Source: Synechococcus sp. PCC 6312 | GTDB lineage: Bacteria; Cyanobacteriota; Cyanobacteriia; Thermosynechococcales; Thermosynechococcaceae | Length of the DNA: 24,000 nucleotides | Direction of reading: 5' to 3' | Assembly: GCF_000316685.1 (NCBI RefSeq) | Contig: NC_019680.1 | Span: forward strand, 2,837,407 to 2,861,406 | Shown here: positions 1 to 24,000 of the stretch, one piece after another | How positions within the stretch are numbered: the stretch's first letter is position 1 | Layout: every line of letters begins with the position of its first letter | Notes under the pieces: generated by a model | Seen by the model: the letters and a program-made list of their open reading frames with translations, nothing else | What the model was told of the DNA's origin: nothing | Database searches by the model: none | Translations under genes and position numbers: made by a program

Positions 1-20
1 GGGGTGTGGGCGGCATTACT
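1..20. repeat. 3' end of an M3-type GC-rich hairpin repeat, cut by the window edge
   Basis: GGGGTGTGGGCGGCATTACT matches the ends of the M3 copies at 664-690 and 810-836, including the shared ...GGCGGCATTACT boundary. Confidence 0.6.
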
Positions 21-263
21 ATTAAGAATCATTCCTATTTGCAACTATTCAGAATTTTCTCAATAGGTTTTTTGTATTTGCCTAGAAATTTTGAATTAAA
101 TGCAGGAAAAATTCTTAATAAGCTGTTGTTTTTCTGTTACGAGGACTAGTCTTTATAGGTCTCACCCCTAGAACAGAATTATTGCAACTATAGCATAGTT
201 ACTGTCCATCTTTTTCCTGTATTTTAATTTCGATTTGTTTCCTGGTAGGTACTTTCCCCTGTC

Positions 264-500
264 TTACCCTTGCTTGACATGGCCTGGTTTCCAGCATTCG
301 CCTTCTGTGACGCAGTATTTTTGTCCTTCGGATTCTATCCAGATCAGGTCATTTTTGACTTTTGTAATTTCTCCGGTAACTATCTTTGTTCCGGTGATTT
401 TGTGCCAACCGTCTTTTACTGATTCGCTTGGAACTTCTGCTGATACGATTTCGCCAACTTCCATATTTTTTCCTTTAACTCCACTCTGGCTGAAAGACAT
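264..500 (-). CDS. Small hypothetical protein (78 aa; 66 aa if started at the ATG at 464)
   Basis: ORF track. The internal ATG at 464 is preceded by AAAGGA (SD-like) at about 7 nt; the ATG at 500 has no SD. No family recognised. Confidence 0.6.
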   Translation of the reverse strand: MSFSQSGVKGKNMEVGEIVSAEVPSESVKDGWHKITGTKIVTGEITKVKNDLIWIESEGQKYCVTEGECWKPGHVKQG

Positions 501-512
501 TATCTGTTTTTT

Positions 513-836
513 GGAGTGAGGGATGAGCGCAGCGAGGCCTGAACGGATTTATCGAAGCGCGAGCATAGCGAAGCCTGAGTCTGGCGGGAATGAGGGATGA
601 GCGTAGCGAGGCATGAATGGGAGCATGGCCGGAATGGGAGCCGAAGGCGGGAATGGAGAGGGGTGGGTGCCGGGGCGTGGGCGGCATTGATGGGAGTGAG
701 GGATGAGCGACAGCGAGGCCTGAACGGATTATCGAAGCGCGAGCATAGCGAAGCCTGAGTCTGGCGGGAATGAGGGATGAGCGTAGCGAGGCATGAATGG
801 GGAGAGGGGCGGGTGCCGGGGCGTGGGCGGCATTAC
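513..836. repeat. Tandem duplication (period about 180 bp) of a G/A-rich element (M5); each copy ends in an M3 hairpin
   Basis: GGAGTGAGGGATGAGCG...GGCGGGAATGAGGGATGAGCGTAGCGAGGCATGAATGG occurs at 513 and again at 693. Copy 1 carries about 37 extra nt (about 625-660) made of two more GAGC..GGAATGG subunits. Both copies end in GGGTGCCGGGGCGTGGGCGGCATT. Confidence 0.9.
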
Positions 837-1006
837 TTTCTTTTCTGATTCGATGCTTAATTATCCCTGGCCTGGAAGTTGTCGAGCGAGCGTAGCGAAG
901 TGAGGGGGGGGCGCAGGGGGTACTCCCCCCGATTTTCCATGTCTGTCATCCCAACGAGTCCCTGGCCTGGAACAGATGTGTTGTTCTAGGGGTGGATGAT
1001 TGCCAT

Positions 1007-1030
1007 AAAAAAAACCAGTCTTTCGACTGG
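1007..1030 (-). terminator. Intrinsic terminator (minus strand)
   Basis: Hairpin CCAGTC-TTTC-GACTGG (1015-1030), preceded on the plus strand by an A8 run, which is a U-run after the hairpin on the minus strand. Confidence 0.7.
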
Positions 1031-1040
1031 CTGTTGGTTG

Positions 1041-1160
1041 TTATTGGCGTGTTTCGCACTCTGAGTCTGTGAGACAGTCTGCTGTGAACAGAGGCATTGG
1101 CCCGCCGAGTGAGTGAATGCAAAGAGCTATGAATAGGAGGGTGAGATATTGCTTGAGCAT
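1041..1160 (-). CDS. Candidate 39-aa small secreted/membrane peptide (below the ORF-track cutoff)
   Basis: Hand translation: MLKQYLTLLFIALCIHSLGGPMPLFTADCLTDSECETRQ*. It has a hydrophobic N-terminus. It sits between an M1 element and a terminator, exactly like the other cassettes, and it has the same leader (ACGGCGTAGTGTTTGG) seen upstream of the 5391 and 3985 starts. Confidence 0.4.
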   Translation of the reverse strand: MLKQYLTLLFIALCIHSLGGPMPLFTADCLTDSECETRQ

Positions 1161-1174
1161 TTTGGCTACCAAAC

Positions 1175-1398
1175 ACTACGCCGTAGTTAGACACCCCAAC
1201 GGAACGCCGTTAGACCGTGTTATCGCTCCCCGACCTTGGGAGGGGCTGACGACCAGGGGGAGGAAGGGAAGCGATTAGATGGACTTACGGTGCAGCCATA
1301 GCTGAGGGCTTGCCCCTTGAAGTGGGGTGTATCATCCTACGGAGTGTTTCGGTGCGGTCGTTATTGGGACGGGTGGGGTGCCGGGGCCAGGGCGGCGT
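1175..1398. repeat. Structured repeat block A: M1 (about 1175-1335) + M3 hairpin (1371-1398)
   Basis: Outer helix ACACCCC (1191-1197) / GGGGTGT (1324-1330). Conserved junctions CGGAAC and CTTGAAG. The M3 hairpin is GTGCCG-GGGCCAGGG-CGGCGT. Confidence 0.8.
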
Positions 1399-1417
1399 TT
1401 TCATGGCCTGGAGACAA

Positions 1418-1446
1418 TAAAAAAAGCCCCAGATTTCTCCAGGGCT
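1418..1446 (-). terminator. Intrinsic terminator (minus strand) after the 1455-1664 gene
   Basis: AGCCC...GGGCT stem with an A-run on the plus strand (U-run on minus), followed on minus by ATTGTCTCC, a variant of the junction motif. Confidence 0.55.
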
Positions 1447-1454
1447 GTTTGAAT

Positions 1455-1664
1455 TTATGCGTCATGGATTAAAACGATTGATTCTGTGATTTGTTCTGCC
1501 AGATACCCTCGCCGCCGAAGAAACTTAGCGAATGCTTCTGTTTCCTCAGGGTCGCAGTAATAGGCTTCGCAACCGTATTTCTCCGAGTAGAAAGGCTTAA
1601 AGATCGGATTTTTGCTTTCAGAACGGAGAGCTTCAGTCGTGTCCATAAAAGAAACCTCATACAC
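1455..1664 (-). CDS. Small hypothetical protein (69 aa from GTG 1664; 63 aa from ATG 1646)
   Basis: ORF track. Protein-like composition (…KPFYSEKYGCEAYYCDPEETEAFAKFLRRRGYLAEQI…). Terminator immediately downstream and an M1 element immediately upstream. Confidence 0.65.
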   Translation of the reverse strand: MYEVSFMDTTEALRSESKNPIFKPFYSEKYGCEAYYCDPEETEAFAKFLRRRGYLAEQITESIVLIHDA

Positions 1665-1677
1665 ATTACTCTTTTTT

Positions 1678-1988
1678 GGAGAGCAGCCACGGAATGCACT
1701 TAGGGAGACTTGCCGCCGAGAGATTCAGGGATTAGTGAAGGGGTGTTCTGGCGGCTTAGTCGAACTTAGTGGACAGCGGAAGCTGAGGGCTTGTCCCTTG
1801 AAGTGAGATGCTACCTTGGCGAATCATGTGTGCGGGGGGCAGGGGGTGGCGAATCCCCTTAGCACAACTGGAGCAGCCCCTTGGGGGGCGAATAGCGAGG
1901 GGGGACAAAAGCCCGTCCGATTAGGACGGTTCAGTTCTGACATCGTGGACGGTGGCAGCGGGTGGGGTGCCGGGGTGTGGGCGGCATT
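1678..1988. repeat. Structured repeat block B: M1 (about 1678-1818) + M2 (about 1830-1955) + M3 (1959-1988)
   Basis: M2 (…CAGGGGG…CCCCTTAGCACAACTGGAGCAGCCCCTTGGGGGGCGAATAGCGAGGGGGG…AGCCCGTCCGATTAGGACGGTTCAGTTCTGACA) is near-identical to 4190-4322 and 5565-5668. The M3 consensus is GGGTGGGGTGCCGGGGTGTGGGCGGCAT. Confidence 0.85.
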
Positions 1989-2144
1989 TATGTCCTGAGT
2001 AAGAGAGTGTGGGTCATGGTCTGAGTAGTTGCATCGGAAGGAACTGCATATCCATTTTTGTTCTGTCCCGATTGGCATCACGGCACAGCCGCAGAGTGGG
2101 CAGTTCTTGAATTTGTCCAGGTTTTCTAACTTCTTTTTTTTCAT
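1824..2144 (-). CDS. Small zinc-ribbon-like protein whose ORF runs on into repeat block B
   Basis: N-terminal MKKKKLENLDKFKNCPLCGC…CSSFRC gives a CxxC…CxxxxC arrangement. From about residue 50 the reading frame is the reverse complement of M3/M2 (…AAHTPAPHPLPP…), so the true C-terminus is uncertain. Confidence 0.55.
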   Translation of the reverse strand: MKKKKLENLDKFKNCPLCGCAVMPIGTEQKWICSSFRCNYSDHDPHSLTQDINAAHTPAPHPLPPSTMSELNRPNRTGFCPPSLFAPQGAAPVVLRGFATPCPPHT

Positions 2145-2195
2145 TCTTCTTGTTTTGCTATAACAACACTTTTTCTGAAGGACTTTTTTATTTTG

Positions 2196-2292
2196 GGTAG
2201 GAAAGGGAGTTTGAGGGAAGGGAACAGGCCCTCATTGGTGGGTGGGGTGCCGGGGTTGCAAACGAGAGAAGGAGTGCAGCAAGGGCGGCATT
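2196..2292. repeat. M2b + M3 (loop-expanded variant)
   Basis: TAGGAAAGGGAGTTTGAGGGAAGGGAACAGGCCC…TGGTGGGTGGGGTGCCGGGG parallels 3396-3450. The GTGCCG/CGGCAT stem encloses an inner hairpin TTGCA…TGCAG. Confidence 0.75.
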
Positions 2293-2370
2293 CGGGAGAG
2301 AGAGAATTGAACGCACTTGTGTTGGCGAAGTCGAATATCTTGGCCTGTGGTACCAATAATTTCTTTTTGT

Positions 2371-2571
2371 TTATTCAGATTCAACATCGAAATAGGGTTC
2401 ACATCCGGCAGCAATTAAGACTTGATTACCTACCCTGGACATTGACTTGCTTCTAGGGCTATTTGTTATCCCCCATGCCTTAGCACAATCAGCAATGTCA
2501 TCAAATGTTATTCCTCCACCTCCTTCTGATTCCCAGAGTTTCTTGAAGGTATTTTTTGTGTAAACTGTCAT
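2371..2571 (-). CDS. Small hypothetical protein (66 aa)
   Basis: ORF track. Its start overlaps the stop of the upstream 34-aa ORF (TCATGA), which suggests translational coupling. Confidence 0.6.
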   Translation of the reverse strand: MTVYTKNTFKKLWESEGGGGITFDDIADCAKAWGITNSPRSKSMSRVGNQVLIAAGCEPYFDVESE

Positions 2572-2672
2572 GATGTTTTTCCTCTAATGGATTGGTTGTC
2601 TTCGTAGTTGTGATAGTTATCAGCGTAATAGTCGCCTTCATCCCAAGCGGGTTGATTGGGCTGTTCGTCCAT
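2568..2672 (-). CDS. Candidate 34-aa acidic peptide (below the ORF-track cutoff)
   Basis: Hand translation: MDEQPNQPAWDEGDYYADNYHNYEDNQSIRGKTS*. AAAGGA SD 8 nt upstream. The stop overlaps the next start, and the GTCCTGCGG junction motif lies upstream. Confidence 0.4.
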   Translation of the reverse strand: MDEQPNQPAWDEGDYYADNYHNYEDNQSIRGKTS

Positions 2673-2737
2673 TATTTTTATCCTTTAGCGACACTATTCC
2701 GCAGGACATTTTGATTTCCTTGACCTGGGAAGGGGAC

Positions 2738-3106
2738 TTAGACCCGCACAACCCGAACTGGCTTGCCAGCCGCCTGAGCCTCGCTGACCATATTGGCTGT
2801 GCCACGGCTCACGCCGTCCCAGAACACAACGGCTGCGTCACACGCCTGAGCCATGCTCCGGTTCCGAACCGGCCCAGCCGAGCGACCGAAAGCAGCCCAC
2901 TCAGCCGGGAACCGCTCAACCGCAAAACCACGCTCTTGAGCGTAACGCTCGCCAAGTGCATCTGCGCCACGACAGGCACCGGAAAGCACAACCACCTCAA
3001 AGCCCTGAGCCAACTTGTTGGCAAGCAAGGCATCGAGCCGCTCACAGAGCAAACCAAAATCACTGAACTGCCGAGAGCCAGCGATAACGACACGAAAGGG
3101 AGCCAT
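2738..3106 (-). CDS. SLOG-superfamily / DUF2493-like Rossmann-fold protein (122 aa)
   Basis: VVIAGSRQF…VVLSGACRGADALGERYAQE…PAEW…GRSAGPVRNRSMA…AVVFWDGVSRGT resembles the DUF2493/YspA-type SLOG pattern recalled from plasmid and phage proteins. Strong SD GGAGG upstream. Confidence 0.8.
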   Translation of the reverse strand: MAPFRVVIAGSRQFSDFGLLCERLDALLANKLAQGFEVVVLSGACRGADALGERYAQERGFAVERFPAEWAAFGRSAGPVRNRSMAQACDAAVVFWDGVSRGTANMVSEAQAAGKPVRVVRV

Positions 3107-3139
3107 GCGACCTCCAAAGAAAAAAAGAACAGCGTCTCT

Positions 3140-3660
3140 TTGACGACCCCCGGAACGCCGTTACCAAAACTTACCGCTCCCCGACCGACCCTGGAGGGAG
3201 GGGCTGAAGGTGCTTGCACCGTAAGGAAAGCGGCTAGTTTTGGTTACGGGGCAGTGCCATGCACTGAGGCTTTACGCCTTGAAGTGGGGTCGTATCCTGG
3301 AGGCTGCTGAGGTTCCCCTCCTGGGAGGGGTTAGGGGTGGGAGCGTGAACGGAGGTGAACACCACTTCACGGGGGTGCGGGGGGGCCTCCCCGCTATAGG
3401 AAAGGGGGTTTGGGGGAACGGAACGGGCCCCCAATGGGTGGGGTGCCGGGGCTGCGGCGATAAGGCTTTTGGTTTGTGAGAGAGGTTTATTCCGCAGGGG
3501 CGGCATTTGAGAGGGTTTGGGATAGGTTGCACTGGCCTGGGAAAGGCGGCCGGAAACGGCGACAGATTTTGATTTGGTGGGTAATGTTTATTCCGTTTCC
3601 GGCCGCCCGTTAATCTTGGCGTAGTCTGATAGGGGAACGGTACGGTGAGGTTTTGTAATT
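3140..3660. repeat. Structured repeat block C: M1 (3140-3295) + unique G-rich hairpins + M2b (3396-3436) + M3 long form (3436-3506) + M4 (3545-3607)
   Basis: M1 outer helix ACGACCCC (3142-3149) / GGGGTCGT (3285-3292). M4 is a 15-bp perfect inverted repeat, GGCGGCCGGAAACGG (3545-3559) / CCGTTTCCGGCCGCC (3593-3607). The segment 3436-3672 is about 95% identical to 4346-4583. Confidence 0.85.
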
Positions 3661-3663
3661 CAC

Positions 3664-3688
3664 AAAAAAAAGCCAGCCGAAGCTGGCC
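3664..3688 (-). terminator. Intrinsic terminator (minus strand) of the 3695-3985 gene
   Basis: GCCAGC-CGAA-GCTGGC hairpin with a preceding A8 on plus (U8 after the hairpin on minus). Confidence 0.8.
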
Positions 3689-3694
3689 TATTCG

Positions 3695-3985
3695 TTACCG
3701 TTGTTGCTGCTGTTCTACTTTTTGATTTTCTTGAATATTTTCTGTAATTGCCACAAAACCGCAGCTAATTGTTAGAACTAGAACTGGCCAAACCATTTTT
3801 TCTACTGTTTTGGCGTAGCTGTATCGCCTAGCCTTAAAATTTTTGCCCATTTCTACTTTTAATCTAACTTTTCTAAATTTACGATCTAATTCATTCCATT
3901 CTTTAACTAGACCGTTCCAACTGAAATCAAATACTTTAACGGTACGTTTGCCGTTTTTATCGTCACGAATCATTGCTTTACGCAT
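3695..3985 (-). CDS. Small hypothetical protein with a C-terminal TM segment (96 aa)
   Basis: ORF track. Hydrophobic stretch MVWPVLVLTISCGFVAI. Flanked by M1 upstream and a terminator downstream. Confidence 0.7.
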   Translation of the reverse strand: MRKAMIRDDKNGKRTVKVFDFSWNGLVKEWNELDRKFRKVRLKVEMGKNFKARRYSYAKTVEKMVWPVLVLTISCGFVAITENIQENQKVEQQQQR

Positions 3986-4002
3986 TGTAATTTACCAACA
4001 CA

Positions 4003-4575
4003 ACGGCGCTTGGATAGCACAGCACGGAACCGTCCTAGATTTTCTTATCGCTCCCCGACCCTTGGGAGGGGCTGACGTTGCTTGCAACGGAAGGAAAGCG
4101 ATTAGAAAATGTTGGTCGGCACTGCCCTAGCAGTGAGGGAGGGTGAGCCTCGAACCCGACCTTGAAGGCTGTGCTACCTTGCAAAAGCCTGTGTCGGGGG
4201 GGCAGGGGGAAGTCACCCCCTTAGCACAACTGGAGCAGCCCCTTGGGGGGCGAATAGCGAGGGGGGAGAAAAGCCCGTCCGTTAGCGTTAGCGTGCCGTA
4301 AGGCAATTAGGACGATTCAGTTCTGACACTGTGGGCAGTGGCAGCGGGTGGGGTGCCGGGGCTGCGGCGATAAGGCTTGTGGTTTGCGAGAGATGTTTAT
4401 TCCGCAGGGGCGGCATTTGAGAGGGTTTGGGATAGGTTGCACTGGCCTGGGAAAGGCGGCCGGAAACGGCGACAGATTTTGATTTAGCGGGTAATGTTTA
4501 TTCCGTTTCCGGCCGCCCGTTAATCTTGGCGTAGTCTGGCACGGGAATGGGACGTTGTGAGGTTTTGCAACTCAC
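4003..4575. repeat. Structured repeat block D: M1 (4003-4185) + M2 (4190-4322) + M3 long form (4346-4417) + M4 (4455-4517)
   Basis: M1 outer helix TAGCACAGC (4015-4023) / GCTGTGCTA (4168-4176). M1+M2 are near-identical to block E except for a swapped apical hairpin. M3+M4 are near-identical to block C. Confidence 0.85.
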
Positions 4576-4603
4576 AAAAAAAAGACCGGCCTTTCGGCCA
4601 GTC
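4576..4603 (-). terminator. Intrinsic terminator (minus strand) of the 4612-4773 ORF
   Basis: GACCGGCC-TTTC-GGCCAGTC hairpin (one mismatch) preceded on plus by A8. Confidence 0.75.
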
Positions 4604-4611
4604 CCTTTTCT

Positions 4612-4773
4612 TTAGTCTTGACTTATAGACTTAGCCTCTTCTTTAGTTAGATAGATTCCGAAGTCTCCTTCTACTTCGACCCAGACTCCACCTTCTTCTA
4701 AAGCCGCCGCCTCGTCTTTGGTTAGATAGATTCCGAAATATTCATCTATCTGAAACCATTCTGTATATGCCAT
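4612..4773 (-). CDS. Candidate 53-aa acidic protein with an internal duplicated motif (below the ORF-track cutoff)
   Basis: Hand translation: MAYTEWFQIDEYFGIYLTKDEAAALEEGGVWVEVEGDFGIYLTKEEAKSISQD*. The motif (Y/D)FGIYLTK(D/E)EA occurs twice. A terminator follows directly. Confidence 0.5.
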   Translation of the reverse strand: MAYTEWFQIDEYFGIYLTKDEAAALEEGGVWVEVEGDFGIYLTKEEAKSISQD

Positions 4774-4779
4774 CTGGTA

Positions 4780-4990
4780 TTACCAAACTCTACGCCGGGG
4801 TCCTACAGGGGAGCCGACTGGTCAAGGGGTAAAGTGGAGGGCTGCGGAATAAATTTGATGTTACTAAGACTTGCCGCCCCTGTCTCCGCTTATTGCAGAT
4901 CACTCTTTGTTCTCAGGCGGCTTAGTCGCAGTTAATCAAGTTTTATGCCGTAAAGCCTGGAACGTACCTTGACCACCCTCCATCACAACG
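4780..4990. repeat. Divergent M1-like structured leader (block F)
   Basis: Shares the leader ACCAAACTCTACGCC with block A, and the helix GACTTGCCGCC…GGCGGCTTAGTCG with M1 of block B. Also contains GGTCAAGG/CCTTGACC and TGGAGGG/CCCTCCA complementarities in crossing order. Confidence 0.45.
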
Positions 4991-5187
4991 AAGGATATTT
5001 ATATTCCCTGTATAATAGAAAGGCAGAGTTGCCACCCAACGCGAACAACCACCCATCCGGCGACCCTTTACTGTACTTAGCGAAAAATGTTTAGAAAGGT
5101 AATTTCTTTGGGCGGGCCTGGGAGAACGAAACAGACGTTCACCCTTACATATCTTCCCTATTTGATATGCCGAAGTCGGAAGAGGAT

Positions 5188-5212
5188 AAAAAAACGGGCG
5201 GCAGAGCCGCCC
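5188..5212 (-). terminator. Intrinsic terminator (minus strand) of the 5221-5391 gene
   Basis: GGGCGGC-AGA-GCCGCCC hairpin preceded on plus by A7 (U-run on minus). Confidence 0.8.
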
Positions 5213-5220
5213 CATATTTT

Positions 5221-5391
5221 TTAGCATTTATATTTAATACTAAAATCATCATCCTCCTCTTCAACTTTCATATAATCAACAAACTCTTTATTCTTCATTA
5301 CTTTCTTTACAAACTTATTTACCTCTTTCAAACTAAACAAATATCCACACTCTTTCTCAAACAACTTAAACTTCACTTCATAATAAAACAT
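5221..5391 (-). CDS. Small AT-rich hypothetical protein (56 aa from ATG 5391; the ORF track extends to 5427)
   Basis: ORF track. The M1 repeat starts at 5410, and the conserved leader ends about 18 nt before ATG 5391, which matches the spacing at the 3985 start. I therefore prefer the internal start (MFYYEVKFKLFEKE…). Confidence 0.6.
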   Translation of the reverse strand: MFYYEVKFKLFEKECGYLFSLKEVNKFVKKVMKNKEFVDYMKVEEEDDDFSIKYKC

Positions 5392-5409
5392 ACAAACAAC
5401 CAAAACACT

Positions 5410-5745
5410 ACGGCGCTTGGATAGCACAGCACGGAACCGTCCTAGATTTTCTTAGCGGCTGGCTTGCCAGACGGTTAGAAAATGTTGGTCGGCACTGCCC
5501 TAGCAGTGAGGGAGGGTGAGCCTCGAACCCGACCTTGAAGGCTGTGCTACCTTGCAAAAGCCCGTGTCGGGGGGGCAGGGGGAAGTCACCCCCTTAGCAC
5601 AACTGGAGCAGCCCCTTGGGGGGCGAATAGCGAGGGGGGGAAAAAGCCCGTCCGATTAGGACGGTTCATTGGGGGGGGTTGGGGGGGGAACGCCCCCCTA
5701 ATCTGGTATGCAGAACAAAGTGACGCTACCAGATTAGGTCTGAAA
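5410..5745. repeat. Structured repeat block E: M1 (5410-5560) + M2 (5565-5668) + G/C homopolymer hairpin + 12-bp inverted repeat (about 5698-5740)
   Basis: Outer helix 5422-5430 / 5541-5549. The apical hairpin is replaced by GGCTGG-CTTG-CCAGAC. The inverted repeat is CCTAATCTGGTA…TACCAGATTAGG (12 bp perfect). Confidence 0.85.
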
Positions 5746-5827
5746 CTTCGGCATAGGAAAATAGCGAGAGAGCCAGTCGTGCCTTATTAAAATCCACGAA
5801 TTCTGTAAGTCTTACTGGTTGCTTGTT

Positions 5828-6733
5828 TCAGGCTGATTTCGGCATATCAGATTCTTGGATATATGGCATAACTTCGTGTAGGACTTCTTTCATAAGTTCA
5901 GACTCACGGAGGCTTCCGCAGATACCGCTATAGAGGTTTGGCTTCCATCCATTAAGTTCATCGCAGTAGATCATGGTGTTGCAATGAAGTTTGGCCATCA
6001 TGATCATATTTCTACGGATCATGGCCTTAATGGCCCACTTAATCTTGAGGTCATCTTTGAGGTGCAGTTGACTGACTGGACCGGACTTGCCAGGGAGGTT
6101 ACGAAGTTTGGATTCAATGCGGTAGTATGTCCATTTTTGGGTATTGTACTTGCGGATATTGGCATACTTAGGAGCGATCCATTCCTTTTTGAAGGACTGA
6201 ATGAGGGTCTTAATTTCGGGTTGGCTCCAGACTTTGATCGGCTTTGCCGACTTATGGATAACGAGCTTATCGCCTGTTAGCCATTCCGACTCGGTTTGGG
6301 TGACGATTTCTACGAAGGACTTGAGTTCGTTGTGAGAGAACTTGTAAGTATAGACTTCACGCCCACTCCAGTTTTCTTTCTGGCTTTTATTGCTGCTTTT
6401 TACATGGTCAGCAACGATTAGTGTTTTCTGGGCCAACTCCCATGCTTTTTTTAGGGTTTCGACTCGTTCCTCCCAGGTTTCGATCACGTTCAGAACATAG
6501 GTCATGGTTACAATATCGGCGGGTTCGAGTGGGGTGGGGAAGTAGTAGGGGTCATAGCATTTTGACTTAAAGCCAAGTTCATTCAGCCATTCGGTGTCTT
6601 TTCCATACCCGCAGCCAAAATCCAGGTGCGACTGGCTTGGGTGGATCATCATGTTTTTGATCATCAATCTGACGGTACTTGAAGGATGCTTTCGCTTTGG
6701 AGCAGACTTATGGCGATTAGACTTGATTAGCAT
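5828..6733 (-). CDS. Class I SAM-dependent methyltransferase, N-terminal domain, with an uncharacterised C-terminal half (301 aa)
   Basis: Motif I LDFGCGYGKD followed by an acidic-loop-like …CYDPY…. The substrate (DNA, RNA or small molecule) cannot be told from the sequence. Confidence 0.8.
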   Translation of the reverse strand: MLIKSNRHKSAPKRKHPSSTVRLMIKNMMIHPSQSHLDFGCGYGKDTEWLNELGFKSKCYDPYYFPTPLEPADIVTMTYVLNVIETWEERVETLKKAWELAQKTLIVADHVKSSNKSQKENWSGREVYTYKFSHNELKSFVEIVTQTESEWLTGDKLVIHKSAKPIKVWSQPEIKTLIQSFKKEWIAPKYANIRKYNTQKWTYYRIESKLRNLPGKSGPVSQLHLKDDLKIKWAIKAMIRRNMIMMAKLHCNTMIYCDELNGWKPNLYSGICGSLRESELMKEVLHEVMPYIQESDMPKSA

Positions 6734-6813
6734 TTCTCTGACTGGACACTCTGAAAATAGTGTACTTGACTGGTCATGAAAGAATGACTATTCGTTTTTG
6801 ATTGGCCCTAGCA

Positions 6814-6840
6814 TAAAAAAGCCCTGCATTGCTACAGGGC
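6814..6840 (-). terminator. Intrinsic terminator (minus strand)
   Basis: GCCCTG-CATTGCTA-CAGGGC hairpin preceded on plus by A6. Confidence 0.75.
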
Positions 6841-6850
6841 GGAATAGGAC

Positions 6851-7018
6851 TTAATTTGCTGATTGTGGACTTAACTCATCAAATCCGGCAGGACGAACAA
6901 AGTCTTCCTCCTTCTTTAACTCATTCCAGATTTTGACTGGATTAAAGTAGCCATTGGTTTTGATGATGACTGATTTAAGCCCGGTTAGTGTTTTGTAGGT
7001 AAATGCGAATTGCCGCAT
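6851..7018 (-). CDS. Small hypothetical protein (55 aa from ATG 7018; the ORF track extends to 7207 across a terminator)
   Basis: The long ORF reads through the terminator at 7054-7089. The internal start gives MRQFAFTYKTLTGLKSVIIKTNGYFNPVKIWNELKKEEDFVRPAGFDELSPQSAN. Confidence 0.5.
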   Translation of the reverse strand: MRQFAFTYKTLTGLKSVIIKTNGYFNPVKIWNELKKEEDFVRPAGFDELSPQSAN

Positions 7019-7053
7019 GGATGAACCCTCTGAATTTGCCTTCACTGAAAGAC

Positions 7054-7089
7054 AATAGAAAAGCCGAAAGTTTGCACTCTCGGCTTTTC
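7054..7089 (-). terminator. Intrinsic terminator (minus strand) + junction-motif variant
   Basis: 10-bp stem GAAAAGCCGA / TCGGCTTTTC, followed on minus by TATTGTCTTTCAG. Confidence 0.65.
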
Positions 7090-7098
7090 TGGGTTGGG

Positions 7099-7347
7099 TT
7101 AGAAGCGTTTTCCAATCTGGTTTAAGATAACTCTTTCGTGGTGATCGAGTGGTCTTGTATAGGCATGGATAATAGCTTTGAGCAGACGTAGCATGATGGG
7201 AACACATTGATTGACAGTGAACCTTTTTGAGCTTTTTATTGCTTTTTTTAGATTCGATTTAGCCAGAAGGTTTAGCACCCTTTTTACACTTTTTTTAATT
7301 TTTAGCTTGCTTGATAATTCCGTTCTTCTTTGAATTGGGAGGCCCAT
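7099..7347 (-). CDS. Small basic hypothetical protein (82 aa, start uncertain)
   Basis: ORF track. Overlaps the end of the 7302-7550 ORF by 46 nt and is followed directly by a terminator. Lys-rich N-terminal half. Confidence 0.4.
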   Translation of the reverse strand: MGLPIQRRTELSSKLKIKKSVKRVLNLLAKSNLKKAIKSSKRFTVNQCVPIMLRLLKAIIHAYTRPLDHHERVILNQIGKRF

Positions 7348-7484
7348 CTATAGAAGTCTTGGTAGGTCAAATATAGAGCCTTTCTTGAGTCTTGGTCAAA
7401 GAGGATAATTTCGACCTCTTTTTCATTGATTTGGTAGCTCTCAATGATTCCGCTTCTGAGTAGCCATTCTAGTTTTGCTTGCAT
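7302..7484 (-). CDS. Small hypothetical protein (60 aa from ATG 7484; the ORF track extends to 7550)
   Basis: AAGGA SD 5-6 nt upstream of ATG 7484. No SD before 7550. Confidence 0.55.
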   Translation of the reverse strand: MQAKLEWLLRSGIIESYQINEKEVEIILFDQDSRKALYLTYQDFYRWASQFKEERNYQAS

Positions 7485-7568
7485 GGTTTTCCTTGGTGTT
7501 TCTGTAACGTTTTCTAGGGGAGGTTTGTAAATGCAAAGTTTTCCGGGCATAAGAGAACTTTACATTTT

Positions 7569-7982
7569 TTACAGCGGTATCTGGTATCTCCGTTCAGGAT
7601 TCTTTTGTGAATGTGCCTTGTGACCATGACTCCGAGGTTGGAAGCCCATTTTTGTCATGATCAGTTTCCAGTTTCTGTCATGTCCAATTCTTTTTTTTGG
7701 CCATAGGCGACAGCAAATGGTATGGGCTAATTCATGGGCATAGACTTGGGGCAGTTCTGACGGGTTTTCGGAGAGTAGGGGTAGATTTAATTCAATTTTG
7801 TCTTTACTGGCTCTCCCGGCTGTTGTTTTAAGGCGAGTATTGTATTTAACGGTAATGGGTTTTTCGGTGATCATGGCGATTATTTTGGCTGAGAATTGAC
7901 GCTTCAGTTTTTCCATGATGCCTTGGTGAATTGTCCGGATTCTTACCTTAGTTTTCTGGTCAATTCCAACAAATATTAGCAT
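7569..7982 (-). CDS. SprT-like zinc metallopeptidase domain protein (137 aa)
   Basis: N-terminal …NTRLKTTAGRAS…IELN… and the HExxH motif YAHELAHTIC match the SprT-like family pattern. AAGGAG SD upstream. Confidence 0.8.
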   Translation of the reverse strand: MLIFVGIDQKTKVRIRTIHQGIMEKLKRQFSAKIIAMITEKPITVKYNTRLKTTAGRASKDKIELNLPLLSENPSELPQVYAHELAHTICCRLWPKKRIGHDRNWKLIMTKMGFQPRSHGHKAHSQKNPERRYQIPL

Positions 7983-7996
7983 TTTTGGCTCCTTTA

Positions 7997-8020
7997 ATAA
8001 AAAAGCCTCTGATAGAGGCT
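7997..8020 (-). terminator. Intrinsic terminator (minus strand)
   Basis: AGCCTCT-GAT-AGAGGCT hairpin preceded on plus by an A-run. Confidence 0.75.
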
Positions 8021-8036
8021 CTGTGTGGTGAGATTT

Positions 8037-8207
8037 TTAAGCTAGGGCAGACTTAAGCCAAATGCACAGTTGTCGGTCGTTTGCAGTTCGTTGAGCAACC
8101 GGAACACGGCTAATGCGGATGTAGATGGTTGCCAATTCGCTGGCCAACTTACCGAGCGAGGGCTTTTTTGATAGGAGTAGCTGAGTCAGTTGTTGATGTT
8201 GGTTCAT
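8037..8207 (-). CDS. Candidate 56-aa hypothetical protein (below the ORF-track cutoff)
   Basis: Hand translation: MNQHQQLTQLLLSKKPSLGKLASELATIYIRISRVPVAQRTANDRQLCIWLKSALA*. A terminator follows. No clear SD. Confidence 0.35.
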   Translation of the reverse strand: MNQHQQLTQLLLSKKPSLGKLASELATIYIRISRVPVAQRTANDRQLCIWLKSALA

Positions 8208-8224
8208 AGATTTTTATGGAATAG

Positions 8225-8694
8225 ACATCCTAGCCGAAGGACAATAAAAAACTCTGGGTGTTAGCCAGAGCTTGGTTTTGGTTAGGAACCTCATCGCAGC
8301 CTATCCGAAGGTTAACCAAAAACCCCCACCATTTCTGATGAGGGCTTTTGATTGTCCATAACCTTGCCTGTAAGCACCTCATCCGAAGGAAAAGAAAAAA
8401 CCCTCATTATTCAATGAGGGAATCTTCCGTGTGTAGAGTTTGGTTTTATGACATCCTAGCCGAAGGACAATAAAAAAACCTCACCATTTCTGGCGAGGCT
8501 GGCCACCAAATGTATTCAGTTGTTGCACGACATTTTGTTACAACACAGTTTTTTTCTCCCTTCGATACAGCATTTGCACCAATCGCACTGAATTATTTTT
8601 GATACACCCCCACCGAAGGACAATAAAAAACCCCCATCGTTTGATGGAGGATTTTGTGTAGAGTTCTGGTTTTCTTCACCCGTTACCGCAGGAC
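8225..8694 (-). repeat. Tandem array of five to six ORF-less 'hairpin + T-run + ATTGTCCTTCGG' junction units
   Basis: On the plus strand, CCGAAGGAC (or CCGAAGGTT / CCGAAGGAA / CCGCAGGAC) occurs at 8234, 8305, 8383, 8460, 8613 and 8686. Each of the first five is followed by AATAAAAAA and a different hairpin (for example CCCTCATT-ATTC-AATGAGGG at 8401-8420). Confidence 0.8.
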
Positions 8695-8808
8695 ATGATT
8701 ATTTTTTACCCTTTTTTATACATTTCACCTGAGACTCCTGATCCGTTTGGAAGCCCTGTCTCTTCAGAACAGGGAGGAAAAACGAACAGCGACTTTAGTC
8801 GCCTACAT

Positions 8809-10086
8809 TTAGAAGACATAGGCATAACCGTCTTTTTTGTGCATGGCTTTGCAGTATTTGTGGCTGATACCTGCCACTCTTCCAGTTGCCGTGGCTATGT
8901 CAAAACTGCCAGAGGCTCGACAAAGAACCCGACCCACATAGAAGCCGATTTTCTTGCCTGCCGTAACGGTCGCTCTGACAATATCGCCAGTTTGAAAGCC
9001 TTTATGAATCTGTACTCTGGACTTATGGCGAGTCGAAAAACCAAACTTGTCAGTCCCACACATCTGCCGTGTGCCGTGACCTTTGGCGGTAATGAGCAAC
9101 GGCTTTGAAGTCAGGACTTTGAGCGCATCAACCTGACCCACACAAGCGGCATCCAACCAATGAGCTTTGGGCAGGTCTAAGCGGGTGCGGTTGAATTTAG
9201 TTTGTCCACCCGTCCCTGTCGTGAGTGGCAACCCCGTCGCTTTCAGTGCATTGAATAACGCCCATCGGGTAGAGTTGACTGCTGCTGCATCCTTGAGAGG
9301 GGCTTTAGCCTTTCTCAGAATCCGTTGTAGTAACTCAGGCTTACCGAATAGGAAGTCTCGAATGTCCTGATTTCCCTTGCTTTGGTTACAGGCATGACAA
9401 GCCATTGTGAGGTTAGAAACTCGGTCAGTTCCGCCTCTCGACCTGGGGTGAATATGCTCTACTTCTAAAGGGACATCTTTAGTTCCACAGTAAGTACATT
9501 TTCTGCCCCACTTTTCTAGTAGATACTCTCTGACTTCGTAGCCTTGTAATTCCCCTTGTTGGTACTCAATGCCTGAGATTTCAGGATTTTGTAACTTCTG
9601 TAGGTCAAACCGTACCAACTCTTGAGCGATACTGCCAAGGGGAGCTAGATTTCTGAGCCGATTTACCCAGGTCAGCACCGTATCAACTCGATGTTTCAGG
9701 CTAGGAGCAAGCCAACCATCAGGGCGATTACGATTTAGAAAACGGGGCTGACGATAACGGGTTTTCCGATTTCGCCTCCCACGCCGTAATTGACGACGAG
9801 ACAGCAAGGCATCTTTAATCTGTTGCCCCCGGTGCTGCAATTCGGCTCCAAAGATGATTTTGTTGCCTTGTTTAATTGCAATTCCAGTAACTTTAGAACC
9901 GGGGTCTAATTTGAGTTCTAAGTCTTGCACGGGGACATCAGGATGAGCTTCTTTCAAGATGAGGGTAAATGGAAAACGACGATATACTGCCGCTTTTCCT
10001 TGGTTGAGTAGATGACGAGCCTTCCCAGGATGAACGGGATCAAGCGGTCGTTTTTGGGTATCGAGAACAAAGATAAAATTGGACAT
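8809..10086 (-). CDS. iscB: IscB RNA-guided nuclease (OMEGA system; RuvC-HNH-RuvC with an N-terminal PLMP domain), 425 aa
   Basis: PLMP-type N-terminus VLDTQKRPLDPVHPGKARHLL. RuvC-I LKLDPGSKVTGIAI. Arg-rich bridge helix RRQLRRGRRNRKTRYRQPRFLNR. HNH CTYCG…EVEHIHPRSRGG…CHACNQSKGN. RuvC-III HWLDAACVG. ATG at 10086 with a GGAG SD; the track's GTG at 10155 lies in the omega-RNA region. Confidence 0.93.
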   Translation of the reverse strand: MSNFIFVLDTQKRPLDPVHPGKARHLLNQGKAAVYRRFPFTLILKEAHPDVPVQDLELKLDPGSKVTGIAIKQGNKIIFGAELQHRGQQIKDALLSRRQLRRGRRNRKTRYRQPRFLNRNRPDGWLAPSLKHRVDTVLTWVNRLRNLAPLGSIAQELVRFDLQKLQNPEISGIEYQQGELQGYEVREYLLEKWGRKCTYCGTKDVPLEVEHIHPRSRGGTDRVSNLTMACHACNQSKGNQDIRDFLFGKPELLQRILRKAKAPLKDAAAVNSTRWALFNALKATGLPLTTGTGGQTKFNRTRLDLPKAHWLDAACVGQVDALKVLTSKPLLITAKGHGTRQMCGTDKFGFSTRHKSRVQIHKGFQTGDIVRATVTAGKKIGFYVGRVLCRASGSFDIATATGRVAGISHKYCKAMHKKDGYAYVF

Positions 10087-10340
10087 TGAAAGTCTCCGTA
10101 AAACGGGTAATGTGTTCCTCGCCAATGTTTTTAAGGCTTGTTTGGCTAACGACACTGCTTTACCCCTCGTAAGGCTGTTTAATCGCTAACGACAGAGCTA
10201 CAAACTGGAAAGCATTTGTAGGTGTCATGACCTTAAAAACGTAGTCAGTCAAGACTTAGGCTGGTCAACTAACTGAAGCTAGAGGCATGAAGCCCCATTA
10301 CTTCAGTGCGGGGTGCTGACTCAGACTGAAAGACCGTAGC
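10087..10340 (-). ncRNA. Putative omega-RNA (HEARO-type) scaffold of the IscB element; 5' end and guide not resolved
   Basis: Position only. IscB omega-RNAs are encoded directly 5' of, and overlapping, the iscB start. The region is ORF-poor with local hairpins (for example CTTCAGT…ACTGAAG at about 10272-10310). I could not verify the consensus structure by eye. Confidence 0.55.
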
Positions 10341-10422
10341 TCTACGCCTTTTCCCAGGTAAAGTAGTAGCCATTTTCTTCAATGATTTTTAATATTTCTG
10401 ACTGTTTCATTTGGGTTACTCC

Positions 10423-10578
10423 TTAGCGATTGATTTCTTTCCAGGCTTGTTCTGCTTCTTTTTTGGTTTTGTAGAAACCGTAAAAGCAACTGCATACCAG
10501 GAAGCACCATTTCCCAATGTCTTTATGGGTTAGGCTGGCAAAGCGTTCTACATCGGCTTGGGTCAGTTGGAATATCAT
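10423..10578 (-). CDS. Candidate 51-aa hypothetical protein (below the ORF-track cutoff)
   Basis: Hand translation: MIFQLTQADVERFASLTHKDIGKWCFLVCSCFYGFYKTKKEAEQAWKEINR*. The junction motif CCGAAGGAC (10606) lies upstream. An AAGGAG follows its stop, ahead of a further 22-codon ORF (10342-10410). Confidence 0.4.
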   Translation of the reverse strand: MIFQLTQADVERFASLTHKDIGKWCFLVCSCFYGFYKTKKEAEQAWKEINR

Positions 10579-10625
10579 TTTATTTTTGGGTTTTAGAGCA
10601 TTTTTCCGAAGGACTTTTTGGGTTT

Positions 10626-10658
10626 TGTTCTAGGGGTGAGAGTGCTACCCCTAGAACA
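10626..10658. repeat. Perfect 12-bp-arm palindrome TGTTCTAGGGGT-N9-ACCCCTAGAACA
   Basis: Read directly from the sequence. Lies between the 10423-10578 and 10665-10997 ORFs. Confidence 0.9.
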
Positions 10659-10664
10659 GTTTGG

Positions 10665-10997
10665 TTAACTGGTGTAACGTTCAAATTCTTCAGCAATATC
10701 TTCAGCTTCTAGCTGAGATTCAATGATCTGGACTTTTTTGTTTGTGATCAGGACGTACATTCCGAGAGAGTCTTGGGGCAGTTTCAGCACTTCGATGACA
10801 TTGTGGGTGATCTGGCCAATCCAGTAGTAGTTGTCTGATTTTTCCCAGATTTGTGACAGGAAGTGTTTTTCGGCTTCATCTGGGTTGTCGAAGATGTTGG
10901 TTATCACTCCCTCGATCAGTGTTAGCCATTGCCCCTGGATTTCAGGATGGGTGCTTCTGGGGGAGGCTTGGCAGATTCCGGTATAGTTTTTGTCCAT
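10665..10997 (-). CDS. Hypothetical protein (110 aa)
   Basis: ORF track. AAGGA SD upstream. Bracketed by the two GTTCTAGGGGT palindromes. Confidence 0.75.
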   Translation of the reverse strand: MDKNYTGICQASPRSTHPEIQGQWLTLIEGVITNIFDNPDEAEKHFLSQIWEKSDNYYWIGQITHNVIEVLKLPQDSLGMYVLITNKKVQIIESQLEAEDIAEEFERYTS

Positions 10998-11040
10998 TTT
11001 TTGTTCCTTACGACTGCCAATCCGAAGGACTTTTAGTTGT

Positions 11041-11074
11041 TTGTTCTAGGGGTGGGCCATTACCCCTAGAACAA
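11041..11074. repeat. Perfect 13-bp-arm palindrome TTGTTCTAGGGGT-N8-ACCCCTAGAACAA
   Basis: Read directly from the sequence. Followed on the plus strand by CTTTTTT. Confidence 0.9.
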
Positions 11075-11086
11075 CTTTTTTATGGG

Positions 11087-11686
11087 TCAGCGGTTCATTC
11101 TACGGAAGTCCCAAGGTTTTATCTGGTCTGACTTCCAGACACCAACGCCTTCTTTTCGGGCTTCTTGTTCGGCTTGATCAACTTTGGCAAAACTAGGGCA
11201 GTTATTAGCGAACTTGCGGTAAGCGTAGGCCATGCCTTTGCGGGTCATGGTTTCTTGGACAAGGGTATTGCCCGTCCAGACTTCAGCGACCTTACGGCCA
11301 TAGCGGTCAGTGTTGGTAATGCGAAGGTCAACACGGTAGTCAGCTTTTTTTAAGATATTGCGGAGTGTATTACGGGATGCTTCGCCCAAGGGTTGTTTAA
11401 GTTCTGGTGCGTCAATACAGGCGAAGCGGACTCGGATTTCTTCGTTGCCATTGGTGGCTCGGATGGTATCGCCATCATGGATAGAGCGTTGAACAACTTG
11501 CCATTCGGTTAGTCCAGTTCTGGTTTGGGTGGGTGTTCCGATTTCGTTGACAACGGCTTCACGTTCGGATGGACTAATCATACGTCCACTAGTTGTTCTT
11601 GGATTGAGGGCTTCAATCTCGGACATTGGGACAGCTTGCGATACGCATCCGGTTAGGAAAATTGCTAGGAGTGGCCAATAACGCAT
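11087..11686 (-). CDS. Secreted thermonuclease (staphylococcal nuclease/SNc fold) lipoprotein, 199 aa
   Basis: Lipobox LTGC in MRYWPLLAIFLTGCVSQ. SNase core …DGDTIRA…IRVRFACIDAPE…GEAS…RYGRKVAEVW…. Confidence 0.88.
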   Translation of the reverse strand: MRYWPLLAIFLTGCVSQAVPMSEIEALNPRTTSGRMISPSEREAVVNEIGTPTQTRTGLTEWQVVQRSIHDGDTIRATNGNEEIRVRFACIDAPELKQPLGEASRNTLRNILKKADYRVDLRITNTDRYGRKVAEVWTGNTLVQETMTRKGMAYAYRKFANNCPSFAKVDQAEQEARKEGVGVWKSDQIKPWDFRRMNR

Positions 11687-11784
11687 TTTATAATTGATGA
11701 GCTAATTATAAATGAACTTTAGCATGGTCTTGACTTTCTGAAAAATTGCTGTATAGGGTTGCCGCAGAGTTTTGAGATTTATTT

Positions 11785-12450
11785 ATGCAGCGACTGATGG
11801 TAGCTCTGTTAGCGGTCATGGCCATGGCCATGACCGCTGGCGAAGTATTTGCAAATCCGTTCAAGATTCCCAATTCTACGGGTGATCGGGTAACGTTTCG
11901 GATGGATGGTTTAACGCCTGGTTCTGAGATTCAGGTCGGTGCCGGGGATACGAAAGCGAAACTTACCGCTTATACGATCAACAACTACGGGCGGATTAGT
12001 CCCCCGGCTGGTGCGACCAAGGTACGGAAATGGGGCGATACAACTTGGATCAACCTATCCAGTGCGACCGATCTGACTGATTCGGTCAAGGTTGCAACCG
12101 TTCAAGGTCAGCGTCAGTTTGCGCCTAAAGTGGCGGGTCAAAACTTACCGACTATCCCTTCCTTTATCAAACTTGGTACGGCGTTTTACTGGAATCCTGG
12201 CACTACGCTTCCAACTGATGGAATCTTCATTGAGTTTGATGTTCCGGTACAGCGTGTTGCGAAAGTTAATGCGTGTGGCCAGCTTTCAATCTCGGTTAGT
12301 TCGGTGAACGGCAGTGTCAATTACGTTCCTGCTGTGACGGTAAACGGAACAAGTTATACGATTGCAAGCCTTCCGGTCGGAAATCCGGCTAACTTATCTC
12401 GTTGCGTCAAGTACGGCGAGTCCACTTACGTCCGGTACGTTCCGCAGTAG
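11785..12450 (+). CDS. Secreted protein, paralog 1 of a four-member tandem family (221 aa)
   Basis: Signal peptide MQRLMVALLAVMAMAMTAGEVFA|NP. Family motifs NACGQLS…C.KYGESTYVRYVPQ. Confidence 0.85.
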   Translation: MQRLMVALLAVMAMAMTAGEVFANPFKIPNSTGDRVTFRMDGLTPGSEIQVGAGDTKAKLTAYTINNYGRISPPAGATKVRKWGDTTWINLSSATDLTDSVKVATVQGQRQFAPKVAGQNLPTIPSFIKLGTAFYWNPGTTLPTDGIFIEFDVPVQRVAKVNACGQLSISVSSVNGSVNYVPAVTVNGTSYTIASLPVGNPANLSRCVKYGESTYVRYVPQ

Positions 12451-12458
12451 AGGTACTG

Positions 12459-13076
12459 ATGTTAAGACCTGTCCTATTGGCTTTGTTTTGGTTGTTGGGT
12501 GCGTTGCCTGTGGTAGCGAATCCGGTACGAGTGCCGAGTGCCAGTGGTAACTCGATGCGCGTCAGTTTTGAAGGCTTCAATCCAAACAGTGAGGTACAGG
12601 TCGGCGTTGGCCTACGGCGATACCGAGCATCGCTGTCTATTAAACAGGGTGGGATGTCTTTTTTCCGGTTCACGTCACCTGAAGGAGCGACAGCGGTTCG
12701 TGTGGTTGGCCAAGAGAACTGGACGGCCCTGAGCCTTATTTCAGATCAGACCGCAAACTTGCGGGTCACTGGTACTGGTGAACAGCGTCAGTTTCTGGCG
12801 AAGAATCCGAAGGATTTTTGGTCAACCTTTGTTCCTTCTTTCAACGGGTATATGAAGGTGGGTCGGTCTTTCTTTTATCGGGGCAATGGAGACTCAATCA
12901 TGTTTGAGTTCAATGTCCAGGCTTACCGATTAGCAAAGGCGGATGCGTGTGGGCGAATTTCGCTGCTCTATCCGGTATCGGGTTCACGGGCCATCTCATC
13001 GGTCACGGTTGGCCAAACCTTTTACAGGCTTGACAGCGTTCCGACTGCCAGCAGATTGCCTGAATGTTCTCAATAG
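12459..13076 (+). CDS. Secreted protein, paralog 2 (205 aa from ATG 12459)
   Basis: GAGG SD precedes ATG 12459. Signal peptide MLRPVLLALFWLLGALPVVA|NP. DACGRIS…PECSQ. The track start at 12402 overlaps paralog 1. Confidence 0.8.
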   Translation: MLRPVLLALFWLLGALPVVANPVRVPSASGNSMRVSFEGFNPNSEVQVGVGLRRYRASLSIKQGGMSFFRFTSPEGATAVRVVGQENWTALSLISDQTANLRVTGTGEQRQFLAKNPKDFWSTFVPSFNGYMKVGRSFFYRGNGDSIMFEFNVQAYRLAKADACGRISLLYPVSGSRAISSVTVGQTFYRLDSVPTASRLPECSQ

Positions 13077-13095
13077 TTTTTCTTAGGAGTTGATG

Positions 13096-13824
13096 ATGTT
13101 TAATCGTATTTTTGTCCTTACTGCATTGCTCAGTCTTTTACCGACTGCGGTTTTTGCGGCTCCGACTAAGTTTACGAATCCTACAACCAACCGTGCCGAG
13201 GTAAATATCACTGGTTTTACGGCTGGTCAGGAAGTACCTATCGAATTTCAGAGTGTGACTAAATCGGTAAAAGCGAGTTGCCTGATTGGGTCGGATCGGT
13301 ATGCCTTGGTTTCCAGCGATGTTGCGGCCGAGATTAACCAGCCCTTTGAAGCCTTTGCTACTGCGGGTGGTACCCCTGCCATCAAAGTGAATGGTGGTGA
13401 GAATATTTGGGGTTCTGAGGAAGGTATGACCAATGGCCGTTGTGCCTTTGTTAACGGTACTCGCGTGTTCGTTGCCCCCAACGCACAGGGACAGGCTGTA
13501 CCTGTGACTGGAAACTACGGCCCTTTATTTGTTACCTCAACGGTGAATGCTGAAGGTAATGTAACGGGTAAGAGTTCCCTTTGGGTACGCGTTCCTACCT
13601 GGGATGCAGTACCAGTCCAAATCGTTGGTGGGAATACACAGAAGAAATACAAGGCGAATAGCTGTGGCATCGTCCGGTTTGCAGAAACTGAGACTGCTCC
13701 TTTAGCTCCTACCTTCAAAGTTGGTTCTACCATTTACACCGTTGCTAACTTAAGCACTGCTTACCCGCCCAAGTGCTATAAGACTGGCGAGACTTCTTAC
13801 ACTTTGTTTGTTCCGGCTCAGTAA
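13096..13824 (+). CDS. Secreted protein, paralog 3 (about 242 aa; start at 13093 or 13096)
   Basis: AGGAG SD at 13085-13089. Signal peptide MFNRIFVLTALLSLLPTAVFA|AP. C-terminus NSCGIVRFAETE…PPKCYKTGETSYTLFVPAQ. Confidence 0.88.
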   Translation: MFNRIFVLTALLSLLPTAVFAAPTKFTNPTTNRAEVNITGFTAGQEVPIEFQSVTKSVKASCLIGSDRYALVSSDVAAEINQPFEAFATAGGTPAIKVNGGENIWGSEEGMTNGRCAFVNGTRVFVAPNAQGQAVPVTGNYGPLFVTSTVNAEGNVTGKSSLWVRVPTWDAVPVQIVGGNTQKKYKANSCGIVRFAETETAPLAPTFKVGSTIYTVANLSTAYPPKCYKTGETSYTLFVPAQ

Positions 13825-13840
13825 TAGTTGTGATCTCACT

Positions 13841-13866
13841 GCGGCCTAGCTATAGGCCGCTTTTTT
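13841..13866 (+). terminator. Intrinsic terminator (plus strand)
   Basis: GCGGCCTA-GCTA-TAGGCCGC followed by T6. Confidence 0.85.
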
Positions 13867-13880
13867 GTGTAGGTGAACCT

Positions 13881-14627
13881 ATGCTTAAGACTCTATCCCT
13901 TTCACTTTTCTGGGTTTTTCTTCCATTGGTGGCATTAGCCCAACCGACTAAGTTTATGAATCCCACGACTAATCGGTCTGAGGTGAATATTACTGGATTC
14001 AGTCCAGGGCAGGAAGTGACTGTTGAGCTTCAGGGCGTAACCAAGACGGTTCGTGGTTCTTGTTCGGTTGGCAGTGACATTTACGCTTTACTTTCTAGCG
14101 ATGGGATTGGTGAGTTTCAGGAGCCTTTTAATGCCTATCTTGCGGCTACTGGCAATCAACCGGAGATTCGTCGTGGTGGTGTGAACCTTGGCAATCTGCT
14201 TGATGTTGAACCTATTTATAACGGTCGGTGTTCCTTTGTGAATGGGGCCAGGGTTTTGATGGGTGTTTATGGAACTGAGCGGATGACTGTTATTCCTCAG
14301 TCACAGATCAATGGTGTTGATCTACTGATGTTTACACCTGTTGACCAGAATGATAATCCGGTTCCTGGTAGTAAGCGGCAGCTTTGGGTTCGTGTACCGA
14401 ATTGGGAGCTAACTCCGATTCAAATTGTTGGTGGTTTTCTGGAGCGGAAGTACAAGGCGAATAACTGTGGCATTGTCCGATTTGCTGAAACAGCTACATC
14501 ACCTTTGCCTGAGACATTCAAGCTTGCTTCTACGGTGTATCAGGTTTCCAACTTATCCACTGCTTACCCGCCCAAGTGCTATAAGACGGGCGAGACTTCT
14601 TACACCCTGTTTGTTCCTGCTAACTGA
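13881..14627 (+). CDS. Secreted protein, paralog 4 (248 aa from ATG 13881)
   Basis: Signal peptide MLKTLSLSLFWVFLPLVALA|QP. The N- and C-terminal thirds are near-identical to paralog 3 and the centre is divergent. The track start at 13830 spans the terminator. Confidence 0.88.
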   Translation: MLKTLSLSLFWVFLPLVALAQPTKFMNPTTNRSEVNITGFSPGQEVTVELQGVTKTVRGSCSVGSDIYALLSSDGIGEFQEPFNAYLAATGNQPEIRRGGVNLGNLLDVEPIYNGRCSFVNGARVLMGVYGTERMTVIPQSQINGVDLLMFTPVDQNDNPVPGSKRQLWVRVPNWELTPIQIVGGFLERKYKANNCGIVRFAETATSPLPETFKLASTVYQVSNLSTAYPPKCYKTGETSYTLFVPAN

Positions 14628-14642
14628 TTCCTACTGTTATTG

Positions 14643-14667
14643 GGGAGGATTAAACCCTCCCTTTTTC
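14643..14667 (+). terminator. Intrinsic terminator (plus strand)
   Basis: GGGAGG-ATTAAAC-CCTCCC followed by T5. Confidence 0.75.
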
Positions 14668-14784
14668 TATGCGTTACTTTATCTTGCACATGGCGATTGG
14701 ATTTGTTCTAGGGGCATTGCCGTTGGGATTGTTAACGGGGTCACATATTCCAGACCCAGATATATTTTTCAAGGTTCAGAAGGA

Positions 14785-15144
14785 TTACAAACCATAGTAT
14801 TCAGGTTTTCGGTTGATAGCCTTATTTACTTCTTCTTCAAGCATCTGTGGGATCGAGAATTGCTTCTGTAAGCGAGTTCTAAGTCGTTTCAGCCGATTTC
14901 GTTGTTTTGCTTCTTCTGACCACTGGCGGGTTTTGATTGTTTCGTATGACCATGTTTGGCAATAGCCTGTGATGCCATTGTCTCGTAGTCTGTCAAGGAT
15001 TCTGTCAATTTTACTCTTAAGCTTTAATGTTGCTCTGTGCTGAGTGCTTCTGACATTAAGCAGTCGCCTTGGTAAGTTATTCGGCGGTTGGGTATAAGGG
15101 TTCATCCATGCAACGCCGTGATAGTAGATTATGTTTTTATTCAT
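14785..15144 (-). CDS. Hypothetical protein (119 aa from ATG 15144)
   Basis: ORF track (its start at 15150 is TTG; ATG lies two codons in). Basic, helical-looking C-terminal half. Confidence 0.65.
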   Translation of the reverse strand: MNKNIIYYHGVAWMNPYTQPPNNLPRRLLNVRSTQHRATLKLKSKIDRILDRLRDNGITGYCQTWSYETIKTRQWSEEAKQRNRLKRLRTRLQKQFSIPQMLEEEVNKAINRKPEYYGL

Positions 15145-15159
15145 CGTCAAGGATTTTCT

Positions 15160-15411
15160 TTAGTTGGTGCGGCCACTGGTAAGTTCCTTTGTGATTTGCA
15201 CTAATGTTCCGTCATCGTGGAGAAGATGAAACTCATCCTCCATGAAGGTTTTATAGACGGGGATACCTGTAGGGGCTAGGTAGAGTTGACCGTCTTGATC
15301 GTAAATATGGGCGGTTACTCCGCCACTCCAGACAGTGACGACAACACCAAACTCATACCTTTCTTGAGGTGGTTTTTTTAGCTTGATCTTGTTTCCTGGT
15401 CTTGCTTTCAT
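15160..15411 (-). CDS. Small hypothetical protein (83 aa)
   Basis: ORF track. GGAAG SD upstream. The junction-motif variant CCAAAGGAC (15439) lies upstream. Confidence 0.65.
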   Translation of the reverse strand: MKARPGNKIKLKKPPQERYEFGVVVTVWSGGVTAHIYDQDGQLYLAPTGIPVYKTFMEDEFHLLHDDGTLVQITKELTSGRTN

Positions 15412-15452
15412 TTGGCTTCCACGTTATTTACGCTGCCGCCAAAGGACTGCTT

Positions 15453-15665
15453 TTACCTAACGTTTTCTTGTGGAAAGTATCGTTTTAGAAGGGCAGCAAA
15501 TTCTTCTGTTTCTTCTTTATTTTTCACTTCGGCTTCTTTTGCCCTTTCCAATGCTTTTTCGAGTTTTTCTTGAATGATTCTGTGGTTTGGGTATCCATTC
15601 AGGACATTGATGATCAGGTTCATTTCTTTGGTGCTGAGTTGCACTTGATGAATAAGTCTGTCCAT
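15453..15665 (-). CDS. Small hypothetical helical protein (70 aa)
   Basis: ORF track (ATG at 15665). Confidence 0.6.
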   Translation of the reverse strand: MDRLIHQVQLSTKEMNLIINVLNGYPNHRIIQEKLEKALERAKEAEVKNKEETEEFAALLKRYFPQENVR

Positions 15666-15728
15666 CAATAAATCTCGAAGTGACTGATTATATAGTATTC
15701 CTTTTTCGATTGATTGGACTGTTCTATT

Positions 15729-15760
15729 GGGTGGGGTGCCGGGGCTTAAAAAGGGGCGGC
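15729..15760. repeat. Isolated M3-type repeat far from the left-hand array
   Basis: GGGTGGGGTGCCGGGGCTTAAAAAGGGGCGGC shares the 16-nt 5' core with all M3 copies. Confidence 0.75.
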
Positions 15761-15919
15761 TCCTTTATTTATTTCTAAGTTTCTGCAAAGCGTTTTCTGC
15801 TGCTGTTGTTGATAAGTAGGTTTTTACCAGTGACGTATCGGTTAAGATTGCTTCGGCTTCTTTCTCTGGCAAAGTGAGTAATGCTTGAGCTTTGGATCAA
15901 TACAGGTTGCCATGTTTTT

Positions 15920-16279
15920 TTACCTACCTTGCTCAAGGTCTTCGGAAACGATAGATGCAACCGACTCGGTGCTGAGTGTGACGGGTTGCTTTGATGCGTG
16001 GGTGTAGATGGAGTTGTACTCACCCTTTTCGCCTGAGTAATTCAAACATAGTTTATAGCCGTGTTTGGCCAGCTTGCTTTTGGCTAACTGGAACAGGATG
16101 GAACTAAGGGTATCCTTATTTAGCCAGAGGACTTCATGGCTGGTTGGATTTAAGAACCGCGTCCCGTAGTTGAGTCCTTTGTTTTTATCTCCACTCATGA
16201 CGGTGCAAATATGCTTGTATCCCTCAGCAATCAGACCTTTCCTTGCTTTCTCAAAGTTTTCACGGGTTGGTTGAATCAT
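15920..16279 (-). CDS. Hypothetical protein (119 aa)
   Basis: ORF track. The junction-motif variant CCGTAGGAC (16312) lies upstream. Confidence 0.7.
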   Translation of the reverse strand: MIQPTRENFEKARKGLIAEGYKHICTVMSGDKNKGLNYGTRFLNPTSHEVLWLNKDTLSSILFQLAKSKLAKHGYKLCLNYSGEKGEYNSIYTHASKQPVTLSTESVASIVSEDLEQGR

Positions 16280-16338
16280 GGATTTTTATCCTACTTTTTG
16301 GGGTTGTTATCCCGTAGGACTTTTGTTTGATCTGTTGT

Positions 16339-17583
16339 TTATAGTGCTTCTTCAGCCGGTCGCAGTTGAGCATCTGGGTTCAGTTGATTTTCACCAGTGG
16401 TAAGGATTTTGATTTGCTCTAAGTTTTTACGCATAGCGGCCCAGGCTTTGAAGGCATTGCTGGTGTATTGGTCGGCTTGGTTGACACGGCTGAGGTATTG
16501 ATCAGTTGACCCTGCGCCGTAGCGATAGGTAACTTCGTAGAGCTTGAGCCGTGTTTGCTCACGGCGAGCGAGTTCCTGGGTTGCTTGAAACTCTCGTTTG
16601 AACTGGTCGAAAGCAAGAACATCGAGCGTCACCTTATCTCGGATACGACCGGCCAGTTCTGCTCGGTTGCGTTGCAGTTCAGCGACTTTGATTTGGAGGT
16701 CGCCAATGGCGAGGCTGCGGGTAGCAGCGGCTTGTGAGCCACCAAATAAGTTAGTGATGAGTGGGATACCGATGAGGCTGAGAGCTTCCGCAATCCCTGT
16801 GCCGGTAAACAGACGGCCAATCTTATCGAAGGGCGATTCAGCGGTTGGCCCTGATGTGGTGACGGTTGTTTGTCGTCCGGTGAATGGGTCGGTGACGACC
16901 TGGGTGGTACCGAGTCTGGCACTTGGCCCAGCATCAAAGCTGAGATAACTCTGAAGTGCAGGGGTAAAGACCTCTAAGTTAACGAGCTTCTGGTTATTGC
17001 TCTGTGCTTCTTGGATGCGAGTATTGGCTTCTTCAATCCGGGCATCTACTTCCTTCAGGATTGGAGAGCGAGCAATCGCTAACTCTTGCAGCCGCTTTAC
17101 ACATTCCTGGGTACTGTCCAGGCAAGGAAGGCCGCCGAGTATGCCCTGCCATAGGTCGTTATTGAACTGAAACCGAAGCACTTCCTCCATGCTGGCAGCG
17201 GTTTGTCCGCCCTGAAATGGATTTTCAGGCAGTCGTGGCGCAGCGACTGGCGTTCTGGCTGGTATGGTTCCGCCACTTGGCATGGTTGTTGTACTTGGCC
17301 TCACACCACTTGGGACGGGAATGTTAACCGGCCGTGTGCTTGGTTGGGCTGGTCTGGTTGTTGACCCTGGACTGGTTGGGGTGGGGGGTGGGGATTCTGG
17401 CTCATCAAGGGTGGGTGGTGCGACTTCGCCACCACCGCCATCATCATCGGTTGTGATGACTGCTGGTTCTTCAGCTTCAGCGGGTTGGCTATTGGGCTGT
17501 GCCTTGGATGTCAAGGGTAAGCTCAACACGAATGTTAGTATCAGACTGCTCAAGCCAACGGATACGAGTGACTTTACCTGCAT
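16339..17583 (-). CDS. Secreted TolC/OEP-like coiled-coil protein with a Pro/Thr-rich linker (414 aa from ATG 17583)
   Basis: Signal peptide MQVKSLVSVGLSSLILTFVLSLPLTSKA|QP. Two OEP-like helical repeats (…ARSPILKEVDARIEEANTRIQEAQ… and …GAGSTDQYLSRVNQADQYTSNAFKAW…). The family assignment is by eye and tentative. Confidence 0.7.
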   Translation of the reverse strand: MQVKSLVSVGLSSLILTFVLSLPLTSKAQPNSQPAEAEEPAVITTDDDGGGGEVAPPTLDEPESPPPTPTSPGSTTRPAQPSTRPVNIPVPSGVRPSTTTMPSGGTIPARTPVAAPRLPENPFQGGQTAASMEEVLRFQFNNDLWQGILGGLPCLDSTQECVKRLQELAIARSPILKEVDARIEEANTRIQEAQSNNQKLVNLEVFTPALQSYLSFDAGPSARLGTTQVVTDPFTGRQTTVTTSGPTAESPFDKIGRLFTGTGIAEALSLIGIPLITNLFGGSQAAATRSLAIGDLQIKVAELQRNRAELAGRIRDKVTLDVLAFDQFKREFQATQELARREQTRLKLYEVTYRYGAGSTDQYLSRVNQADQYTSNAFKAWAAMRKNLEQIKILTTGENQLNPDAQLRPAEEAL

Positions 17584-18439
17584 AGGGACTCCTGACAGTG
17601 GATAGGGATTGTAATTGACTTTCGATCTGGTCTTTCTGGGTTTGCAGTTGGGCAAGTTGGAACGTCTGTTCCTGAACCGCACGGTCTGCATCTATTTGGG
17701 ATTGTTGGGATTGGGCTTGGAGCTTGGCCAGTTCTAACTGGTGCTGGTACTCGGTGTATTGGCGTTGCTGTTGCGCTCTGACTAACTTAGCGTTGGCCAT
17801 ACTGACCGCAGCGACTTTGTTGTTGACCATTTCCTTGGCAATTTCGACCTGTCGCTGCTCATGCTCTAAGACTGGTGGTGGAACTTCGCCTCCCATTGTT
17901 TGTAGAACGCCCATTTTCCGTTGTTGCTGGTTAAGAGCTTCCTGGGCTTGGTTTAGTTCGAGTTGCGCTCTTTGAACATCTGCTTGCTCTGATAGGTAGT
18001 CGGGGGATGGTAGTTGCCGGATTGTCATGGGTTGGGGTCGGTTTACCTGTCGGGCTTGCATCCGGTTAATTTGGACGGCCAGTTGCTGCTTCCGGTAGGT
18101 GAGTACCTCCTTGGCCTTGGCCCGATCAGCGAGGATTTGATTTCGTTGGATCGTGTCGCCCTGCCGCACCTTGAGGTCGCTTGGGTCAGTGATGGAGAGT
18201 TGGATTTTGAACCGCTTTGGGTTCTCGGTTCGTGTTCCCTGTGGTTCCGTTCCTGGGTCTATTGGTTCCGTTGTGTCTGTCGGGGGTTCGTCCATATCTT
18301 CATCTGCTGATTGAGCGATGGAGATATTAGGGATGATGATCGTATGGCTCATCACGAATAGGGTGGCCGAGATTGCACCGATGGCAACTAAGCCATTCAC
18401 AATTTGACCGAGGGTAATTTTGGCAATGAACTTTAGCAT
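17489..18439 (-). CDS. HlyD-like membrane-fusion / periplasmic adaptor protein (316 aa)
   Basis: N-terminal TM segment. Lipoyl-like half-motifs LKVRQGDTIQRNQILA and SPYAGKVTRI flank a long Gln-rich coiled coil. Confidence 0.8.
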   Translation of the reverse strand: MLKFIAKITLGQIVNGLVAIGAISATLFVMSHTIIIPNISIAQSADEDMDEPPTDTTEPIDPGTEPQGTRTENPKRFKIQLSITDPSDLKVRQGDTIQRNQILADRAKAKEVLTYRKQQLAVQINRMQARQVNRPQPMTIRQLPSPDYLSEQADVQRAQLELNQAQEALNQQQRKMGVLQTMGGEVPPPVLEHEQRQVEIAKEMVNNKVAAVSMANAKLVRAQQQRQYTEYQHQLELAKLQAQSQQSQIDADRAVQEQTFQLAQLQTQKDQIESQLQSLSTVRSPYAGKVTRIRWLEQSDTNIRVELTLDIQGTAQ

Positions 18440-18442
18440 GGT

Positions 18443-19570
18443 TTACTCTGCCAATGGTAAGAGAGTGGGTTCGATTGGGATAACGTCATGGGAATGTTGC
18501 TCTGCCCGTTGGTAGTAAGGAATAATGTCGGTCTGTTTCGCATCATTCCCAAAGCGGACAAGGGCTTGCAGGGGCTTGAGGGCTGAGACTCTCGTAGCGG
18601 CAAAGCGAAACTTTTTGGCTACCTTCTCAACCTCGACCTGATCCACAGGCAAGACAATCTTGGTGGCTGTATTACTGAGAACGTCTGGGCTAAGGTGACG
18701 CTCCGACTGACTAGCTACGACAAGATTCAGGCCGTACTTACGCCCGTCACAGACAATCCGATCCAGGGCAGGAGACTTACTGAGTTCCTTGGCTTCATCA
18801 ATGAAGATGAATGTTCTAGGGGTAGCAGCTTCACCATAGAGGCGATGGTTATCCATCAGTTGCTTGGCCAGACTTTCGGCGGCAATCGCCCCGATTTCTG
18901 GGGGTAGTTTCTGCATATCTACCCGAATGAGTGGATGGTTAAATGGCATATTAGTCCGATTGAAAATGCCATAAGTGAAGGTAGCCGCTAACTTTAGCTT
19001 CAGCTTCTGCGACTCTTTGCAACCATCCCTGCAGCGTTGCTCCAGTTCGTTTTGGACATGGCTGAAGTTGGGTGGTTCATTCCGCCAGGTTTCGACACTT
19101 TTGATTCCGAATCGGGCATAGAGTTCCCCTAGAACATCAAGGATTAGACCTTCCTGGTTTGGGCCAATCTGTAGGTTACGTTTCAGGATTTGACCGACCG
19201 TAATAGCTTGGATTTTAGGGCCGCCGCCTTCCGGGTCAAGGTTGAGCATCAGTGGGTTAATGCCGTACTCACTGTTGGCATGGAGCGGGATATGTTTCTC
19301 ATGGGGTAGGTACTGGTCGCCATGAAAATCAACAATGATGATTTGGCATTCTTGCTTTTTGAAAAGCTCCCAAGCGATTGCTTTGAGCGTCTGCGTTTTG
19401 CCACTGCCACTGGCTCCAATAATTGCAACATGGCCATTGGGTAAGTCGTTGTAGTTCCAGTGGGTGTTTGTACCCAAATGGATGCCATTGCTATTGAGGG
19501 TTGTCACTGATGATGTTGACGTTTTTTGAAAGGGGACTAAGCGTGGGCTTGGCAAAGTACGGGGGGGCAT
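18443..19570 (-). CDS. HerA/FtsK-superfamily (DUF87-like) P-loop ATPase (375 aa)
   Basis: Walker A GASGSGKT. Walker B FIFIDEAKEL. …GRKYGLNLVVASQ… is typical of HerA/DUF87 ATPases. No TM segment. Confidence 0.85.
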   Translation of the reverse strand: MPPRTLPSPRLVPFQKTSTSSVTTLNSNGIHLGTNTHWNYNDLPNGHVAIIGASGSGKTQTLKAIAWELFKKQECQIIIVDFHGDQYLPHEKHIPLHANSEYGINPLMLNLDPEGGGPKIQAITVGQILKRNLQIGPNQEGLILDVLGELYARFGIKSVETWRNEPPNFSHVQNELEQRCRDGCKESQKLKLKLAATFTYGIFNRTNMPFNHPLIRVDMQKLPPEIGAIAAESLAKQLMDNHRLYGEAATPRTFIFIDEAKELSKSPALDRIVCDGRKYGLNLVVASQSERHLSPDVLSNTATKIVLPVDQVEVEKVAKKFRFAATRVSALKPLQALVRFGNDAKQTDIIPYYQRAEQHSHDVIPIEPTLLPLAE

Positions 19571-19572
19571 GG

Positions 19573-20610
19573 TTACTCCTTGGGAACAACAGTACGGATG
19601 AGAATATTGCCAGTTACATCTGCACTGATGTTGGCCACATCTTGCGGTCTAGCAGATTTCAATCTGAGGATGCCTGTGTTATCCCTGGTGGGTTGAAACG
19701 TGACCGGATTATATCGGTCGATCAACGGGATTAAGTTTAGGCTCTCGCTATCGGCGACTGCAACCGTCCCGGTCAGGTAAGTCCGTTTTGGATACTGGTC
19801 TAAGTTGAGGTCTGAGATAGGTTGTTCTTCCAGTTGAACTTGTTTGCTTTCACTGGTCACGGCTGGGCCACGTTGGAGCCGGATACTGCCGATTTTGATT
19901 TGGGCGTTTTGAGACCGTCCGGCTCGGTAAAGGATACCGCCCTCACTTTGTACCAGTAGGTCGCTACCCGTTAGAGCTTGGACAACTTCAAACTTGTCTC
20001 TGATATTTTGCTGAGTAGCTTCATCCTTCCCAGAAATTTCGACATAGAGGATATTGTTCTGTCCTTTGGAGTTGACTTCTTCGATCACGCCTTCCGGTAG
20101 TCCGAGGAACTGGTTAAAGGCCATGACGATACCGCCTTGGGAGTTGATGTTGAGGATCAGTATCCCGATGGACAAGATAAAGGCAAAGACAAATGCTTCG
20201 GCAACTGAGTTTGTTCCCAGGCGTAAGTGCGGGTTGCCTGGGATCACCAGTCTGGCTTGACTGGGATAGAAGGCGGCCACTCCAGTCTTAGTGAAGACAT
20301 CACCAAACCAGCCCATGAAGTATCCAATCATTAAGGCTGCATAGACTGTGCCGTTGATCAGAAGGACGGGGCTAAGGATGACGGCCACGATTGCGGTTGC
20401 GATAAAGCTATGAGTGACAGAGCGATGCGGGAACTGACGTTCTAAGGTCATGCTGATTGGGAACAAGATGCGACCTGTCAATGATTTACTGGTATCCACA
20501 TCAGGGAGTTGTGAAGCGACTGCTGCCGTTAACAGGATGATTGGGTTACTACTTCCCAATATCCCTGCGACTGATGTGGCAGCGAGTACGGCGTGAGTGA
20601 TGGACTTCAT
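19573..20610 (-). CDS. Membrane protein: N-terminal DUF457/YdjM-like metal-dependent hydrolase domain fused to an unknown beta-rich C-terminal domain (345 aa)
   Basis: …THAVLA…QLPDVD…RSVTHS…WFGDVFTKTG… with 4-5 hydrophobic segments. The last roughly 170 aa have no recognisable family. Confidence 0.75.
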   Translation of the reverse strand: MKSITHAVLAATSVAGILGSSNPIILLTAAVASQLPDVDTSKSLTGRILFPISMTLERQFPHRSVTHSFIATAIVAVILSPVLLINGTVYAALMIGYFMGWFGDVFTKTGVAAFYPSQARLVIPGNPHLRLGTNSVAEAFVFAFILSIGILILNINSQGGIVMAFNQFLGLPEGVIEEVNSKGQNNILYVEISGKDEATQQNIRDKFEVVQALTGSDLLVQSEGGILYRAGRSQNAQIKIGSIRLQRGPAVTSESKQVQLEEQPISDLNLDQYPKRTYLTGTVAVADSESLNLIPLIDRYNPVTFQPTRDNTGILRLKSARPQDVANISADVTGNILIRTVVPKE

Positions 20611-20837
20611 GACTCTGGTTCCATCTCCACGCAGATTAAGGTGGTGTAGCCTTCGTTTTTTCCATCAAACGACACAATGCCTTGGCCAGACATTTGCTCT
20701 ATGAGGGCATTCATCACGCCTTCGGCCACTGCCATTCGGTTTTTGAGGGGATCAGACGAGCCAACGGTGACAGTGAGTTTGACCGTTTCTACCGTTTCGA
20801 TGGTCGTTCCGGGTTTGTATTTGAGCATGAGGGTCAT
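20607..20837 (-). CDS. Small hypothetical protein (76 aa)
   Basis: ORF track. 4-nt overlaps with both neighbours. Confidence 0.65.
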   Translation of the reverse strand: MTLMLKYKPGTTIETVETVKLTVTVGSSDPLKNRMAVAEGVMNALIEQMSGQGIVSFDGKNEGYTTLICVEMEPES

Positions 20838-21061
20838 AGCACTTCTCCTAGATTCATGTCCCGGTAGGACTTATCGACAATCTTGGCGTTCCAGTTTTTG
20901 GTCTTGGCTTCTAGTTCTATCTCCCAAACTTTGAGGTAGGGGCGCGACAGCAGGGGCGCATTACCGCGTATTCGATAATATTTTTCAAGCAGTGTTTTGG
21001 TCAGTAGTTGTTTGTAAGACTCTGGTAGGTTGCTTCCTTGGCAGAACAGCACTGTTTCCAT
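20834..21061 (-). CDS. Small hypothetical protein (75 aa)
   Basis: ORF track. 4-nt overlap with the downstream gene. Confidence 0.65.
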   Translation of the reverse strand: METVLFCQGSNLPESYKQLLTKTLLEKYYRIRGNAPLLSRPYLKVWEIELEAKTKNWNAKIVDKSYRDMNLGEVL

Positions 21062-21064
21062 GAT

Positions 21065-22024
21065 TCATCGCCCCAAGTGTCTTGATTTTCTTGGCATAGC
21101 GGTCACAAGCAGTCTCACGACACCGACTGTAACGGTGAGGATGCCGCCCATGAGGTAAAGGCTGGTGCTATTAAAGCCAAGGCCGATGAAGCGGACAATG
21201 ACAAAGCACAGCATGACAGCTATCAGGAATGGAGTCCCGTCTATCCATTGCGTATGGTCGGGCGATAGGTCATCCAGACCGAGATATTCTTCCTTGACGA
21301 CTCGCTTGGCCAACATCGGATTACCGCCACATCGTTCTTGAAGTTCAGCGACCTTGGCAGGGTCTAAGTCAATGCCAAGGTCTTGGGCGGTTTCATACAT
21401 GATTTGCCGAATCCACTTATTTTCGAGCGGTGGCAGTTCGATTCGGGGTAGCCGAATGAAAATGTCTTTGGGCGGCGGGTGGGTGGCGAACAGGAGGATA
21501 TGCTGATTCTTCTTGTGTAACCGTTCAAGCCAGTACCGGAATGTGGCGGCTATTTTATGAGCGTCATCAAAGATGAGGAAGGCCAGGTTATCTTGCAACC
21601 ACTGAAGAACGGCATCCTGTAGTTCTTGGATGTTCATCCGTTTCCCTTCCAAGTTGTAGGTATCTATCCCGAGCGTTTCAGCGATTTCCATCATGTTGAC
21701 CCTGACGGTATTGGGGGTAATGAGGCAACAACGGAAGCCTTCATCGGTTAATTGCTTGTGGACACTTTCGGCTAGGTAGCTCTTTCCGACTCCAACTTCG
21801 CTGACGACCAGGAGGCTGCTGTCTGCTTTTAGTGACGCAACGATGTGATCGAAAATTGATCGTCTATACAGACGGCTAGGAAGGGATTCTTCTGATGTGA
21901 TATTTACGGCTCCAAGTGACTCGGACTCGCCCGTTACTTGGTCAACGGCGTAGGTATAGAGTCGCCTGGTACCGTCTTTGAGGTTTTTAATGTGTCGTCT
22001 GATAGATTTTGCCACTGCTAACAA
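21065..22024 (-). CDS. AAA+/P-loop ATPase with two C-terminal TM helices (319 aa; TTG start per track)
   Basis: Walker A SEVGVGKS. Walker B FLIFDDAHK. C-terminal hydrophobic FLIAVMLCFVIVRFIGLGF and LMGGILTVTVGVVRLLV. Confidence 0.8.
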   Translation of the reverse strand: MLAVAKSIRRHIKNLKDGTRRLYTYAVDQVTGESESLGAVNITSEESLPSRLYRRSIFDHIVASLKADSSLLVVSEVGVGKSYLAESVHKQLTDEGFRCCLITPNTVRVNMMEIAETLGIDTYNLEGKRMNIQELQDAVLQWLQDNLAFLIFDDAHKIAATFRYWLERLHKKNQHILLFATHPPPKDIFIRLPRIELPPLENKWIRQIMYETAQDLGIDLDPAKVAELQERCGGNPMLAKRVVKEEYLGLDDLSPDHTQWIDGTPFLIAVMLCFVIVRFIGLGFNSTSLYLMGGILTVTVGVVRLLVTAMPRKSRHLGR

Positions 22025-22643
22025 ACCTCTTAAATTCAGCGACCATAGAACTGGAGCAACTTTTCCCGGTTTGATTTTTAACGAAGGTTATGAGTTCGTC
22101 ATACTTGCGAAGCTTGTTGTGCTGCCAAGCGATGTAGAGGAGGCCAAAGACGGTGCGCCTACGGCGGAGGTCGCAGAGCTTTCTGTGGTTACAGTGGAAC
22201 TCAAAGGGTATGGGAGTCTCCTCGATGATGCGTTGCCGTTCTTGATAGGCCTCGTGTTTAGACTTGGGCTTGGGTCTGGGTTTAGGTTTAGATTTTTTGT
22301 CAGGCTTTTCGAGTTCGGTTGGGATAAAAGAGTGTTGGAGGAAGGGAAGCCACCAATGGGGGTTATGGGGCCGGTGTTGTTCTAATGTGGCTTGTGGTAG
22401 GAATCGAGCTTGAGGTTGTGGTTCTTTATCATCCCTTGCAGGCATGAGTTGGAGTTTAGCGGGTGGGAGAAGGGGGATGGGGTCATCACCAAAGGCCTTA
22501 ACGGCTTCCCAAGCGGGTTCGATAGTGGTTTGGATGAGGGTTTCTGCCTTATGTCGGATTGCAGTTCCCCACCGTTCGAGAGTATTAAGGGTAGATCGGT
22601 AAATCTGACCCAATGTAATCTGCTGCCAGGGCGTGTTGTTCAT
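21987..22643 (-). CDS. Hypothetical protein with a Lys/Pro-rich central linker (218 aa from ATG 22643)
   Basis: ORF track (TTG at 22658; ATG at 22643). Overlaps both neighbours (38 nt and about 59 nt). Confidence 0.65.
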   Translation of the reverse strand: MNNTPWQQITLGQIYRSTLNTLERWGTAIRHKAETLIQTTIEPAWEAVKAFGDDPIPLLPPAKLQLMPARDDKEPQPQARFLPQATLEQHRPHNPHWWLPFLQHSFIPTELEKPDKKSKPKPRPKPKSKHEAYQERQRIIEETPIPFEFHCNHRKLCDLRRRRTVFGLLYIAWQHNKLRKYDELITFVKNQTGKSCSSSMVAEFKRFVSSGKIYQTTH

Positions 22644-22926
22644 GCTTGTTCGCCTCAAAGATATGGATACCGATTTCGATAGTGCTTGCGAGTAGGAGGA
22701 TGATCCCGACGAGTTTGTAAAAGCGGGATTTGTTGATGATGAAAGATTTAATAATTCCAGACTGGACGAGGTTAGCGGTTTGGACTCTCACCTGGCTATA
22801 AGAAAGGTCTGTCATTTTGCAAAGGGTATTGCGATCACAGACCTCCTGATTTTCAAGAACGCTCAGGATTCGCTCTCGCGTCTGCCGCCCTTGACTGAGT
22901 TTCTTTTGATTGAGTTTTGTGAACAT
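22585..22926 (-). CDS. Winged-HTH (MarR/ArsR-like) protein with a C-terminal TM segment (113 aa); first gene of the operon
   Basis: RERILSVLENQEVCDRNTLCKMTDLSYSQVRVQTANLVQSGII is wHTH-like. It is followed by the hydrophobic FYKLVGIILLLASTIEIGI. Confidence 0.7.
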   Translation of the reverse strand: MFTKLNQKKLSQGRQTRERILSVLENQEVCDRNTLCKMTDLSYSQVRVQTANLVQSGIIKSFIINKSRFYKLVGIILLLASTIEIGIHIFEANKHEQHALAADYIGSDLPIYP

Positions 22927-23052
22927 AAATAGCGCTTCAAAACTGGCTATATTTTAAGCCAGAAATTATAATCGGGCCAAAAAACGGGCCATAATTTATC
23001 TGGTGATTCTAAAGCCTTATTATTAAAGGATATTTATAACTGTCATTAACGC

Positions 23053-23094
23053 CTCCTAAGTGCTAGGCCGTGGGTTCGACTCCCACCAGTCCCG
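23053..23094 (+). tRNA. 3' portion only of a class-I tRNA (anticodon-loop-like CUCCUAA, so Arg-CCU-like); probable att direct repeat at the island boundary
   Basis: CTCCTAA | GTGCT | AGGCC | GTGGG-TTCGACT-CCCAC | CAGTCCC | G fits the layout anticodon loop, stem 3' strand, 5-nt variable loop, T arm, acceptor 3' strand and discriminator. No matching 5' acceptor strand (GGGACTG) or D arm occurs upstream. Confidence 0.6.
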
Positions 23095-23116
23095 TCCCTT
23101 ATCTATGAATATGTTC

Positions 23117-23152
23117 AGCCCTCAGACTCCTTTTGGGGGCTTTGTTTTGCTT
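23117..23152 (+). terminator. Possible terminator downstream of the tRNA fragment
   Basis: AGCCC…GGGCT stem followed by TTGTTTTGCTTTT. The loop is large, so this is weak. Confidence 0.35.
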
Positions 23153-23179
23153 TTCCCCAACGGTCATTTAGTGGCAAAA

Positions 23180-23365
23180 TTAGAGATTAAATCGGCTCTC
23201 TTGAGAAGAGGGTGATAGGTAAGACCAATGAGAAAAACAAGCCATCAGGCCCATTGGTAGATGTCCAAAATTTGTAGAGCCATACGCCTGACGCTTAATT
23301 ACCTTAATTTTATTATTAATCCCTTCCATCACCCCACTAGTAGGGCGAAGGTTTAGAGATAACAC
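23180..23365 (-). pseudogene. C-terminal remnant of an ISL3-family transposase
   Basis: …MEGINNKIKVIKRQAYGSTNF… matches the conserved ISL3 C-terminal motif (EGxNNKIKxxKRxAYGF). Only about 60 codons remain, with no upstream body. Confidence 0.7.
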
Positions 23366-23550
23366 ATTTAAGCAAAGTTGACCCAGCCGAAGATTAGTTA
23401 ACCCCTGACGAGGATCAAGCCTAGCAACATTTGGAAAAGGCGGTGTAGTCGCAAAATTGATCGTAATCCGACAGCGTTAAGTCAATCGCATCAAAAACAT
23501 ATTGAAACTACCATTCAAAAACATTAGAGACCGTTGAAGGCCTGAGGATT

Positions 23551-23784
23551 ATGGCTAAACGTCAAATTAGGAGCCTGGCATTGGTACTTTGCCGAACTTC
23601 TAAACAACCATTAATCAAAATTAACAGACTAAAATTACAGGTAAGACTTCAATGGTTCTGGAGTGATGACTGTAATGCTATAGAACGATATAAAGAAAAA
23701 GTATCCAAGAGTACATTTATCACGCCCCGCAACTCCAGCCTTACAGATTTTGTCCCATCTGACAACCGATTATTAATTTGCTGA
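23551..23784 (+). CDS. Doubtful hypothetical ORF (77 aa)
   Basis: ORF track. A GAGGA lies close upstream, but there is no family and the composition is odd. Confidence 0.25.
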   Translation: MAKRQIRSLALVLCRTSKQPLIKINRLKLQVRLQWFWSDDCNAIERYKEKVSKSTFITPRNSSLTDFVPSDNRLLIC

Positions 23785-23909
23785 ATTGGATTTCTTTAGT
23801 TAATCTTAAAACTATGAAAATTCATCAGAAAACATCGACTACTATAAACCAGATGAGTAATACTAACCTTAACTAGGCCGATATTCACCTGCCGCCTCCA
23901 GGGACAACT

Positions 23910-24000
23910 ATGGCTACCATCTTAATTGTGGATGATGATCCGCATAACTATGACGTGATTGAAATGTATTTAGCCGATCAAGATCATTGTCTCCATTATG
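23910..24000 (+). CDS. Response-regulator receiver domain, N-terminal 30 codons (truncated by the window end)
   Basis: MATILIVDDDPHNYDVIEMYLADQDHCLHY shows the classic beta1 + acidic-pocket (DDD) start of CheY-like receivers. Confidence 0.8.
   Translation, partial: MATILIVDDDPHNYDVIEMYLADQDHCLHY

What the first reader, a model, noticed from the sequence alone, without database searches (positions are those of the whole stretch)
1..5750. Cassette-like array: unrelated small ORFs, each with its own terminator, separated by mosaic GC-rich structured repeat blocks
On the minus strand at least eleven short, mutually unrelated ORFs (34-122 aa) are each followed by a clean intrinsic terminator. Each is then followed by a 100-650 bp G-rich (on plus) non-coding block, and the next ORF comes after that.

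The blocks are built combinatorially from a few recurring modules:
- A = M1+M3
- B = M1+M2+M3
- 2196-2292 = M2b+M3
- C = M1+M2b+M3+M4
- D = M1+M2+M3+M4
- E = M1+M2
- 513-836 = (M5+M3) x2

Neighbouring blocks share different halves. D matches E in M1+M2, and D matches C in M3+M4. That is the signature of modular recombination rather than simple duplication.

The M1 module always ends about 15-25 nt before the next start codon, with a shared leader (ACGGCGTWGTGTTTGG on minus). GC-rich repeats alternate with AT-richer ORFs. I do not recognise this as CRISPR, canonical integron attC, REP/BIME or a known MITE.

Functional possibilities, all inference:
- recombination sites that shuffle cassettes, analogous in logic to integron attC sites or the PeSL cassettes of T4-type phages;
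- cis-acting RNA leaders (antitermination or translational control) that re-arm expression after each terminator;
- single-strand-DNA promoter/initiation hairpins, like the Frpo/ssi elements of plasmid leading regions.
Basis: partly seen in the sequence, partly recalled or inferred. Interest (0 to 1): 0.88.

Follow-up and report, generated by a model that had tools for sequence, protein, structure and literature searches.

The report
Repeat-flanked small-gene array on cyanobacterial plasmid
A cyanobacterial plasmid carries a row of about ten small, mostly orphan genes, each preceded by a long G-rich folded repeat block that ends in a promoter-like box; this layout resembles the gene-shuffling 'regulatory cassettes' of T4-type phages, and one 26-base piece of the repeat turns out to be an undescribed motif shared by mobile DNA in many bacterial phyla.

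Summary
Window 1-5750 holds ten same-strand small ORFs separated by G-skewed, 57-60% GC blocks built from recurring modules, all in one orientation. Block D is chimeric: E-like next to the ORF and C-like on the far side. "Each ORF has its own terminator" is overstated, since only 5 of 10 do.

It is not CRISPR, not an attC/integron array and not any Rfam family. The context is a cyanobacterial plasmid backbone, and three related plasmids lack the blocks.

The "shared leader" looks like a -10 box (TAGTGT-type) 12-18 nt before the ATG. The blocks therefore lie upstream of the promoters and are not long RNA leaders.

Homology between blocks stops between that box and the ATG on one side, and at the terminator T-run on the other. 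This is the same logic as T4-type PeSL cassettes. A distant relative of the flanking methyltransferase (L137) has the same architecture with an unrelated repeat.

Module M3 (GGGTGGGGTGCCGGGG-hairpin-GGGCGGC) is a helix/G-tract element. It occurs across phyla, as single copies between a terminator and the next promoter on plasmid-like DNA, and as multi-copy REP/MITE-like repeats in some genomes. Neither Rfam nor the searchable literature has it. Its function is unknown. An Frpo-type single-stranded-DNA role was tested and is inconclusive.

The parts
1..17 (+). M3 copy, cut by the window edge (GGGGTGTGGGCGGCATT)
264..500 (-). small ORF o264 (78 aa, orphan)
513..836 (+). (M5+M3) x2: a 180-nt tandem duplication, purine-rich and not structured; M3 copies at 655-688 and 801-834
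1013..1032 (-). intrinsic terminator after o1041
1041..1163 (-). small ORF o1041 (40 aa, hydrophobic N-terminus, orphan)
1173..1424 (+). block A = M1 (1173-1345) + M3 (1366-1399); complement of the -10-like hexamer at 1173-1178
1425..1446 (-). intrinsic terminator after o1455
1455..1646 (-). small ORF o1455 (63 aa, orphan)
1665..1995 (+). block B = M1 + M2 (1833-1933, with an internal terminator-like hairpin at 1913-1929 on the minus strand) + M3 (1955-1988)
1824..2144 (-). ORF o1995 (Zn-ribbon-like N-terminus); no stop or terminator before block B, so it reads on through M3/M2
2196..2292 (+). M2b (2198-2238) + M3 with a 27-nt hairpin insert (2239-2292)
2371..2672 (-). ORFs o2568 (34 aa) and o2371 (66 aa; the latter is homologous to a domain of ~346-aa proteins P0001-P0003); -10-like TAGTGT (complement at 2691-2696) upstream
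2738..3106 (-). SLOG / YAcAr / DUF2493 gene (122 aa, 61% GC, own GGAGG ribosome-binding site)
3120..3669 (+). block C = M1 + M2b (3397-3437) + M3 with a 46-nt hairpin (3435-3507) + M4 (3508-3669)
3670..3689 (-). intrinsic terminator after o3695
3695..3985 (-). small ORF o3695 (96 aa, orphan)
3997..4583 (+). block D = M1 + M2 (4195-4295) + M3 (4345-4417) + M4; chimeric (E-like 3997-4285, C-like 4346-4584)
4584..4599 (-). intrinsic terminator after o4612
4612..4773 (-). small ORF o4612 (53 aa, internal 25-aa repeat, orphan)
4786..5195 (+). mostly unique spacer ('F'): only the leader/-10-like part (complement at 4787-4792) and a 22-nt match to block B are shared; not G-rich
5196..5212 (-). intrinsic (bidirectional) terminator after o5221
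5221..5391 (-). small ORF o5221 (56 aa, 25% GC, orphan)
5404..5750 (+). block E = M1 + M2 (5568-5668) + a different G-run hairpin; no M3
5828..6733 (-). flanking methyltransferase (family annotated as 'DNA phosphorothioation-associated putative methyltransferase')
15729..15759 (+). isolated M3 copy; in ORF sense it is followed after 36 nt by TATAAT and then a small ORF

Best explanation
The region is an accessory-gene island of a cyanobacterial plasmid, built from self-contained mini transcription units.

Each unit, read on the minus strand, has three parts:
- a long repeat block that ends in a -10-type promoter box (TAGTGT, TAGAGT or TAATGT);
- 12-18 nt later, a small and mostly orphan ORF;
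- usually an intrinsic terminator.

The blocks belong to one modular family (M3, then optional M2/M2b, then M1, with optional M4/M5) and always have the same polarity as the genes. They are shared, whereas the ORF-plus-terminator units are unique. Homologous recombination between blocks can therefore swap, duplicate or delete genes without disturbing their neighbours. This is the mechanism shown for PeSL promoter-terminator cassettes in T4-type phages. The chimeric block D is a footprint of such an exchange.

Within the blocks, M1 and M3 keep base-paired structures through compensatory changes, so they act as folded single strands. M3 is a 5-bp helix (UGCCG/CGGCA) around a GGG/GGG internal loop and a variable hairpin, preceded by GGGUGGG. 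Together these give four G-tracts that could form a quadruplex. On mobile DNA in other phyla, M3 sits at the head of a transcription unit, between the upstream terminator and the next promoter.

Shown: the anatomy, strand specificity, chimerism, covariation, absence from related plasmids, and the recurrence of the architecture with an unrelated repeat (L137).

Inferred: that the hexamer is the promoter, that recombination shuffles the genes, and that the folded modules act at the DNA level upstream of the promoter (as insulator, regulator or single-strand signal).
For: - Anatomy and mosaic structure.
- Strand specificity of every motif.
- Terminators.
- The hexamer lies 12-18 nt from the ATG in six ORFs. 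TTCCG-N21-hexamer spacing holds in blocks A, B, D and E.
- The 16-mer AAATGTCCTGCGGAAT next to the hexamer recurs in L137, where TTATAAT follows it.
- The isolated M3 copy is followed by TATAAT.
- Homology breakpoints fall between the hexamer and the ATG, and at the terminator T-run. This matches PeSL crossovers (PMC2839356).
- The plasmid backbone was identified, and relatives L125-L127 lack the blocks.
- Methyltransferase-led islands elsewhere have the same layout. L137 has 300-450 nt direct repeats of unrelated sequence plus terminators and a SLOG gene. L142 has ArdA and repeated promoter/operator 43-mers. L138 has repeated TTGACA...TATAAT promoters.
- M1 helix covariation.
- M3 helix covariation (UCCG/CGGA, GUCG/CGAC), the hairpin nature of its inserts, and its fold.
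- M3 lies between a terminator and a promoter next to methylase, ParA, TrfA-like and Abi genes in other phyla.
Against: - No transcription data exist, so the -10 assignment is by sequence only and no conserved -35 was found.
- Eight of ten ORFs have no homologues. Their coding status rests on openness statistics that are weak for each ORF alone.
- No closely related plasmid with different ORFs between the same blocks was found. Both other samples are 100% identical, so gene turnover is inferred and not observed.
- PeSLs are about 50-70 nt. Nothing in the PeSL model explains why these blocks are 250-600 nt, G-skewed and structured.
- M3 behaves as a dispersed, orientation-free repeat in Faecalibacterium and actinomycete genomes. 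The blocks could therefore be largely selfish.
- Only 5 of 10 ORFs have terminators.
Confidence: 0.45

Rival explanations
1. The blocks are selfish mosaic intergenic repeats, like REP/BIME, BOX or MITE elements. They colonised the terminator-proximal spacers of this island, and any promoter or insulator effect is incidental.
For: - M3 is multi-copy and in both orientations in Faecalibacterium MAGs, Mangrovactinospora and Streptomyces sp. 6N223.
- Inverted M3 copies bound elements of about 200-300 nt in L020 and L025. Inverted doublets (REPIN-like) occur in Mangrovactinospora.
- The format, a conserved single-stranded 5' segment plus an imperfect hairpin, is the format of REP sequences (established knowledge of REP/RAYT).
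- Related plasmids lack the blocks.
- ORF 1824-2144 runs into a block.
- Short-read contigs break inside M2 and M3.
Against: - In the window all 9 M3, 5 M1 and 6 TGGCCTGG copies share one orientation, and there are no inverted copies.
- M1 keeps a fixed register with the hexamer and the ATG.
- No terminal inverted repeats or target duplications were seen in the window.
- M1, M2 and M5 were found nowhere else.
- Single-copy M3 on plasmid-like DNA of other phyla keeps a constant polarity and position.
- REP families are normally species-specific, not identical across phyla.
Confidence: 0.25
2. The blocks are single-stranded-DNA signals of a plasmid leading region, like Frpo/ssi. The G-rich plus strand would be the transferred template strand. 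Its folded blocks would recruit RNA polymerase or a primase, so that each downstream gene is transcribed or made double-stranded soon after entry.
For: - Plasmid backbone.
- One-strand gene orientation, an orphan methyltransferase, a SprT-like protein and small orphan ORFs match the published leading-region anti-defence islands, which carry several Frpo-like elements each (PMC11541004).
- ArdA lies in the related island L142.
- Strict strand specificity.
- M3's hairpin in blocks C and D uses G·T pairs on the plus strand.
- In block A the promoter complement pairs with a distal near-copy of the non-template leader (P=0.017).
Against: - No sigma-70-like -35/-10 on the plus strand.
- No blastn match in the plasmid collection, which would be expected to include the F-like plasmids that carry known Frpo/ssi elements (that they are included is my assumption).
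- The pairing test fails in blocks B, E and F and is not significant in D.
- No relaxase or oriT is in the window, and the closest plasmid relatives are typed non-mobilizable.
- The M1 helix has U·G pairs in ORF sense, which would be C·A mismatches on the plus strand.
Confidence: 0.15
3. The blocks are transcribed RNAs. Either they are long structured 5' leaders in ORF sense (for antitermination or translational control), or they are divergent G-rich non-coding RNAs that end at the bidirectional terminators.
For: - M1 covariation with U·G pairs in ORF sense.
- Blocks C, D and E are strongly structured.
- TA-hexamers lie about 36 nt after M3 in several blocks, with a perfect TATAAT in the isolated copy.
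- On the G-rich strand, M3 is directly followed by an intrinsic terminator in L087, L131 and L134.
Against: - A -10-like hexamer lies between M1 and the ATG.
- Only 2 of 9 M3-proximal hexamers fit TAnnnT.
- There is no Rfam match.
- The 513-836 block is unstructured.
- M2 contains a sense-strand terminator-like hairpin that would stop a leader transcript.
Confidence: 0.1
4. The array is a site-specific cassette system, either integron-like or driven by an HUH nickase, in which M3 is the recombination or nicking site.
For: - Direct repeats of a strand-specific hairpin-plus-flank motif bound the gene units.
- This format resembles sites used by HUH enzymes and folded attC sites (established knowledge).
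Against: - No integrase, relaxase or transposase acting on such sites is in the window.
- There are no attC core sites.
- The blocks are far longer than attC.
- Homology breakpoints are not at M3.
Confidence: 0.05

Closest known systems
PeSL (promoter-early stem-loop) mobile regulatory cassettes of T4-type phages (PMC2839356, PMC4122927)
   Same: - Repeated composite units (terminator plus promoter) flank small orphan ORFs in a hyperplastic region.
- Each gene is a transcriptionally isolated unit.
- Homology ends between the -10 and the ATG.
- The mosaic pattern implies recombination between repeats.
   Different: - The host is a plasmid, not a phage.
- The repeats are 250-600 nt, G-skewed, modular and structured, against about 50-70 nt.
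- The terminator hairpins are unique and not part of the conserved repeat.
- There is no strong sigma-70 -35 element.
- Mini-circles and gene turnover have not been demonstrated.
Frpo/ssi repeats in plasmid leading-region anti-defence islands (PMC11541004; Masai & Arai 1997, as cited there)
   Same: - Several copies of a ~300-nt structured non-coding element lie in one orientation.
- Each copy sits upstream of a small gene on one strand of a plasmid island that also carries a methyltransferase.
   Different: - No -35/-10/UP inside a hairpin.
- No sequence homology to known Frpo/ssi elements was detected.
- Leading-region position is unknown.
- The hairpin geometry is seen convincingly in only one block.
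REP/BIME and REPIN elements (and BOX elements of pneumococcus)
   Same: - They are mosaics of a few short modules in intergenic DNA near terminators.
- M3 has a conserved single-stranded 5' part plus an imperfect hairpin.
- M3 is multi-copy, and forms inverted doublets, in some genomes.
   Different: - In this window every copy has the same orientation and a fixed register with gene starts.
- The same M3 sequence occurs across phyla, whereas REPs are lineage-specific.
- No RAYT gene was seen.
Integron cassette arrays (attC)
   Same: Unrelated small ORFs in one orientation are separated by structured repeats.
   Different: - No attC core sites and no integrase in the window.
- The repeats are much longer.
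- The genes carry their own promoter-like boxes and terminators.
pilE-associated G-quadruplex of Neisseria (recalled from memory; a lead only)
   Same: A GGGTGGG-type G4-forming sequence lies next to a locus that diversifies by recombination with cassettes.
   Different: - No evidence here for G4 formation or for a G4-dependent recombination pathway.
- M3 has an obligatory helix and hairpin that the pilE G4 lacks.

Membership tests
Integron / attC cassette array | attC sites with R'' (RYYYAAC) and R' (GTTRRRY) core sites 50-140 nt apart at cassette ends | tested here: not met
   0 such pairs in 1-5830 on either strand; shuffles give 1.0 +/- 1.4. This was a regex test only; IntegronFinder's model was not available.
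Integron / attC cassette array | intI tyrosine recombinase with attI and Pc next to the array | tested here: not met
   No recombinase among the window ORFs. The array continues beyond the left window edge, so this is not excluded for the whole plasmid.
CRISPR array | near-identical 23-50 nt direct repeats regularly spaced by unique spacers of similar length | tested here: not met
   The repeats are 100-600 nt mosaics with irregular spacing, and ORFs lie between them.
Known RNA family (Rfam 15) | match at gathering score to any covariance model | tested here: not met
   No hit in 1-6000 at gathering score, and only chance-level hits at E<=5. Nothing overlaps M3 in 19 other loci.
Frpo/ssi single-stranded-DNA promoter | -35, -10 and UP elements reconstituted inside a long ssDNA hairpin | tested here: inconclusive
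   No sigma-70-like site on the plus strand. The promoter complement pairs with a distal mimic only in block A (P=0.017). D is not significant, and B, E and F show none.
Frpo/ssi single-stranded-DNA promoter | sequence homology to known Frpo/ssi elements | tested here: not met
   blastn of 1-6000 against 72,556 plasmids found no match. I assume, but did not check, that this collection includes the F-like plasmids carrying known Frpo/ssi elements.
Frpo/ssi single-stranded-DNA promoter | location in the leading region next to oriT, with genes templated by the transferred strand | not testable with these tools
   No relaxase or oriT in the window. The source plasmid is not available as a complete record.
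PeSL-type regulatory cassettes | repeated promoter-plus-terminator motifs flanking small ORFans | tested here: met
   A -10-like hexamer lies at the ORF-proximal end of the repeats in 6 ORFs. Terminators follow 5 of 10 ORFs, and 8 of 10 ORFs are orphans. Promoter activity was not tested.
PeSL-type regulatory cassettes | recombination between the repeats produces indels, replacements or mini-circles | tested here: inconclusive
   Block D is chimeric, which implies past exchange. No variant plasmid was found, and the other samples are 100% identical.
MITE | terminal inverted repeats and target-site duplication | tested here: not met
   No inverted M3 or other terminal inverted repeat in the window. 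Inverted M3 ends occur only in Faecalibacterium elements L020 and L025.
REP/BIME | hundreds of extragenic copies genome-wide in both orientations, with a cognate RAYT | not testable with these tools
   The host genome was not retrievable. In other genomes M3 is multi-copy and in both orientations.

The most novel reading that the evidence does not exclude
M3 would be a previously undescribed, cross-phylum structured element of mobile DNA. It is a helix / G-tract (possible G-quadruplex) / hairpin junction, read on the template strand at the head of transcription units. It would work in single-stranded or underwound DNA in one of two ways: as a start signal for priming or early expression after plasmid entry, or as a G4-type recombination hotspot or HUH-type nicking site that makes the gene units between successive copies exchangeable. 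The array here would then be a plasmid-borne gene-shuffling and early-expression platform of a new kind, and not merely a PeSL look-alike.
Probability: 0.15. Interest if true: 0.9.

Novelty: new variant of a known kind. Interest (0 to 1): 0.62.

Why it matters
If the reading holds, it extends the 'mobile regulatory cassette' way of shuffling orphan genes from T4-type phages to cyanobacterial plasmids. Together with L137, it suggests that islands of repeat-flanked small genes led by a methyltransferase are a recurrent plasmid design whose repeat sequence is free to change.

Such islands are where anti-defence and establishment genes are being found, so the orphan ORFs here are candidates for that role.

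Separately, M3 is a compact and very strongly conserved motif. The same 23 positions recur in genomes from 28% to over 70% GC. It has covariation-supported structure and appears in neither Rfam nor the searchable literature. It gives a concrete, testable handle on a possibly general signal of mobile DNA.

Tried and rejected
- Rfam at gathering and permissive thresholds on the array and on 19 M3 loci found nothing relevant.
- tRNA scans found no association.
- blastn of the array against phages and plasmids gave no match.
- M1, M2 and M5 patterns gave 0 hits in viral contigs.
- Attempts to recover the source contig or genome by exact protein look-up returned only short Logan contigs identical to the window, breaking in M2/M3.
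- The L131 methylase-M3-ParA junction gave no match against plasmids.
- The bare M3 motif gave only marginal hits in high-GC plasmids.
- Literature searches for the exact M3 strings found nothing relevant.
- The HDV-like, twister, riboswitch, sigma-54 and ECF-promoter ideas for M3/M1 were considered from memory. I dropped them for lack of any Rfam hit or consistent consensus match.
- The group IIC intron idea (insertion after terminators) was dropped because no intron domains were detected.
- Rho-utilisation sites in the C-rich sense RNA were rejected because, to my knowledge, cyanobacteria lack Rho.
- The TAGCGA / ssoA CS-6 resemblance is only a strand-biased hexamer count and was not pursued.
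- My first shuffle script hung and produced nothing.
- One Pfam call failed on a wrong frame.

Full report
**1. What is there**

Window 1-5750 contains ten ORFs on the minus strand (34-122 aa). They are separated by blocks that are 57-60% GC and G-skewed on the plus strand (+0.17 to +0.55). The ORFs are 25-48% GC, apart from one 61% GC gene.

- A = M1+M3
- B = M1+M2+M3
- 2196-2292 = M2b+M3
- C = M1+M2b+M3+M4
- D = M1+M2+M3+M4
- E = M1+M2
- 513-836 = a 180-nt tandem duplication of M5+M3

Block D is chimeric. It matches E at 96-98% (ungapped parts) over 3997-4285, and it matches C at 94% over 4346-4584.

Every recurrent motif is strictly strand-specific: M3 9:0, TGGCCTGG 6:0, CCTTGAAG 5:0, TAGCGA 12:0.

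Corrections to the finding:
- Only five ORFs have clean terminators.
- SLOG, o2568 and o2371 form a terminator-less run.
- ORF 1824-2144 has no stop before block B and reads on into M3/M2.
- The stretch 4786-5195 is not a G-rich block.
- Blocks C, D and E are strongly structured (z -3 to -6), but A and 513-836 are not.
- A ninth M3 lies outside the array at 15729-15759.
- The array continues past the left edge of the window.

**2. What it is not**

- Rfam finds nothing in the array at gathering or permissive thresholds. The only Rfam hit in the window is a HEARO/omega-RNA next to an IscB gene at 8809-10320.
- There are no tRNAs.
- There are no attC-type core-site pairs: 0 against about 1 expected.
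- No integrase, relaxase or replication gene is in the window.
- The repeats are not CRISPR-like.
- blastn finds no relative of the array in phage or plasmid collections.

**3. Context**

The right part of the window encodes an AAA ATPase, a YdjM-type hydrolase, a DUF87/TrwB-like ATPase, and HlyD/TolC-like proteins. This is a module shared by many cyanobacterial plasmids: Gloeocapsa pGLO7428.01, Microcystis NIES-2481 p1, Stanieria pSTA7437.03, Synechococcus elongatus and Synechocystis plasmids. Forty-kilobase regions of the three closest relatives contain no M3 and essentially no G-skewed blocks. The blocks are therefore a lineage-specific addition.

A methyltransferase (5828-6733) and a SprT-like protein (7569-7982) lie next to the array.

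Two of the ten array ORFs have homologues:
- a SLOG/YAcAr/DUF2493 protein, which is common on plasmids;
- o2371, which matches a domain of ~346-aa proteins.

The other eight are orphans. Their reading frames are jointly, though not individually, more open than shuffled sequence.

**4. The 'leader' is most simply a promoter box**

Six ORFs have TAGTGT, TAGAGT, TAATGT or TTGTGT 12-18 nt before the ATG. In blocks A, B, D and E the invariant TTCCG lies exactly 21 nt upstream of that hexamer.

One of the six, o2568, has no block in front of it. Its hexamer is preceded by AAATGTCCTGCGGAA(T). That 16-mer recurs in the unrelated contig L137, where TTATAAT follows it. The isolated M3 at 15.7 kb is followed by TATAAT and then, 21 nt later, by an ATG.

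I infer that the hexamer is the -10 box, that the mRNAs have very short leaders, and that the blocks lie upstream of the promoters. This is inference from sequence, and no -35 consensus was found.

**5. Cassette logic**

Homology between blocks D and E stops 10-14 nt before the two unrelated start codons, between the hexamer and the ATG. Homology between C and D runs up to the T-run of two different terminators.

The unique unit is therefore about 10 nt, plus the ORF, plus the terminator hairpin. Everything else is shared. This is the organisation described for PeSL cassettes of T4-type phages. There, composite terminator/promoter repeats flank ORFans, and crossovers were mapped between the -10 and the ATG (PMC2839356 and PMC4122927).

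**6. The architecture recurs with other repeats**

The methyltransferase belongs to a family annotated as 'DNA phosphorothioation-associated putative methyltransferase'. Its distant relatives (37-40% identity) head similar islands:

| Locus | What follows the methyltransferase |
|---|---|
| L137 | Same-strand small ORFs, including DUF4326 and a SLOG gene. At least two (those ending near 3731 and 4631) end in near-identical clean terminators. Each ORF is followed by a directly repeated 300-450 nt block of unrelated sequence that ends near a TTGACA box about 45 nt before the next ATG |
| L142 | ArdA and repeated promoter/operator 43-mers |
| L138-L141 | Phage-like context with repeated CCCTTGACA...TATAAT promoters |

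So 'a repeated regulatory block, then a unique small gene, then a terminator' is a recurrent design, and the repeat sequence is free to differ. The published description of plasmid leading-region anti-defence islands has the same ingredients: one-strand genes, methyltransferases, many small unknown ORFs and several Frpo-like elements per island (PMC11541004).

**7. The modules fold**

M1 has a long helix whose arms differ completely between copies but stay complementary (ATTTTCT/AGAAAAT, CCAAAACT/AGTTTTGG, GACT/AGTC). Nineteen of 42 predicted pairs show double changes, and there are U·G pairs in ORF sense.

M3 is GGGTGGGGTGCCGGGG, then an insert, then GGGCGGC(ATT). It folds as:
- a 5-bp helix UGCCG/CGGCA;
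- a symmetric GGG/GGG internal loop;
- an apical hairpin of 3-46 nt.

With the 5' GGGUGGG, this gives four G-tracts. A G4-aware energy model prefers a quadruplex for the short-loop copies. Natural variants change the helix in a compensatory way: UCCG/CGGA in L014 and GUCG/CGAC in L025. In low-GC genomes, inserts of 10 nt or more are clean hairpins, and the 9-mers covary (UGC/GCA against CGC/GCG).

**8. M3 is widespread and undescribed**

- Many copies, in both orientations, occur in Mangrovactinospora gilvigrisea, three Faecalibacterium MAGs and Streptomyces sp. 6N223.
- Single copies occur in Lachnospiraceae, Oscillospiraceae, Verrucomicrobia, Acidobacteria, Thermodesulfobacteriota, Formivibrio and a cyanobacterial MAG.
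- Three viral contigs and nine metagenome contigs of 28-57% GC also carry it.

In Faecalibacterium it heads elements with long variable hairpins. In L020 and L025 inverted copies bound elements of 200-300 nt. It shows no preferred orientation relative to genes, which is REP/MITE-like behaviour.

The single-copy loci show a constant layout on the C-rich strand:
- an upstream gene (N6/N4 DNA methylase in L059, L087, L131 and L134; TrfA-like in L045; Abi in L084);
- a terminator;
- M3;
- 40-200 nt with promoter- or operator-like sequence;
- the next gene (ParA in L004, L087 and L131).

This is the polarity and position M3 has in the window. Neither Rfam nor exact-string literature searches know the motif. 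M1, M2 and M5 were not found elsewhere.

**9. Test of the Frpo-type idea**

If the G-rich plus strand were the transferred template strand, an Frpo-like element should rebuild the promoter inside a hairpin.

- In block A the plus-strand fold pairs the complement of the leader (CCAAACACTA, 1169-1178) with AGTGTTTCGG at 1343-1352. That partner is a near-copy of the non-template leader, and the pairing beats shuffles (P=0.017).
- Block D has a positionally similar partner that is not significant.
- Blocks B, E and F have none.
- No sigma-70-like site exists on the plus strand.

The idea stays open but unsupported.

**10. Verdict**

The most likely reading (about 45%) is a PeSL-like array of self-contained gene units on a plasmid. 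The shared, promoter-bearing, structured upstream blocks give common control and provide the homology for gene shuffling.

The main rival (about 25%) is that the blocks are largely selfish REP/BIME-like repeats. The two readings are not exclusive. Leading-region ssDNA signals (about 15%), transcribed RNAs (about 10%) and site-specific cassette systems (about 5%) remain possible.

The array is a new variant of a known kind of organisation. The M3 motif is the most novel element and deserves its own study.

Noticed in passing
window 8809-10320 (minus strand): An IscB gene (RRXRR + HNH domains) with its HEARO/omega-RNA (Rfam RF02033, 161.6 bits). The RNA is about 90% identical to a copy on a Chroococcidiopsis thermalis plasmid.
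   Followed up: partly
window 8224-8651: Five copies of a ~77-nt unit just downstream of IscB. Each is a terminator-like hairpin followed by TTTTTTATTGTCCTTCGG (minus sense). The tail resembles the TTTTTTTATTGTCTCCAGGCC after the array terminator at 1425-1446. The function is unknown; they could be tandem small-RNA genes or stacked terminators.
   Followed up: no
window 280, 868, 963, 1404, 3533, 4443 (plus strand): The octamer TGGCCTGG (CCAGGCCA in ORF sense) occurs six times, only in the array and only on one strand. It usually lies between a terminator and M3. About 0.2 occurrences are expected by chance. It is unexplained.
   Followed up: partly
window 11785-14627 (plus strand): A run of plus-strand ORFs at 11785-12450, 12402-13076, 13090-13824 and 13830-14627, none with a Pfam match. 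The last two are clearly tandem paralogues with signal-peptide-like N-termini and a conserved C-terminus (...CYKTGETSYTLFVPA; DNA repeat 74% identical).
   Followed up: no
window 23180-23365 (minus strand): A short ORF that looks like the C-terminal remnant of an ISL3-family transposase (...EGINNKIKVIKRQAYG...), judged by eye only.
   Followed up: no
L007 4960-5180, L051, L027 (Lachnospiraceae MAGs): Tandem ~31-nt repeats (GGGTGGGGTGCCGGGCTTGCAGGTACTTCCC) end in a perfect M3 directly upstream of the ribosome-binding site of an Mrp/NBP35-like gene (MDGCTHDCSSC...). Here the G-rich strand is the sense strand, opposite to the plasmid-type loci.
   Followed up: no
L129 ~1020-1085: M3 directly abuts what looks like the 5' two-thirds of a tRNA-Arg(UCU) gene that ARAGORN does not call. 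This may be the junction of an element integrated into a tRNA gene.
   Followed up: partly
L137 3036-5140 and 5667-6264: This cyanobacterial contig (with HIP1 sites) carries its own family of 300-450 nt directly repeated intergenic blocks. One copy (3267-3292) contains a sense-strand terminator-like hairpin, and the blocks end with a TTGACA box. It is a second, unrelated instance of the window's architecture.
   Followed up: partly
window whole: There is no HIP1 (GCGATCGC) site in 24 kb although the backbone is cyanobacterial. L137 has many. This may say something about the host lineage or a recent arrival of the plasmid.
   Followed up: no
window 1913-1929 and 5648-5664 (minus strand), inside M2: M2 carries a terminator-like hairpin in ORF sense (CCGTCCTAATCGGACGG + GCTTTT). 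A block therefore places a second stop signal between neighbouring genes, which fits an insulating role.
   Followed up: no

What the first reader, a model, noticed from the sequence alone, without database searches (positions are those of the whole stretch)
165..19135. Over-represented 10-mer GTTCTAGGGG: two perfect palindromes bracketing one ORF, plus solitary half-sites
GTTCTAGGGG occurs at 983, 10627, 11043, 14705 and 18812. Its complement CCCCTAGAAC occurs at 165, 10648, 11063 and 19126. A given 10-mer is expected far less than once in 24 kb on both strands.

At 10626-10658 and 11041-11074 the two orientations form perfect 12-13-bp-arm palindromes. These flank the 110-aa ORF 10665-10997 on both sides. 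In other words, a cassette is bounded by a right arm and a left arm, and a full palindrome is recreated at each junction.

The half-sites at 165 (right-arm orientation) and 983 (left-arm orientation) bracket the 264-500 ORF plus the M5/M3 duplication in the same way.

Two copies lie inside the HerA-like ATPase gene in opposite orientations. Neither palindrome is followed by a U-run on the gene (minus) strand, so they are not ordinary terminators. They are candidates for a recombinase or repressor operator, or a genome-wide iterated palindrome.
Basis: seen in the sequence. Interest (0 to 1): 0.65.

Follow-up and report, generated by a model that had tools for sequence, protein, structure and literature searches.

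The report
Private DNA word of cyanobacterial mobile elements
The repeated 10-letter DNA word is real, and the same word or a close variant marks a whole family of cyanobacterial plasmids and integrated elements, kept even inside genes by codon choice, so it is most likely a protein recognition site private to that family rather than a recombination cassette border.

Summary
GTTCTAGGGG occurs 9 times where 0.07 is expected, and the real unit is TGTTCTAGGGG(T). Two perfect hairpins flank an orphan 110-aa ORF.

The window is an integrated element, very probably in Synechococcus sp. PCC 6312. It carries a gene module conserved on cyanobacterial plasmids and ICEs: wHTH, AAA_22, YdjM, DUF87/HerA-like ATPase, HlyD-like, TolC-like and SNase.

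The same 10-mer is enriched in four other copies of this module that share only 35-65% protein identity, and in two of them it is confined to the module. Some sites sit at homologous codons. In these loci 6 of 9 VLG tripeptides are encoded GTT-CTA-GGG. The two sites in the window's ATPase gene are codon-embedded, not insertions.

Two Nostocales plasmids with this module carry a related word, TTCTTAGAGGA, 20 and 27 times. Co-resident plasmids carry it 0 and 1 times. Arrays of the word also lie inside a Dcm-like gene on these plasmids.

So this is a DNA word under selection, private to an element family, and probably a protein-binding site. Whether it serves regulation, DNA transfer or segregation, or methylation is unresolved. 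The cassette/recombination reading is not supported. A host-wide word is unlikely but could not be tested directly.

The parts
164..175 (-). Solitary 12-mer TGTTCTAGGGGT in an intergenic region. It is followed by TGAGA, as is the + strand arm of palindrome B.
   Evidence: (I8)
982..993 (+). Solitary 12-mer TGTTCTAGGGGT. On the minus strand it lies about 15 nt after an intrinsic-terminator-like hairpin plus T8.
7510..7521 (+). Near-copy TTTTCTAGGGGA with the core TTTCTAGGGG (one mismatch to the 10-mer). It lies about 50 nt past the stop codon of the SprT-like gene.
10626..10658 (.). Palindrome B. Two inverted 12-mers (10626-10637 on +, 10647-10658 on -) with a 9-nt loop. It starts 6 nt after the stop of the 110-aa ORF and ends about 50 nt before the next ATG on the minus strand.
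11041..11074 (.). Palindrome A. Two inverted 12-mers (11042-11053 on +, 11062-11073 on -) with an 8-nt loop. It lies 13 nt after the SNase stop and 44 nt before the ATG of the 110-aa ORF. On the + strand a T-run follows it.
10606..10614 (-). GTCCTTCGG box, 12 nt downstream of palindrome B on the minus strand. The same box follows three terminator hairpins at 8234, 8460 and 8613.
11022..11030 (-). GTCCTTCGG box, 11 nt downstream of palindrome A on the minus strand.
14704..14715 (+). Solitary site TGTTCTAGGGGC in the gap between convergent genes. It lies 40 nt past a + strand terminator-like hairpin at 14642-14662.
18812..18823 (+). Intragenic 12-mer, antisense within the DUF87 gene. It encodes T250-P-R-T253 (aCC CCT AGA ACa), and PRT is conserved in homologues. 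L091 carries the word at the same position.
19125..19136 (-). Intragenic site TGTTCTAGGGGA, sense within the DUF87 gene. It encodes V146-L-G-E149 (GTT CTA GGG GAA). There is no insertion or deletion relative to homologues.
10665..10997 (-). 110-aa ORF bracketed by the two palindromes. It is an orphan with no Pfam or PHROG hit.
11087..11686 (-). SNase (thermonuclease-like) gene, the last conserved gene of the module.
16339..17691 (-). TolC/OEP-like gene of the module.
17489..18439 (-). HlyD-like (membrane-fusion-type) gene of the module.
18443..19570 (-). DUF87 / HerA-FtsK-TrwB-like ATPase gene. It holds two copies of the word.
19573..20610 (-). YdjM-family membrane metal-dependent hydrolase gene.
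21065..22024 (-). AAA_22 ATPase gene.
22585..22926 (-). Small winged-helix-like protein, the first gene of the module. The homologous ORF sits in the same place in L091 and L095. It is a candidate DNA binder, untested.
23051..23098 (+). tRNA/tmRNA-like 3' fragment (T-arm plus acceptor strand), the probable attachment-site end of the integrated element.

Best explanation
GTTCTAGGGG (in this element TGTTCTAGGGGT) is a cis-acting DNA word private to one family of cyanobacterial mobile elements. Selection on the DNA sequence itself maintains it.

The family is built round a conserved module: wHTH, hypothetical protein, AAA_22, YdjM, DUF87/HerA-like ATPase, HlyD-like, TolC-like and SNase. The window holds an integrated copy of this module, very probably in the Synechococcus sp. 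PCC 6312 chromosome.

The functional unit is the single asymmetric 10-12-mer read as duplex DNA, most likely by a sequence-specific protein encoded by the element family. A hairpin stem formed by two inverted copies presents the same duplex as a solitary copy. That would explain why perfect palindromes with variable loops coexist with solitary half-sites in both orientations.

The two palindromes in the window are paired copies placed in the short spacers between co-directional genes. There they probably act as operator or roadblock/insulator sites, and incidentally as stable hairpins at mRNA 3' ends. The two copies in the ATPase gene are sites written into codons.

Shown:
- the enrichment;
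- recurrence of the word in diverged homologous modules;
- confinement to the module or to one plasmid;
- positional homology of some sites and word-specific codon choice;
- a second allele of the word, TTCTTAGAGGA, in Nostocales plasmids.

Inferred:
- that a protein reads the word;
- which protein it is (candidates: the small wHTH at the head of the module, the LexA-DBD-like wHTH, or the C-domain of the Dcm-like protein whose gene carries arrays of the word);
- the downstream effect. I rank global repression/insulation first at about 0.35, a transfer or segregation tag second at about 0.25, and a methylation-linked HIP-like word third at about 0.15.
For: 1. Enrichment. The window has 9 exact copies against 0.07 expected, and there is no tail of degenerate copies.

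2. The same 10-mer recurs in other copies of the module.
- L075: 5 copies in 7.8 kb, with module proteins 35-52% identical to the window's.
- L090 (Aliterella atlantica): 7 copies of the 10-mer and 9 of TTCTAGGGGA, all between 6.0 and 12.4 kb, which is the module; none in the remaining 15 kb.
- L091/L092: 9 copies, all between 7.5 and 15.3 kb, exactly the stretch homologous to window 22953-11087; none in 13 kb of flanks.
- L093: the variant GTTCTGGGG, only in the module.

3. Sites are embedded in codons.
- The alignment of DUF87 proteins shows no insertion or deletion at either window site.
- Sites are positionally homologous across lineages: AAA column 114, YdjM column 145, and the DUF87 PRT site.
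- In the loci with the word, 6 of 9 VLG tripeptides are GTT-CTA-GGG although CTA is only 10-18% of Leu codons. In module copies without the G-type word the figure is 0 of 7.
- All four stop-free reading frames of the word are used: VLG, SSRG, PLE and PRT.

4. A second allele exists and co-varies.
- TTCTTAGAGGA occurs 20 times on the Tolypothrix PCC 7910 plasmid with this module (78.7 kb) and 0 times in 50 kb of the co-resident plasmid.
- It occurs 27 times in 50 kb of Nostoc pANSO36C and once in 50 kb of the co-resident pANSO36B.
- At AAA column 173, Tolypothrix TTC TTA GAG GAA aligns with Aliterella TTT CTA GGG GAT.
- The Dcm-like 'X' gene on each replicon carries that replicon's own allele.

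5. Intergenic bias. Seven of 9 window copies are intergenic. In pANSO36C 12 of 27 are intergenic against 18% non-coding sequence, and 8 of those lie 4-34 nt upstream of a start codon, always in the same orientation.

6. The window is foreign to its host. It has 0 copies of CAGGCCTG, whereas about 8.9 would be expected from the 0.37 per kb reported for PCC 6312 (PMC5861425). It ends near a tRNA/tmRNA-like fragment.
Against: - No binding protein has been identified, and nothing here shows binding.
- Many sites lie inside genes and have been kept there for a long time. That is unusual for operators and fits a tag read by a translocase, or a HIP-like word, equally well.
- Orientation in the window is mixed (5 on +, 4 on -). 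Paired copies occur head-to-head and tail-to-tail with spacers of 5-34 nt, which argues against a fixed dimer geometry.
- Several copies of the same module show no enriched word: Gloeocapsa L018, Microcystis L083, Chroococcidiopsis TS-821 L094 and L095. The word is therefore not obligatory for the module.
- The frequency of the word in the rest of the host chromosome could not be measured.
- In the window no copy lies at the head of the module (22.9-23.0 kb).
Confidence: 0.5

Rival explanations
1. Address tag for DNA movement. The word is read by the module's FtsK/HerA/TrwB-like ATPase (DUF87) or a partner protein, so that the element's own DNA is recognised for transfer, export or segregation. 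This would work in the way KOPS serve FtsK, SRS serve SpoIIIE, and TRS/clt repeats serve Streptomyces TraB.
For: - The module couples a DUF87/TrwB_AAD_bind ATPase to HlyD-like and TolC-like proteins.
- The sites are exact, dispersed, often intragenic and element-private.
- Seven tandem 45-bp hairpin copies of the word lie between an integrase gene and AAA/T4CP genes in L029/L049, an arrangement like clt.
- ArdA and ssb neighbourhoods in L090 and pANSO36C suggest transferable elements.
Against: - There is no strand polarity: 8 runs against 10.9 expected in Tolypothrix, and mixed orientation in the window and L091.
- No sequence-reading (gamma-like) domain was demonstrated in DUF87.
- The regular placement 4-34 nt upstream of start codons in pANSO36C looks related to transcription.
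- Some copies of the module lack any word.
Confidence: 0.22
2. HIP1-like word driven by methylation or repair. The word is over-represented because a plasmid-borne Dcm-like methyltransferase (the 'X' protein), or a mismatch-repair bias linked to it, targets part of the word. This would be a private analogue of HIP1 and its CGATCG/GATC methylases.
For: - Arrays of the word sit inside the Dcm-like X gene on these replicons, each array carrying the replicon's own allele.
- Like HIP1, the word is written into codons and conserved at homologous positions (PMC5861425).
- In Nostocales plasmids the word is followed by CGATCG within 25 nt at 11 of 27 and 7 of 20 sites, against 2-4% background.
- CTAGG is the deamination product of a CCAGG Dcm site (established knowledge of Dcm and very-short-patch repair).
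Against: - A 10-12-nt asymmetric specificity is long for a C5 methyltransferase.
- The X proteins of Aliterella and Chlorogloea give no methylase HMM hit; only the Allocoleopsis version does.
- No X homologue lies in the window.
- In L090, L091 and L093 the word is confined to the module, not spread over the replicon.
Confidence: 0.12
3. Host-wide genomic word. GTTCTAGGGG is frequent across the whole PCC 6312 chromosome, for example as an uptake-signal-like or HIP-like word, and has no island-specific meaning.
For: - The pattern resembles DUS/USS: an exact 10-12-mer, inverted pairs just downstream of genes, and single copies in coding sequence.
- The published survey of PCC 6312 covered only palindromic octamers, so it would have missed this word.
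- The host chromosome could not be scanned.
Against: - In the only testable hosts the word is replicon-specific: 20 against 0 copies, and 27 against 1.
- In L090 and L091 it stops at the borders of the module.
- 20 kb of chromosome from a related Thermosynechococcaceae genome has none.
- The same word occurs in the same module in unrelated HIP1-rich hosts.
- The window lacks the host's own iterated palindrome.
Confidence: 0.07
4. RNA hairpins only. The two palindromes are mRNA 3'-end, processing or termination hairpins, and the solitary copies are fortuitous or decayed.
For: - The hairpins are stable, at -21 to -31 kcal/mol with z-scores of -2.7 to -4.2.
- They begin 6 and 13 nt after stop codons.
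- Palindrome A has a T-run on the + strand.
- The GTCCTTCGG box that follows both palindromes also follows three canonical terminators.
Against: - There is no U-run on the transcribed (minus) strand.
- Five solitary exact copies cannot arise by chance.
- Only the arms are conserved, not the loops or the spacing.
- Intragenic copies occur in both orientations in homologous modules.
Confidence: 0.06
5. Recombination cassette borders or a miniature mobile palindrome. The palindromes are junction sites of a site-specific recombinase (integron-like), or copies of a REP/MITE/SDR-like element, and the half-sites are its remnants.
For: - The palindromes bracket an orphan ORF.
- Sites 165 and 983 have the matching outward geometry.
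- Site 165 shares TGAGA with palindrome B, and site 18813 shares 21 of 24 nt with one arm plus the loop of palindrome B (I4, I8).
Against: - No recombinase or transposase other than IscB was found among the scanned ORFs. The IscB element ends about 290 nt away from palindrome B.
- The hairpins are perfect and only 33-34 bp long, unlike attC, and GTTCTAG does not fit GTTRRRY.
- There is no insertion or deletion at the intragenic sites.
- Part of the flank similarity is explained by the extended consensus GGGGTRR.
- Sites occupy homologous codons across lineages that share 35-65% protein identity.
Confidence: 0.04

Closest known systems
Stoperators of cluster A mycobacteriophages (for example L5), bound by the immunity repressor
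   Same: An exact asymmetric 12-14-mer is scattered 20-30 times over one mobile element. It lies mostly in short intergenic gaps at gene ends, is private to the element lineage, and has allelic variants that co-vary between lineages.
   Different: Stoperators share one orientation relative to transcription and are rarely written into codons. Here orientation is mixed, many copies are intragenic, and no repressor has been identified.
KorB (OB) and KorA (OA) operator networks of IncP plasmids
   Same: A plasmid-private motif is repeated about 7-12 times round the backbone, including positions away from promoters, and is read by a plasmid-encoded global regulator.
   Different: OB and OA are palindromic units bound by dimers, and KorB is a ParB homologue. 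Here the unit is asymmetric, no ParB gene is in the window, and module copies that do have ParAB (Gloeocapsa) lack the word.
TRS/clt repeats read by the FtsK-like TraB of Streptomyces plasmids; KOPS with FtsK; SRS with SpoIIIE
   Same: A short exact word specific to a replicon is read by an FtsK/HerA-superfamily DNA pump. The cis site can lie inside coding sequence, and tandem arrays occur next to transfer genes (as in L029).
   Different: Those words are 8-mers, and KOPS and SRS are strongly polarised. No polarity is seen here and no reader domain is shown in DUF87.
DNA uptake sequences (Neisseria DUS, Haemophilus USS)
   Same: An exact 10-12-mer occurs as inverted pairs forming hairpins just downstream of genes, together with solitary copies inside genes.
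   Different: DUS and USS are genome-wide at about 1 per kb and are read by competence proteins. This word is confined to one element family and is absent from co-resident plasmids.
HIP1 (GCGATCGC) and its variants, including CAGGCCTG in PCC 6312
   Same: The word is hyper-abundant, exact, tolerated in all reading frames, conserved at homologous positions, and linked to DNA methyltransferase genes.
   Different: HIP1 is a palindromic octamer spread over the whole genome of the host. This word is a non-palindromic 10-12-mer restricted to a mobile-element family, and it coexists with HIP1 in HIP1-rich hosts.

Membership tests
Integron gene cassette / attC | An IntI-type tyrosine recombinase next to the array | tested here: not met
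   No Phage_integrase hit among the 20 largest window ORFs. Smaller ORFs were not scanned.
Integron gene cassette / attC | attC architecture: 57-141 bp, an imperfect palindrome with R''/L''-L'/R' boxes (RYYYAAC ... GTTRRRY) and extrahelical bases | tested here: not met
   The hairpins are perfect and 33-34 bp long, with 12-13-bp arms. GTTCTAG has C where GTTRRRY needs a purine.
Integron gene cassette / attC | Cassettes vary between related arrays | tested here: inconclusive
   The 110-aa ORF has no homologue, and the only other contigs that carry it have the same layout.
REP/BIME or MITE/SDR-type miniature mobile palindrome | Copies arise by insertion, giving an insertion or deletion relative to empty sites, and lie in extragenic positions | tested here: not met
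   The intragenic copies align without gaps to homologous proteins, and copies occupy homologous codons across lineages.
REP/BIME or MITE/SDR-type miniature mobile palindrome | The whole element, including loop and length, is conserved between copies | tested here: not met
   Only the 10-12-mer arms are conserved. Loops differ and spacers range from 5 to 34 nt.
HIP1-like host genomic word | A uniform high frequency over the whole host genome | not testable with these tools
   The PCC 6312 chromosome could not be reached. In analogous cases the word is replicon- or module-specific.
HIP1-like host genomic word | A palindromic octamer | tested here: not met
   The unit is an asymmetric 10-12-mer. 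The host's iterated palindrome is CAGGCCTG, which is absent from the window.
DNA uptake sequence (DUS/USS type) | An exact 10-12-mer, with inverted pairs downstream of genes and solitary copies within genes | tested here: met
DNA uptake sequence (DUS/USS type) | Genome-wide distribution in the recipient species and a competence receptor that reads the word | tested here: not met
   Distribution: 0 and 1 copies on co-resident plasmids, and none in the flanks of the module. The receptor was not tested.
Stoperator-type repressor sites | An asymmetric exact word, many copies over one element, enriched between genes | tested here: met
Stoperator-type repressor sites | A single orientation relative to transcription, and binding by the element's repressor | tested here: inconclusive
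   Orientation is mixed in the window (5 on +, 4 on -). It is uniform for the 8 copies in pANSO36C that lie close to start codons. Binding cannot be tested here.
KorB/ParB-type operator or parS | A palindromic unit bound by a ParB-family protein encoded on the element | tested here: not met
   The unit is asymmetric. No ParB domain was found in the scanned window ORFs. The Gloeocapsa module with ParAB has no word.
KOPS/SRS/TRS translocase guide words | An FtsK/HerA-superfamily DNA pump encoded with the sites | tested here: met
   The ATPase has DUF87, TrwB_AAD_bind and weak FtsK_SpoIIIE hits and HerA/DndH-like hits.
KOPS/SRS/TRS translocase guide words | Strand polarity of the word along the replicon | tested here: not met
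   The Tolypothrix plasmid has 9 copies on + and 11 on -, in 8 runs against 10.9 expected. Orientation is mixed in L091 and the window.
Intrinsic (Rho-independent) terminator | A GC-rich hairpin followed by a U-run on the transcribed strand | tested here: not met
   On the minus strand the hairpins are followed by AAACAAC... and AAAACCC... Only palindrome A has a T-run, and that is on the non-gene strand.

The most novel reading that the evidence does not exclude
A family of cyanobacterial plasmids and integrated elements labels its own DNA with a private 10-11-nt word, KTYYTAGRGG, which exists as two alleles: GTTCTAGGGG and TTCTTAGAGGA.

In this reading the element's own machinery reads the word. 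That machinery would be the FtsK/TrwB-like DUF87 pump coupled to HlyD- and TolC-like proteins, and/or the Dcm-like X protein whose gene carries arrays of the word. Reading the word would let the machinery pick out self DNA for export, transfer, segregation or protection. This would be an element-private counterpart of KOPS/TRS/DUS, and it would reveal a new DNA-handling apparatus in cyanobacteria.
Probability: 0.2. Interest if true: 0.85.

Novelty: new variant of a known kind. Interest (0 to 1): 0.68.

Why it matters
Short iterated words in cyanobacterial DNA, HIP1 above all, have been an open puzzle for 30 years. They are now being linked to methylation and DNA uptake (PMC5861425; bioRxiv 10.64898/2026.06.24.733823).

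This case offers a smaller and cleaner system:
- The word is private to one family of mobile elements.
- It has two co-varying alleles.
- It has clear on/off contrasts between co-resident plasmids.
- A short list of candidate reader proteins is encoded next to it.

That makes the question of who reads the word, and what follows, directly testable by pulldown, ChIP or DAP-seq, methylome sequencing and synonymous recoding.

The work also draws attention to a conserved and uncharacterised plasmid/ICE module, in which a DUF87 ATPase is coupled to HlyD-like and TolC-like proteins and a nuclease. This module may be a DNA transfer or export device. It could be useful for cyanobacterial vector design, for example for plasmid compatibility, stability or transfer signals.

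Tried and rejected
1. Reaching the source genome to count the word chromosome-wide.
- The palindrome scans of genome contigs, viral contigs and metagenome contigs did not return the source.
- Exact-protein look-ups returned only two short Logan contigs that lie inside the window, or nothing.
- The paralogous island in PCC 6312 (P0123) could not be fetched.

2. IS200/IS605 end hairpin. The HEARO/omega RNA ends at 10320, about 290 nt from palindrome B, so the hairpin is outside the IscB element.

3. LexA box. TGTTCT resembles half of the cyanobacterial LexA box, but no RGTAC partner lies at the right spacing at any site (the box consensus is from my own knowledge).

4. Known RNA families. Rfam finds nothing apart from HEARO.

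5. Literature. Neither word appears in any relevant paper in the library.

6. Strand polarity. It is absent.

7. Shared proteins between the window and the loci holding the arrays (L006, L009, L029). None were found beyond the module.

8. The high-GC metagenome hits with CTAG-rich hairpins (L019, L022 and others) look like an unrelated repeat family.

9. PADLOC. There is no match to a defence system, only generic HerA/DndH similarity.

I judged structure prediction of the window wHTH to be of low value, since only 3 homologues exist.

Full report
**The observation**

GTTCTAGGGG occurs nine times in the 24-kb window, at 165(-), 983(+), 10627(+), 10648(-), 11043(+), 11063(-), 14705(+), 18813(+) and 19126(-). 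Dinucleotide-preserving shuffles give 0.07 copies on average and never more than one.
All nine copies read TGTTCTAGGGG, and seven read TGTTCTAGGGGT.
- The copies are all-or-none. Relaxing the 10-mer to one mismatch adds only 7511 (TTTCTAGGGG), and at three mismatches the 12-mer is at background.
- The palindromes at 10626-10658 and 11041-11074 are perfect and bracket the minus-strand ORF 10665-10997.
- They fold stably as RNA, at -21 to -31 kcal/mol.
- No U-run follows them on the gene strand. Palindrome A does have a T-run on the + strand.
- Each palindrome is followed 11-12 nt later by GTCCTTCGG. The same box follows three ordinary terminator hairpins at 8234-8630.

**What the window is**

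The genes on the minus strand from 22.9 to 11.1 kb run in this order:
- a small winged-helix-like protein;
- a hypothetical protein;
- an AAA_22 ATPase;
- two small ORFs;
- a YdjM-family hydrolase;
- a DUF87/HerA/TrwB-like ATPase;
- a HlyD-like protein;
- a TolC/OEP-like protein;
- several unknowns;
- a staphylococcal-type nuclease.

This order is conserved on many cyanobacterial plasmids and integrative elements. Examples are Gloeocapsa pGLO7428.01, Microcystis p1, Tolypothrix PCC 7910 plasmid 1, Nostoc pANSO36C, an Aliterella contig and several metagenome contigs.

The window's own proteins lie on a contig of 3,697,276 bp. An 84%-identical paralogue of the first gene, on a contig of the same length, is named as Synechococcus sp. 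PCC 6312.

PCC 6312 is HIP1-poor. Its iterated palindrome is CAGGCCTG at 0.37 per kb (PMC5861425). The window has no HIP1 and no CAGGCCTG, where about 8.9 copies would be expected. A tRNA/tmRNA-like 3' fragment lies at about 23.05-23.10 kb, and GC content falls beyond it.

I conclude that the window is an integrated mobile element, foreign in composition to its host. An IscB gene with its HEARO/omega RNA (8809-10320) is inserted in it. That insertion is unrelated to the palindromes.

**The word belongs to the module, not to this island alone**

The palindrome pattern is very rare in public data. It matches 14 stretches in one genome from each of 185,579 species and 63 stretches in the metagenome collection. 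The cyanobacterial hits fall into a few groups.

Homologous copies of the module carry the same 10-mer:
- L075 has 5 copies in 7.8 kb: one intergenic hairpin plus copies inside the AAA, YdjM and DUF87 genes.
- Aliterella L090 has 7 copies (9 of TTCTAGGGGA), all between 6.0 and 12.4 kb of a 21-kb locus, which is exactly the module.
- L091/L092 have 9 copies, all between 7.5 and 15.3 kb. That is the stretch homologous to window 22953-11087. There are none in 13 kb of flanks. By my own calculation, the chance of all nine falling in the module at random is about 1e-4.
- L093 has the variant GTTCTGGGG, again only in the module.

These modules share only 35-65% protein identity with the window, so synonymous positions should be saturated.

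**Selection acts on the DNA sequence itself**

An alignment of DUF87 proteins shows that the two window sites are not insertions:
- Site 19126 is V146-L-G-E (GTT CTA GGG GAA).
- Site 18813 is T250-P-R-T (aCC CCT AGA ACa), next to the FIDEAKE motif.

Mapping all copies onto protein alignments shows positional homology across lineages:
- AAA column 114: L075 GTTCTAGGGG, L090 GTTTTAGGGG, L093 GTTCTGGGGG.
- YdjM column 145: L075, L091 and L093.
- The DUF87 PRT site: the window and L091.

Codon choice points the same way. In the four loci with the G-type word, 6 of 9 VLG tripeptides in these three proteins are encoded GTT-CTA-GGG, although CTA makes up only 10-18% of leucine codons. In module copies without the G-type word the figure is 0 of 7. 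L093 uses GTT-CTG-GG(G/A) in 4 of 5.

All four stop-free reading frames of the word are used: VLG, SSRG, PLE and PRT.

**A second allele, private to one plasmid**

The Tolypothrix PCC 7910 plasmid that carries the module has its own word, TTCTTAGAGGA. It occurs 20 times exactly in 78.7 kb, plus 5 one-mismatch copies, in both orientations. There is no strand polarity: 8 runs against 10.9 expected. The co-resident plasmid has none in 50 kb.

Nostoc cf. commune pANSO36C, which has the same module, has 27 copies in 50 kb. The co-resident pANSO36B has one in 50 kb.

At AAA column 173, Tolypothrix TTC TTA GAG GAA aligns with Aliterella TTT CTA GGG GAT. The two words are therefore alleles of one site, with the consensus KTYYTAGRGG.

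In pANSO36C, 12 of 27 copies are intergenic against 18% non-coding sequence. Eight of those lie 4-34 nt upstream of a start codon, always with TCCTCTAAGAA on the coding strand. They are concentrated in a run of small genes around ssb.

In both Nostocales plasmids the word is followed by CGATCG/HIP1 within 25 nt far more often than chance would give: 11 of 27 and 7 of 20 sites, against 2-4% background.

**Other homes of the word**

On the same replicons there is a three-gene unit: a wHTH with a LexA-like DNA-binding domain, a protein of about 155 aa, and a protein I call 'X'.
- X resembles a C5 cytosine methyltransferase. The Allocoleopsis version passes the dcm HMM; the others do not.
- X ends in a conserved C-domain of about 100 aa.
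- The linker of the X gene holds 2 to 7 hairpins, or single copies, of the replicon's own allele. It is GTTCTAGGGG in Aliterella, Chlorogloea, Allocoleopsis and metagenome loci, and TTCTTAGAGGA in Tolypothrix and Nostoc.

In L029/L049/L057, seven tandem 45-bp hairpin units lie between an integrase gene and AAA/T4CP genes.

The window contains no X homologue.

**Interpretation**

The evidence shows a short DNA word under selection, private to one family of mobile elements, with co-varying alleles.

The most economical mechanism is recognition of the duplex 10-12-mer by a sequence-specific protein of the family. A hairpin stem made from two inverted copies presents the same duplex as a solitary copy. 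This reconciles perfect palindromes of variable loop length (5-34 nt, both head-to-head and tail-to-tail) with solitary half-sites.

For the window, I read the two palindromes as paired sites in the spacers between co-directional genes. There they would act as an operator, roadblock or insulator, and as a hairpin at the mRNA 3' end. I read the two copies in the ATPase gene as sites written into codons.

I cannot decide between three downstream roles:
- global repression or insulation, like stoperators or KorB operators;
- a tag for DNA transfer or segregation read by the DUF87 pump, like TRS/KOPS;
- a methylation-linked word, like HIP1.

The intergenic regularity in pANSO36C favours the first. 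The intragenic persistence and exactness favour the second or third.

**Why the cassette reading fails**

- No recombinase was found among the scanned ORFs.
- The hairpins are not attC-like.
- The intragenic half-sites show no insertion or deletion.
- The same word fills homologous codons in distant relatives.

Site 165 and site 18813 resemble one arm plus the loop of palindrome B (I8 and I4). Part of this is explained by the extended consensus GGGGTRR, and the remainder is of marginal significance by my estimate. The bracketed ORF is an orphan, so variation of the cassette between genomes could not be examined.

**Limits**

- The frequency of the word in the rest of the PCC 6312 chromosome was not measurable with the collections at hand. 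The case against a host-wide word rests on analogous systems, on confinement to the module elsewhere, and on 20 kb of a related genome.
- Several copies of the module show no enriched word.
- No binding, methylation or transcript data exist.
- Neither word appears in any relevant paper in the library searched. As far as that library shows, the element is undescribed.

Noticed in passing
window 8809-10320 (-): An IscB gene (RRXRR plus HNH, 8809-10155) with its HEARO/omega RNA (10107-10320, 161.6 bits). The RNA is 90% identical to a stretch of a Chroococcidiopsis thermalis plasmid. This is an IS200/605-type guest inside the island.
   Followed up: partly
window ~23051-23098 (+): A tRNA/tmRNA-like 3' fragment (T-arm plus acceptor strand; the tmRNA 3' end matches at E=0.0017). 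No full tRNA gene is present, and GC content drops to 0.40 beyond it. It is probably the attachment-site end of the integrated element.
   Followed up: partly
window 1-24000: The host is very probably Synechococcus sp. PCC 6312. Its genome-wide iterated palindrome CAGGCCTG (0.37 per kb in PMC5861425) is absent from all 24 kb, where about 9 copies would be expected. A related genome (L098) has 10 copies in 20 kb.
   Followed up: yes
window ~500-5700, plus 15726-15750 and 22458-22482: An ORF-poor, GC-rich stretch full of GGGTGGGGTGCCGGGGC-type boxes (9 copies). It contains long internal duplications: 3436-3671 with 4346-4581 at 91%, and 4099-4281 with 5472-5654 at 98%. There is no Rfam match. 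Its nature is unknown.
   Followed up: partly
window 8224-8651 (-): Five or six tandem units of about 77 nt. Each unit is an intrinsic-terminator-like hairpin, a T-run and (A)TTGTCCTTCGG. They lie directly downstream of IscB. The same GTCCTTCGG box follows both palindromes, and one more copy lies at 323 (+).
   Followed up: no
window 11785-14627 (+): Four unannotated + strand ORFs lie opposite in direction to the rest of the island. The last two (13090-13824 and 13830-14627) are paralogues, 74% identical over 258 nt, and weakly resemble an ORF at the same place in L091.
   Followed up: no
window 16339-22926 (-); L018, L084, L090, L091, L096: A conserved module couples an FtsK/HerA/TrwB-like ATPase (DUF87) and a YdjM membrane hydrolase to HlyD-like and TolC-like proteins and a nuclease. 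It looks like an uncharacterised envelope-spanning device on cyanobacterial plasmids and ICEs, possibly for DNA or nuclease export or for transfer.
   Followed up: partly
L018 19911-21326; also H6, H10 and P0101-P0116: The DUF87 genes of Gloeocapsa, Stanieria, Calothrix and many metagenome relatives carry an in-frame insertion of about 100 aa with a GIY-YIG nuclease domain at the same point in the protein.
   Followed up: no
L096 (Nostoc pANSO36C) and Tolypothrix plasmid NZ_CP050441.1: The Nostocales allele TTCTTAGAGGA is followed within 25 nt by CGATCG/HIP1 at 11 of 27 and 7 of 20 sites, against 2-4% background. The spacer between them is purine-rich. This suggests a composite element.
   Followed up: partly
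L029 902-1201; L066 6108-6318; L079 3384-3684: Tandem arrays of 5-7 units of 45 bp, each a GTTCTAGGGG-N11-CCCCTAGAAC hairpin. They lie either between an integrase gene and AAA/T4CP genes (L029) or inside the X gene (L066, L079).
   Followed up: partly

Follow-up and report, generated by a model that had tools for sequence, protein, structure and literature searches.

Results

Organization of the locus

The DNA analyzed here is a 24,000-nucleotide stretch (the window) of the Synechococcus sp. PCC 6312 chromosome, located inside a mobile-element-like region. It carries an array of co-oriented genes, whose products include YAcAr/DUF2493, methyltransferase, SprT-like and SNase proteins; related elements encode ArdC and DUF4326. 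The translocase of the element is HerA/VirB4/CedD-like and might transport dsDNA. Neither the window nor the related loci showed a relaxase or oriT.

Six small genes of the array are each directly preceded by a GC-rich four-helix fold, M1 (copies A–F, Table 1), set in AT-richer surroundings. M1 lies upstream of a small minus-strand ORF every time, at a distance of 29–61 nt. The rest of the window yielded no further copies, nor did searches of plasmid, phage-contig and genome collections. The repeat modules D1, D3 and D6 next to M1 are multi-copy too, and G-rich multi-hairpin modules flank it.

Every array ORF ends in its own terminator, and plus-strand terminators are absent from the array. 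No sigma-70-type double-strand promoter was found upstream of any array ORF; the single match in 6 kb, compared to 4.8 expected, falls inside an ORF. In A, E and F, a sense-strand TAGTGT or TAGAGT that precedes the ATG by 12–13 nt is possibly a weak double-strand -10. The 56-codon ORF contains only 1% C on its sense strand.

Table 1. Genes, terminators and M1 copies of the array, numbered within the window.
Feature	Position	Strand	Remarks
39-codon ORF downstream of copy A	1041–1160	-	terminator 1013–1032 follows
ORF downstream of copy B	1455–1664	-	start ATG 1646 or GTG 1664; terminator 1425–1446 follows
YAcAr/DUF2493 (SLOG) gene downstream of copy C	2738–3106	-	followed by two further small ORFs, to 2371
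96-codon ORF downstream of copy D	3695–3985	-	terminator 3670–3689 follows
53-codon ORF downstream of copy F	4612–4773	-	terminator 4584–4599 follows
56-codon ORF downstream of copy E	5221–5391	-	terminator 5196–5212 follows
Terminator-like hairpin CCGTCCTAATCGGACGG and T-run	5648–5664	-	oriented as the ORFs; belongs to repeat module D3; copy E lies just downstream
Same CCGTCCTAATCGGACGG terminator-like hairpin	1913–1929		upstream of copy B
M1 copy A	1191–1330	+	P1 1191–1198/1323–1330; CGGAAC; P2; hairpins P3, P4; junction CCTTGAAG
Copy A, T.T sites in P2	1210/1285 and 1220/1275	+
Copy A, extended hairpin	1169–1352	+	5' flank CCAAACACT (1169–1177) and CCGTAG pair with CTACGG and AGTGTTTCGG (1343–1352)
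Copy A, -10-like TATCAT	1330–1335	+	right at the end of P1
M1 copy B	1681–1817	+	P1 degraded; -10-like TACCTT 1812–1817
Copy B, flanks	1661–1666/1826–1831	+	ACACAT pairs with ATGTGT
M1 copy C	3143–3298	+	-10-like TATCCT 3293–3298
Copy C, 3' flank GGAGGCTG	3299–3306	+	partner CAGCGTCTC (3130–3138) or, alternatively, Shine-Dalgarno complement CCTCC
M1 copy D with extended hairpin	3995–4197	+	core 4015–4176; CCAACACA (3995–4002) pairs with TGTGTCGG (4190–4197)
Copy D, -10-like TACCTT	4175–4180	+	then GCAAAAGCC; GCTTGG/CCTTGC pair through tandem T.T
M1 copy E with extended hairpin	5400–5570	+	core 5422–5549; flanks as in D; -10-like TACCTT 5548–5553
Copy E, P2 apex		+	differs from D, shorter: CTGG-CTTG-CCAG
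M1 copy F, extended hairpin	4784–5031	+	core 4835–4982; P1 TGGAGGG/CCCTCCA; CGGAAT 4845–4850; P2 with both T.T sites
Copy F, junction	4967–4974	+	CCTTGACC replaces CCTTGAAG
Copy F, outer pairing	4784–4791/5025–5031	+	CAAACTCT with AGAGTTG
Copy F, TATAAT	5011–5016	+	inside a 12x12 mismatched bubble

Fold and covariation of M1

The initial annotation of this region, made from the sequence alone, listed five M1 elements. All five (A–E) are present at the positions given there, together with every helix quoted; a sixth, divergent copy (F) was missing from that list. Copies A–E each consist of an outer helix P1, a long arm P2 and two short hairpins, P3 and P4. M1 thus has four helices and forms a four-way junction, not the three-way junction initially described. 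P1 is formed by ACACCCC/GGGGTGT in A, ACGACCCC/GGGGTCGT in C, and TAGCACAGC/GCTGTGCTA in D and E, and is degraded in B, while P4 reads AGGG-CTTGC-CCCT in A and AGGC-TTTAC-GCCT in C. The junction strings CGGAAC and CCTTGAAG had been regarded as invariant; they are indeed present, but CGGAAC is CGGAAT in B and F, and F also departs from CCTTGAAG. Similarly, the conserved T-T mismatch reported for the inner helix proved to be two T.T mismatches, exactly 10 nt apart, with TA[GC]N6TT in both arms.

In the five-copy alignment, standard pairs occupy 86% of the cells, compared to 36–47% when the 3' partners are slid by 1–3 columns, and both sides have changed in 24 of 44 pairs, compared to 5–7 when slid. 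None of 500 column shuffles reached the observed pairing values. The covariation proposed initially is therefore upheld. Copies D and E share 96–98% identity outside the P2 apex; these near-duplicates leave about five independent copies. P1 occurs in five different sequences and the P2 core likewise in five, more than the just two sequence subfamilies that would have refuted the initial proposal. The M1 core pattern has four matches in the window (0.00 expected).

With DNA parameters and the flanks included, folding z-scores are -3.7 for A and -4.9 for D. The 300-nt segments containing M1 fold at -62 to -68 kcal/mol (mean -35), and the F-plasmid promoter Frpo2, with the same parameters, at -54. 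Since the flanks pair too, the limits of the element are wider than first stated: it is a longer hairpin with M1 at its apex. These results support single-strand folding of M1 as a nucleic acid whose helices covary and whose unpaired junction residues are conserved. No Rfam family matched M1, even at E≤5 and with all self-cleaving classes included.

The folding strand

Folding z-scores are alike on both strands (plus, -4.9; minus, -5.2), and thermodynamics does not separate them. A much stronger test is provided by the type of single mismatches inside helices. In 17 elements folded with G.T pairs forbidden, the stable in-helix mismatches (T.T, A.G and G.G) outnumber their mirror types (A.A, C.T and C.C) by 51 to 5 on the template strand. 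The composition-corrected p-values are 4.5e-5 for T.T versus A.A (16 versus 1), 2.5e-5 for A.G versus C.T (19 versus 0), 0.06 for G.G versus C.C (16 versus 4), and 0.24 for G.T versus A.C (4 versus 1). The asymmetry is 16 versus 1 (p 6e-4) when only A, B, C, D and F from the window are counted, and known Frpo/ssi T-strands are biased in the same direction (21 versus 8). The folded strand is the plus strand, as some wobble positions had already hinted; it is the template for the small genes. Being antisense to the adjacent ORFs, M1 is thus not a sense-strand leader. The annotation had left open "RNA or ssDNA"; single-strand folding holds, and of the two the evidence favors ssDNA.

Promoter-like features around M1

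A TAnnnT hexamer is located on the 3' arm at the end of P1. The hexamers of copies A–E are TATCAT, TACCTT (three copies) and TATCCT: the T, A and final T are invariant, positions 3 and 5 are free, and all five have C at position 4. Of 16 minimum-energy folds, 12 place the start of the hexamer at the final base pair of the upstream duplex. No TAnnnT was found at the mirrored position of the sense strand. The -10 zone of D and E is largely paired, with two T.T mismatches as the sole interruption. The hexamer is followed by an A-rich GnAAAAGCC stretch in D, E and the relatives, which is not found in A, B or C. The distal part of the 3' arm forms pairs with the 5'-UTR complement of the gene. This downstream duplex covaries (AAACACT/AGTGTTT, ACACA/TGTGT, CAAACTCT/AGAGTTG, CTCACTCTCTCTC/GAGAGAGAGTGAG, CACACACACA/TGTGTGTGTG and others). 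The -35 in the window is non-canonical: TTGAAG lies only 7–8 nt from the hexamer and is mostly unpaired.

Apart from the about five independent window copies, the comparison includes roughly a dozen relatives, some of them recognized partly via the motif itself; hexamers of the relatives are TACACT, TAAACT, TATACT, TAGAGT, TATAAT, TACAAT, TACCGT and TAAAAT. A syntenic element (L016) contains three clear M1 homologues, in which TTGAAG and the hexamer are 19–21 nt apart. In Merismopedia (L018), a metagenome contig (L026) and Microcystis plasmid p1 (L015), TTGACA or TTGACG is located on the same arm, 15 or 16 nt from TAnnnT, followed by the (G)AAAAGC stretch and a downstream duplex. The conserved features around M1 resemble those of a hairpin-borne promoter, with TAnnnT at a duplex/single-strand boundary and then a downstream duplex that copies the 5' UTR.

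Discussion

A candidate hairpin promoter

We favor, with moderate confidence, the interpretation that M1 is the apical four-helix domain of a candidate promoter that is active only as ssDNA on the plus strand, a cyanobacterial variant of the Frpo type. In each unit, the plus strand would form a fold-back that begins just upstream of the start codon, with the P1–P4 junction as a clamp joining both arms. Directly past the 3' strand of P1, the 3' arm would expose the -10-type TAnnnT, either in a mismatched zone or where duplex gives way to single strand, and farther out would form the downstream duplex with the 5'-UTR complement. The host RNA polymerase would bind this ready-made fork, with the 3' arm as non-template and the 5' arm as template, and exit the hairpin base into the gene; the putative start site implies a leader of ~20–28 nt. 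Synthesis of the complementary strand would remove the hairpin and the partner context of the hexamer, leaving the gene silent between terminators. We infer both a single-stranded stage of the element and its polarity. Counting against this interpretation are the absence of a relaxase and oriT from the window and related loci, a translocase that might transport dsDNA, the non-template position of the similar-looking EGeRS1 regions of pLS20 (PMC8708921), the non-canonical -35 in the window, the largely paired -10 zone of D and E, the possible weak double-strand -10, z-scores that do not separate the strands, and the small number of independent copies. The model assigns no role to the conserved CGGAAC and CCTTGAAG junction strands or to the two T.T mismatches, which remain unaccounted for.

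The initial observation is thus confirmed, and its interpretation is partly supported. The riboswitch- or ribozyme-like reading gained no support: besides the negative Rfam result, the folded strand is antisense to the ORFs and the surrounding features are promoter-like.

Comparison with known systems

The Frpo/ssi ssDNA promoters of IncF and IncI1 plasmids fall into classes 1–3 (Masai and Arai 1997; PMC11541004; PMC12672017). Leading regions contain several, one per operon, whose hairpins rebuild the -35 and -10 and which are inactive as dsDNA (PMC12672017; PMC11541004). In M1 as in these promoters, the template strand forms a large, imperfect hairpin in an intergenic position upstream of a gene or operon, several such hairpins occur per region, and all genes are co-oriented. 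In both, the 3' arm carries promoter hexamers surrounded by mismatches (F Frpo2 folded here), the duplex form has no active promoter, and stable mismatch types are biased to the folding strand. However, they have no sequence similarity. Where Frpo/ssi have an A+T-rich UP-like stem at the apex, M1 has a four-way junction, conserved junction strands and two T.T mismatches, and its -35-like TTGAAG is 7–8 nt from the hexamer, compared to about 17. M1 further differs in its cyanobacterial host, in its chromosomal element with no known relaxase or oriT, and in preceding nearly every single small gene, each with its own terminator.

EGeRS1 of the pLS20 family (Bacillus) comprises five repeated regions upstream of establishment genes such as ardC (PMC8708921). 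Like M1, it is well above its plasmid in GC, has inverted repeats predicted to form a four-ramification branch beside the ribosome-binding site, and has no constitutive double-strand promoter found (PMC8708921). Unlike M1, it is 325–750 bp long with sequence conserved among copies, and the authors of that study identified no promoter boxes in its fold (PMC8708921). The transferred strand of pLS20, on which the EGeRS1 regions lie, is the non-template strand (PMC8708921), so that the mechanism probably differs from that of M1.

M1 lacks the conserved RSB and CS-6 motifs of ssoA-type origins. These origins of rolling-circle plasmids are, as proposed for M1, strand- and orientation-specific folded ssDNA in which host RNA polymerase reads promoter-like boxes in the stem; they occur once per plasmid, are not tied to gene starts, and yield a short primer. 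In the leading region of IncN pKM101, the CUP repeats place a long promoter-bearing region before each transcription unit, a likeness to M1, and recombine with each other. They are conventional double-strand promoters under repressor control, and we know of no covarying multi-helix fold reported for them. CUP repeats are alluded to in PMC6294495.

Alternative explanations

A long structured 5' leader on the minus strand, controlling translation, stability or read-through as a riboswitch, thermometer or EGeRS1-like insulator, seems unlikely. It would leave helices with A.A, C.C and C.T mismatches, which are the least stable, and the 51 to 5 asymmetry runs the wrong way. It would match no Rfam family, no promoter lies between the upstream terminator-like hairpins and M1, and the conserved TAnnnT and AAAAGCC of the opposite strand would lack a role. 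M1 is immediately upstream of start codons, as a leader would be, and the complementary RNA can form every helix with a similar z-score; EGeRS1 is also GC-rich, four-branched, and blocks read-through in its native orientation only (PMC8708921).

The strand and fold evidence would serve equally for a folded ssDNA site, on incoming or rolling-circle DNA, at which RNA polymerase or primase primes the complementary strand and expression is incidental. Frpo does both transcription and priming (Masai and Arai 1997, summarized in PMC12672017), and the flanking G-rich multi-hairpin modules would suit such a site. This reading, which is compatible with a hairpin promoter rather than exclusive of it, is quite unlikely by itself: priming needs neither six copies at a fixed start-codon distance nor a downstream duplex copying the 5' UTR, and a terminator per gene argues for transcription units.

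A plus-strand transcript, antisense to the array, in which M1 would act as a structured non-coding RNA or ribozyme is very unlikely. Selection has acted on folding of the plus strand, and the CUUG-type tetraloops and conserved junctions resemble those of RNAs, but the only promoter-like hexamer that is conserved is 3' of M1, and the plus strand has no conserved promoter 5' of it. Plus-strand terminators and a matching Rfam family, self-cleaving or other, are also missing, and the fixed spacing to a start codon on the opposite strand would go unexplained.

That M1 is a MITE-like palindromic repeat, spread through intergenic regions and not serving the genes, is highly improbable. Multiple GC-rich copies in an AT-richer setting, the near-identity of D and E, and the multi-copy neighboring modules D1, D3 and D6 fit such a repeat, but the copies are highly diverged with the fold kept by compensatory changes, all have a single orientation and fixed start-codon distance, and none occurs elsewhere in the window or in the collections searched.

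Least probable of all is a folded recombination site of a gene-cassette system, despite the likeness to integron attC sites (a folded single strand antisense to a unidirectional array of small unrelated ORFs, stems conserved in structure and variable in sequence, conserved unpaired bases, and modules swapped between units, as in D and E with the same flanks and different apex and ORF), because M1 is larger and lacks R/L and R''/R' boxes (CTTCAAG and GTTCCG misfit RYYYAAC/GTTRRRY and are not mutually complementary), no integron integrase was found among the scanned window ORFs, each ORF is followed by a terminator, and the -10 hexamer and downstream duplex would be left unexplained.

Promoters active only as ssDNA are a device known in E. 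coli plasmids, not in cyanobacteria. If M1 is part of such a promoter, entry of the element as ssDNA would lead to a burst of establishment or anti-defense-type gene expression.

Fold, covariation and copies of the M1 element

All five M1 elements of the initial annotation (copies A-E) lie where it had placed them, every helix that it quoted is present in the sequence, and a sixth, divergent copy (F) lies between copies D and E. Each copy folds into an outer helix (P1), a long irregular arm with a variable apex (P2) and two short hairpins (P3 and P4), giving a four-way junction rather than the three-way junction originally proposed. The junction strands CGGAAC, TGAGG and CCTTGAAG are indeed unpaired or half-paired; copy B reads CGGAAT in place of CGGAAC.

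In the five-copy alignment, standard pairs occupy 86% of the cells; sliding the 3' partners by one to three columns lowers this to 36-47%. Pairing is maintained through two-sided changes in 24 of the 44 pairs (5-7 when slid). The observed pairing values were reached by none of 500 column shuffles, in agreement with the covariation reported previously. The concern that this covariation merely reflects two sequence subfamilies is not borne out, since P1 occurs in five unrelated sequences and the P2 core in another five. The core pattern of M1 has four matches in the window (0.00 expected), and copies A and D, folded with their flanks using DNA parameters, have z-scores of -3.7 and -4.9. Both flanks are shared by copies D and E at 96-98% identity; their P2 apices differ, and the ORFs that follow them are unrelated. 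P2 contains two conserved T.T mismatches spaced exactly 10 nt apart. Both of its arms read TA[GC]N6TT, so that the folded arm presents a pseudo-two-fold site.

Location of M1 copies and other features in the window and in related sequences
Feature	Sequence	Coordinates	Strand	Remarks
M1 copy A	window	1175-1335	+ (hexamer)	hexamer TATCAT
M1 copy B	window	1678-1818	+ (hexamer)	hexamer TACCTT
M1 copy C	window	3140-3295	+ (hexamer)	hexamer TATCCT
M1 copy D	window	4003-4185	+ (hexamer)	hexamer TACCTT
M1 copy E	window	5410-5560	+ (hexamer)	hexamer TACCTT
M1 copy F	window	4835-4982		hexamer TATAAT; upstream of ORF 4612-4773
ORF behind copy E	window	5221-5391	-	56 codons
Repeat module D3	window	1833-1933, 4195-4295, 5568-5668	+	after M1 B, D and E, respectively; 78-88% identity
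Second conserved module	window	655-688, 801-834, 1366-1399, 1955-1988, 2239-2290, 3435-3510, 4345-4420	+	GGGTGGGGTGCCGGGG...GGGCGGCAT
Second conserved module	L016	about 8625-8685, 10385-10445, 10985-11045	template
G+A-rich repeats	window	500-900	+	upstream of ORF 264-500 (-)
HEARO (omega) RNA	window	10107-10320	-	complete; 161.6 bits
HEARO/IscB pair	window	8809-10320	-	IscB-type ORF of 448 codons, RRXRR and HNH domains
Four to five consecutive ORFs	window	11785-14871	+	221-265 codons; no Pfam or NCBIfam match
AAA_22-YdjM-ATPase-HlyD-TolC module	window	16339-22024	-	ATPase of 375 aa
Unannotated 163-codon ORF	L015	11297-11788	+	7 A in 492 nt
Hairpin adjoining gene start	L019	420-530		motif GAGGGAGCGCAGCGACCTTG, then ATACAA
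AGAGGGAGCGAAGCGACCTT	L016	10500-10530

Genomic context

The window lies on the chromosome of Synechococcus sp. PCC 6312, whose YAcAr and ATPase proteins are 100% identical to those encoded here. All real ORFs in the first 11.7 kb, including every ORF adjacent to an M1 copy, are on the minus strand; they encode, among others, a YAcAr/DUF2493 protein, a dnd-related methyltransferase, a SprT-like protein and an SNase. In the sense of the ORFs, M1 starts 29-36 nt upstream of the start codon (61 nt for copy F), and an intrinsic terminator lies behind every small ORF. No sigma-70-type promoter was found upstream of the ORFs of the array; the 6 kb searched gave a single match, located inside an ORF, where 4.8 were expected. 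A further terminator-like hairpin lies just upstream of M1 in the units of copies B and E. The D3 copies next to these two contain, in the ORF sense, the terminator-like hairpin CCGTCCTAATCGGACGG with a T-run, which would insulate both units from upstream transcription. The intergenic modules have a GC content of 57-65%, with a strong excess of G over C on the plus strand, and most small ORFs are at 30-45%.

The sense strand of the ORF behind copy E contains 1% C, and its template is therefore nearly free of G over 170 nt. The remaining small ORFs of the array are also poor in C (13-16%), and YAcAr genes, both here and in the relatives, contain only 12-15% A. We speculate that such skews limit self-pairing of a single-stranded template.

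A second conserved module, which is kept between the window and the related contig L016, is always located between the terminator of the preceding gene and the putative promoter hairpin. It folds into a GTGCCG/CGGCAT hairpin that includes a G.T on the plus strand; its insert varies, and its GGGG tracts are opposite one another. The four G-tracts could form a quadruplex. The G+A-rich repeats at the beginning of the window, a stretch that has no M1, are spaced by 74 and 106 nt with a GC skew of +0.5, and contain six motifs of the GNA mini-hairpin type, GCGNAGC, each of them on the plus strand. The repeats look similar to GAGCGNAGCGA, the P4 loop found in the M1 homologues of L016. As a DNA-specific marker, GCGNAGC mini-hairpins were rejected, as the window shows no overall enrichment (12 versus 7.9 expected).

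The gene content of the region appears to be establishment-like; neither a relaxase nor an oriT was found in the window. The module in its distal part encodes AAA_22, YdjM, a HerA/VirB4/CedD-like ATPase, and HlyD-like and TolC-like proteins. It recurs on many cyanobacterial plasmids (Microcystis, Gloeocapsa, Nostoc and Synechococcus elongatus), and is also present in integrative elements with an integrase, an AAA_25 protein and an S24 repressor. This module could be an uncharacterised DNA-translocation apparatus. By its type, the ATPase may move either single or double strands. The HEARO RNA, directly upstream of the IscB-type ORF, is inserted with it between the SprT-like and SNase genes in the same orientation. 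The consecutive ORFs without family match run opposite to the general orientation, as no other block of the window does.

The strand under selection to fold

Comparing the free energies of the two strands was rejected as a strand test: under DNA parameters, the template strand of the ORFs gives the better fold for 12 of 13 elements, and under RNA parameters for 9 of 13, but by small margins, and the two strands have equal z-scores. Counts of G.T pairs in minimum-energy folds were likewise uninformative. We used the mismatches instead. The most stable mismatches are G.G, G.A, G.T and T.T, while their complements are the least stable according to nearest-neighbour data. Seventeen elements were folded with G.T pairs forbidden, and the single mismatches within helices were classified, a procedure that is symmetric between strands by construction. 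On the template strand, T.T outnumbers its mirror A.A by 16 to 1 (p = 4.5e-5), A.G outnumbers C.T by 19 to 0 (p = 2.5e-5), G.G outnumbers C.C by 16 to 4 (p = 0.06) and G.T outnumbers A.C by 4 to 1 (p = 0.24); these composition-corrected binomial p-values are optimistic, since the copies are not fully independent. Restricted to A, B, C, D and F, the copies of the window, the same test gives 16 versus 1 (p = 6e-4). As a control, the Frpo/ssi T-strands of the plasmids F and ColIb-P9, taken from the supplement of PMC11541004, show the same direction (21 versus 8).

Since the mismatches of the template strand are of the most stable types, the plus strand, which is the template of the adjacent minus-strand ORFs, is the strand selected to fold. 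The asymmetry agrees with an earlier hint, from G-T wobble positions, that the plus strand folds better.

A larger hairpin with promoter-like boxes

In folds with DNA parameters, M1 forms the top of a larger hairpin, in which the DNA that separates M1 from the start codon is paired to a stretch 3' of M1, such that closure runs from the complement of the 5' UTR to beyond M1. In copy A, CCAAACACT pairs with AGTGTTTCGG and CCGTAG with CTACGG; in copy D, CCAACACA pairs with TGTGTCGG, and GCTTGG with CCTTGC via a tandem T.T. The windows that hold M1 reach -62 to -68 kcal/mol per 300 nt (mean -35), compared to -54 for Frpo2 of F under the same parameters; the published threshold of -75 (PMC12672017) is not attained by the M1 windows under the settings used.

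All six copies of the window have a TAnnnT hexamer on the 3' arm, as do all of the 11 related elements that were examined. In copies A-E, it lies directly past the 3' strand of P1, and its T, A, C and final T are invariant alignment columns; in copy F, it sits in a 12x12 mismatched bubble. Across all elements, T1, A2 and T6 are kept and positions 3-5 vary, which is how a -10 element is conserved. Of 16 minimum-energy folds, 12 place the start of the hexamer on the final base pair of the duplex upstream of it, and the implied leaders are mostly 19-28 nt long. On the sense strand, no TAnnnT occurs at the mirrored position. At the sequence level, this and the lack of sigma-70-type promoters upstream of the ORFs would agree with a promoter that works on ssDNA and not on dsDNA. 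The hexamer zone of copies D and E is mostly paired, which does not fit the promoter reading.

A -35 counterpart is less regular. The window copies have a largely unpaired TTGAAG located 7-8 nt upstream of the hexamer, and this spacing led us to reject it as a true -35 box. In L016, TTGGAG or TTGTAG is 19-21 nt from the hexamer, and in the elements of L018, L026 and L015, TTGACA or TTGACG is inside a duplex at 15-16 nt. P2 as a duplex of -35 and -10 boxes was also rejected, since its TTGCAA strings derive from CTTG tetraloops and are missing in copies A and E.

Related elements

One relative is a syntenic 60.7-kb metagenome contig (L016), with AAA_22, YdjM, ATPase and SNase, followed by ArdC, small genes, YAcAr and DUF4326. 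On its template strand lie three clear homologues of M1. Each consists of an outer helix, P1, CGGAAC, P2 as a simple hairpin, P4 with the loop GAGCGNAGCGA, CCTTG[GT]AG and the return strands. These are followed by TACACT, TAAACT or TATACT, by GGGAAAGCCGG and finally by a segment whose pairing partner is the 5' UTR complement. Covariation is seen in all helices of these homologues. Simpler long hairpins precede YAcAr, DUF2493, DUF4326 and further small genes in Merismopedia glauca (L018), contig L026 and Microcystis aeruginosa NIES-2481 plasmid p1 (L015). Past the TTGACA or TTGACG and its 15-16-nt spacer, their 3' arms continue with TACAAT, TACCGT or TATAAT, (G)AGAAAAGC and a covarying downstream duplex. 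A plasmid p1 hairpin, with TTGACA-15-TATAAT on the template strand, is ahead of the unannotated 163-codon ORF, whose product has a GCARGVD motif reminiscent of SLOG/DprA-like proteins.

A hairpin in a high-GC viral contig (L019; IMG/VR UViG_3300025327_001816) shares the motif GAGGGAGCGCAGCGACCTTG with the M1 homologues of L016, and a wider family outside cyanobacteria is possible. At the 5' end of ColIb-P9 Frpo1 (PMC11541004 supplement), CGGAGGAGCGAAGCTCCTT resembles AGAGGGAGCGAAGCGACCTT of the L016 elements, and both hold a GCGAAGC mini-hairpin; this resemblance may be convergence or chance.

Rfam, searched with positions 1-6000 and the related loci at the gathering score and at E<=5, has no family for M1, and the HEARO RNA is the only Rfam match in the window. 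BLAST of the window region and of the L016 and L018 elements against PLSDB, which includes IncF and IncI plasmids, gave no match in near or distant modes. The M1 core pattern had no match in viral contigs and ten in genome contigs, none of them cyanobacterial (the source genome itself was not returned); these ten are chance, since the covariance model fits none of them. Three matches of the P2-apex pattern in metagenome contigs are all chance occurrences in coding sequence. The covariance model built from the five copies finds its training copies, copy F weakly (E = 5.3) and one marginal Microcystis match (E = 0.05), and misses the L016 homologues, in which P2 is short and P3 is absent. A joint MAFFT alignment of the window and L016 was not used to build a model because it misplaced the CGGAAC junction. 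The loci around homologues of the ATPase (L021-L025) have no M1-like elements within 10 kb.

Comparison with known systems and possible function

To our knowledge, experimental proof of ssDNA promoters is confined to enterobacterial IncF and IncI1 plasmids; beyond these, they have so far been found mostly through homology to Frpo. They occur several per leading region and one per operon, are inactive once double-stranded, and their promoter boxes are reconstituted by a hairpin of the template strand (PMC12672017, PMC11541004). M1 shares with Frpo/ssi a large, stable intergenic stem-loop ahead of the controlled gene, a folding strand that is the template of this gene, and, where Frpo/ssi have a -10 box on the hairpin arm that acts as non-template, a TAnnnT. 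In such promoters, the 3' arm holds the non-template information; under the same folding parameters, Frpo2 of F has -35- and -10-like hexamers on this arm. Read side by side with M1, five published Frpo/ssi sequences have no obvious similarity to it, and DUF2493, DUF4326 and SprT are absent from the leading-region gene families in the supplements of PMC11541004.

By description alone, the closest analogue of M1 is EGeRS1 of pLS20, five GC-rich, four-branched regions upstream of establishment genes that lack a double-strand promoter and block read-through (PMC8708921). The authors of that study argue against an ssDNA promoter, because the transferred strand of pLS20 is the non-template strand (PMC8708921).

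On balance, with a slight lean in its favour, the best explanation is that M1 is a cyanobacterial, structurally distinct variant of the ssDNA promoters. Given the ssDNA-promoter features of these elements, M1 is read as the apical clamp of such a promoter, P1 being the duplex just upstream of what would be a ready-made -10 fork. A simple promoter model assigns no role to the junction strands or the T.T pair, which suggests that they are recognised by a protein or polymerase. A role as a priming site is compatible with this explanation, and both could hold for the same element. A leader RNA on the sense strand is disfavoured, as the mismatch asymmetry points to the other strand and an upstream promoter is missing. 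The initial annotation had left the strand open and suggested a riboswitch- or ribozyme-like RNA; its folded single strand is retained here and the riboswitch or ribozyme is not, given the lack of an Rfam match and a folding strand that is antisense to the ORFs. A non-coding RNA or ribozyme on the plus strand would also have neither a conserved promoter nor a terminator. A selfish repeat leaves the covariation, the single orientation and the fixed spacing unaccounted for. M1 does not qualify as an attC-like site, since its CTTCAAG and GTTCCG fit neither RYYYAAC nor GTTRRRY and are not complementary, leaving it without R boxes, and integron integrase is absent among the ORFs scanned.

The ssDNA-promoter explanation can be extended into a more detailed model. 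The four-way DNA junction would take the place of the -35/UP region, and the hairpin would present the -10 as a prepared fork junction. The invariant junction strands CGGAAC, TGAGG and CCTTGAAG and the two T.T mismatches, which are one helical turn apart, might be read by a dimeric protein of the host or element, or by RNA polymerase. Anti-defence or establishment genes would then be expressed upon entry of ssDNA, via an unrecognised transfer system or natural transformation. We know of no such ssDNA-coupled mechanism, and of hardly any conjugation biology, in cyanobacteria, and the literature searched contained no paper linking ssDNA promoters with this phylum. Taken together, a new class of ssDNA promoters with a recognised junction and T.T pair and a -10 at a fork, tying gene expression to ssDNA entry in cyanobacteria, is a tentative proposal that we consider rather unlikely to hold in full.

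If the ssDNA-promoter explanation is true, such promoters would reach a new phylum, with another architecture and in an integrated element, implying a phylogenetically broad strategy. Template-biased stable mismatches, TAnnnT at the end of a duplex and a downstream duplex copying the 5' UTR would provide a homology-free search rule. The small unknown ORFs behind each M1 would be candidate anti-defence genes, and the T.T pair and junction strands a testable case of the recognition of folded DNA by a protein or polymerase. The widespread cyanobacterial module of YdjM, HerA/VirB4-like ATPase, HlyD-like and TolC-like proteins, together with its neighbouring small genes, would belong to elements with a single-stranded stage, opening DNA transfer in cyanobacteria to experiment.

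Follow-up and report, generated by a model that had tools for sequence, protein, structure and literature searches.

A tandem array of ORF-less terminator units and a recurrent 9-nt motif in a plasmid-like island of Synechococcus sp. PCC 6312

The part of the Synechococcus sp. PCC 6312 chromosome analysed here (24 kb, hereafter the window) includes, beside an IscB gene, a run of hairpins that are each followed by a T-run and a short recurring motif, with no genes between them. What is this run, and why does its motif recur elsewhere in the window? An earlier reading made from the sequence alone counted five to six ORF-less units. Five were borne out, all on the minus strand between 8243 and 8694, while the sixth, with its motif at 8234–8242, leads into a 56-aa ORF (Table 1). 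Each of the five consists of the motif, a body, a G+C-rich hairpin and a T-run. On the minus strand, GTCCTTCGG or a variant of it that differs at 1–2 bases is followed by the body, the hairpin and T5–T7, usually with ATT after it. Within a unit, conservation is lowest in the body, which is 30–40 nt long except in unit 2, where it measures 110 nt.

The exact 12-mer ATTGTCCTTCGG occurs at 8234–8245, 8460–8471 and 8613–8624 (minus strand). An independent repeat finder returned a five-copy family of 46-nt repeats at 8218, 8289, 8367, 8444 and 8597, which are spaced 71, 78, 77 and 153 nt apart and are 63–76% identical to the reference copy. Column identity among the aligned array units is 58%, and the array was missed by Tandem Repeats Finder because the identity of the copies is too low. 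The units are mosaic, as unit 3 combines the leader of unit 6 with a body that resembles that of unit 1; the bodies of units 1 and 3 both include AACTCTACACA. The observation that a conserved motif trails the hairpins held up well, and the conserved block is even longer than the 12-mer, reaching TTGTCCTTCGGnTAGGnTG. The hairpin sequences, which had been described as all different, are partly related. Those of units 1, 3 and 4 (CCTCCATC, CCCTCATT and CCCTCATC) are alike and have CC(C)TC(C)AT in common, and CAGAAATGGTG is shared by the hairpins of units 2 and 4. Conservation past the 12-mer, together with the related hairpins, indicates that the run arose when one unit of ~75 nt was duplicated in tandem and the copies diverged.

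The array is real and statistically solid. With up to two mismatches allowed, ATTGTCCTTCGG has 11 matches in the window against 1.9 expected, and none of 100 shuffles reached 11. The relaxed motif GTCYTNCRG gave the same picture, with 14 occurrences in the window where 2.95 are expected; 12 of the 14 are on the minus strand. The variant GTCTTTCAG alone is present in three copies where 0.22 are expected. An A/T-rich tract precedes the motif in all aligned copies, and the core is kept where the flanks have fully diverged. Most of the positions outside the array at which the motif had been reported (2175, 7045, 10606, 11022, 15439 and 16312, and 2699, which had been given as 2696) are genuine copies with zero to two mismatches. 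Position 1409 is not, as it has only the T-run and ATTGTC in common with them and no CCTTCGG core. Two copies, at 490–498 and 10326–10334, are additional to those reported earlier. The suggestion that the motif forms a C(UUCG)G tetraloop found no support, since the closing stem is extended in no copy.

Table 1. Features of the array, the IscB element and the motif copies elsewhere in the window (+n, distance in nt from the first G of the motif to the ATG)
Feature	Position	Strand	Details
Unit 1	8622–8694	−	motif variant GTCCTGCGG at 8686–8694; 35-nt body
Unit 1 terminator hairpin	8631–8650	−	−11.7 kcal/mol, 1 G.U pair; then T6+ATT
Unit 2 (long, 153 nt)	8469–8621	−	motif GTCCTTCGG at 8613–8621
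Unit 2 terminator hairpin	8477–8500	−	then T-run
Unit 3	8392–8468	−	motif GTCCTTCGG at 8460–8468 plus CTAGGATG
Unit 3 terminator hairpin	8401–8420	−	then T6
Unit 4	8314–8391	−	motif variant TTCCTTCGG at 8383–8391
Unit 4 terminator hairpin	8322–8345	−	10 pairs, 3 G.U; then T5
Unit 5	8243–8313	−	degenerate motif AACCTTCGG; core CCTTCGG at 8305–8311
Unit 5 terminator hairpin	8250–8272	−	8249–8273 in terminator scan; then T6+ATT
Unit 6 (ORF-bearing)	8002–8242	−	motif GTCCTTCGG at 8234–8242
Unit 6 56-aa ORF	8037–8207	−	ATG 36 nt past first G of motif
Unit 6 terminator hairpin	8002–8022	−	3′ of 56-aa ORF
IscB insertion	8725–10320	−	bounds by alignment to Halotia plasmid copy; 3′ boundary ± ~10 nt
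HEARO/omegaRNA	10107–10320	−	Rfam RF02033, 161.6 bits
IscB ORF	8809–10155 (or 10086)	−	Pfam RRXRR 2.8e-75, HNH 5.7e-13
Motif, exact	11022–11030	−	after 13-bp-stem hairpin 11041–11074; 110-aa ORF, ATG at +34
Motif, exact	10606–10614	−	after homologous hairpin 10625–10659; 51-aa ORF, ATG at +37; no SD; repeat-finder family D19
Motif variant GTCTTTCAG	7045–7053	−	after terminator 7057–7090; 55-aa ORF (6851–7018), ATG at +36
Motif variant GTCCTGCGG	2699–2707	−	SD AGGAU; ATG at +36
Motif variant GTCCTTCAG	2175–2183	−	106-aa ORF, ATG at +40
Motif variant GTCCTACGG	16312–16320	−	119-aa ORF, ATG at +42
Motif variant GTCCTTTGG	15439–15447	−	83-aa ORF, ATG at +37
Motif variant GTCTTTCAG	490–498	−	SD AAAGGA; ATG at +35
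Motif variant GTCTTTCAG	10326–10334	−	7 nt past stop of 22-codon ORF (10342–10410)

The neighbouring element has the organization of the IS200/IS605–IscB group, with an omegaRNA upstream of an ORF that carries RRXRR (RuvC-like) and HNH domains, and two hairpins lie at its 3′ end. Homology to the Halotia copy ends at ~8725 and at 10320, and the array begins at 8694. By this comparison, the array appears not to be part of the IscB element. It had been proposed that IscB inserted exactly at the unit at 8686, which lacks a hairpin. That proposal fails, because the Halotia alignment bounds the element at ~8725 and its 3′ end therefore lies ~30 nt upstream of the motif at 8686–8694; the upstream flank of the element holds the 22-codon ORF and no hairpin with a T-run. 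The GTCTTTCAG copy at 10326–10334 stops 5 nt short of the omegaRNA scaffold and therefore falls within the presumed omegaRNA guide region, and IscB would have landed by a motif copy, in the first spacer of the array. Thus, the run as it stood before the insertion probably comprised seven motif copies, and was interrupted by IscB in its first spacer.

A terminator scan flagged hairpins with T-runs on the minus strand at 8650–8631, 8500–8477, 8420–8401, 8273–8249 and 8022–8002. The last of these is the terminator of the 56-aa ORF, and the others are four of the five hairpins in the array. The unit 4 hairpin (8345–8322) was not flagged, yet it folds at −14.9 kcal/mol. Folded as minus-strand RNA, the five array hairpins all have energies of −9.4 to −15.4 kcal/mol, and T5–T7 comes after each, in line with their original description as terminators. 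Their stems are 7–10 bp and their loops 4–7 nt, and 7 of the 42 pairs are G.U. The opposite strand folds at −5.1 to −9.9 kcal/mol, which is 0–9.8 kcal/mol weaker. The array hairpins thus have what is expected of Rho-independent terminators, a G+C-rich stem-loop with a T-run and wobble pairs on the gene strand. As the pairing is better as minus-strand RNA, we conclude that they are, on these predicted folds, real terminators for the gene strand that act in RNA. Every stem position is still paired across the units, via both single-sided and double changes; because no relatives were found, covariation was examined among the paralogues in the window. The retention of intact terminators despite ~40% divergence between units is a hint that the ORF-less units are used.

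The same geometry, a hairpin and then a conserved single-stranded motif, is that of HUH enzyme substrates in general, and the units could be pictured as hairpins with a cleavage site in single-stranded DNA (a relaxase nic site, an IS200/IS605-type end or a PATE). The adjacent IscB belongs to the IS200/IS605 world, and TATTGTC(C/T) resembles GTATTGTCT, which we take to be the nic region of R388. We nevertheless regard an HUH site as extremely unlikely. HUH enzymes read specific hairpins and the hairpin sequences here vary; T-runs and G.U pairs, which would be G.T in DNA, are marks of terminators in RNA; the A-run-type copies of the motif are not preceded by a hairpin with a T-run; the Halotia comparison puts the array outside the IscB element; and no TnpA or relaxase was found in the window.

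The units could also be tandem small-RNA genes, in each of which a promoter at or around the motif and the terminator would delimit an sRNA of 40–75 nt. There is a cyanobacterial precedent in NsiR1, a 60-nt RNA encoded near hetF by 12 tandem copies that each have their own promoter (PMC4030482). Five consecutive intact terminators, in which single-sided and double changes preserve pairing, a unit length of 71–78 nt and the AACTCTACACA common to two of the bodies would all suit such an array. However, the bodies are what is least conserved, and the same motif precedes protein-coding ORFs. No canonical −10/−35 promoter was found in the array units, and a promoter scan gave one weak match in the array (8435–8406). 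Across 6000–12000 promoter-like sites are rarer (5) than in shuffles (7.9). Nor did 8200–8700 match any Rfam family, either by gathering score or when E-values of up to 1 were allowed, and no antisense match of more than 12 nt was found in the window. An sRNA array is therefore, in our estimate, somewhat unlikely.

Outside the five units the motif precedes real small ORFs, as had been anticipated when the ORF-less units were taken for copies of a gene junction. Eight non-array copies were tested, and are referred to here by the position of their first base (11030, 10614, 8242, 7053, 2707, 2183, 16320 and 15447). In all eight, an ATG with at least 30 open codons lies 34–42 nt past the first G of the motif. 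The chance of such an ATG is 5.3% per site, which for eight of eight gives a P of about 6e-11. A ninth copy, 490–498, has one as well. Among all matches with up to two mismatches, such an ATG is found at +30 to +45 after 14 of the 43 minus-strand matches, compared with 3 of the 36 on the plus strand. In an anchored alignment, five of the eight copies have a Shine–Dalgarno (SD)-like GG 8–11 nt upstream of the ATG, and the position of this GG tracks the ATG and not the motif; the ORFs after 10614, 8242 and 2183 are without a clear SD. Two of the copies, 10614 and 11030, follow hairpins that are homologous to one another. Three others lie in intercistronic spacers that contain no terminator, 15447 being 5 nt past the upstream stop codon, 16320 18 nt past the stop of a TolC-like gene and 2707 30 nt past that of a 122-aa ORF.

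Because of the fixed distance to the ATG, the SD-like GGs and the copies in terminator-less spacers, the motif is placed in leader or intercistronic RNA, and from its position it is most likely a transcribed leader element and not a −35 box. A −35 role is argued against because transcription would then start at or beyond the SD.

Some of the same evidence could be turned towards DNA. The motif could be a non-standard −35 box, with the A/T-run as an UP element, that drives leaderless or short-leader mRNAs, or a repressor operator that overlaps the start site and ties the genes into one regulon derepressed on transfer. The fixed motif–ATG distance and the A/T-rich tract that always lies 5′ of the motif are consistent with this. 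The motif is also a quasi-palindrome, TCC-N3-GGA, in which GTCTTTCAG changes positions 4 and 8 symmetrically; TATTGT, a −10 of the TAnnnT type, overlaps the T-run-type junctions; and HTH proteins are encoded in the window at 7302–7550 and 22585–22926. The spacing of 34–42 nt fits a −35-like element with leaderless mRNAs too, and a semi-conserved (T/C/G)AAAA(C/G) at +21 to +26 could be a −10.

Several features count against a DNA-level element. With the motif as −35, the SD-like GGs fall upstream of the predicted start, and this version with leaderless mRNAs was disfavoured because the placement of the GGs follows the ATG. In the putative −10 hexamers at +21, the final T, a conserved base, is missing. 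TAnnnT was seen only as TATTGT, at T-run-type junctions, and as TAGGAT or similar sequences at +11, and none is common to all motif copies. No −35 box was found 16–18 nt from the only −10-like hexamer, the −35 candidates scoring 0–4 of 6 without consistency. TATTGT and AAAAGT were both rejected as −10 boxes because no −35 box accompanies them. As an operator the palindrome is incomplete, with A at position 10 in 6 of 13 copies and C never at position 11. No sigma factor was found among the window ORFs scanned. We rate a DNA-level promoter or operator as somewhat improbable.

In RNA, the 5′ half of the motif reads UCCUU (UCUUU in the variant) and is anti-SD-like. Minimum free energy (MFE) folds pair the motif with AGGA or with the SD in units 2, 3 and 6 and in copies 7053, 11030, 2707 and 16320. 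The partner is AGGAU immediately downstream in units 3 and 6, CGAAGGG within the SD-like GAAGGGAG in unit 2, and GAAGGC in 7053, where it forms a local hairpin with GUCUUU. It is the SD itself in 11030, in which AAGGA is able to pair with UCCUU, in 2707, and in 16320, where GUCCUAC pairs with GUAGGAU, a 7-nt complement (GTAGGAT) that covers the SD. In 15447, UUUGGC pairs instead with GCCAAA just 5′ of the AUG. Overall, the motif pairs better with its own downstream sequences than with swapped ones at a borderline P of 0.05. By copy, 16320 is above all 500 shuffles, and P is 0.03 for 2707 and 0.06 for unit 2; units 1 and 4 and copies 10614, 2183 and 15447 fail the test. The variant GTCTTTCAG alters positions 4 and 8 together and so keeps the TCC/GGA symmetry, a single event with an estimated chance of ~2%. 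From these folds and the suggestive pairing statistics, we regard a stem in the leader RNA as the most plausible mechanism so far.

We tentatively favour the possibility that the feature represents ORF-less copies of the island's own leader-plus-terminator expression module, with the motif as an anti-SD-like leader. The accessory part of the integrated plasmid-like element would then be a set of small expression modules, each made up of the 9-nt motif GTCYTNCRG, usually after an A- or T-run, a leader of ~25–33 nt, a small ORF and, in many cases, a Rho-independent terminator. Tandem duplication of the module without an ORF, in the stretch from IscB to the 56-aa ORF, would have given the five leader–body–terminator units, and the loss of ORFs could be due to unequal recombination or deletion between the conserved junctions. 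Unit 2 looks as an emptied cassette was expected to look, as it keeps the SD-like GAAGGGAG, with its motif-complementary CGAAGG, and downstream of it has frames of only 2–5 codons. The motif, if transcribed, would be active in RNA, where UCCUU or UCUUU would fold onto the AGGA directly downstream in array units and 7053, and onto AGGA at the ribosome-binding site in 11030, 2707, 16320 and 498. The small leader stem-loop might limit translation initiation, or might protect the 5′ end after read-through or processing. At present the ORF-less units would yield at most leader-plus-terminator RNAs of 65–75 nt. An anti-SD role leaves the conservation of the CGG half of the motif unexplained, and intact terminators at ~40% divergence are unexplained if the units are purely vestigial.

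A further possibility, and one that we find distinctly unlikely, is a private post-transcriptional system, in which a factor encoded by the element and involved in RNA binding or processing acts on UCC-N3-GGA leader stems. The array RNAs would titrate that factor or the ribosome, and so set the expression of the set of cassettes, for example after transfer to a new host.

The genes in the right part of the window encode an AAA ATPase, a YdjM-like hydrolase, a DUF87 ATPase and HlyD-like and TolC-like proteins, followed by a nuclease. As most of them are also found, similarly arranged, on Tolypothrix, Microcystis and Synechococcus elongatus plasmids, we conclude that, judged by gene content, the window is a plasmid-like element that has apparently integrated into the PCC 6312 chromosome. 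In these backbone-sharing plasmids the motif is present only at background level; one apparent Microcystis match was rejected as it lies within a TnpB 3′ region. The array is seen in this genome alone, and searches of three large collections (viral, genome and metagenome) returned no relative. The 16- and 17-mers made of the T-run plus the motif returned only single, unrelated chance matches from IMG/VR, and only single unrelated matches from 185,579 species represented by one genome each, a set from which no cyanobacterium, including the source genome itself, was returned. The extended motif ATTGTCCTTCGGNTAGGNTG matched about eight unrelated sequence families in metagenomes. The only metagenome contigs with multiple hits (L150, L136 and L153) were dismissed as coincidental, being microsatellite-rich, ORF-poor, eukaryote-like satellite. 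When four units were used to build a covariance model, it found three of them again, plus one weak match to a terminator on a Tolypothrix plasmid. The SprT-like protein encoded in the island has no homologue besides itself among 5.8 billion proteins, and look-ups of exact proteins gave nothing but short Logan contigs that match the window identically. A literature search with the motif as a string gave primer sequences and other unrelated matches only, and no publication on the PCC 6312 island was found.

The privacy of array and motif and the lack of relatives would fit decaying junk, in which a terminator–leader junction was recently duplicated locally and the wider enrichment reflects the shared ancestry of leaders. 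The identical-variant subfamilies (three copies of GTCTTTCAG, two of GTCCTGCGG and three of the T-run type) also fit. Decay is unlikely, however, as all five hairpins remain fully paired at ~40% unit divergence, the core is kept amid completely diverged flanks and the distance to the ATG is strict.

The small unrelated ORFs with a common junction are laid out like cassettes, ORF-less units are present, and the units, unit 3 among them, are mosaic. The motif might therefore be the crossover point for cassette exchange, integron-like or otherwise site-specific, and the run a stack of empty sites. We consider this very unlikely. No tyrosine or serine recombinase or integron integrase was found in any of the ORFs scanned across the 24 kb, the hairpins, with their T-runs and G.U pairs, are those of canonical terminators and not attC sites, and the conserved core is just 9–12 nt, without inverted binding arms. 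The motif is also found in plain intercistronic spacers, and no second island was found that shows exchange or the gain or loss of ORFs. Homologous recombination between the junction repeats of 20–46 nt explains the mosaicism equally well.

Compared with known systems, the locus resembles integron arrays in its small unrelated ORFs, variable imperfect hairpins and short conserved boundary, and empty sites are conceivable in both. Unlike integrons, the window has no integrase or attI that we could find, and the cassettes have their own leader. Integron attC sites are folds of 57–141 nt with extrahelical bases and core sites of the form RYYYAAC...GTTRRRY, whereas here there are short G+C-rich stems with T-runs, arranged as hairpin-T6-ATTGTCCTTCGG, and the junction is ATTGTCC. 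Like the NsiR1 array, this one is cyanobacterial and is formed of short head-to-tail units that are diverged paralogues and do not code for protein. It differs in having no recognisable promoter or Rfam match, in that the conserved part is the junction and not the RNA body, and in that the motif also precedes ORFs. NsiR1 hosts are heterocystous, whereas PCC 6312 is unicellular and the locus is in a plasmid-like island.

CRISPR and ToxI arrays also have short direct repeats with variable intervening sequence, and here, too, the array is beside the gene for an RNA-guided nuclease. CRISPR repeats are, however, near-identical, 23–47 nt long and separated by unique spacers, whereas identity here is 63–76% and each hairpin is made up in part of sequence specific to its unit. 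Unlike either type of array, this one has a terminator in every unit, lies outside IscB and is not accompanied by toxN-like or cas genes. CRISPR, type III TA, attC and PATE readings were rejected on the features given here.

In the leaders, the pyrimidine stretch UCCUU precedes the AAGGA or AGGAU to which it is complementary and could close a hairpin at the ribosome-binding site or close to it, which is reminiscent of anti-SD leader hairpins (ROSE and fourU thermometers) and of 5′ stabilising stem-loops. Leaders of the ROSE and fourU type are defined structures of single genes, whereas here a 9-nt motif with predicted stems of 4–7 bp is found in ~10 unrelated cassettes. One short conserved site at many transcription units of a mobile element is also what the Kor regulons have. 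The KorA and KorB operators of IncP plasmid RK2 are perfect palindromes of 12–13 bp with known binding proteins; in contrast, conservation of the motif is asymmetric, and no protein that would bind it was identified.

The practical weight of these findings is limited by a single genome, the lack of relatives in three large collections and a putative function. If the leader motif is functional, it would mark a co-regulated set of ~10 small orphan genes in a plasmid-derived cyanobacterial island, and one 9-nt element would be a handle with which to switch these genes together. The array would then either record how cassettes are gained and lost through recombination at the junctions they share, or constitute a new locus of tandem sRNAs. 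Neighbours of the orphan gene set encode the SprT-like protease, an orphan methyltransferase and a nuclease. The SD of the SprT-like gene directly adjoins the T-run of the terminator before it, a layout suggesting that transcription reads through terminators into the genes behind them in this island.

The window represents a plasmid-like element that has integrated into the chromosome of Synechococcus sp. PCC 6312. Cyanobacterial plasmids carry most of its backbone genes in a similar arrangement; these include plasmids of Tolypothrix PCC 7910, Microcystis NIES-2481 (p1) and S. elongatus PCC 11801 (p1), and the latter two also carry CyRepA1-family replication genes. A staphylococcal-nuclease homologue lies further on, after the HlyD-like and TolC-like genes. 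Four plus-strand ORFs in 11785–14627 had no match in Pfam or NCBIfam. Two of these are adjacent paralogues, with 258-nt and 107-nt DNA repeats that share 73–74% identity. A 122-aa ORF, which also had no Pfam or NCBIfam match, by eye looks like a small DprA/SLOG-type nucleotide-binding protein (VVLSGACRGAD...PVRNR). This ORF, the SprT-like gene, an orphan methyltransferase and the nuclease make up a gene content akin to that of plasmid leading regions.

Features of the window, with positions in nt
Feature	Position	Strand
Backbone genes (AAA ATPase, YdjM-like hydrolase, DUF87/T4CP-like ATPase, HlyD-like, TolC-like, staphylococcal-nuclease homologue)	16339–22926 and 11087–11686	
Adjacent paralogous ORFs of unknown function	13090–13824 and 13830–14627	plus
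122-aa ORF	2738–3106	minus
Long G+C-rich elements, aligned copies	about 5395–5735, 3985–4345, 1660–2005, 1160–1420, 3140–3450	minus
Core of long G+C-rich family, further sites	655–688, 801–834, 1366–1399, 1955–1988, 2226–2255, 4341–4374, 15715–15744, 1–20	
Direct repeat, 236 nt	3436–3671 and 4346–4581	
Palindrome with 13-bp stem	11041–11074 and 10625–10659	
Palindrome with 13-bp stem, half copies	981–1015 and about 160–175	

Also present in the window is a family of non-coding, G+C-rich elements, each approximately 250–350 nt long, that share the core AATGCCGCCC...CCCCGGCACCCCACCC as well as an internal hairpin, CCGTCCTAATCGGACGG. Directly downstream of four of the five aligned copies are small ORFs on the gene strand, and the elements are a second type of cassette leader, much longer than the first. 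The family had no match in Rfam, and the fold z-score of one copy was -2.3. Possible roles for these elements are as structured leaders or as single-strand promoters in a plasmid leading region.

The start of a direct repeat (236 nt, 91% identity) makes up a third kind of junction, different from the GTCCTTCGG type. The copies of this repeat sit after the terminators of two small ORFs and begin with a T-run followed by GTGA(A/G)TT(A/G)CAAAACCTCAC. Immediately 5' of both A-run-type copies of the 9-nt leader motif is a recurrent palindrome, TTGTTCTAGGGGT...ACCCCTAGAACAA. As its T-run is on the plus strand, this palindrome may terminate transcription in both directions or serve as a binding site. 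At the start of the SprT-like gene (7983–8022), the SD (AAAGGAG) comes after the T-run of the preceding terminator, leaving no room for a promoter between them. This layout suggests that the gene would be expressed via terminator read-through or from a promoter that overlaps the hairpin.

Among the related plasmids, the motif was hinted at only by a weak match (27 bits) to the covariance model of the ORF-less array units, at 2741–2812 in the Tolypothrix sp. PCC 7910 plasmid. The matched sequence lies downstream of a hypothetical gene and consists of a terminator with two copies of CCTACGG in front of it; the match is probably terminator-driven. In three metagenome contigs, L150 (4860–7480), L136 and L153, GTCCTTCGGCTAGGCTGC was found in a tandem satellite with a period of 147–187 nt. 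The contigs are rich in ATCT, CT and TA microsatellites and the satellite is likely eukaryotic; it was rejected as a relative of the array, its likeness to unit 5 (CCTTCGGATAGGCTGCGA) being coincidental.

Within the window, an exact GTCCTTCGG lies on the plus strand at 323–331, after ATTTTT and inside a minus-strand ORF. No ATG is present 34–42 nt downstream, and the match is either an antisense copy or due to chance, with about 0.09 expected. A motif variant, GTCTTTCAG, falls within the 16 nt that precede the scaffold of the IscB omegaRNA (10321–10336, CGGTCTTTCAGTCTGA). This stretch is the presumed guide, and it shares 10 contiguous bases (GTCTTTCAGT) with the motif copy at 7044–7053.

Follow-up and report, generated by a model that had tools for sequence, protein, structure and literature searches.

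An apparently intact, single-copy IscB (OMEGA) element in a strain-specific, plasmid-like island of Synechococcus sp. PCC 6312

IscB is an RNA-guided DNA cutter and the ancestor of Cas9. The HEARO RNA, reportedly described by Weinberg et al. in 2009, is abundant in Arthrospira/Limnospira. Among cyanobacteria, families of ISC transposons occur in Microcystis, Coleofasciculus and Geitlerinema PCC 7105 (Kapitonov, Makarova & Koonin 2016; PMC4810608). The termini of these elements read 5'-GT... (GTCA), they carry subterminal hairpins, and they insert without target duplication at N/ATGA, GT/GA and GT/GG (junction at the slash; PMC4810608). Meers et al. 2023 described an omega-RNA upstream of iscB that has one transposon end as its limit, and a motif, read by both TnpA and IscB, that adjoins the opposite end (TTCAT for GstIscB, which is ATGAA in the sense of iscB). 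The same authors demonstrated that the donor joint left by excision is cut by IscB, and reported that tnpA is near only about 1.5% of iscB genes and that IscB elements are usually oriented like the upstream gene (bioRxiv 10.1101/2023.03.14.532601). In OgeuIscB, the catalytic residues are D61, E193, H340 and D343 of the RuvC domain and H247 of the HNH domain (Kato et al. 2022; PMC9640706).

In a 24,000-nucleotide window of the Synechococcus sp. PCC 6312 genome (the whole stretch of DNA that was analysed), we identified a locus that is, with high confidence, an intact non-autonomous ISC transposon, namely an IscB-only member of the IS200/IS605 superfamily, or OMEGA element. Elements of this kind are already well described, and the present one is ordinary and not novel; NCBI's own model would name the protein IscB. 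Judged from its sequence, the element is complete, real and single-copy, and it looks functional. Its features are listed in Table 1.

The genome (3.72 Mb) was searched by DNA, with the HEARO model and with an IscB model, and contains one IscB and one HEARO. Three extra protein matches to IscB are HNH-only genes and were rejected. The initial annotation had recommended defining the ends from further genomic copies; because the source genome has one copy only, the ends were instead taken from relatives in other genomes (80 genome loci and 80 metagenome loci), and among these conserved ends were found. On the side of the omega-RNA, GT(C/A)A is where similarity sets in for all 160 related loci, and nothing is conserved before it. 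The two closest relatives (L118 and L119, both from the same metagenome and with 93-94% nucleotide identity) have an unrelated flank right up to GTCA. Since the similarity of the relatives starts at GTCA after unrelated flanks, the 5' boundary was placed at 10320, where the element begins with GTCAGC...; the opposite terminus, at 8729, reads ...TCTCAG.

Past the iscB stop codon, the relatives share the hairpin at 8803-8788, a second hairpin at 8774-8754 and about 25 nt more, and then GTGA or ATGA follows. Almost all of the related loci have one of these two motifs next to the element, and immediately past it the flanks diverge. Because conservation stops after (G/A)TGA, we take the element to span 8729-10320 and the motif to occupy 8728-8725, so that the motif-side junction reads ...TCTCAG/GTGAAATG. 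The initial annotation had placed the element at 8700-10345; its presence was confirmed, and its limits were corrected by the comparison with relatives. The presence of GTGA or ATGA beside the element agrees with the ISC target sites N/ATGA and GT/GA (PMC4810608), and no direct repeat flanks the element, which fits insertion without target duplication. The exact junction base is assigned provisionally, from comparing paralogous families and from the literature. When 25 related genomes were searched with a 5.7-kb region spanning the element and its two flanks, the region turned up in none of them, and no occupied/empty pair was obtained. The joined flanks had no match elsewhere in the source genome.

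Table 1. Features of the IscB element (window coordinates) and of the neighboring IS605-type element (coordinates of locus L008 and of contig C1).
Feature	Position	Strand	Remarks
Whole element	8729..10320	-	1,592 bp; limits from 160 related loci
Putative target site / target-adjacent motif (TAM), GTGA	8725..8728	-	just outside the element; next base A at 8724
iscB coding sequence	8809..10086	-	425 aa + stop
Ribosome-binding site GGAG	10094-10097	-	8-11 nt before the iscB ATG
Omega-RNA scaffold (HEARO RNA)	10107..10320	-	Rfam RF02033
Guide segment, CGGTCTTTCAGTCTGA	10321..10336	-	16 nt of flanking host DNA, immediately 5' of the scaffold
Subterminal hairpin, omega-RNA end, CCCCGCACTGAAGTAATGGGG then CTTC	10293..10313	-	read from the sequence
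Terminator-like hairpin, GGCGACTAAAGTCGCT then T-rich run	8788..8803	-	terminator scan, DNA fold
Subterminal hairpin, motif-proximal end, CCCTGTTCTGAAGAGACAGGG then CTTC	8754..8774	-	comparison with relatives, DNA fold
IS605-type element	L008:215-1900 (C1 about 2834540-2836230)	tnpB divergent from tnpA	about 1.2 kb before the start of the window
tnpB of IS605-type element	L008 279-1421	-	380 aa; the only TnpB of the genome
tnpA of IS605-type element	L008 1471-1872	divergent from tnpB	133 aa
Identical hairpins of IS605-type element, CCGTCCTGAAGGACGG	L008 241-256 and 1865-1880

The IscB element is intergenic, lies between a pair of small ORFs and an ORF-less terminator array (8225-8694), and has the orientation of the upstream genes; no ORF is disrupted where its flanks are joined. 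Two tiny minus-strand ORFs, at 10341-10409 (about 22 aa, MKQSEILKIIEENGYYFTWEKA) and 10423-10578 (51 aa), lie immediately upstream of the guide. Prior to insertion, these two ORFs would have had the terminator unit at 8631-8650 within about 100 nt downstream. Further upstream, long GTTCTAGGGG...CCCCTAGAAC palindromes at 10625-10659 and 11041-11074 flank a 110-aa ORF (10665-10997); the palindrome at 10625-10659 is not followed by a T run on the minus (coding) strand. The GTGA target might itself have supplied a start codon, as described elsewhere for ATGA sites, and this idea was rejected because only a 9-codon frame follows.

That the 425-aa ORF encodes an IscB, as initially annotated, is well supported. 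The protein matches the NCBIfam equivalog guided_IscB (NF040563) with 475 bits, against a cut-off of 175. Pfam RRXRR is matched over its full length (profile positions 1-174 of 174, E 2.8e-75), and Pfam HNH at ORF residues 220-263 (E 5.7e-13). The ATG at 10086 was chosen as the start because all homologues begin with MSNF...; a GTG-started ORF of 448 aa (8809..10155, minus strand) was rejected, as it overlaps the omega-RNA and as its extension is absent from every homologue. Among solved structures, the best matches are IscB complexes (TbaIscB 9k30, HfmIscB 9k2z, and OgeuIscB 7xht/7utn), with E values from 7e-45 to 3e-27.

A HMMER alignment to OgeuIscB, with the positions checked in the translation, places the RuvC catalytic residues at D61, E156, H309 and D312, and the HNH residue at H211. 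In OgeuIscB these correspond to D61, E193, H340 and D343, and to H247. The five residues are invariant in an alignment of 40 sequences (59-93% identity), as are the two Cys4 pairs, C197/C200 (CTYC, 197-200) and C230/C233 (CHAC, 230-233). The catalytic residues had been read as intact from the translation, and the alignment, which has no catalytic substitutions, bears this out; the motifs LKLDPGS, QELVRFD, EVEHIHP and HWLDAAC are all present. The alignment to OgeuIscB and the Pfam matches likewise reveal the split RuvC domain, the Arg-rich bridge helix (residues 97-121) and the HNH insert that had been proposed. The PLMP domain was also rightly named, in that the full-length match to RRXRR indicates a complete domain; however, the motif itself reads PLDP (residues 14-17).

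The sequence models end near residue 340. An AlphaFold model of the protein has a mean pLDDT of 75, with low confidence for residues 336-358. In a Foldseek search of this predicted model against the PDB, IscB complexes were on top (E 4.5e-23). VIA-align aligned model residues 1-423 with an IscB chain (1-495) and residues 3-425 with IsrB, with Z scores of 19-20.6; Cas9 chains came next (Z 12-16). The C-terminal part of the predicted structure is assigned to the WED/TAM-interacting domain because the alignment of the model to IscB and IsrB chains (9liq 1-495, 8dmb 6-347) continues through residues 422-425 and reaches the C-termini of these chains. The TAM-interaction-like domain that had been suggested for this part of the protein is thus consistent with an end-to-end alignment to solved IscB chains. 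The dN/dS values for comparisons with the two closest relatives are 0.19-0.25, and the IscB protein has therefore been under selection in this lineage.

The initial annotation had expected the omega-RNA in the approximately 250 nt of non-coding sequence upstream of iscB, and had the flank 5' of it as the guide. Both expectations agree with our results. The HEARO model RF02033 matches this stretch with 161.6 bits, about twice its gathering score of 83, over model positions 1-211; this is the sole Rfam match in the window. The match is on the same strand as iscB and stops 20 nt short of its ATG, and the scaffold probably extends on to about 10087. An alignment of 12 copies, this one and 11 relatives that share its subtype, shows two-sided changes that maintain 30 of the 60 predicted pairs; the copy in the window forms these pairs.

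The guide (10336-10321) adjoins the scaffold, and L118 and L119 have unrelated sequence at its position. Its length of 16 nt was assumed from OgeuIscB (PMC9640706). The guide has no perfect match in the genome other than its own site, and, apart from its own flank, no near-match with fewer than two mismatches. With up to three mismatches allowed, the genome contains 29 matches (one of which is the element's own flank), compared to 38 for a reversed control; near-matches are thus not enriched relative to the control. The search for a sigma-70-like promoter upstream of the guide gave no candidate. The start of the scaffold, GTCAG (10316-10320), and the inferred motif, GTGAA (8724-8728), are set apart by essentially a single base, that at motif position 3. 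This near-identity may explain the early reading of the target as GT/GA.

Subterminal hairpins are present at both ends of the element and are conserved in relatives with covarying stems; the element lacks inverted terminal repeats. The two hairpins are alike, with a TGAA loop and a CTTC tail. The one at the omega-RNA end doubles as the first stem-loop of the omega-RNA, with compensatory changes at columns 14/26 and 16/23, and from its sequence it is a candidate TnpA binding site. The stems of the third hairpin (8788-8803) covary in three related loci (L039, L065 and L073). GTTCGTTTTT comes directly after it, and the terminator scan rates the hairpin as an intrinsic terminator; relatives keep it with other stems (GGGGAC...GTCCCC and GGCGGT...ACCGCC). 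Because it is conserved in relatives despite these different stems, we consider it to be under structural selection, and its role may be to terminate iscB transcription and not to serve as a transposase site.

By analogy with the IscB family, from which the steps of transcription, cutting and homing through repair are inferred, the element most probably functions as follows. Read-through from the small genes upstream on the same strand (10423-10578, 10665-10997 and 11087-11686) would yield a transcript that begins within the flank and runs on into the scaffold. The first approximately 16 nt of this RNA (CGGTCTTTCAGTCTGA) would be host flank, and the remainder would be scaffold. IscB together with the omega-RNA would then cut CGGTCTTTCAGTCTGA followed by GTGA(A). 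The occupied site would escape cutting because the guide match there precedes GTCAG and not GTGAA, and a cuttable target would be confined to sites lacking the element, either the donor joint after excision or an element-free copy of the locus. Excision would leave the scarless joint ...CAGTCTGA/GTGAAATG..., and a break that is repaired from a copy holding the element would lead to the element being kept or copied. Moves to new sites would need a Y1 transposase (TnpA) in trans.

No tnpA is present in the window. The initial annotation's statement that none is nearby is correct to that extent; however, an intact IS605-type tnpA-tnpB pair is located about 9.9 kb from iscB, past the left edge of the window. 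The genome contains two intact TnpA genes of the Y1 type (Y1_Tnp), at C1:2835825-2836181 and C1:1694517-1694870, and the first of these is the one in the IS605-type pair. An Rfam search of the neighboring IS605 locus gave no match. The hairpins of the IS605-type element have the C-TGAA-G loop that is common to both hairpins of the IscB element, whereas the stem differs (CCGTCC...GGACGG).

No close IscB was found in 40 related genomes; two of these are from the same genus and have no IscB. The only IscB-like matches among the 40 relatives are about 32% identical. The closest proteins (91-93% identity) come from a metagenome, and the named relatives, which are 77-84% identical and annotated as 'RNA-guided endonuclease IscB' or 'HEARO endonuclease', are from filamentous cyanobacteria. 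Similar elements are annotated on cyanobacterial plasmids, and related elements sit in unrelated contexts. Given that close IscB proteins are missing from the relatives and that the nearest kin are in a metagenome, in filamentous cyanobacteria and on plasmids, we conclude with little doubt that the element is a single, recent, horizontally acquired passenger in a strain-specific, plasmid-like island. Signs of past movement within the source genome (several copies or polymorphic sites) were not found, which concerns the activity of the element in this genome and leaves its classification untouched. In L118 (2211-2330) and L119 (2847-2960), an open 425-aa iscB and the omega-RNA are kept; similarity is lost 16 and 47 nt past the stop codon, respectively, and the motif-proximal hairpin end is missing or replaced. 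The loss of this end could be due to decay, recombination or an assembly artefact.

Such a passenger could be stranded in this genome, a reading that we consider possible, if rather doubtful. Its gene and RNA would be intact and no resident transposase would recognize its ends, so that it would never excise, its nuclease would never meet a target, and it would persist only through its recent arrival. This would fit the single copy, as well as the search with the 101-nt end region, which found only chance matches of 14-15 nt elsewhere in the genome. The sole IS605-type element has another hairpin stem and probably another target motif, and the two closest relatives are without the motif-proximal end while their iscB frame is still open, which also agrees with a stranded element. 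Here, however, both ends are complete, and the dN/dS values reflect selection on the protein. Furthermore, one Geobacillus TnpA mobilised five families that differ in their ends and motifs (bioRxiv 10.1101/2023.03.14.532601), the resident IS605 hairpins have the same loop as both hairpins of the IscB element, and homing between copies of the chromosome would need no TnpA at all (PMC13565253). We think it unlikely, on the other hand, that the element persists in one of two ways: without transposition, as a TnpA-independent gene drive that cuts element-free copies (among several copies of the chromosome, or during an earlier plasmid stage of the island) and spreads by repair, or through mobilisation by the neighboring IS605 TnpA, which is conceivable because all four hairpins have the C-TGAA-G loop. 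If persistence by homing were true, the retention of iscB and omega-RNA after the loss of one end in the two closest relatives would reflect selection on homing alone.

The passenger reading was one of two options given in the initial annotation, and it is the better one. The other, that IscB supplies the plasmid-like island as a whole with homing or retention functions, found no support in our analysis and is at odds with the mechanism; we consider it very improbable. The position of the element inside the island would be compatible with such a role, and TnpB can drive the spread of plasmids bearing IS605 (PMC11870625, as summarised in PMC13565253). Yet the guide and the motif are both inside the island, within 1.6 kb of one another, and the only target is the element-free form of the same site; if the island is lost, the target goes with it. 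Because guide and motif specify only the element's own insertion site inside the island, the nuclease cannot police island loss. The lack of a second perfect guide match in the genome, near-matches that are no more common than those of the control, and the unrelated contexts in which relatives of the element occur also argue against this role. Just as improbable, in our view, is the reading that the host has domesticated the nuclease, for defence or regulation, and that it no longer acts as part of a transposon. The purifying selection, and the survival of the gene in relatives that are without one of the transposon ends, would be expected for such an IscB-omega-RNA pair, but the present copy has kept its two ends along with the target motif, its guide is simply flank sequence without any other match, and no CRISPR array or cas genes are nearby. 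In addition, iscB was not found in the genomes of the same genus that were searched, which fits a recent acquisition better than a fixed host function.

Beyond annotation, the significance of these findings is small: the ends of the element, its guide and its likely motif (GTGA or GTGAA) are now placed. Interpretations of the surrounding arrays of small genes and terminators should leave out the stretch 8729-10320, which is a late insertion. For collections of IscB variants, the locus adds one compact (425 aa), apparently intact IscB with an inferred motif.

Among described systems, the cyanobacterial ISC transposons (ISC1-1_MA of Microcystis and ISC2 of Geitlerinema PCC 7105; PMC4810608) are similar to the present element in their size of about 1.6 kb, in having a single iscB and in the absence of a tnpA of their own. 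They also share the 5'-GTCA terminus, the imperfect subterminal hairpins at both ends, and insertion 5' of a 4-nt (A/G)TGA without target duplication. The PCC 7105 genome (L039) encodes a protein that is 79% identical. The families differ in that they have 2-10 copies, compared to one copy here, and the partner TnpB-only element with the same ends is missing from this genome.

In common with GstIscB (bioRxiv 10.1101/2023.03.14.532601), the element has an upstream omega-RNA bounded by the transposon end, a guide in the flank and the orientation of the upstream gene; TnpA would likewise act in trans. The motif is beside the opposite end in both, and reads ATGAA (TTCAT) for GstIscB, whereas GTGAA is inferred here, with G and not A as its first base. 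The two are distant in sequence. The RNA matches HEARO RF02033 over its full length, except that this subtype has an unpaired insert where the model has one small hairpin (positions approximately 31-42). The protein has 77-78% identity to Limnospira IscB proteins, and the HEARO is present in one copy and not in dozens, as in Arthrospira/Limnospira. OgeuIscB (7xht, 7utn and 8csz; PMC9640706) is more distant, with about 20-24% identity, 496 aa compared to 425 aa, PLMP in place of PLDP, and the motif NWRRNA/NNRR in place of the GTGA(A) inferred here. However, the order of PLMP, RuvC-I, bridge helix, RuvC-II, HNH, RuvC-III and WED/TI is the same in both proteins, the catalytic residues are the same, and the predicted model aligns with OgeuIscB from end to end, with a Z score of about 19-20.

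What the first reader, a model, noticed from the sequence alone, without database searches (positions are those of the whole stretch)
11785..14627. Four tandem paralogs of an unrecognised secreted protein family with conserved ends and a hypervariable centre
This is the only plus-strand block. It holds four consecutive genes, each with a Sec signal peptide cleaved before (N/A/Q)P. Each has the N-terminal motif NP.K(F/I).NPT(T/G).R.EV.ITGF..GQEV and a C-terminal module with a conserved Cys pair (N.CG(I/Q)…..C.K(T/Y)GE(T/S)(S/T)Y.(L/R)(F/Y)VP).

Paralogs 3 and 4 are nearly identical at both ends. At the DNA level there is an identical run around 13757-13803 versus 14563-14609. They diverge strongly in the middle third. 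Paralogs 1 and 2 are more distant.

This pattern is typical of diversifying surface or receptor-binding proteins. Recombination between the conserved ends could swap the centres.

The block is adjacent to a secreted SNase lipoprotein (11087-11686). I cannot assign the family to any known fold from the sequence.
Basis: partly seen in the sequence, partly recalled or inferred. Interest (0 to 1): 0.7.

Follow-up and report, generated by a model that had tools for sequence, protein, structure and literature searches.

The report
Secreted protein quartet on plasmid-like island
Four neighbouring genes in Synechococcus PCC 6312 encode exported proteins of an undescribed cyanobacterial family that always sits beside a nuclease and a TolC/HlyD-like envelope gene cluster on plasmids, so they are probably surface parts of that machine, and their centres are stable rather than fast-evolving.

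Summary
The four plus-strand genes are real and homologous (pairwise E 2e-10 to 3e-86). The window is the Synechococcus sp. PCC 6312 chromosome.

The genes match nothing in Pfam, NCBIfam, PHROGs, PADLOC, PDB sequences, or Foldseek searches of PDB and BFVD. They are not orphans, however. An exhaustive profile search found about 80 relatives. These are about 210 aa long, carry a signal peptide, and consist of two (sometimes four) modules, each with one Cys pair. Every named source is cyanobacterial.

The family gene holds a fixed position in a conserved plasmid-type cluster: thermonuclease, family gene, then TolC-like, HlyD-like, DUF87/HerA-like ATPase, YdjM-like hydrolase and AAA_22 ATPase. This cluster occurs on Nostoc, Tolypothrix and Synechocystis PCC 6803 pSYSX plasmids and is integrated here. 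In other elements the family domain is fused to discoidin-type carbohydrate-binding heads.

The centre is not hypervariable. A syntenic four-gene array in a metagenome relative keeps each centre (70-78% aa identity, dN/dS 0.12-0.20). Only the 3' ends of genes 3 and 4 show concerted evolution.

Best reading (inferred): surface scaffold or adhesin subunits of that envelope apparatus.

The parts
11785..12450 (+). g1: 221-aa exported family protein. Leader ends VFA|NP. It has one Cys pair (C164, C207) and the C-terminal tail STYVRYVPQ.
   Evidence: ORF. It is identical to the NCBI hypothetical protein P0004. Family HMM E 1e-29. Ortholog P0005 is 68% identical.
12459..13076 (+). g2: 205-aa exported family protein. 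It is the only tail-less type in the family, ending 2 residues after the second Cys.
   Evidence: Its ortholog (P0006, in L001) is also tail-less. The tail survey of about 100 family representatives is. An RBS (AGAGGT) precedes ATG 12459.
13096..13824 (+). g3 (Syn6312_2904): 242-aa exported family protein with two Cys pairs and an enlarged paralog-specific centre.
   Evidence: P0001 is 100% identical. AlphaFold2 model: pLDDT 79.8, pTM 0.71, all-beta plus one helix; ends 94-97, centre 46-78.
13881..14627 (+). g4: 248-aa exported family protein, 53% identical to g3.
   Evidence: P0003. A partial ortholog on L002 is 69% identical.
13841..13866 (+). Terminator-like GC hairpin plus T-run between g3 and g4. 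It is absent from the relative, where the g3'-g4' gap is 12 nt.
   Evidence: MFE -18.6 kcal/mol, z -2.2.
14642..14668 (+). Terminator-like hairpin after g4, marking the end of the + strand block.
   Evidence: weak, z -1.7.
11087..11686 (-). Thermonuclease (SNase) lipoprotein, transcribed divergently from g1 across a 98-nt spacer (11687-11784). It is the conserved partner of the family gene.
   Evidence: Pfam SNase 3e-18. Homologs lie next to the family gene in L001, L006/7, L008, L009, L011, L014, L016-L018 and L020.
16339..17691 (-). TolC-like outer-membrane factor with a Pro-rich N-terminal region.
   Evidence: Pfam OEP E 7e-4, below the cut-off. Plasmid homologs are annotated 'TolC family protein'.
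17489..18439 (-). HlyD-like coiled-coil periplasmic adaptor.
   Evidence: The plasmid homolog is annotated 'HlyD family secretion protein'. There is a weak Biotin_lipoyl_2 hit in the L008 homolog.
18443..19570 (-). DUF87 / HerA-FtsK-TrwB-type ATPase.
   Evidence: Pfam DUF87 and TrwB_AAD_bind. PDB relatives include HerA and TrwB. PADLOC mad8/HerA.
19573..20610 (-). YdjM-like membrane-bound metal-dependent hydrolase.
   Evidence: Pfam YdjM 3e-21. Homologs occur on 62 plasmids.
21065..22024 (-). AAA_22 ATPase with a hydrophobic C-terminus, followed by a 223-aa hypothetical protein (21987-22658) and a wHTH protein (22585-22926).
   Evidence: synteny.

Best explanation
The four genes encode Sec-exported, disulfide-stabilised, all-beta proteins of an uncharacterised family found so far only in cyanobacteria. 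The family's unit is a module of about 90 aa. It opens with an F-K-D-x-x-G-x-[VI]-[YF]-[VI]-x-G-[LF]-[TS]-P strand region and closes with N-x-C-G ... G-T-x-Y-T-x-x-S-L-P ... P-x-C. After the last module comes a tail of 9-24 aa carrying [YF]-x-P.

The family gene is the fixed 'outer' gene of a plasmid-type cluster. The order is thermonuclease lipoprotein, family gene or genes, then, convergently, TolC-like, HlyD-like, DUF87/HerA-like ATPase, YdjM-like membrane hydrolase and AAA_22 ATPase. In PCC 6312 this cluster is integrated in the chromosome, next to plasmid leading-region-type genes (SprT-like, YAcAr, methyltransferase).

Most likely (inferred, not shown), the proteins are extracellular or surface scaffold/adhesin subunits that work with that envelope-spanning apparatus. 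On this view the conserved N-terminal strands and the C-terminal module are the shared assembly or docking part. The paralog-specific centres of g3 and g4 would provide distinct, stable binding surfaces. In other elements that role is taken by discoidin-type lectin heads fused to the same domain. Tail-less g2 would be a specialised subunit, for example a terminal one.

The array is old. Each paralog is under purifying selection, and gene conversion homogenises only the 3' ends of g3 and g4.
For: Shown:
- Homology of the four genes.
- A wider family of about 80 profile hits, 79 of 104 proteins having two modules and 10 having four, with Cys pairs 37-40 residues apart and signal peptides.
- Every named source is cyanobacterial: 7 of 7 genome loci and 10 of 10 plasmids.
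- All 9 loci with the full TolC-like/HlyD-like/YdjM/AAA_22 cluster carry a family gene at the TolC-like end, and 8 of 9 have an adjacent thermonuclease. Four clusters lacking the TolC-like gene also lack the family gene (annotations).
- The family domain forms the C-terminal 210 aa or so of 548-583-aa proteins with one or two F5/8 type C domains and a Pro/Thr linker. In L018 it is joined to a Pro-rich Cys-repeat extension.
- The relative's contigs L001 and L002 hold the SNase gene and all four paralogs in the same order.
- Ortholog dN/dS is 0.11-0.21, and 0.12-0.20 in the centres.
- The 3' ends are more alike within a genome than between orthologs.

Inferred: the extracellular location, the scaffold/adhesin role, and any functional coupling to the TolC/HlyD-like genes.
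Against: - There are no localisation, expression or phenotype data, and no literature was found.
- TolC/HlyD-type systems normally export cytoplasmic substrates that lack Sec leaders, so coupling to Sec-exported proteins is atypical.
- Several family members lie on contigs without the cluster within 10 kb (L003, L004/5, L006, L012, L013).
- The AlphaFold2 model gave no significant Foldseek match to adhesins or pilins (best E 0.06, TM 0.2 or less).
- PCC 6312 has no lectin-fusion partner.
- dS between orthologs is near saturation (about 0.8-1.3 over the mature proteins, higher in short segments), and only one ortholog set exists.
Confidence: 0.45

Rival explanations
1. One reading: these are diversifying receptor-binding proteins whose hypervariable centres are shuffled by recombination between the conserved ends.
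For: The g3/g4 centres are only 37% identical with indels, while the ends are 61-75% identical. There are exact runs at the 3' ends: 47/48 nt here and 55 nt in the relative.
Against: The centres are orthologously conserved (78% and 70% aa identity, nucleotide identity 76-86%) with dN/dS 0.12-0.20. The paralog order and identity are unchanged in the relative. No reverse transcriptase, invertase or shufflon-like inverted repeats are present.
Confidence: 0.06
2. They are periplasmic or outer-membrane accessory parts of the TolC-like/HlyD-like/HerA-like apparatus itself, for example a cap, plug or periplasmic adaptor. Alternatively they are its exported cargo, such as a toxin or bacteriocin-like protein. 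In neither case would they be adhesins.
For: Strict synteny with the TolC-like gene. Sec leader and disulfides fit a periplasmic folding step. MacAB-TolC-type pumps are known, from general knowledge, to expel periplasmic disulfide-bonded peptides.
Against: Fusion to lectin heads through long Pro/Thr linkers is typical of extracellular, surface-displayed proteins. Family members also exist without the cluster nearby. No immunity-like partner gene was identified.
Confidence: 0.22
3. They are surface or entry exclusion factors, or an envelope shield, encoded by the mobile element. They would act together with the secreted nuclease to block incoming DNA, rival plasmids or phage.
For: The family gene and the exported thermonuclease lipoprotein form a conserved divergent pair. 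The context is a mobile element carrying ArdA, ParDE and integrases.
Against: No PADLOC match. Known exclusion proteins are usually lipoproteins or inner-membrane proteins. The lectin fusions are not explained by this view.
Confidence: 0.12
4. They are phage-derived tail-fibre or receptor-binding proteins inside a prophage remnant.
For: They are all-beta proteins with divergent centres, and the top (non-significant) Foldseek rows are viral capsid or spike proteins.
Against: There is no significant PHROG match; the only hit is g1 to an unknown-function PHROG at E 0.005. The IMG/VR pattern scan found no relative. No BFVD hit has E below 0.1. Sec signal peptides are atypical of virion proteins. 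The neighbours are plasmid-type genes such as ParAB and CyRepA.
Confidence: 0.03

Closest known systems
Modular surface adhesins and pilus systems built from a shared subunit domain plus a lectin-headed variant (for example FimA/FimH-type chaperone-usher pili, or type V pili with tail-less tip subunits). This comparison rests on general knowledge.
   Same: A small subunit gene is followed by a larger gene that carries the same domain plus carbohydrate-binding heads. The proteins are exported, beta-rich and disulfide-bonded. Several paralogous subunits lie in tandem. One paralog lacks the terminal strand region (g2).
   Different: No chaperone or usher domain was found among the window ORFs scanned. 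The proteins lack the lipoprotein signal used by type V pilins. There is no fold match. No polymerisation has been shown. The neighbouring machinery is TolC/HlyD-like plus a HerA-like ATPase.
EbfG1-4 of Synechococcus elongatus PCC 7942: four tandem small secreted matrix proteins exported by a PteB/HlyD/TolC-type system. This is recalled from general knowledge and was not tested here.
   Same: A cyanobacterial tandem quartet of small secreted paralogs, genetically associated with type-1-like export components.
   Different: EbfG proteins are much smaller and use a double-glycine leader rather than a Sec signal. No homology was tested or claimed. The present family has Cys-pair modules and sits on plasmid-type elements.
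The Thermus thermophilus TdtA DNA-donation ('transjugation') module (PMC5365140).
   Same: A mobile-element-borne FtsK/HerA-family ATPase with a partner nuclease, compared with the DUF87 ATPase and thermonuclease here. The AAA_22 and YdjM backbone also occurs on Thermus plasmids.
   Different: TdtA is about 570 aa with a NurA partner, whereas the ATPase here is 375 aa with an SNase lipoprotein. No secreted family protein or TolC/HlyD pair is described for TdtA. Homology to TdtA was not tested.
MPF_C, the cyanobacterial type IV secretion (conjugation) class (PMC4027160).
   Same: Both are cyanobacterial, plasmid-borne envelope machinery for which no pilin homolog is known.
   Different: MPF_C is defined by VirB4 together with VirB3/6/8/9/10 homologs. 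Pfam found none of these domains in the cluster genes scanned, and the plasmids carrying this cluster are typed non-mobilizable.

Membership tests
Unnamed cyanobacterial two-module Cys-pair secreted family (defined here) | C-terminal module N-x-C-G ... G-T-x-Y-T ... P-x-C, detected by the family HMM | tested here: met
   All four genes match at E 5e-25 to 2e-35. C-module domain hits range from 5.6e-13 to 1.3e-24.
Unnamed cyanobacterial two-module Cys-pair secreted family (defined here) | A second (N-terminal) module carrying its own Cys pair | tested here: inconclusive
   g3 and g4 have an N-module Cys pair (C62/C116 and C61/C117), but only a weak HMM hit. g1 and g2 have no N-module Cys.
Unnamed cyanobacterial two-module Cys-pair secreted family (defined here) | C-terminal tail of 9-24 aa with [YF]-x-P after the last Cys | tested here: met
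   Met by g1, g3 and g4. Not met by g2 or its ortholog, the only tail-less type among about 100 representatives.
Unnamed cyanobacterial two-module Cys-pair secreted family (defined here) | Position between a divergent thermonuclease gene and a convergent TolC-like/HlyD-like cluster | tested here: met
   Seen in the window and in 8 other loci.
Any curated protein family (Pfam, NCBIfam, PHROGs, PADLOC) or solved structure | A significant profile or sequence match | tested here: not met
   The 'Pizza' hit (2e-5) disappeared when the deeper profile was used.
Chaperone-usher or type V pilins | Usher and chaperone genes nearby, or a lipoprotein signal; a pilin fold | tested here: not met
   No such domains were found in the scanned window ORFs. 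The leaders lack a lipobox Cys. The pilin rows in Foldseek have E of 0.24 or more and TM of 0.22 or less.
Type 1 secretion substrates (RTX or GG-leader) | No Sec leader; a C-terminal secretion signal with RTX repeats, or an N-terminal double-glycine leader | tested here: not met
   All four have classical N-terminal hydrophobic leaders with AXA-type sites. There is no RTX Pfam hit.
Programmed variation systems (DGR, shufflon, cassette conversion) | A reverse transcriptase with template/variable repeats, or an invertase with inverted repeats; centres that vary between close relatives | tested here: not met
   The repeat search found only the paralog ends. No RT or recombinase was found. The centres are conserved in orthologs.
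Ig-like / beta-sandwich superfold | A two-sheet sandwich with a cross-sheet disulfide | tested here: inconclusive

The most novel reading that the evidence does not exclude
The quartet may be the cell-contact module of an undescribed, plasmid-borne, envelope-spanning DNA-donation machine in cyanobacteria. The machine would comprise a HerA/FtsK-like ATPase, a YdjM-like membrane protein, an AAA_22 ATPase, an HlyD-like adaptor, a TolC-like channel and a surface thermonuclease. It would move plasmids typed 'non-mobilizable' between cells, possibly relying on the recipient's natural competence, as in Thermus transjugation. The backbone occurs on plasmids of Synechocystis 6803, S. elongatus, Picosynechococcus 7002 and Thermus, which are known from general knowledge to be naturally transformable.
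Probability: 0.15. Interest if true: 0.85.

Novelty: new variant of a known kind. Interest (0 to 1): 0.5.

Why it matters
Cyanobacterial plasmids are mostly typed as non-mobilizable, and many of their backbone genes are annotated only generically. This work places an unannotated secreted family in a fixed slot of a conserved envelope gene cluster. The cluster is present in the model strain Synechocystis PCC 6803 (pSYSX), so the function can be tested genetically.

If the proteins are surface contact or adhesion parts of a plasmid-encoded trans-envelope machine, they would bear on how cyanobacterial plasmids spread and how cells aggregate. This also matters for the engineering of production strains.

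For the first-stage claim itself, the main result is corrective. The divergent centres reflect old, stable subfunctionalised paralogs, not a diversification system.

Tried and rejected
- Pfam, NCBIfam, PHROGs and PADLOC scans of the four proteins and ten relatives found nothing significant.
- PDB sequence searches with shallow and deep profiles: a 'Pizza' propeller hit (2e-5) vanished with the deeper profile, so I treated it as compositional.
- The first AlphaFold2 model (6-sequence alignment, pLDDT 69) and the second (82 sequences, pLDDT 79.8) were searched with Foldseek against PDB and BFVD. No hit had E below 0.06.
- The search for related loci with the broad alignment failed for lack of a conserved stretch. 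A subfamily alignment worked.
- tblastn of g3 against plasmids found nothing, whereas a mainstream family member found 10 plasmids.
- The IMG/VR scan found no relative.
- Literature searches for the cluster, for pSYSX locus tags and for exoproteome data found nothing relevant.
- I considered and rejected a DGR or shufflon mechanism, a prophage origin, and g2 being a pseudogene. Its short end is conserved in the ortholog, and its dN/dS is 0.20.
Full report
**Source and observation**

The window is part of the Synechococcus sp. PCC 6312 chromosome. Gene 3 is 100% identical to Syn6312_2904, which lies on a 3.70-Mb contig.

The + strand block holds four ORFs:
- g1, 11785-12450.
- g2, 12459-13076. 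The ORF opens at TTG 12402, but ATG 12459 follows an AGAGGT ribosome-binding site and matches the ortholog's start.
- g3, 13096-13824.
- g4, 13881-14627.

The four proteins are homologous well beyond chance: g3/g4 53% identity, E 3e-86; g1/g2 33%, 2e-28; g1/g3 26%, 2e-10.

Each begins with a hydrophobic leader ending VFA|NP, VVA|NP, VFA|AP or ALA|QP, and none has a lipobox. This rests on sequence inspection, since no signal-peptide predictor was available.

All four carry the C-terminal Cys pair. g2 lacks the K.GE..Y..VP tail.

The quoted identical DNA run is really 13755-13802 versus 14558-14605, with 47 of 48 bases matching.

g1, g2 and g3 are tightly spaced, each start preceded by a ribosome-binding site. 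A terminator-like hairpin (13841-13866) separates g3 from g4, and another follows g4.

The neighbouring gene at 11087-11686 (- strand) is an SNase-family lipoprotein (Pfam 3e-18, lipobox LTGC).

**Is the centre hypervariable?**

One ENA metagenome sample holds a relative with the same arrangement. Contig L001 carries the SNase gene, then g1' (68% aa identity) and g2' (69%). Contig L002 carries g3' (74%) and a partial g4' (69%).

The four-gene array therefore predates the split of the two lineages. g2' is also tail-less, so g2 is not a truncated pseudogene.

| Pair | First third | Middle third | Last third |
|---|---|---|---|
| g3/g4 (paralogs) | 61% | 37% (plus 16 gap columns) | 75% |
| g3/g3' (orthologs) | 81% | 78% | 73% |
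| g4/g4' (orthologs) | 74% | 70% | 79% |

These are amino-acid identities across thirds of the mature protein. Nei-Gojobori dN/dS between orthologs is 0.11-0.21 overall and 0.12-0.20 in the centres. One caveat is that dS is near saturation (about 0.8-1.3 over the mature proteins, higher in short segments).

The centres are thus paralog-specific and conserved, not hypervariable.

What does evolve in concert is the 3' end. In the relative, g3' and g4' share a 55-nt exact run, with 59 of 60 nt identical, where orthologs are 73-78% identical (Fisher p about 0.001). In PCC 6312 the last 96 nt are 81% identical between g3 and g4 but 71% between g3 and g3'. That difference is not significant on its own (p = 0.13).

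I found no reverse transcriptase or recombinase among the window ORFs scanned, and no inverted repeats around the centres.

**The wider family**

Word-indexed searches with g3 and g1 found only the PCC 6312 genes and the metagenome orthologs.

An exhaustive HMM search with a six-sequence profile found 80 proteins at E of 1e-3 or better. Nearly all are 197-240 aa long and start with a signal peptide. They have four Cys residues arranged as two pairs 37-40 residues apart. A subset of 395-432 aa has eight Cys.

A C-module HMM detects two copies in 79 of 104 proteins and four copies in 10. The family unit is therefore a module of about 90 aa with one disulfide.

In g1-g4 only the C-terminal module is clearly recognisable. 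The N-terminal half has diverged. g3 and g4 keep its Cys pair, but with an insertion of about 15 residues.

After the last Cys, every family representative has a 9-24-residue tail with a [YF]-x-P motif, except the g2 type.

None of ten diverse members, nor g1-g4, has a significant match in Pfam, NCBIfam, PHROGs or PADLOC.

A profile of 82 sequences finds nothing among PDB sequences.

**Genomic context elsewhere**

Every named source of the family is cyanobacterial. The seven genome loci include Egbenema, Leptolyngbyaceae and Chroococcidiopsis. The ten plasmids come from Nostoc, Anabaena, Tolypothrix, Fischerella, Calothrix and Microcystis. An IMG/VR scan found none.

Searching all fetched loci with the window's proteins (phmmer) and the family HMM, and reading the plasmid annotations, shows one conserved arrangement:
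- thermonuclease, divergent from the family gene;
- the family gene, sometimes followed by a second family-related gene;
- then, convergently, a TolC family protein, an HlyD family protein, a DUF87 ATPase, a metal-dependent hydrolase (YdjM) and an AAA/ATP-binding protein;
- often next to ParB/ParA.

This arrangement is seen in the window, in three chromosomal or MAG loci (L008, L009, L011), and on plasmids of Nostoc PCC 7524, Nostoc cf. commune, Tolypothrix PCC 7910, a Nostoc lichen cyanobiont and Synechocystis PCC 6803 (pSYSX).

All nine full clusters have a family gene at the TolC-like end. Eight of the nine have the adjacent thermonuclease; the ninth is cut at the record origin.

Four clusters lack the TolC-like gene (Gloeocapsa, S. 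elongatus, Thermus, Nitrosococcus), and these also lack the family gene. One Stanieria cluster with a short TolC-like ORF also lacks it.

The family also occurs without the cluster within 10 kb. Those loci still have mobile-element neighbours such as ArdA, integrases, ParDE and, again, SNase.

The window's island is therefore an integrated copy of a cyanobacterial plasmid module. It is flanked by SprT-like, YAcAr and methyltransferase genes.

**Clues to function**

In four loci the gene after the small family gene encodes a 523-583-aa exported protein. It has one or two F5/8 type C (discoidin) carbohydrate-binding domains, or an HpiC1-like CBM-type domain, followed by a long Pro/Thr/Ser linker. 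The family two-module domain forms the C-terminal 210 residues or so.

In Tolypothrix the family domain is N-terminal to a Pro-rich, Cys-repeat extension. On the Nostoc PCC 7524 plasmid a Wzy_C/O-antigen-ligase-family gene follows it.

A shared domain that carries varied binding heads on extended linkers is what one expects of an extracellular scaffold or anchoring module. I therefore read g1-g4 as surface scaffold or adhesin subunits associated with the TolC/HlyD-like apparatus. On this reading the conserved N-terminal strands and C-terminal module are the common assembly part, and the stable paralog-specific centres are the specificity part. Tail-less g2 may be a specialised terminal subunit.

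All of this is inference. Location, assembly and any link to export or DNA transfer are untested, and I found no literature on the cluster.

**Rivals**

- *Diversifying or cassette-swapping proteins.* Contradicted by the ortholog data.
- *A periplasmic accessory part or cargo of the TolC/HlyD-like system.* This remains a serious alternative, since synteny alone cannot separate it from my reading.
- *Exclusion or shielding together with the nuclease.* Possible, but unsupported by PADLOC and not explained by the lectin fusions.
- *Phage origin.* Unlikely: there is no PHROG, IMG/VR or BFVD signal, the leaders are Sec-type, and the neighbours are plasmid genes.

**Comparison with known systems and novelty**

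The nearest functional analogies are pilus or adhesin systems with a common subunit domain plus a lectin-headed variant, and the tandem secreted EbfG quartet of S. elongatus. Neither is a membership claim. Defining features such as usher and chaperone genes, a lipoprotein signal, a GG leader or a fold match were tested and not met, or could not be tested.

The accompanying ATPase belongs to the HerA/FtsK/TrwB clade. In Thermus, a HerA/FtsK-family ATPase with a partner nuclease drives DNA donation (PMC5365140). That motivates the more novel reading of an undescribed plasmid DNA-donation machine, with the family acting as its contact module. I give that reading about 15%.

The cluster is not MPF_C type IV secretion as defined in PMC4027160, because no VirB4-type components were detected.

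**Verdict**

The family is genuinely uncharacterised, but it is widespread and syntenically fixed on cyanobacterial plasmids. The 'hypervariable centre' interpretation is not supported. Interest is moderate. It is raised by the conserved, undescribed cluster, which is present in a tractable model strain.

Noticed in passing
window 8809-10320 (- strand): A complete IscB-type element. It comprises a 448-aa RRXRR + HNH protein (8809-10155) and, at its 5' end and overlapping the ORF start by about 50 nt, a full-length HEARO (omega) RNA (10107-10320, 161.6 bits, E 9e-35). It is absent from the syntenic metagenome contig L001, so it is probably a lineage-specific insertion into the island.
   Followed up: partly
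window 16339-22926 (- strand); L016-L020, L008, L009, L011: A conserved and apparently undescribed plasmid cluster: TolC-like, HlyD-like, DUF87/HerA-like ATPase, YdjM-like hydrolase, AAA_22 ATPase, a roughly 200-aa hypothetical protein and a wHTH protein. YdjM-like homologs occur on 62 plasmids, including Synechocystis 6803 pSYSX and pSYSM, S. elongatus, Picosynechococcus 7002, Thermus and Nitrosococcus; the AAA_22 + YdjM pair was confirmed in every locus I fetched. All but one of these plasmids are typed non-mobilizable.
   Followed up: partly
L008, L009, L011 versus the window and plasmid loci: The DUF87 ATPase gene is missing from the three chromosomal or MAG copies of the cluster (Egbenema, CCP2, Leptolyngbyaceae). 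It is present in the window and in all plasmid copies.
   Followed up: no
window 12459-13076 (g2) and L001 8832-9443: g2 and its ortholog are the only members among about 100 family representatives that lack the C-terminal [YF]-x-P tail. They also lack N-module cysteines. This points to a specialised role for this paralog.
   Followed up: partly
window 13825-13880 versus L002 767-780: The 56-nt g3-g4 spacer holds an 8-bp GC hairpin and a T6 run. It is absent in the relative, where the genes are 12 nt apart. It may uncouple or attenuate g4 expression in PCC 6312.
   Followed up: partly
window 11041-11074: A perfect 15-bp inverted repeat (TTGTTCTAGGGGTGG...CCACCCCTAGAACAA type) lies just downstream of the SNase gene. 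It is probably a bidirectional terminator between the SNase gene and the 110-aa gene at 10665-10997.
   Followed up: no
window 2738-3106, 5828-6733 and 7569-7982 (- strand): YAcAr (SLOG), Methyltransf_23 and SprT-like genes lie among many small unannotated ORFs. They resemble a plasmid leading-region or anti-defence block. YAcAr and SprT-like genes are also conserved on contig L001.
   Followed up: partly
L016 12767-13906 (Nostoc PCC 7524 plasmid): A Wzy_C/O-antigen-ligase-family gene lies directly after the family gene. Enzymes of this family include protein O-oligosaccharyltransferases, which hints that the family protein may be glycosylated.
   Followed up: no

Follow-up and report, generated by a model that had tools for sequence, protein, structure and literature searches.

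What kind of machine would combine a HerA/FtsK-type ATPase with a membrane protein, a periplasmic adaptor and a TolC-like protein, and what would power it? The question is raised by four contiguous genes on the chromosome of Synechococcus sp. PCC 6312, within a stretch of 24,000 nucleotides that was analysed as a whole (the 24-kb window). All four open reading frames called by a first-pass annotation were confirmed at their positions on the minus strand. Their reported spacing of 2-3 nt or less was also borne out, with gaps of 2 nt (19571-19572) and 3 nt (18440-18442) and an overlap of 95 nt (17489-17583). These genes are the last four of a nine-gene operon on the minus strand (16339-22926), throughout which neighbouring genes are separated by 2-3 nt or overlap. 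Upstream it continues without a gap to 22926 through two small ORFs and genes for an AAA+ ATPase, a 223-aa protein and a winged-helix protein. Four genes for secreted cysteine-containing paralogues (11785-14627) diverge from the operon, and a gene for a staphylococcal-type nuclease lipoprotein (11087-11686) also travels with it.

The first operon gene (22585..22926) encodes a small winged-helix protein of 113 aa (Pfam HTH_24, 1.4e-3, below cutoff), likely a regulator or DNA-binding protein, and homologues hold the equivalent position in 13 related loci. It overlaps by 74 nt the gene for the 223-aa protein (21987..22658), which has a Lys/Pro-rich linker and no family match. At least 23 loci, and proteobacterial plasmids too, have a gene of ~200 aa immediately before the AAA+ gene. 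Here it overlaps by 38 nt the gene for the AAA+ ATPase (21065..22024), a 319-aa protein with a C-terminal transmembrane hairpin (Pfam AAA_22, 1.5e-9, above cutoff). Two translationally coupled small ORFs follow, one of 75 aa (20834..21061; overlapping or adjacent start and stop codons) and one of 76 aa (20607..20837; 4-nt overlap on each side). Both have counterparts in a paralogous locus (L009), beyond which the 75-aa ORF is not conserved. The remaining genes encode the 345-aa YdjM-fusion protein (19573..20610), a soluble ATPase of the FtsK/HerA superfamily (375 aa, 18443..19570), a minimal MFP-like adaptor (316 aa, 17489..18439) and a signal-peptide protein with one OEP repeat (16339..17583).

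Comparison of 82 related loci showed that gene order is kept. Because the same order recurs in dozens of loci, the arrangement is not due to chance, and the four genes singled out initially do form a conserved unit in other genomes. The adaptor was found in 59 of 67 loci and the OEP-like protein in 45 of 61. Cyanobacteria, Thermus and other bacteria carry the conserved module on their plasmids and genomic islands; phage genomes do not have it. Thermus plasmids of 19-25 kb carry the AAA+ protein with its hairpin, a single-repeat OEP protein, the YdjM-fusion protein and the SNase, and the module set was also found in Blastocatellia MAGs. Gammaproteobacterial plasmids hold only a three-gene core (the ~220-aa protein, the AAA+ ATPase and the YdjM-fusion protein, without adaptor or OEP), so the envelope-spanning part is not universal. 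In a variant locus, CBM_2 and VWD/LRR surface-type proteins take the place of adaptor and OEP. Three lineages also have linked genes for peptidoglycan hydrolases (M23 in about six cyanobacterial loci, CHAP in Allochromatium).

The first-pass annotation had taken the HerA/FtsK-type ATPase for the only energiser, working with the YdjM protein, the adaptor and the TolC-like protein as a translocator. The four contiguous genes co-occur in 20 complete loci, and the ATPase's Walker motifs (GxSGSGKT, DE) are invariant. Another 20 complete modules, however, lack this ATPase, as do all Thermus, Blastocatellia and proteobacterial versions examined, and a far more conserved second ATPase is encoded immediately upstream, outside the span first considered: the hairpin-anchored AAA+ protein, whose gene adjoins that of the YdjM-fusion protein in 71 of 76 related loci. 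With 36 occurrences in 72 loci, the HerA-type ATPase is therefore accessory rather than the sole energiser, and a translocator driven by it alone is very improbable. From these sequence comparisons, the predicted engine is the AAA+ ATPase plus the YdjM-fusion protein, with the HerA-type ATPase as an optional part. In the AAA+ protein, the Walker A residues G78, G80 and K81 and the Walker B residue D153 are invariant, and the C-terminus comprises two hydrophobic helices and a basic tail. It aligns over its full length, hairpin included, with its Thermus homologue (hhalign probability 97.8%, E 7e-13).

Profile searches upheld the initial assignment of the 375-aa protein as a soluble HerA/FtsK-superfamily ATPase. 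It has a P-loop core with Walker A and B motifs and matches family models above cutoff, namely DUF87 (3.5e-11, 44.1 bits, cutoff 23.2) and TrwB_AAD_bind (4.6e-11, 42.7 bits, cutoff 20.5). HerA proper, as in HerA-NurA, was ruled out by length (375 aa versus ~500-600 aa) and by NCBIfam HerA scores of 34-42 bits against cutoffs of 800-970; there is no NurA gene in the 24-kb window. A type IV coupling protein (VirD4/TraG/TrwB) was likewise rejected, as the protein has no transmembrane segment and scores 18-25 bits with TraD and SXT_TraD (cutoffs 366-521). Neither a relaxase nor VirB4 accompanies it.

The polytopic protein with an extra domain, as first described, was confirmed: Pfam YdjM (PF04307, formerly DUF457) matches residues 1-153 (3e-22, 79.4 bits, cutoff 29) and is followed by an additional domain of ~160 residues. 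Among the matches listed, all 120 homologues carry PF04307. The layout is a YdjM-family domain (residues 1-182) and a beta-rich domain (186-343), with a mean pLDDT of 85 in the AlphaFold2 model. Residues H6, D37, D39, E57, H62, R63, H67 and D104 are invariant in 48 sequences, and this conserved His/Asp metal-ligand pattern is that of a predicted inner-membrane metal-hydrolase domain. The pattern is shared with the N-terminal 150-180 residues of Escherichia coli YdjM, an SOS-regulated inner-membrane protein of PF04307. Unlike the protein studied here, E. coli YdjM has 196 aa and lacks the beta domain and linked ATPases, adaptor or OEP; against the NCBIfam YdjM equivalog, the YdjM-fusion protein scores 56 bits (cutoff 216).

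The YdjM-fusion family comprises 258 clusters at E<=1e-30, and a C-terminal adaptor extension is present in 41 of its best 149 representatives. On Thermus plasmids and in many other lineages the YdjM-fusion protein is fused directly to the HlyD-like adaptor; residues 363-395 of the Thermus fusion match the adaptor profile (probability 88.6%, E 2.6e-6). The fusion ties the two proteins together, places the extra beta domain (186-343) in the periplasm, as we infer, and identifies the YdjM protein as the inner-membrane partner of the adaptor.

Profile searches kept the adaptor and OEP assignments of the first-pass annotation only weakly, while those of YdjM and FtsK/HerA stood. The adaptor has an N-terminal transmembrane segment, a putative split lipoyl domain and a long coiled-coil hairpin. 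Its match to TIGR03794 has an E-value of 5.6e-7, yet scores 28.8 bits against a cutoff of 156. Biotin_lipoyl_2 matches occur in 5 of 31 family members, and both lipoyl halves align in register with those of EmrA, a non-significant match (E 0.011, probability 3.9%). The protein ends ~30 residues past the second lipoyl half and has neither the beta-barrel nor the membrane-proximal domain of the HlyD family. The earlier description as an HlyD-like adaptor with a membrane anchor and a coiled coil is kept weakly as to family, with the correction that these two domains are missing.

The OEP-like protein, whose open frame reaches 17691, has a signal peptide, a Pro-rich linker and one putative OEP repeat, equivalent to half a TolC, in a conserved domain of ~290 residues. 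Pfam OEP (PF02321) matches below cutoff (5e-4, 20.3 bits, cutoff 22); matches at E<=0.01 occur in 9 of 30 family members (best 3e-6). The Thermus counterpart in the equivalent position matches over the whole model (1.7e-9, 38.2 bits). AlphaFold2 predicts a helix, a beta-hairpin, a 72-residue helix and a further helix. The family profile found no PDB chain, hhalign to E. coli TolC was not significant, and neither were the Foldseek matches to TolC, OprM and CusC. A full TolC, with two tandem OEP repeats and a trimeric 12-strand barrel, was ruled out, as each protein has one OEP match and the AlphaFold2 model shows a single such unit. Of the TolC-like helical repeats noted before, an OEP assignment thus survives weakly, with one repeat instead of two. 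That the OEP and adaptor membership of the PCC 6312 proteins consists of sub-threshold sequence matches speaks against the envelope-spanning architecture considered below.

The adaptor-like and OEP-like genes are adjacent and overlapping, as in classical systems, and might serve a conventional tripartite efflux pump, or a type I secretion system, with its transporter (ABC, RND or MFS) at another site in the genome. The first-pass annotation had seen no such pump here; none is encoded in the 24-kb window, nor is there one among the conserved neighbours of the 82 loci. Many lineages, moreover, make the adaptor and the YdjM protein as one polypeptide, and the adaptor lacks the beta-barrel and membrane-proximal domains that touch classical pumps. 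This explanation is therefore extremely improbable.

All four tandem paralogues (11785-12450, 12402-13076, 13090-13824 and 13830-14627, plus strand) carry signal peptides. They share a conserved C-terminus and an N-x-C-G ... L-P ... C motif that is duplicated, vary in copy number, and have no Pfam or PDB relative. Such genes were found in 26 of 50 loci, where they lie between those for the OEP protein and the nuclease and are read from the other strand; their products are candidate cargo or surface components. The nuclease (11087..11686, minus strand; Pfam SNase 3e-18) carries a lipobox (LTGC) and is predicted from its sequence to be a lipoprotein outside the cytoplasm. Among the 41 loci whose flank was long enough, 19 have its gene near the module, and so does Thermus pL4C.

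These genes raise the possibility of two-step protein secretion or surface-fibre assembly. Sec would export the cysteine proteins, and possibly the nuclease; the adaptor/OEP channel would then expel or assemble them, while the AAA+ and YdjM-fusion proteins would pass force on to the periplasm in the manner of MacB in MacAB-TolC. Candidate cargo genes with signal peptides, a conserved C-terminus and variable copy number next to the operon would fit this scheme, as would the direct joining of the YdjM-fusion protein's periplasmic domain to the adaptor and the exchange of adaptor and OEP for surface-type proteins in the variant locus. FtsK-like ATPases can drive protein secretion, and EccC is among the PDB profile matches of the HerA-type ATPase, beside DptH and HerA. 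However, the Thermus, Blastocatellia and proteobacterial versions have no such paralogues, and the beta domain shows no structural similarity to MacB. Protein secretion would also leave unexplained the module's restriction to plasmids and islands, its predicted cytoplasm-facing metal-hydrolase site and its optional HerA ATPase. We consider it unlikely, though not far-fetched.

Other observations point towards defence or exclusion, in which a STAND-like or AAA+ membrane sensor, the HerA-type ATPase, a membrane hydrolase effector and a periplasmic nuclease would catch DNA arriving by phage or transformation as it crosses the envelope. The HerA-type ATPase has its closest relatives in defence systems: PADLOC matches it to mad8 (1.8e-22) and also to DndH and HerA models, its closest solved relative is the ATPase domain of DptH/DndH (7es4, 4.9e-20), and Sir2-HerA is also near. 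Weak nSTAND and AAA_16 matches in the AAA+ protein, the predicted extracytoplasmic location of the nuclease lipoprotein, and neighbourhoods in which defence and mobile genes abound (IscB, a Dnd-related methyltransferase, Abi, toxin-antitoxin and restriction-modification genes) would be consistent with such a role. Yet PADLOC matches only this ATPase, and not the YdjM-fusion, adaptor, OEP-like or 223-aa proteins, and the module can do without it. Known defence systems, moreover, do not feature adaptors, outer-membrane channels, peptidoglycan hydrolases or variable secreted proteins. We consider a defensive function unlikely but, like protein secretion, a serious rival.

The mobile-element context suggests another role. 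Some cyanobacterial hosts are naturally competent. Plasmids with the YdjM-fusion protein were typed as non-mobilizable in 61 of 62 cases, a count that includes near-duplicate strains and has a high base rate; ~88% of cyanobacterial plasmids lack known conjugation genes (PMC8600333). No relaxase or T4SS was found on five cyanobacterial plasmids inspected. DNA can be pushed without a relaxase by TdtA, a membrane-located HerA-family hexamer that works with nucleases in the naturally competent Thermus (PMC5365140).

We propose that the AAA+ ATPase would be cytoplasmic and held in the inner membrane by its hairpin, as a partner of the polytopic YdjM-family protein. The metal site of the latter would face the cytoplasm, and its C-terminal beta domain would hand over in the periplasm to the minimal adaptor (lipoyl domain and alpha-hairpin), which is encoded separately in PCC 6312 and joined to the YdjM protein in Thermus and numerous further lineages. 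This adaptor would dock on an outer-membrane channel of single-repeat OEP subunits, and the HerA/FtsK-type ATPase would be an add-on in about half of the lineages. AAA+ ATPases, HerA ATPases and membrane-fusion adaptors are usually hexameric, and six half-TolC subunits would equal one TolC trimer; therefore, the whole assembly is probably six-fold. We infer this topology, stoichiometry and channel from the features described above.

More speculatively, the assembly might export the element's own DNA in a donation independent of relaxase and T4SS, with a competent recipient pulling the DNA in, comparable to Thermus transjugation. The secreted cysteine-containing paralogues would be surface contact proteins, and the nuclease and peptidoglycan hydrolases would help in processing and assembly. 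Several findings argue against DNA export: half of the modules do without the DNA-motor-like ATPase, a nickase or origin of transfer was not identified, the ATPase's closest relatives are in defence systems (DndH/DptH, MADS mad8, Sir2-HerA) rather than among coupling proteins, and the linked extracytoplasmic nuclease could destroy exported DNA. We consider it probable that the architecture spans both membranes and is carried by mobile elements. That the exporter's cargo is DNA is a possibility that we would not bet on. Taken as a whole, the statement that this is a mobile-element-borne, envelope-spanning exporter, most likely of the element's DNA, falls somewhat short of an even chance. Rather doubtful, finally, is a conjugation-like DNA-transfer apparatus of diderms, unrelated to type IV secretion, with a six-fold AAA+/YdjM engine, a HerA boost in some lineages, and a minimal adaptor and half-TolC channel through which plasmid DNA would be fed. 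If true, it would explain the spread of many "non-mobilizable" plasmids in cyanobacteria, Thermus and other phyla. The module may explain the export of DNA or protein by plasmids without known transfer genes.

A literature search found no described system of such composition, in agreement with the first-pass annotation on its four genes, and we regard the module's engine as without precedent among described secretion systems. The ATPases of the defence systems DndH/DptH, MADS (mad8) and Sir2-HerA are the best matches to the 375-aa ATPase over its whole length, but the module lacks DndFG, Sir2 and methyltransferase modules, and known defence systems lack envelope components. With type IV secretion and conjugation, including cyanobacterial MPF_C, the module shares a logic: it is plasmid-borne, and has FtsK/HerA ATPase(s) and another ATPase, a polytopic inner-membrane protein, a peptidoglycan hydrolase, small secreted proteins and a periplasm-spanning component whose outer-membrane portion is alpha-helical. 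It differs in having no homologues of VirB4, VirD4 with a transmembrane domain, VirB6/8/9/10, relaxase or pilin (NCBIfam VirB4 and TraD matches reach 18-44 bits against cutoffs of 325-643), and in the non-mobilizable typing of its plasmids. Thermus thermophilus transjugation (TdtA, ICEth1; PMC5365140) resembles the DNA-export reading in its mobile element, its lack of a relaxase, its membrane-located FtsK/HerA ATPase, its nucleases and its naturally competent hosts, and Thermus plasmids carry the present module. TdtA itself, a HerA of 568 aa, is partnered by NurA and accompanied by a restriction enzyme, and has no YdjM, AAA+, adaptor or OEP partners (PMC5365140), whereas in Thermus the present module comes without any HerA-type ATPase. 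Tripartite exporters (HlyBD-TolC, MacAB-TolC and the cyanobacterial DevBCA-HgdD) likewise have adjacent, overlapping genes for an inner-membrane-anchored, split-lipoyl coiled-coil adaptor and an OEP-family signal-peptide protein, two families to which the module's own proteins are weakly assigned. The module, which is carried on plasmids and genomic islands, differs in an adaptor that ends with its lipoyl domain, in an outer-membrane protein with a single OEP repeat where theirs has two, and in the ABC, RND or MFS partner, whose place is taken by a YdjM-family protein plus an AAA+ ATPase anchored in the membrane, joined in some cases by a HerA-type ATPase.

The first-pass annotation had described four tightly spaced genes between positions 16339 and 20610 of the window as a candidate translocator energised only by a HerA/FtsK-type ATPase. 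All four ORFs lie on the minus strand exactly where they were placed, and their spacing was confirmed, with gaps of 2 nt and 3 nt and a 95 nt overlap of the final gene pair. The first gene (19573-20610) encodes a 345-aa YdjM-fusion protein, in which the Pfam YdjM domain (formerly DUF457; 3e-22, residues 1-153) is followed by ~160 more residues. The second (18443-19570) encodes a HerA-type ATPase of 375 aa with matches to DUF87, the HerA central domain, and to TrwB_AAD_bind, both above the Pfam cutoffs. These are followed by a 316-aa adaptor with a hydrophobic N-terminal anchor and a long Gln-rich coiled coil (17489-18439), and by an OEP-like protein with a signal peptide, a Pro-rich linker and a sub-threshold OEP match of 20.3 bits (cutoff 22; 16339-17583). 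The operon is larger than first reported, as it extends upstream by five further genes whose stop and start codons overlap or abut. These minus-strand genes comprise two small ORFs (20607-20837 and 20834-21061), a 319-aa AAA+ ATPase (21065-22024; Pfam AAA_22, 1.5e-9) whose C-terminus consists of two hydrophobic helices and a basic tail, a 223-aa protein (21987-22658) and a small winged-helix protein (22585-22926). The window is part of the Synechococcus sp. PCC 6312 chromosome; a second copy of the operon, 80% identical, is present in this genome. The overlap of the adaptor and OEP-like genes, which are in different frames, measures ~70-95 nt (17489-17583 in the window, 4417-4487 and 5904-5974 in related loci L002 and L003); it exceeds the usual length for translational coupling and also occurs in distant relatives.

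Downstream of the operon, the plus strand encodes four paralogous signal-peptide proteins (11785-14627) with a duplicated N-x-C-G ... L-P ... C motif and no relative in Pfam, NCBIfam or PDB. Beyond them is a minus-strand staphylococcal-nuclease-family gene with a lipobox (11087-11686; Pfam SNase, 3e-18). Three small minus-strand ORFs of 121, 83 and 119 aa between the secreted-protein and OEP-like genes (14785-16279) had no family match and no homologue in 86 related loci.

DNA and protein searches of plasmids identified the cluster on many cyanobacterial plasmids. Synechocystis PCC 6803 pSYSX carries two copies, and other carriers include plasmids of Synechococcus elongatus PCC 11801 and UTEX 3055, Microcystis, Nostoc, Tolypothrix, Anabaena and Gloeocapsa. 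The YdjM-fusion gene adjoins a DUF87 gene in every annotated record inspected (S. elongatus PCC 11801, Tolypothrix, Nostoc, pSYSX and Microcystis). Most remaining module genes surround this pair in a common order: a ~200-aa protein, AAA ATPase, metal-dependent hydrolase, DUF87 protein, HlyD-like protein, TolC-like protein, a hypothetical protein on the opposite strand and a thermonuclease. When one genome was scanned for each species, 77 loci were retrieved; these were annotated with iterated HMMs built on the window's proteins and counted where sufficient flank was available. The AAA+ gene was present in 71 of 76 scored loci, the OEP-like gene in 45 of 61, the secreted paralogues in 26 of 50 and the nuclease in 19 of 41. 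An adaptor-like gene was found in 59 of 67, a count that takes in any ORF downstream of the YdjM gene of the kind matched by a drifted HMM. The latter, iterated from the 223-aa protein, was itself discarded after it had moved onto coiled-coil adaptors, going from 6 to 88 matches. An M23 peptidase follows the nuclease in ~6 cyanobacterial loci. The genes form a tightly coupled operon in which the AAA+ ATPase, YdjM-fusion, adaptor and single-repeat OEP-like protein associate in a conserved fashion.

The HerA-type ATPase was present in only 36 of 72 scored loci, and the complete set occurs in 20 loci with it and 20 without it. In the latter, which belong to a group including Leptolyngbya, Nodosilinea, Pseudanabaena and Elainella, the YdjM gene directly abuts the adaptor gene. 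The HerA-type ATPase is therefore accessory, and the conserved ATPase of the module is the AAA+ protein, encoded outside the four genes first annotated. These HerA-less modules contradict a translocator with HerA as its only energiser. The AAA+ protein resembles generic lid-domain AAA+ ATPases, e.g. RuvB, MuB and midasin. For the HerA-type protein, the best match is to the DptH/DndH C-terminal ATPase domain (7es4, 4.9e-20), followed by HerA proteins of defence systems and EccC; the protein also matches PADLOC mad8 across its full length (1.8e-22). Its NCBIfam matches to CedD, VirB4, HerA, CedB and TraD are all far under the cutoffs. As it lacks both a HAS-barrel and a NurA partner, it is not HerA proper; a role as coupling protein was also rejected. 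Defence-type relatives, together with surroundings rich in defence genes, would suit a defence or exclusion system located at the envelope, a rival reading that has the adaptor, channel, hydrolases and secreted proteins against it.

Some HerA-type genes are interrupted or enlarged, as in the plasmid matches H6 (Gloeocapsa PCC 7428) and H8 (Stanieria PCC 7437, where a GIY-YIG nuclease gene is annotated beneath the match) and in related locus L010 (11044-12462). The longer genes carry an in-frame insertion of ~95 residues, too short for an intein; in L010 it follows residue 188. On a Logan contig (L009) encoding a protein 100% identical to that of the second PCC 6312 copy, the HerA-type gene was called as two fragments of 82 and 160 aa (3047-3893), with the AAA+, YdjM and adaptor genes left intact; the accessory ATPase may be decaying here, or the contig may be misassembled. 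The adaptor and OEP-like genes are replaced in L021 (10989-16522) and in L018, from Synechococcaceae MAG SM2_3_2. There, the AAA+/YdjM-fusion pair is followed by a 555-aa CBM_2 protein, two unknown proteins and an 804-aa VWD/LRR protein, with ParM-like and PIN genes upstream. The AAA+/YdjM pair is found on six contigs of this MAG.

Searching with the YdjM-fusion protein retrieved 62 plasmids, of which 61 were typed as non-mobilizable by MOB-suite, and no matching phage record. Small Thermus plasmids of 19-25 kb encode an AAA ATPase that shares the C-terminal hairpin and aligns over its full length (hhalign probability 97.8%, E-value of 7e-13), two small proteins, a 544-aa YdjM-fusion and a protein of 236 aa with a single match covering the entire Pfam OEP model (1.7e-9; 38 bits, cutoff 22); a Thermus SNase gene was seen on pL4C. 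In Blastocatellia MAGs we found the AAA ATPase, YdjM-fusion, a long adaptor-like protein and an OEP-like protein. Nitrosococcus, Allochromatium and Methylobacter plasmids contain only a core of a ~220-aa protein (280 aa in Nitrosococcus), AAA ATPase and YdjM-fusion, followed in Allochromatium by a CHAP peptidoglycan hydrolase. On the 25 kb Thermus brockianus plasmid pTbrSNM4-1c, a gene with a prepilin-type N-terminal cleavage/methylation domain near the module (L093, 10063-10542) may bear on cell contact or DNA uptake.

The Thermus 544-aa protein links the YdjM-fusion to the adaptor. At residues 363-395 it aligns with the profile of the cyanobacterial adaptors where their periplasmic part begins (probability 88.6%, E-value of 2.6e-6); a coiled coil comes next and then the motif VRSPVSGRVVEVKV, which corresponds to the second lipoyl half of the adaptor family, VRSPYxGxIRRIK. 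Judging from these similarities, its last 180 residues are an adaptor. A search of 1.84 billion representative proteins returned 258 YdjM-fusion clusters at E<=1e-30; among the best 149 of these, 41 are long forms (440 aa or more), and the family HMM and the second-half motif each detect ~15 long forms. The C-terminal tails inspected show a lipoyl half, coiled coil, lipoyl half pattern. Because the two are fused in long forms, the YdjM-fusion is the adaptor's inner-membrane partner. This contradicts a classical pump encoded elsewhere; moreover, as the first-pass annotation had claimed, no ABC, RND or MFS transporter was found among the window's ORFs or the conserved neighbour families of 82 loci. 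As no hydrophobic segment separates the beta domain from the adaptor, this domain would lie on the adaptor's side, in the periplasm. The AlphaFold2 model (pLDDT 85), with a re-entrant first helix pair, a two-TM-helix hairpin and a last TM helix preceding the beta domain, fits this placement. In the model, all invariant residues (H6, D37, D39, E57, H62, R63, H67 and D104) and eight Lys/Arg are predicted on the cytoplasmic face, near the ATPases.

The adaptor ends past its second lipoyl half and lacks a beta-barrel or membrane-proximal domain; its family profile showed no significant match to EmrA, although both lipoyl halves align in register. Pfam OEP is matched by nine of 30 OEP-like family members (best 3e-6). 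The family profile matched no PDB chain by sequence, and its hhalign alignment to E. coli TolC was in register but not significant. Foldseek placed TolC, OprM, CusC, MtrE and TOprJ1 among the top matches, all with non-significant E-values. The AlphaFold2 model (pLDDT 72) has a 41-residue helix, a beta-hairpin, a 72-residue helix and a 37-residue helix, which we take to be the pattern of a single TolC repeat; the Thermus counterpart likewise has one complete OEP repeat. The family appears related to TolC only distantly, and the earlier TolC-like assignment is weakly retained, for a single repeat.

Conserved neighbours in the 82 loci are ParA, ribbon-helix-helix, DnaJ-domain and ParM-like proteins and transposases, which taken together point to a plasmid backbone. 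The module is restricted to plasmids and islands. In the window we found no tRNA integration site, and its left third had no DNA-level match in any plasmid record. This part looks like mobile-island cargo, with many small minus-strand ORFs. On the same strand, it encodes a SLOG/YspA-family protein (2738-3106), a DNA-phosphorothioation-associated putative methyltransferase (5828-6733; TIGR04096, 1.2e-34, below cutoff) and a SprT-like protein (7569-7982). An IscB RNA-guided endonuclease gene (8809-10320, minus strand; NCBIfam guided_IscB, 8.9e-143) has a HEARO/omega RNA directly upstream (10107-10320; Rfam RF02033, 161.6 bits), and IscB fragments also adjoin the module in several related loci (L017, L026, L059 and L082). 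Just past the operon start, a short minus-strand ORF (23180-23365), identified by eye, ends like a transposase C-terminus (INNKIKVIKRQAYG), pointing to the remnant of an insertion sequence at the edge of the island.

We consider it likely that the module forms an envelope-spanning assembly. Hexamers are typical of AAA+ and FtsK/HerA ATPases and of membrane-fusion adaptors, and the TolC trimer has twelve strands and twelve helices, numbers that six OEP subunits with one repeat each would also give. The stack is therefore probably six-fold. The first-pass interpretation is in this sense partly supported, as a conserved unit without a pump, although not with HerA as the only energiser. From genomic context alone, we tentatively propose that the module exports the element's DNA. 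The AAA+ and, where present, the HerA-type ATPase would be the two ring ATPases of the exporter, the cytoplasm-facing YdjM metal-hydrolase site might process nucleic acids, and the variable secreted proteins might mediate cell contact. The secreted proteins, nuclease and peptidoglycan hydrolases are linked to the module. DNA export is favoured because it is the sole reading that covers these features together with the plasmid specificity, the lack of known transfer genes, the two ring ATPases and the metal-hydrolase site. The optional HerA, a nuclease outside the cytoplasm and a proteobacterial core without outer parts count against it, as does the lack of any nickase or transfer origin in our searches; the flanking intergenic regions contained no inverted or direct repeats of the kind that could mark such an origin. 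In a rival reading, the neighbouring Sec-dependent proteins would be secreted or assembled in two steps, and the AAA+/YdjM pair would act in a MacB-like manner. For relaxase-free DNA export, Thermus transjugation offers a precedent: DNA is driven out of the cell by nucleases together with a HerA-family hexamer at the membrane, and is drawn in through the competence system of the recipient (PMC5365140).

On about nine in ten cyanobacterial plasmids, no transfer machinery can be recognised (PMC8600333). Related plasmids are nonetheless found across strains and genera, and an envelope-spanning module that is conserved and specific to plasmids offers a concrete candidate for the transfer mechanism that is missing. 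Whatever its cargo, it would add a new type of inner-membrane engine, AAA+ plus YdjM-family, to the short list known to drive adaptor/TolC-type conduits, and would supply the first functional context of the widespread YdjM/DUF457 family. It may also bear on containment and plasmid stability in cyanobacterial biotechnology. These hypotheses are directly testable, since its hosts include genetically tractable ones such as Synechocystis PCC 6803 (pSYSX, two copies), Synechococcus elongatus UTEX 3055 and PCC 11801, and Thermus. In line with the first-pass remark that no described system of this composition is known, our full-text literature searches found no description of the gene set. The adaptor and OEP-like parts are distant relatives of tripartite system components, whereas the AAA+/YdjM engine has no known counterpart in described secretion, conjugation or defence systems and also occurs without those parts.

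Follow-up and report, generated by a model that had tools for sequence, protein, structure and literature searches.

In Synechococcus sp. PCC 6312 we identified a conserved five-gene module, which makes a promising candidate for a transport machine not described so far, one that would carry large cargo such as DNA across the whole cell envelope. The module lies within the window (the whole 24,000-nucleotide stretch of DNA that was analysed) and encodes, in gene order, a membrane-anchored AAA+ ATPase, a YdjM/DUF457 membrane protein fused to a soluble domain, a HerA/FtsK-clade ATPase, a HlyD-family periplasmic adaptor (MFP) and a TolC-like outer-membrane factor (OMF) (Table 1). Co-occurrence of these genes extends beyond the host genome: among the 20 cyanobacterial genomes of the sample that have the HerA, 18 preserve the order AAA–YdjM–HerA–HlyD–OMF, which was also found in dozens of metagenomic contigs, and because it recurs in both, the module is not a chance arrangement. 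We tentatively favor the interpretation that it encodes a dedicated envelope-spanning translocation apparatus, in which a conduit of MFP and OMF would be driven by the HerA/FtsK-type ATPase, with DNA as its likeliest cargo.

Organization and distribution of the module

A sequence-only reading of the window had proposed a module of four genes, with a HerA/FtsK-type ATPase as its only energiser. The ORF listing of the window confirmed these four minus-strand ORFs, which are spaced by 2–3 nt or overlap: the HerA ATPase ORF begins 2 nt past the end of the YdjM fusion gene, the adaptor ORF begins 3 nt past the end of the ATPase gene, and the OMF gene, counted from its Met at 17583, overlaps the 3' end of the adaptor gene by ~93 nt. 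The four genes are real, but a fifth conserved gene just upstream, encoding the AAA+ ATPase, had been missed; since this ATPase is membrane-anchored and part of the conserved operon, HerA is not the sole energiser. Profile searches on each of the four proteins upheld all of the domain calls made earlier (a polytopic DUF457-like membrane protein with an extra soluble domain, a soluble HerA/FtsK-superfamily ATPase, a TM-anchored HlyD-like adaptor and a TolC-like protein), the last with a restriction given below.

Table 1. Features of the module and its surroundings in the window
Feature	Position	Strand	Evidence
Core gene 1: AAA+ ATPase (AAA_22/AAA_16), two C-terminal TM helices	21065..22024	-	Pfam, Walker motifs, TM
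Core gene 2: YdjM/DUF457 fusion, 345 aa	19573..20610	-	Pfam, AF2, VIA
Core gene 3: soluble HerA/FtsK-clade ATPase, 375 aa	18443..19570	-	Pfam, NCBIfam, solved relatives, Walker motifs
Core gene 4: HlyD-family periplasmic adaptor (MFP), 316 aa	17489..18439	-	NCBIfam, homologue domains, TM
Core gene 5: single-OEP-repeat TolC-like OMF, 414 aa	16339..17583	-	OEP, AF2, Foldseek
Insertion between AAA and YdjM genes, two small ORFs	20607..21061	-	ORF listing, locus comparison
g22585: small wHTH-like protein with C-terminal TM helix	22585..22926	-	Weak HTH matches, TM
g21987: 223-aa protein, upstream of AAA gene	21987..22658	-	Homologues only
g15920: 119-aa protein, end of duplicated unit	15920..16279	-	Locus comparison
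Unit duplicated elsewhere in host genome	15935..22968	-	blastn, window versus L010

About 5% of the cyanobacterial genomes sampled contain the module, often on plasmids and adjoining ParA/RHH partition genes. A scan of viral contigs returned no relative, and a search of sequencing runs listed none, RNA or DNA, with positions 16339-22024. The host genome contains a second copy at ~1674.5-1681.5 kb with about 75-80% nucleotide identity (blastn), whose HerA is a pseudogene carrying a frameshift and a stop. The paralog copy shares the 455-nt insertion between the AAA+ and YdjM fusion genes, which holds two translationally coupled ORFs (20834-21061 and 20607-20837) and is absent from other genera. 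Of the flanking genes, g15920 is 94% identical in the paralog copy and has no counterpart in other genera. g21987, for which neither Pfam nor PADLOC gave a match, is restricted to close relatives, with same-position homologues in loci L001, L003 and L010. Also restricted to close relatives, and kept in L001, L003 and the paralog copy, g22585 has weak MarR/Csa3-like HTH matches (PHROGs/PADLOC) and a TM helix at residues 69-92, and is possibly a regulator.

The adaptor and the outer-membrane factor

The adaptor matched the NCBIfam family NHLM_micro_HlyD (5.6e-7) and consists of an N-terminal TM anchor, lipoyl/barrel-sandwich domains and a coiled coil. Biotin-lipoyl/barrel-sandwich matches recurred among its 18 homologues (Biotin_lipoyl_2 in 10, Biotin_lipoyl in 8), alongside RnfC_N in 6.

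The N-terminal region of the OMF is rich in P/S/T, and the protein has a Sec signal peptide; its length was counted from the signal-peptide Met at 17583, though the ORF extends over 16339-17691 and may begin at 17691. Only one Pfam OEP stretch was found, at 7e-4 in this protein alone and at best 3.5e-5 among homologues, of which 12 of 19 likewise have a single stretch; mature lengths are ~280-330 aa. The AF2 model comprises a long helix, a beta-hairpin and a long helical hairpin, about half a TolC protomer, and its top Foldseek matches were mostly TolC-family OMFs, albeit weak (E above 0.2). The earlier label 'TolC-like' therefore holds for the OEP/TolC-like character of the protein but not for its dimensions: it is half-size, and a full TolC is ruled out by the single OEP repeat. 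Two canonical two-repeat TolCs are encoded in the host genome and are distinct from the module OMF. The OMF gene is missing in some loci, e.g. pMAL of UTEX 3055, where only AAA–YdjM–HerA–HlyD are present, so the module may do without the duct or borrow one.

Two ATPases and a YdjM fusion protein

HerA/FtsK ATPases are hexameric DNA translocases. The module's soluble member, in which no TM helix was predicted, matched the Pfam DUF87 HerA central domain (3.5e-11) and TrwB_AAD_bind (4.6e-11), and its nearest solved relatives were DptH (E 1.8e-20) and HerA/Sir2-HerA rather than TrwB. NCBIfam matches to CedD, CedB, VirB4 and HerA all fell below the cut-offs (VirB4 and CedB far below), and EccC matches were weak. 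Walker A (GASGSGKT) and Walker B (FIDEAKE) were invariant among homologues; because Walker A sits at ~residue 50 in all of them and leaves no space for one, we conclude that the protein has no N-terminal HAS-barrel. In some orthologues a GIY-YIG nuclease is inserted within HerA. The match to the TrwB_AAD 'DNA-binding domain' was counted for DNA translocation.

The start codon of the AAA+ ATPase is uncertain (TTG at 22024 or GTG at 22015). The protein matched Pfam AAA_22 (E 1.5e-9), with Walker A GExGSGKS and Walker B DDAH. AAA_22 was found in 20/20 and AAA_16 in 19/20 of its homologues, and the C-terminal TM pair was present in 22/22. Complex prediction for HerA with the soluble AAA+ residues 1-205 gave a score of 0.28 (mark 0.32), which speaks neither way.

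YdjM proteins are metal-dependent membrane hydrolases, and we know of no transport role for this domain. The fusion protein matched Pfam YdjM (PF04307, E 3e-22), with ~3 TM helices within residues 1-165 and with H6, D37, D39, H62 and H67 invariant. Its C-terminal part consists of a TrmB-C/WYL-like beta domain (residues ~160-250) and a further beta region. In VIA comparisons with the AF2 model (pLDDT 85), residues 170-251 aligned with the TrmB sugar-binding domain at Z 12.7, WYL domains matched the fusion at Z 5-6.4, and residues 1-169 resembled the Clostridium Zn-PLC alpha-toxin at Z 5.2. The WYL-like fold is known from DNA/RNA- and ligand-binding regulators; its presence was counted for DNA translocation, and the presence of only ~3 TM helices in the YdjM domain against it.

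Comparison with known systems

Like type I secretion and tripartite efflux systems (HlyBD-TolC; DevBCA-HgdD, the exporter of heterocyst glycolipids; AcrAB-TolC), the module encodes a HlyD/MFP adaptor together with a TolC-family OEP OMF. Bacteria employ such channel and bridge pairs in drug and toxin export. To our knowledge, all tripartite MFP–OMF systems characterised so far rely on an ABC, RND or MFS transporter as their driver, whereas in the module that place is taken by a membrane-tethered AAA+ together with a HerA/FtsK ATPase, with the YdjM–TrmB-C fusion as inner-membrane partner. The OMFs of those systems have two OEP repeats and form a trimeric alpha/beta barrel, in contrast to the one repeat found here. 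That the adaptor/OMF pair lacks such a pump, as the sequence-only reading had claimed, was borne out by Pfam searches of all ORFs of at least 100 aa, which detected no ABC, RND or MFS pump gene in the window, and by the absence of any recurring near the module across 25 genomic loci. A classical T1SS or efflux pump is ruled out by the missing transporter gene.

HerA–NurA, Sir2-HerA, HerA–DUF4297 and DptH/DndH share with the module a HerA/FtsK-clade ATPase with intact Walker A/B motifs. HerA-based translocases have a HAS-barrel, whereas the module HerA lacks one and sits in a membrane/envelope operon with an MFP and an OMF. Neither PADLOC nor Pfam revealed NurA, Sir2, DUF4297 or DndFG/DptFG partners among the module genes, and HerA–NurA and Sir2-HerA are ruled out by the lack of both HAS barrel and effector. 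Type IV coupling ATPases (VirD4/TrwB, VirB4) and those of Ced (CedB/CedD), which move DNA across membranes, belong to the same HerA/FtsK superfamily; unlike them, the module ATPase has no TM anchor and is accompanied by an MFP/OMF duct, not a pilin/VirB channel. VirB6/8/9/10 and relaxase had no Pfam match in the window or among recurrent neighbors, and the absence of VirB channel genes and relaxase rules out a T4SS or conjugation system. The archaeal Ced DNA-import system was rejected as well, there being no CedA/VirB6-like channel and no pilin gene, and the membrane partner being a YdjM-family hydrolase. MADS is excluded, since HerA alone matches (mad8) and the mandatory mad6/mad7 and the methyltransferase are absent.

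HerA/FtsK ATPases have been found paired with Orc/Cdc6-like AAA+ proteins in mobile/defence neighborhoods, termed 'HerA/FtsK capture' (PMC10853773). The module resembles these in having a further AAA+ ATPase beside the HerA/FtsK ATPase and in its mobile setting, but they contain REases and wHTH proteins where the module has the YdjM fusion, MFP, OMF and an AAA+ with C-terminal TMs. The MADS and Ced literature and the PT-defence reappraisal (PMC10853773) offer thematic parallels only. Among the papers that could be searched, literature searches turned up no report of the module's gene set, in keeping with the earlier claim that no system of such composition has been described.

Proposed function and alternatives

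The assembly, cargo, direction and biological role that we infer for the module are as follows. The HlyD-type adaptor and half-size TolC-like OMF would form a conduit through the periplasm and outer membrane, analogous to the ones found in type I secretion and tripartite efflux. The YdjM fusion, the membrane-tethered AAA+ and the soluble HerA/FtsK-type ATPase would make up an inner-membrane/cytoplasmic complex, in which the TrmB-C/WYL-like domain would be ligand-binding and HerA, lacking an N-terminal domain of its own, presumably docks onto its membrane partners. Because HerA/FtsK ATPases are DNA translocases and some orthologues carry a GIY-YIG nuclease, DNA is the likeliest cargo. It would most likely be exported via the TolC-like duct, import being the other possible direction. 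Nothing within the module resembles the known inner-membrane DNA channels VirB6, CedA and ComEC. Since the module is often plasmid-borne, one role would be to release DNA, of the plasmid or of the chromosome, which natural transformation would then spread. A narrower proposal, which we regard as rather improbable, is a plasmid-spread machine dedicated to DNA secretion that releases DNA to naturally competent neighbors: a HerA/FtsK hexamer and the AAA+ would pump DNA via the YdjM-fusion assembly, the inserted GIY-YIG nuclease would sometimes nick it, and it would exit by the HlyD-bridged half-TolC outer-membrane duct.

The alternative that survives best, though we judge it unlikely, is a membrane-associated complex for defence against phages or plasmids. 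In it, the HerA/FtsK and AAA+ ATPases would engage invading DNA at the envelope, and the inserted GIY-YIG nuclease would sometimes cut it; signal sensing would fall to the WYL/TrmB-C-like domain, and the MFP/OMF would be co-opted, e.g. as a scaffold or product exporter. Several observations are consistent with such a complex: HerA is closest to the defence ATPases DptH/DndH and Sir2-HerA and has mad8 (MADS) as its best PADLOC match, the AAA+ ATPase gave AAA_16/nSTAND-like matches, orthologous HerAs carry the GIY-YIG insertion, the setting is mobile and plasmid-borne, WYL domains are found in defence regulators such as CapW, and 'HerA/FtsK capture' involves Orc/Cdc6-like AAA+ partners (PMC10853773). 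However, PADLOC assigned no defence family to the YdjM, HlyD and OMF genes, the mandatory mad6/mad7 of MADS are absent, the module's neighbors gave only weak or isolated PADLOC matches with no clear defence island, and the MFP+OMF pair would be left unexplained.

Type I-like secretion of a protein or peptide, with an FtsK-type motor (cf. EccC, type VII) in place of the ABC transporter, appears very unlikely. Type I secretion has the same MFP+OMF architecture, and FtsK/HerA-family ATPases, as the weak EccC matches recall, power type VII protein export. However, no conserved adjoining substrate candidate without a Sec signal was found, the recurring secreted neighbors having Sec signal peptides or lipoboxes, and the HerA-clade signatures and GIY-YIG insertion favor DNA. 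Least probable is lipid or small-molecule export or envelope modification, in which the YdjM hydrolase, possibly Zn-phospholipase-C-like, would make a product for export by MFP/OMF and the ATPases would serve in assembly or regulation: YdjM is a metal-dependent membrane hydrolase with an N-terminal region akin to Zn-PLC alpha-toxin folds (VIA Z 5.2), and cyanobacterial MFP/OMF systems do export glycolipids (PMC8277102), but HerA/FtsK and AAA+ ATPases are not known as drivers of small-molecule transport and the likeness to Zn-PLC is a weak one (Z about 5, for a helical fold).

Implications

A conserved MFP–OMF family with HerA/FtsK- and AAA+-type energisers would add a new class to the machines that span the envelope, and its single-repeat OMF would be architecturally unusual among outer-membrane factors. 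With S. elongatus UTEX 3055 (pMAL) there is a carrier open to genetic work, so the cargo question is directly testable. If the cargo of the translocation apparatus is DNA, the module would represent a way for Gram-negative bacteria to secrete DNA that differs from type IV secretion and is widespread on cyanobacterial plasmids. Should it indeed secrete DNA that competent neighbors take up, its tripartite efflux-type conduit would add a fourth route of horizontal gene transfer to conjugation, transduction and vesicles.

A conserved five-gene module without a conventional pump

The sequence-only reading had proposed a trans-envelope module of four contiguous minus-strand genes; ORF listing recovered all four, and profile searches bore out the family assigned to each protein. 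A fifth conserved gene of the same operon, immediately upstream, had been overlooked. It encodes an AAA+ ATPase that matches AAA_22/AAA_16, with GExGSGKS as Walker A and DDAH as Walker B; its two C-terminal transmembrane helices are kept in 22/22 homologues. The 5′ end of the outer-membrane factor (OMF) ORF overlaps the 3′ end of the adaptor gene. Upstream of the AAA gene lie g22585, a small wHTH+TM protein, and g21987, a 223-aa protein with no assigned function, both kept in close relatives only. At 50.3%, the GC content of the module slightly exceeds that of the genome as a whole (mean 48.5%).

Features of the module, its surroundings and related loci (window positions unless a genome or locus is named; G000, host genome; C1, one of its contigs; L010 and L052, loci carrying the module)
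Feature	Position	Strand	Remarks
YdjM fusion	19573-20610	-	YdjM/DUF457, PF04307, 3e-22
HerA-type ATPase	18443-19570	-	2 nt downstream of YdjM fusion; DUF87 + TrwB_AAD_bind (Pfam)
HlyD-like adaptor	17489-18439	-	3 nt downstream of HerA gene; NCBIfam NHLM_micro_HlyD
OMF	16339-17691	-	signal-peptide Met at 17583; single Pfam OEP stretch
Insertion	20607-21061	-	455 nt, between AAA and YdjM genes; two translationally coupled small ORFs
Four tandem secreted paralogues	11785-12450, 12402-13076, 13090-13824, 13830-14627	+	~220-265 aa; Sec signal peptides
SNase-like (Staphylococcal-nuclease-like) lipoprotein	11087-11686	-	lipobox LTGC; PADLOC C3a212 SNc+LTD match
RRXRR-HNH protein	8809-10155	-	PF14239 + HNH; PtuB-like HNH matches in PADLOC
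YspA/cpYpsA SLOG-family protein	2738-3106	-	PF10686
Second copy of the unit	G000:C1:~1674.5-1681.5 kb (L010 6529-13498)		~75-80% identical
Canonical two-repeat TolC-family OMFs	G000:C1:687771-689021 and 456224-457258		HgdD-like candidates, away from module
Variant on S. elongatus UTEX 3055 pMAL	L052 60401-65256		no adjacent OMF

The host genome (3.72 Mb, 2 contigs) holds two copies of the unit. The second spans g22585 to g15920 and shares the insertion, which is absent in other genera; its HerA gene is frameshifted near codon 80, is interrupted in frame by a stop near codon 298 and is therefore a pseudogene. This HerA was present in 20/401 sampled cyanobacterial genomes, including Nostoc, S. 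elongatus and Cylindrospermopsis, and the module does co-occur outside its host, with the order AAA–YdjM–HerA–HlyD–OMF kept in 18 of these 20. Across 80 metagenomic loci, the YdjM fusion and HlyD almost always flank HerA; 24 carry the full set, and contig ends account for most missing genes. In the pMAL variant a 340-aa hypothetical protein leads, and some HlyD ORFs at other loci seem to include a fused domain resembling it.

Many copies are plasmid-borne (Nostocales, Chroococcales, S. elongatus), and recurrent neighbours include ParA, CopG/RHH and tyrosine integrase, which are typical of plasmid maintenance and mobility. As first read, no conventional pump accompanies the module: no ABC, RND or MFS transporter was found in the window or among the recurrent neighbours. 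The secreted paralogues, with a common NPTTNRxEVNITGF motif, recur near the module in 13 loci and the SNase-like lipoprotein in 9. The window also encodes an RRXRR-HNH protein and a member of the YspA/cpYpsA SLOG family, sensor domains that occur in conflict systems.

Domain architecture of the module proteins

The 375-aa HerA keeps Walker A and B intact, with Walker A at ~residue 50 in all homologues, and has neither a TM helix nor an N-terminal HAS-barrel. Its DUF87 match is to the HerA central domain. Its best NCBIfam matches (CedD/VirB4/CedB/HerA) all fell below cut-offs, and its best PADLOC match was mad8. The nearest solved structures were DptH (profile E 1.8e-20), a PT-dependent restriction ATPase, and HerA/Sir2-HerA/HerA-DUF4297. 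In several orthologues, among them the one on a Gloeocapsa PCC 7428 plasmid, HerA residue ~166 is followed by an inserted GIY-YIG nuclease.

In the YdjM fusion, residues 1-165 contain about three conserved hydrophobic segments and invariant His/Asp residues. Its AF2 model (pLDDT 85) suggests a TrmB sugar-binding domain fold for residues 170-251 (VIA Z 12.7, rmsd 1.7, 81 residues), with WYL domains as next-best predicted matches (Z 5-6.4). A loose resemblance to Zn-phospholipase-C alpha-toxins (Z 5.2) in the modelled N-terminal hydrolase region is a lead only, because the fold is helical.

Lipoyl/barrel-sandwich matches were found across 18 adaptor homologues. The OMF has one OEP repeat, whereas the host's two canonical TolC proteins, which could substitute for it, have two. 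In the AF2 model of the OMF (pLDDT 61), a disordered P/S/T-rich N-terminus precedes a predicted fold equivalent to roughly half a TolC protomer, in which one long helix is followed by a beta-hairpin and then by a helical hairpin that is also long; Foldseek matches to the model were weak and mostly to TolC-family OMFs.

Possible function

We tentatively favour an envelope-spanning apparatus that would translocate a macromolecule, most likely DNA, and probably export it. Adaptor and OMF would form a duct across the periplasm and outer membrane; in place of a pump, its partners would be the YdjM-fusion membrane hydrolase and a pair of NTPases, of which one belongs to the DNA-translocase HerA/FtsK clade. 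We infer direction, cargo and role; this reading draws on family analogy, on the nuclease inserted in several orthologues and on domains of DNA/ligand-binding type. A membrane-associated defence complex is less probable, though HerA/FtsK capture is described in defence systems (PMC10853773). T1SS-like export of protein, driven by a motor of FtsK type, seems unlikely, and slightly more so a lipid-export or envelope-modification system centred on the YdjM hydrolase.

Literature searches found no published description of the gene set, in keeping with the initial impression of an undescribed system. Each component falls within a known family, and the adaptor–OMF conduit is of a known kind; the energiser and half-size OMF are not of a kind known in such conduits. 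The module could thus prove to be a new class of tripartite machine.
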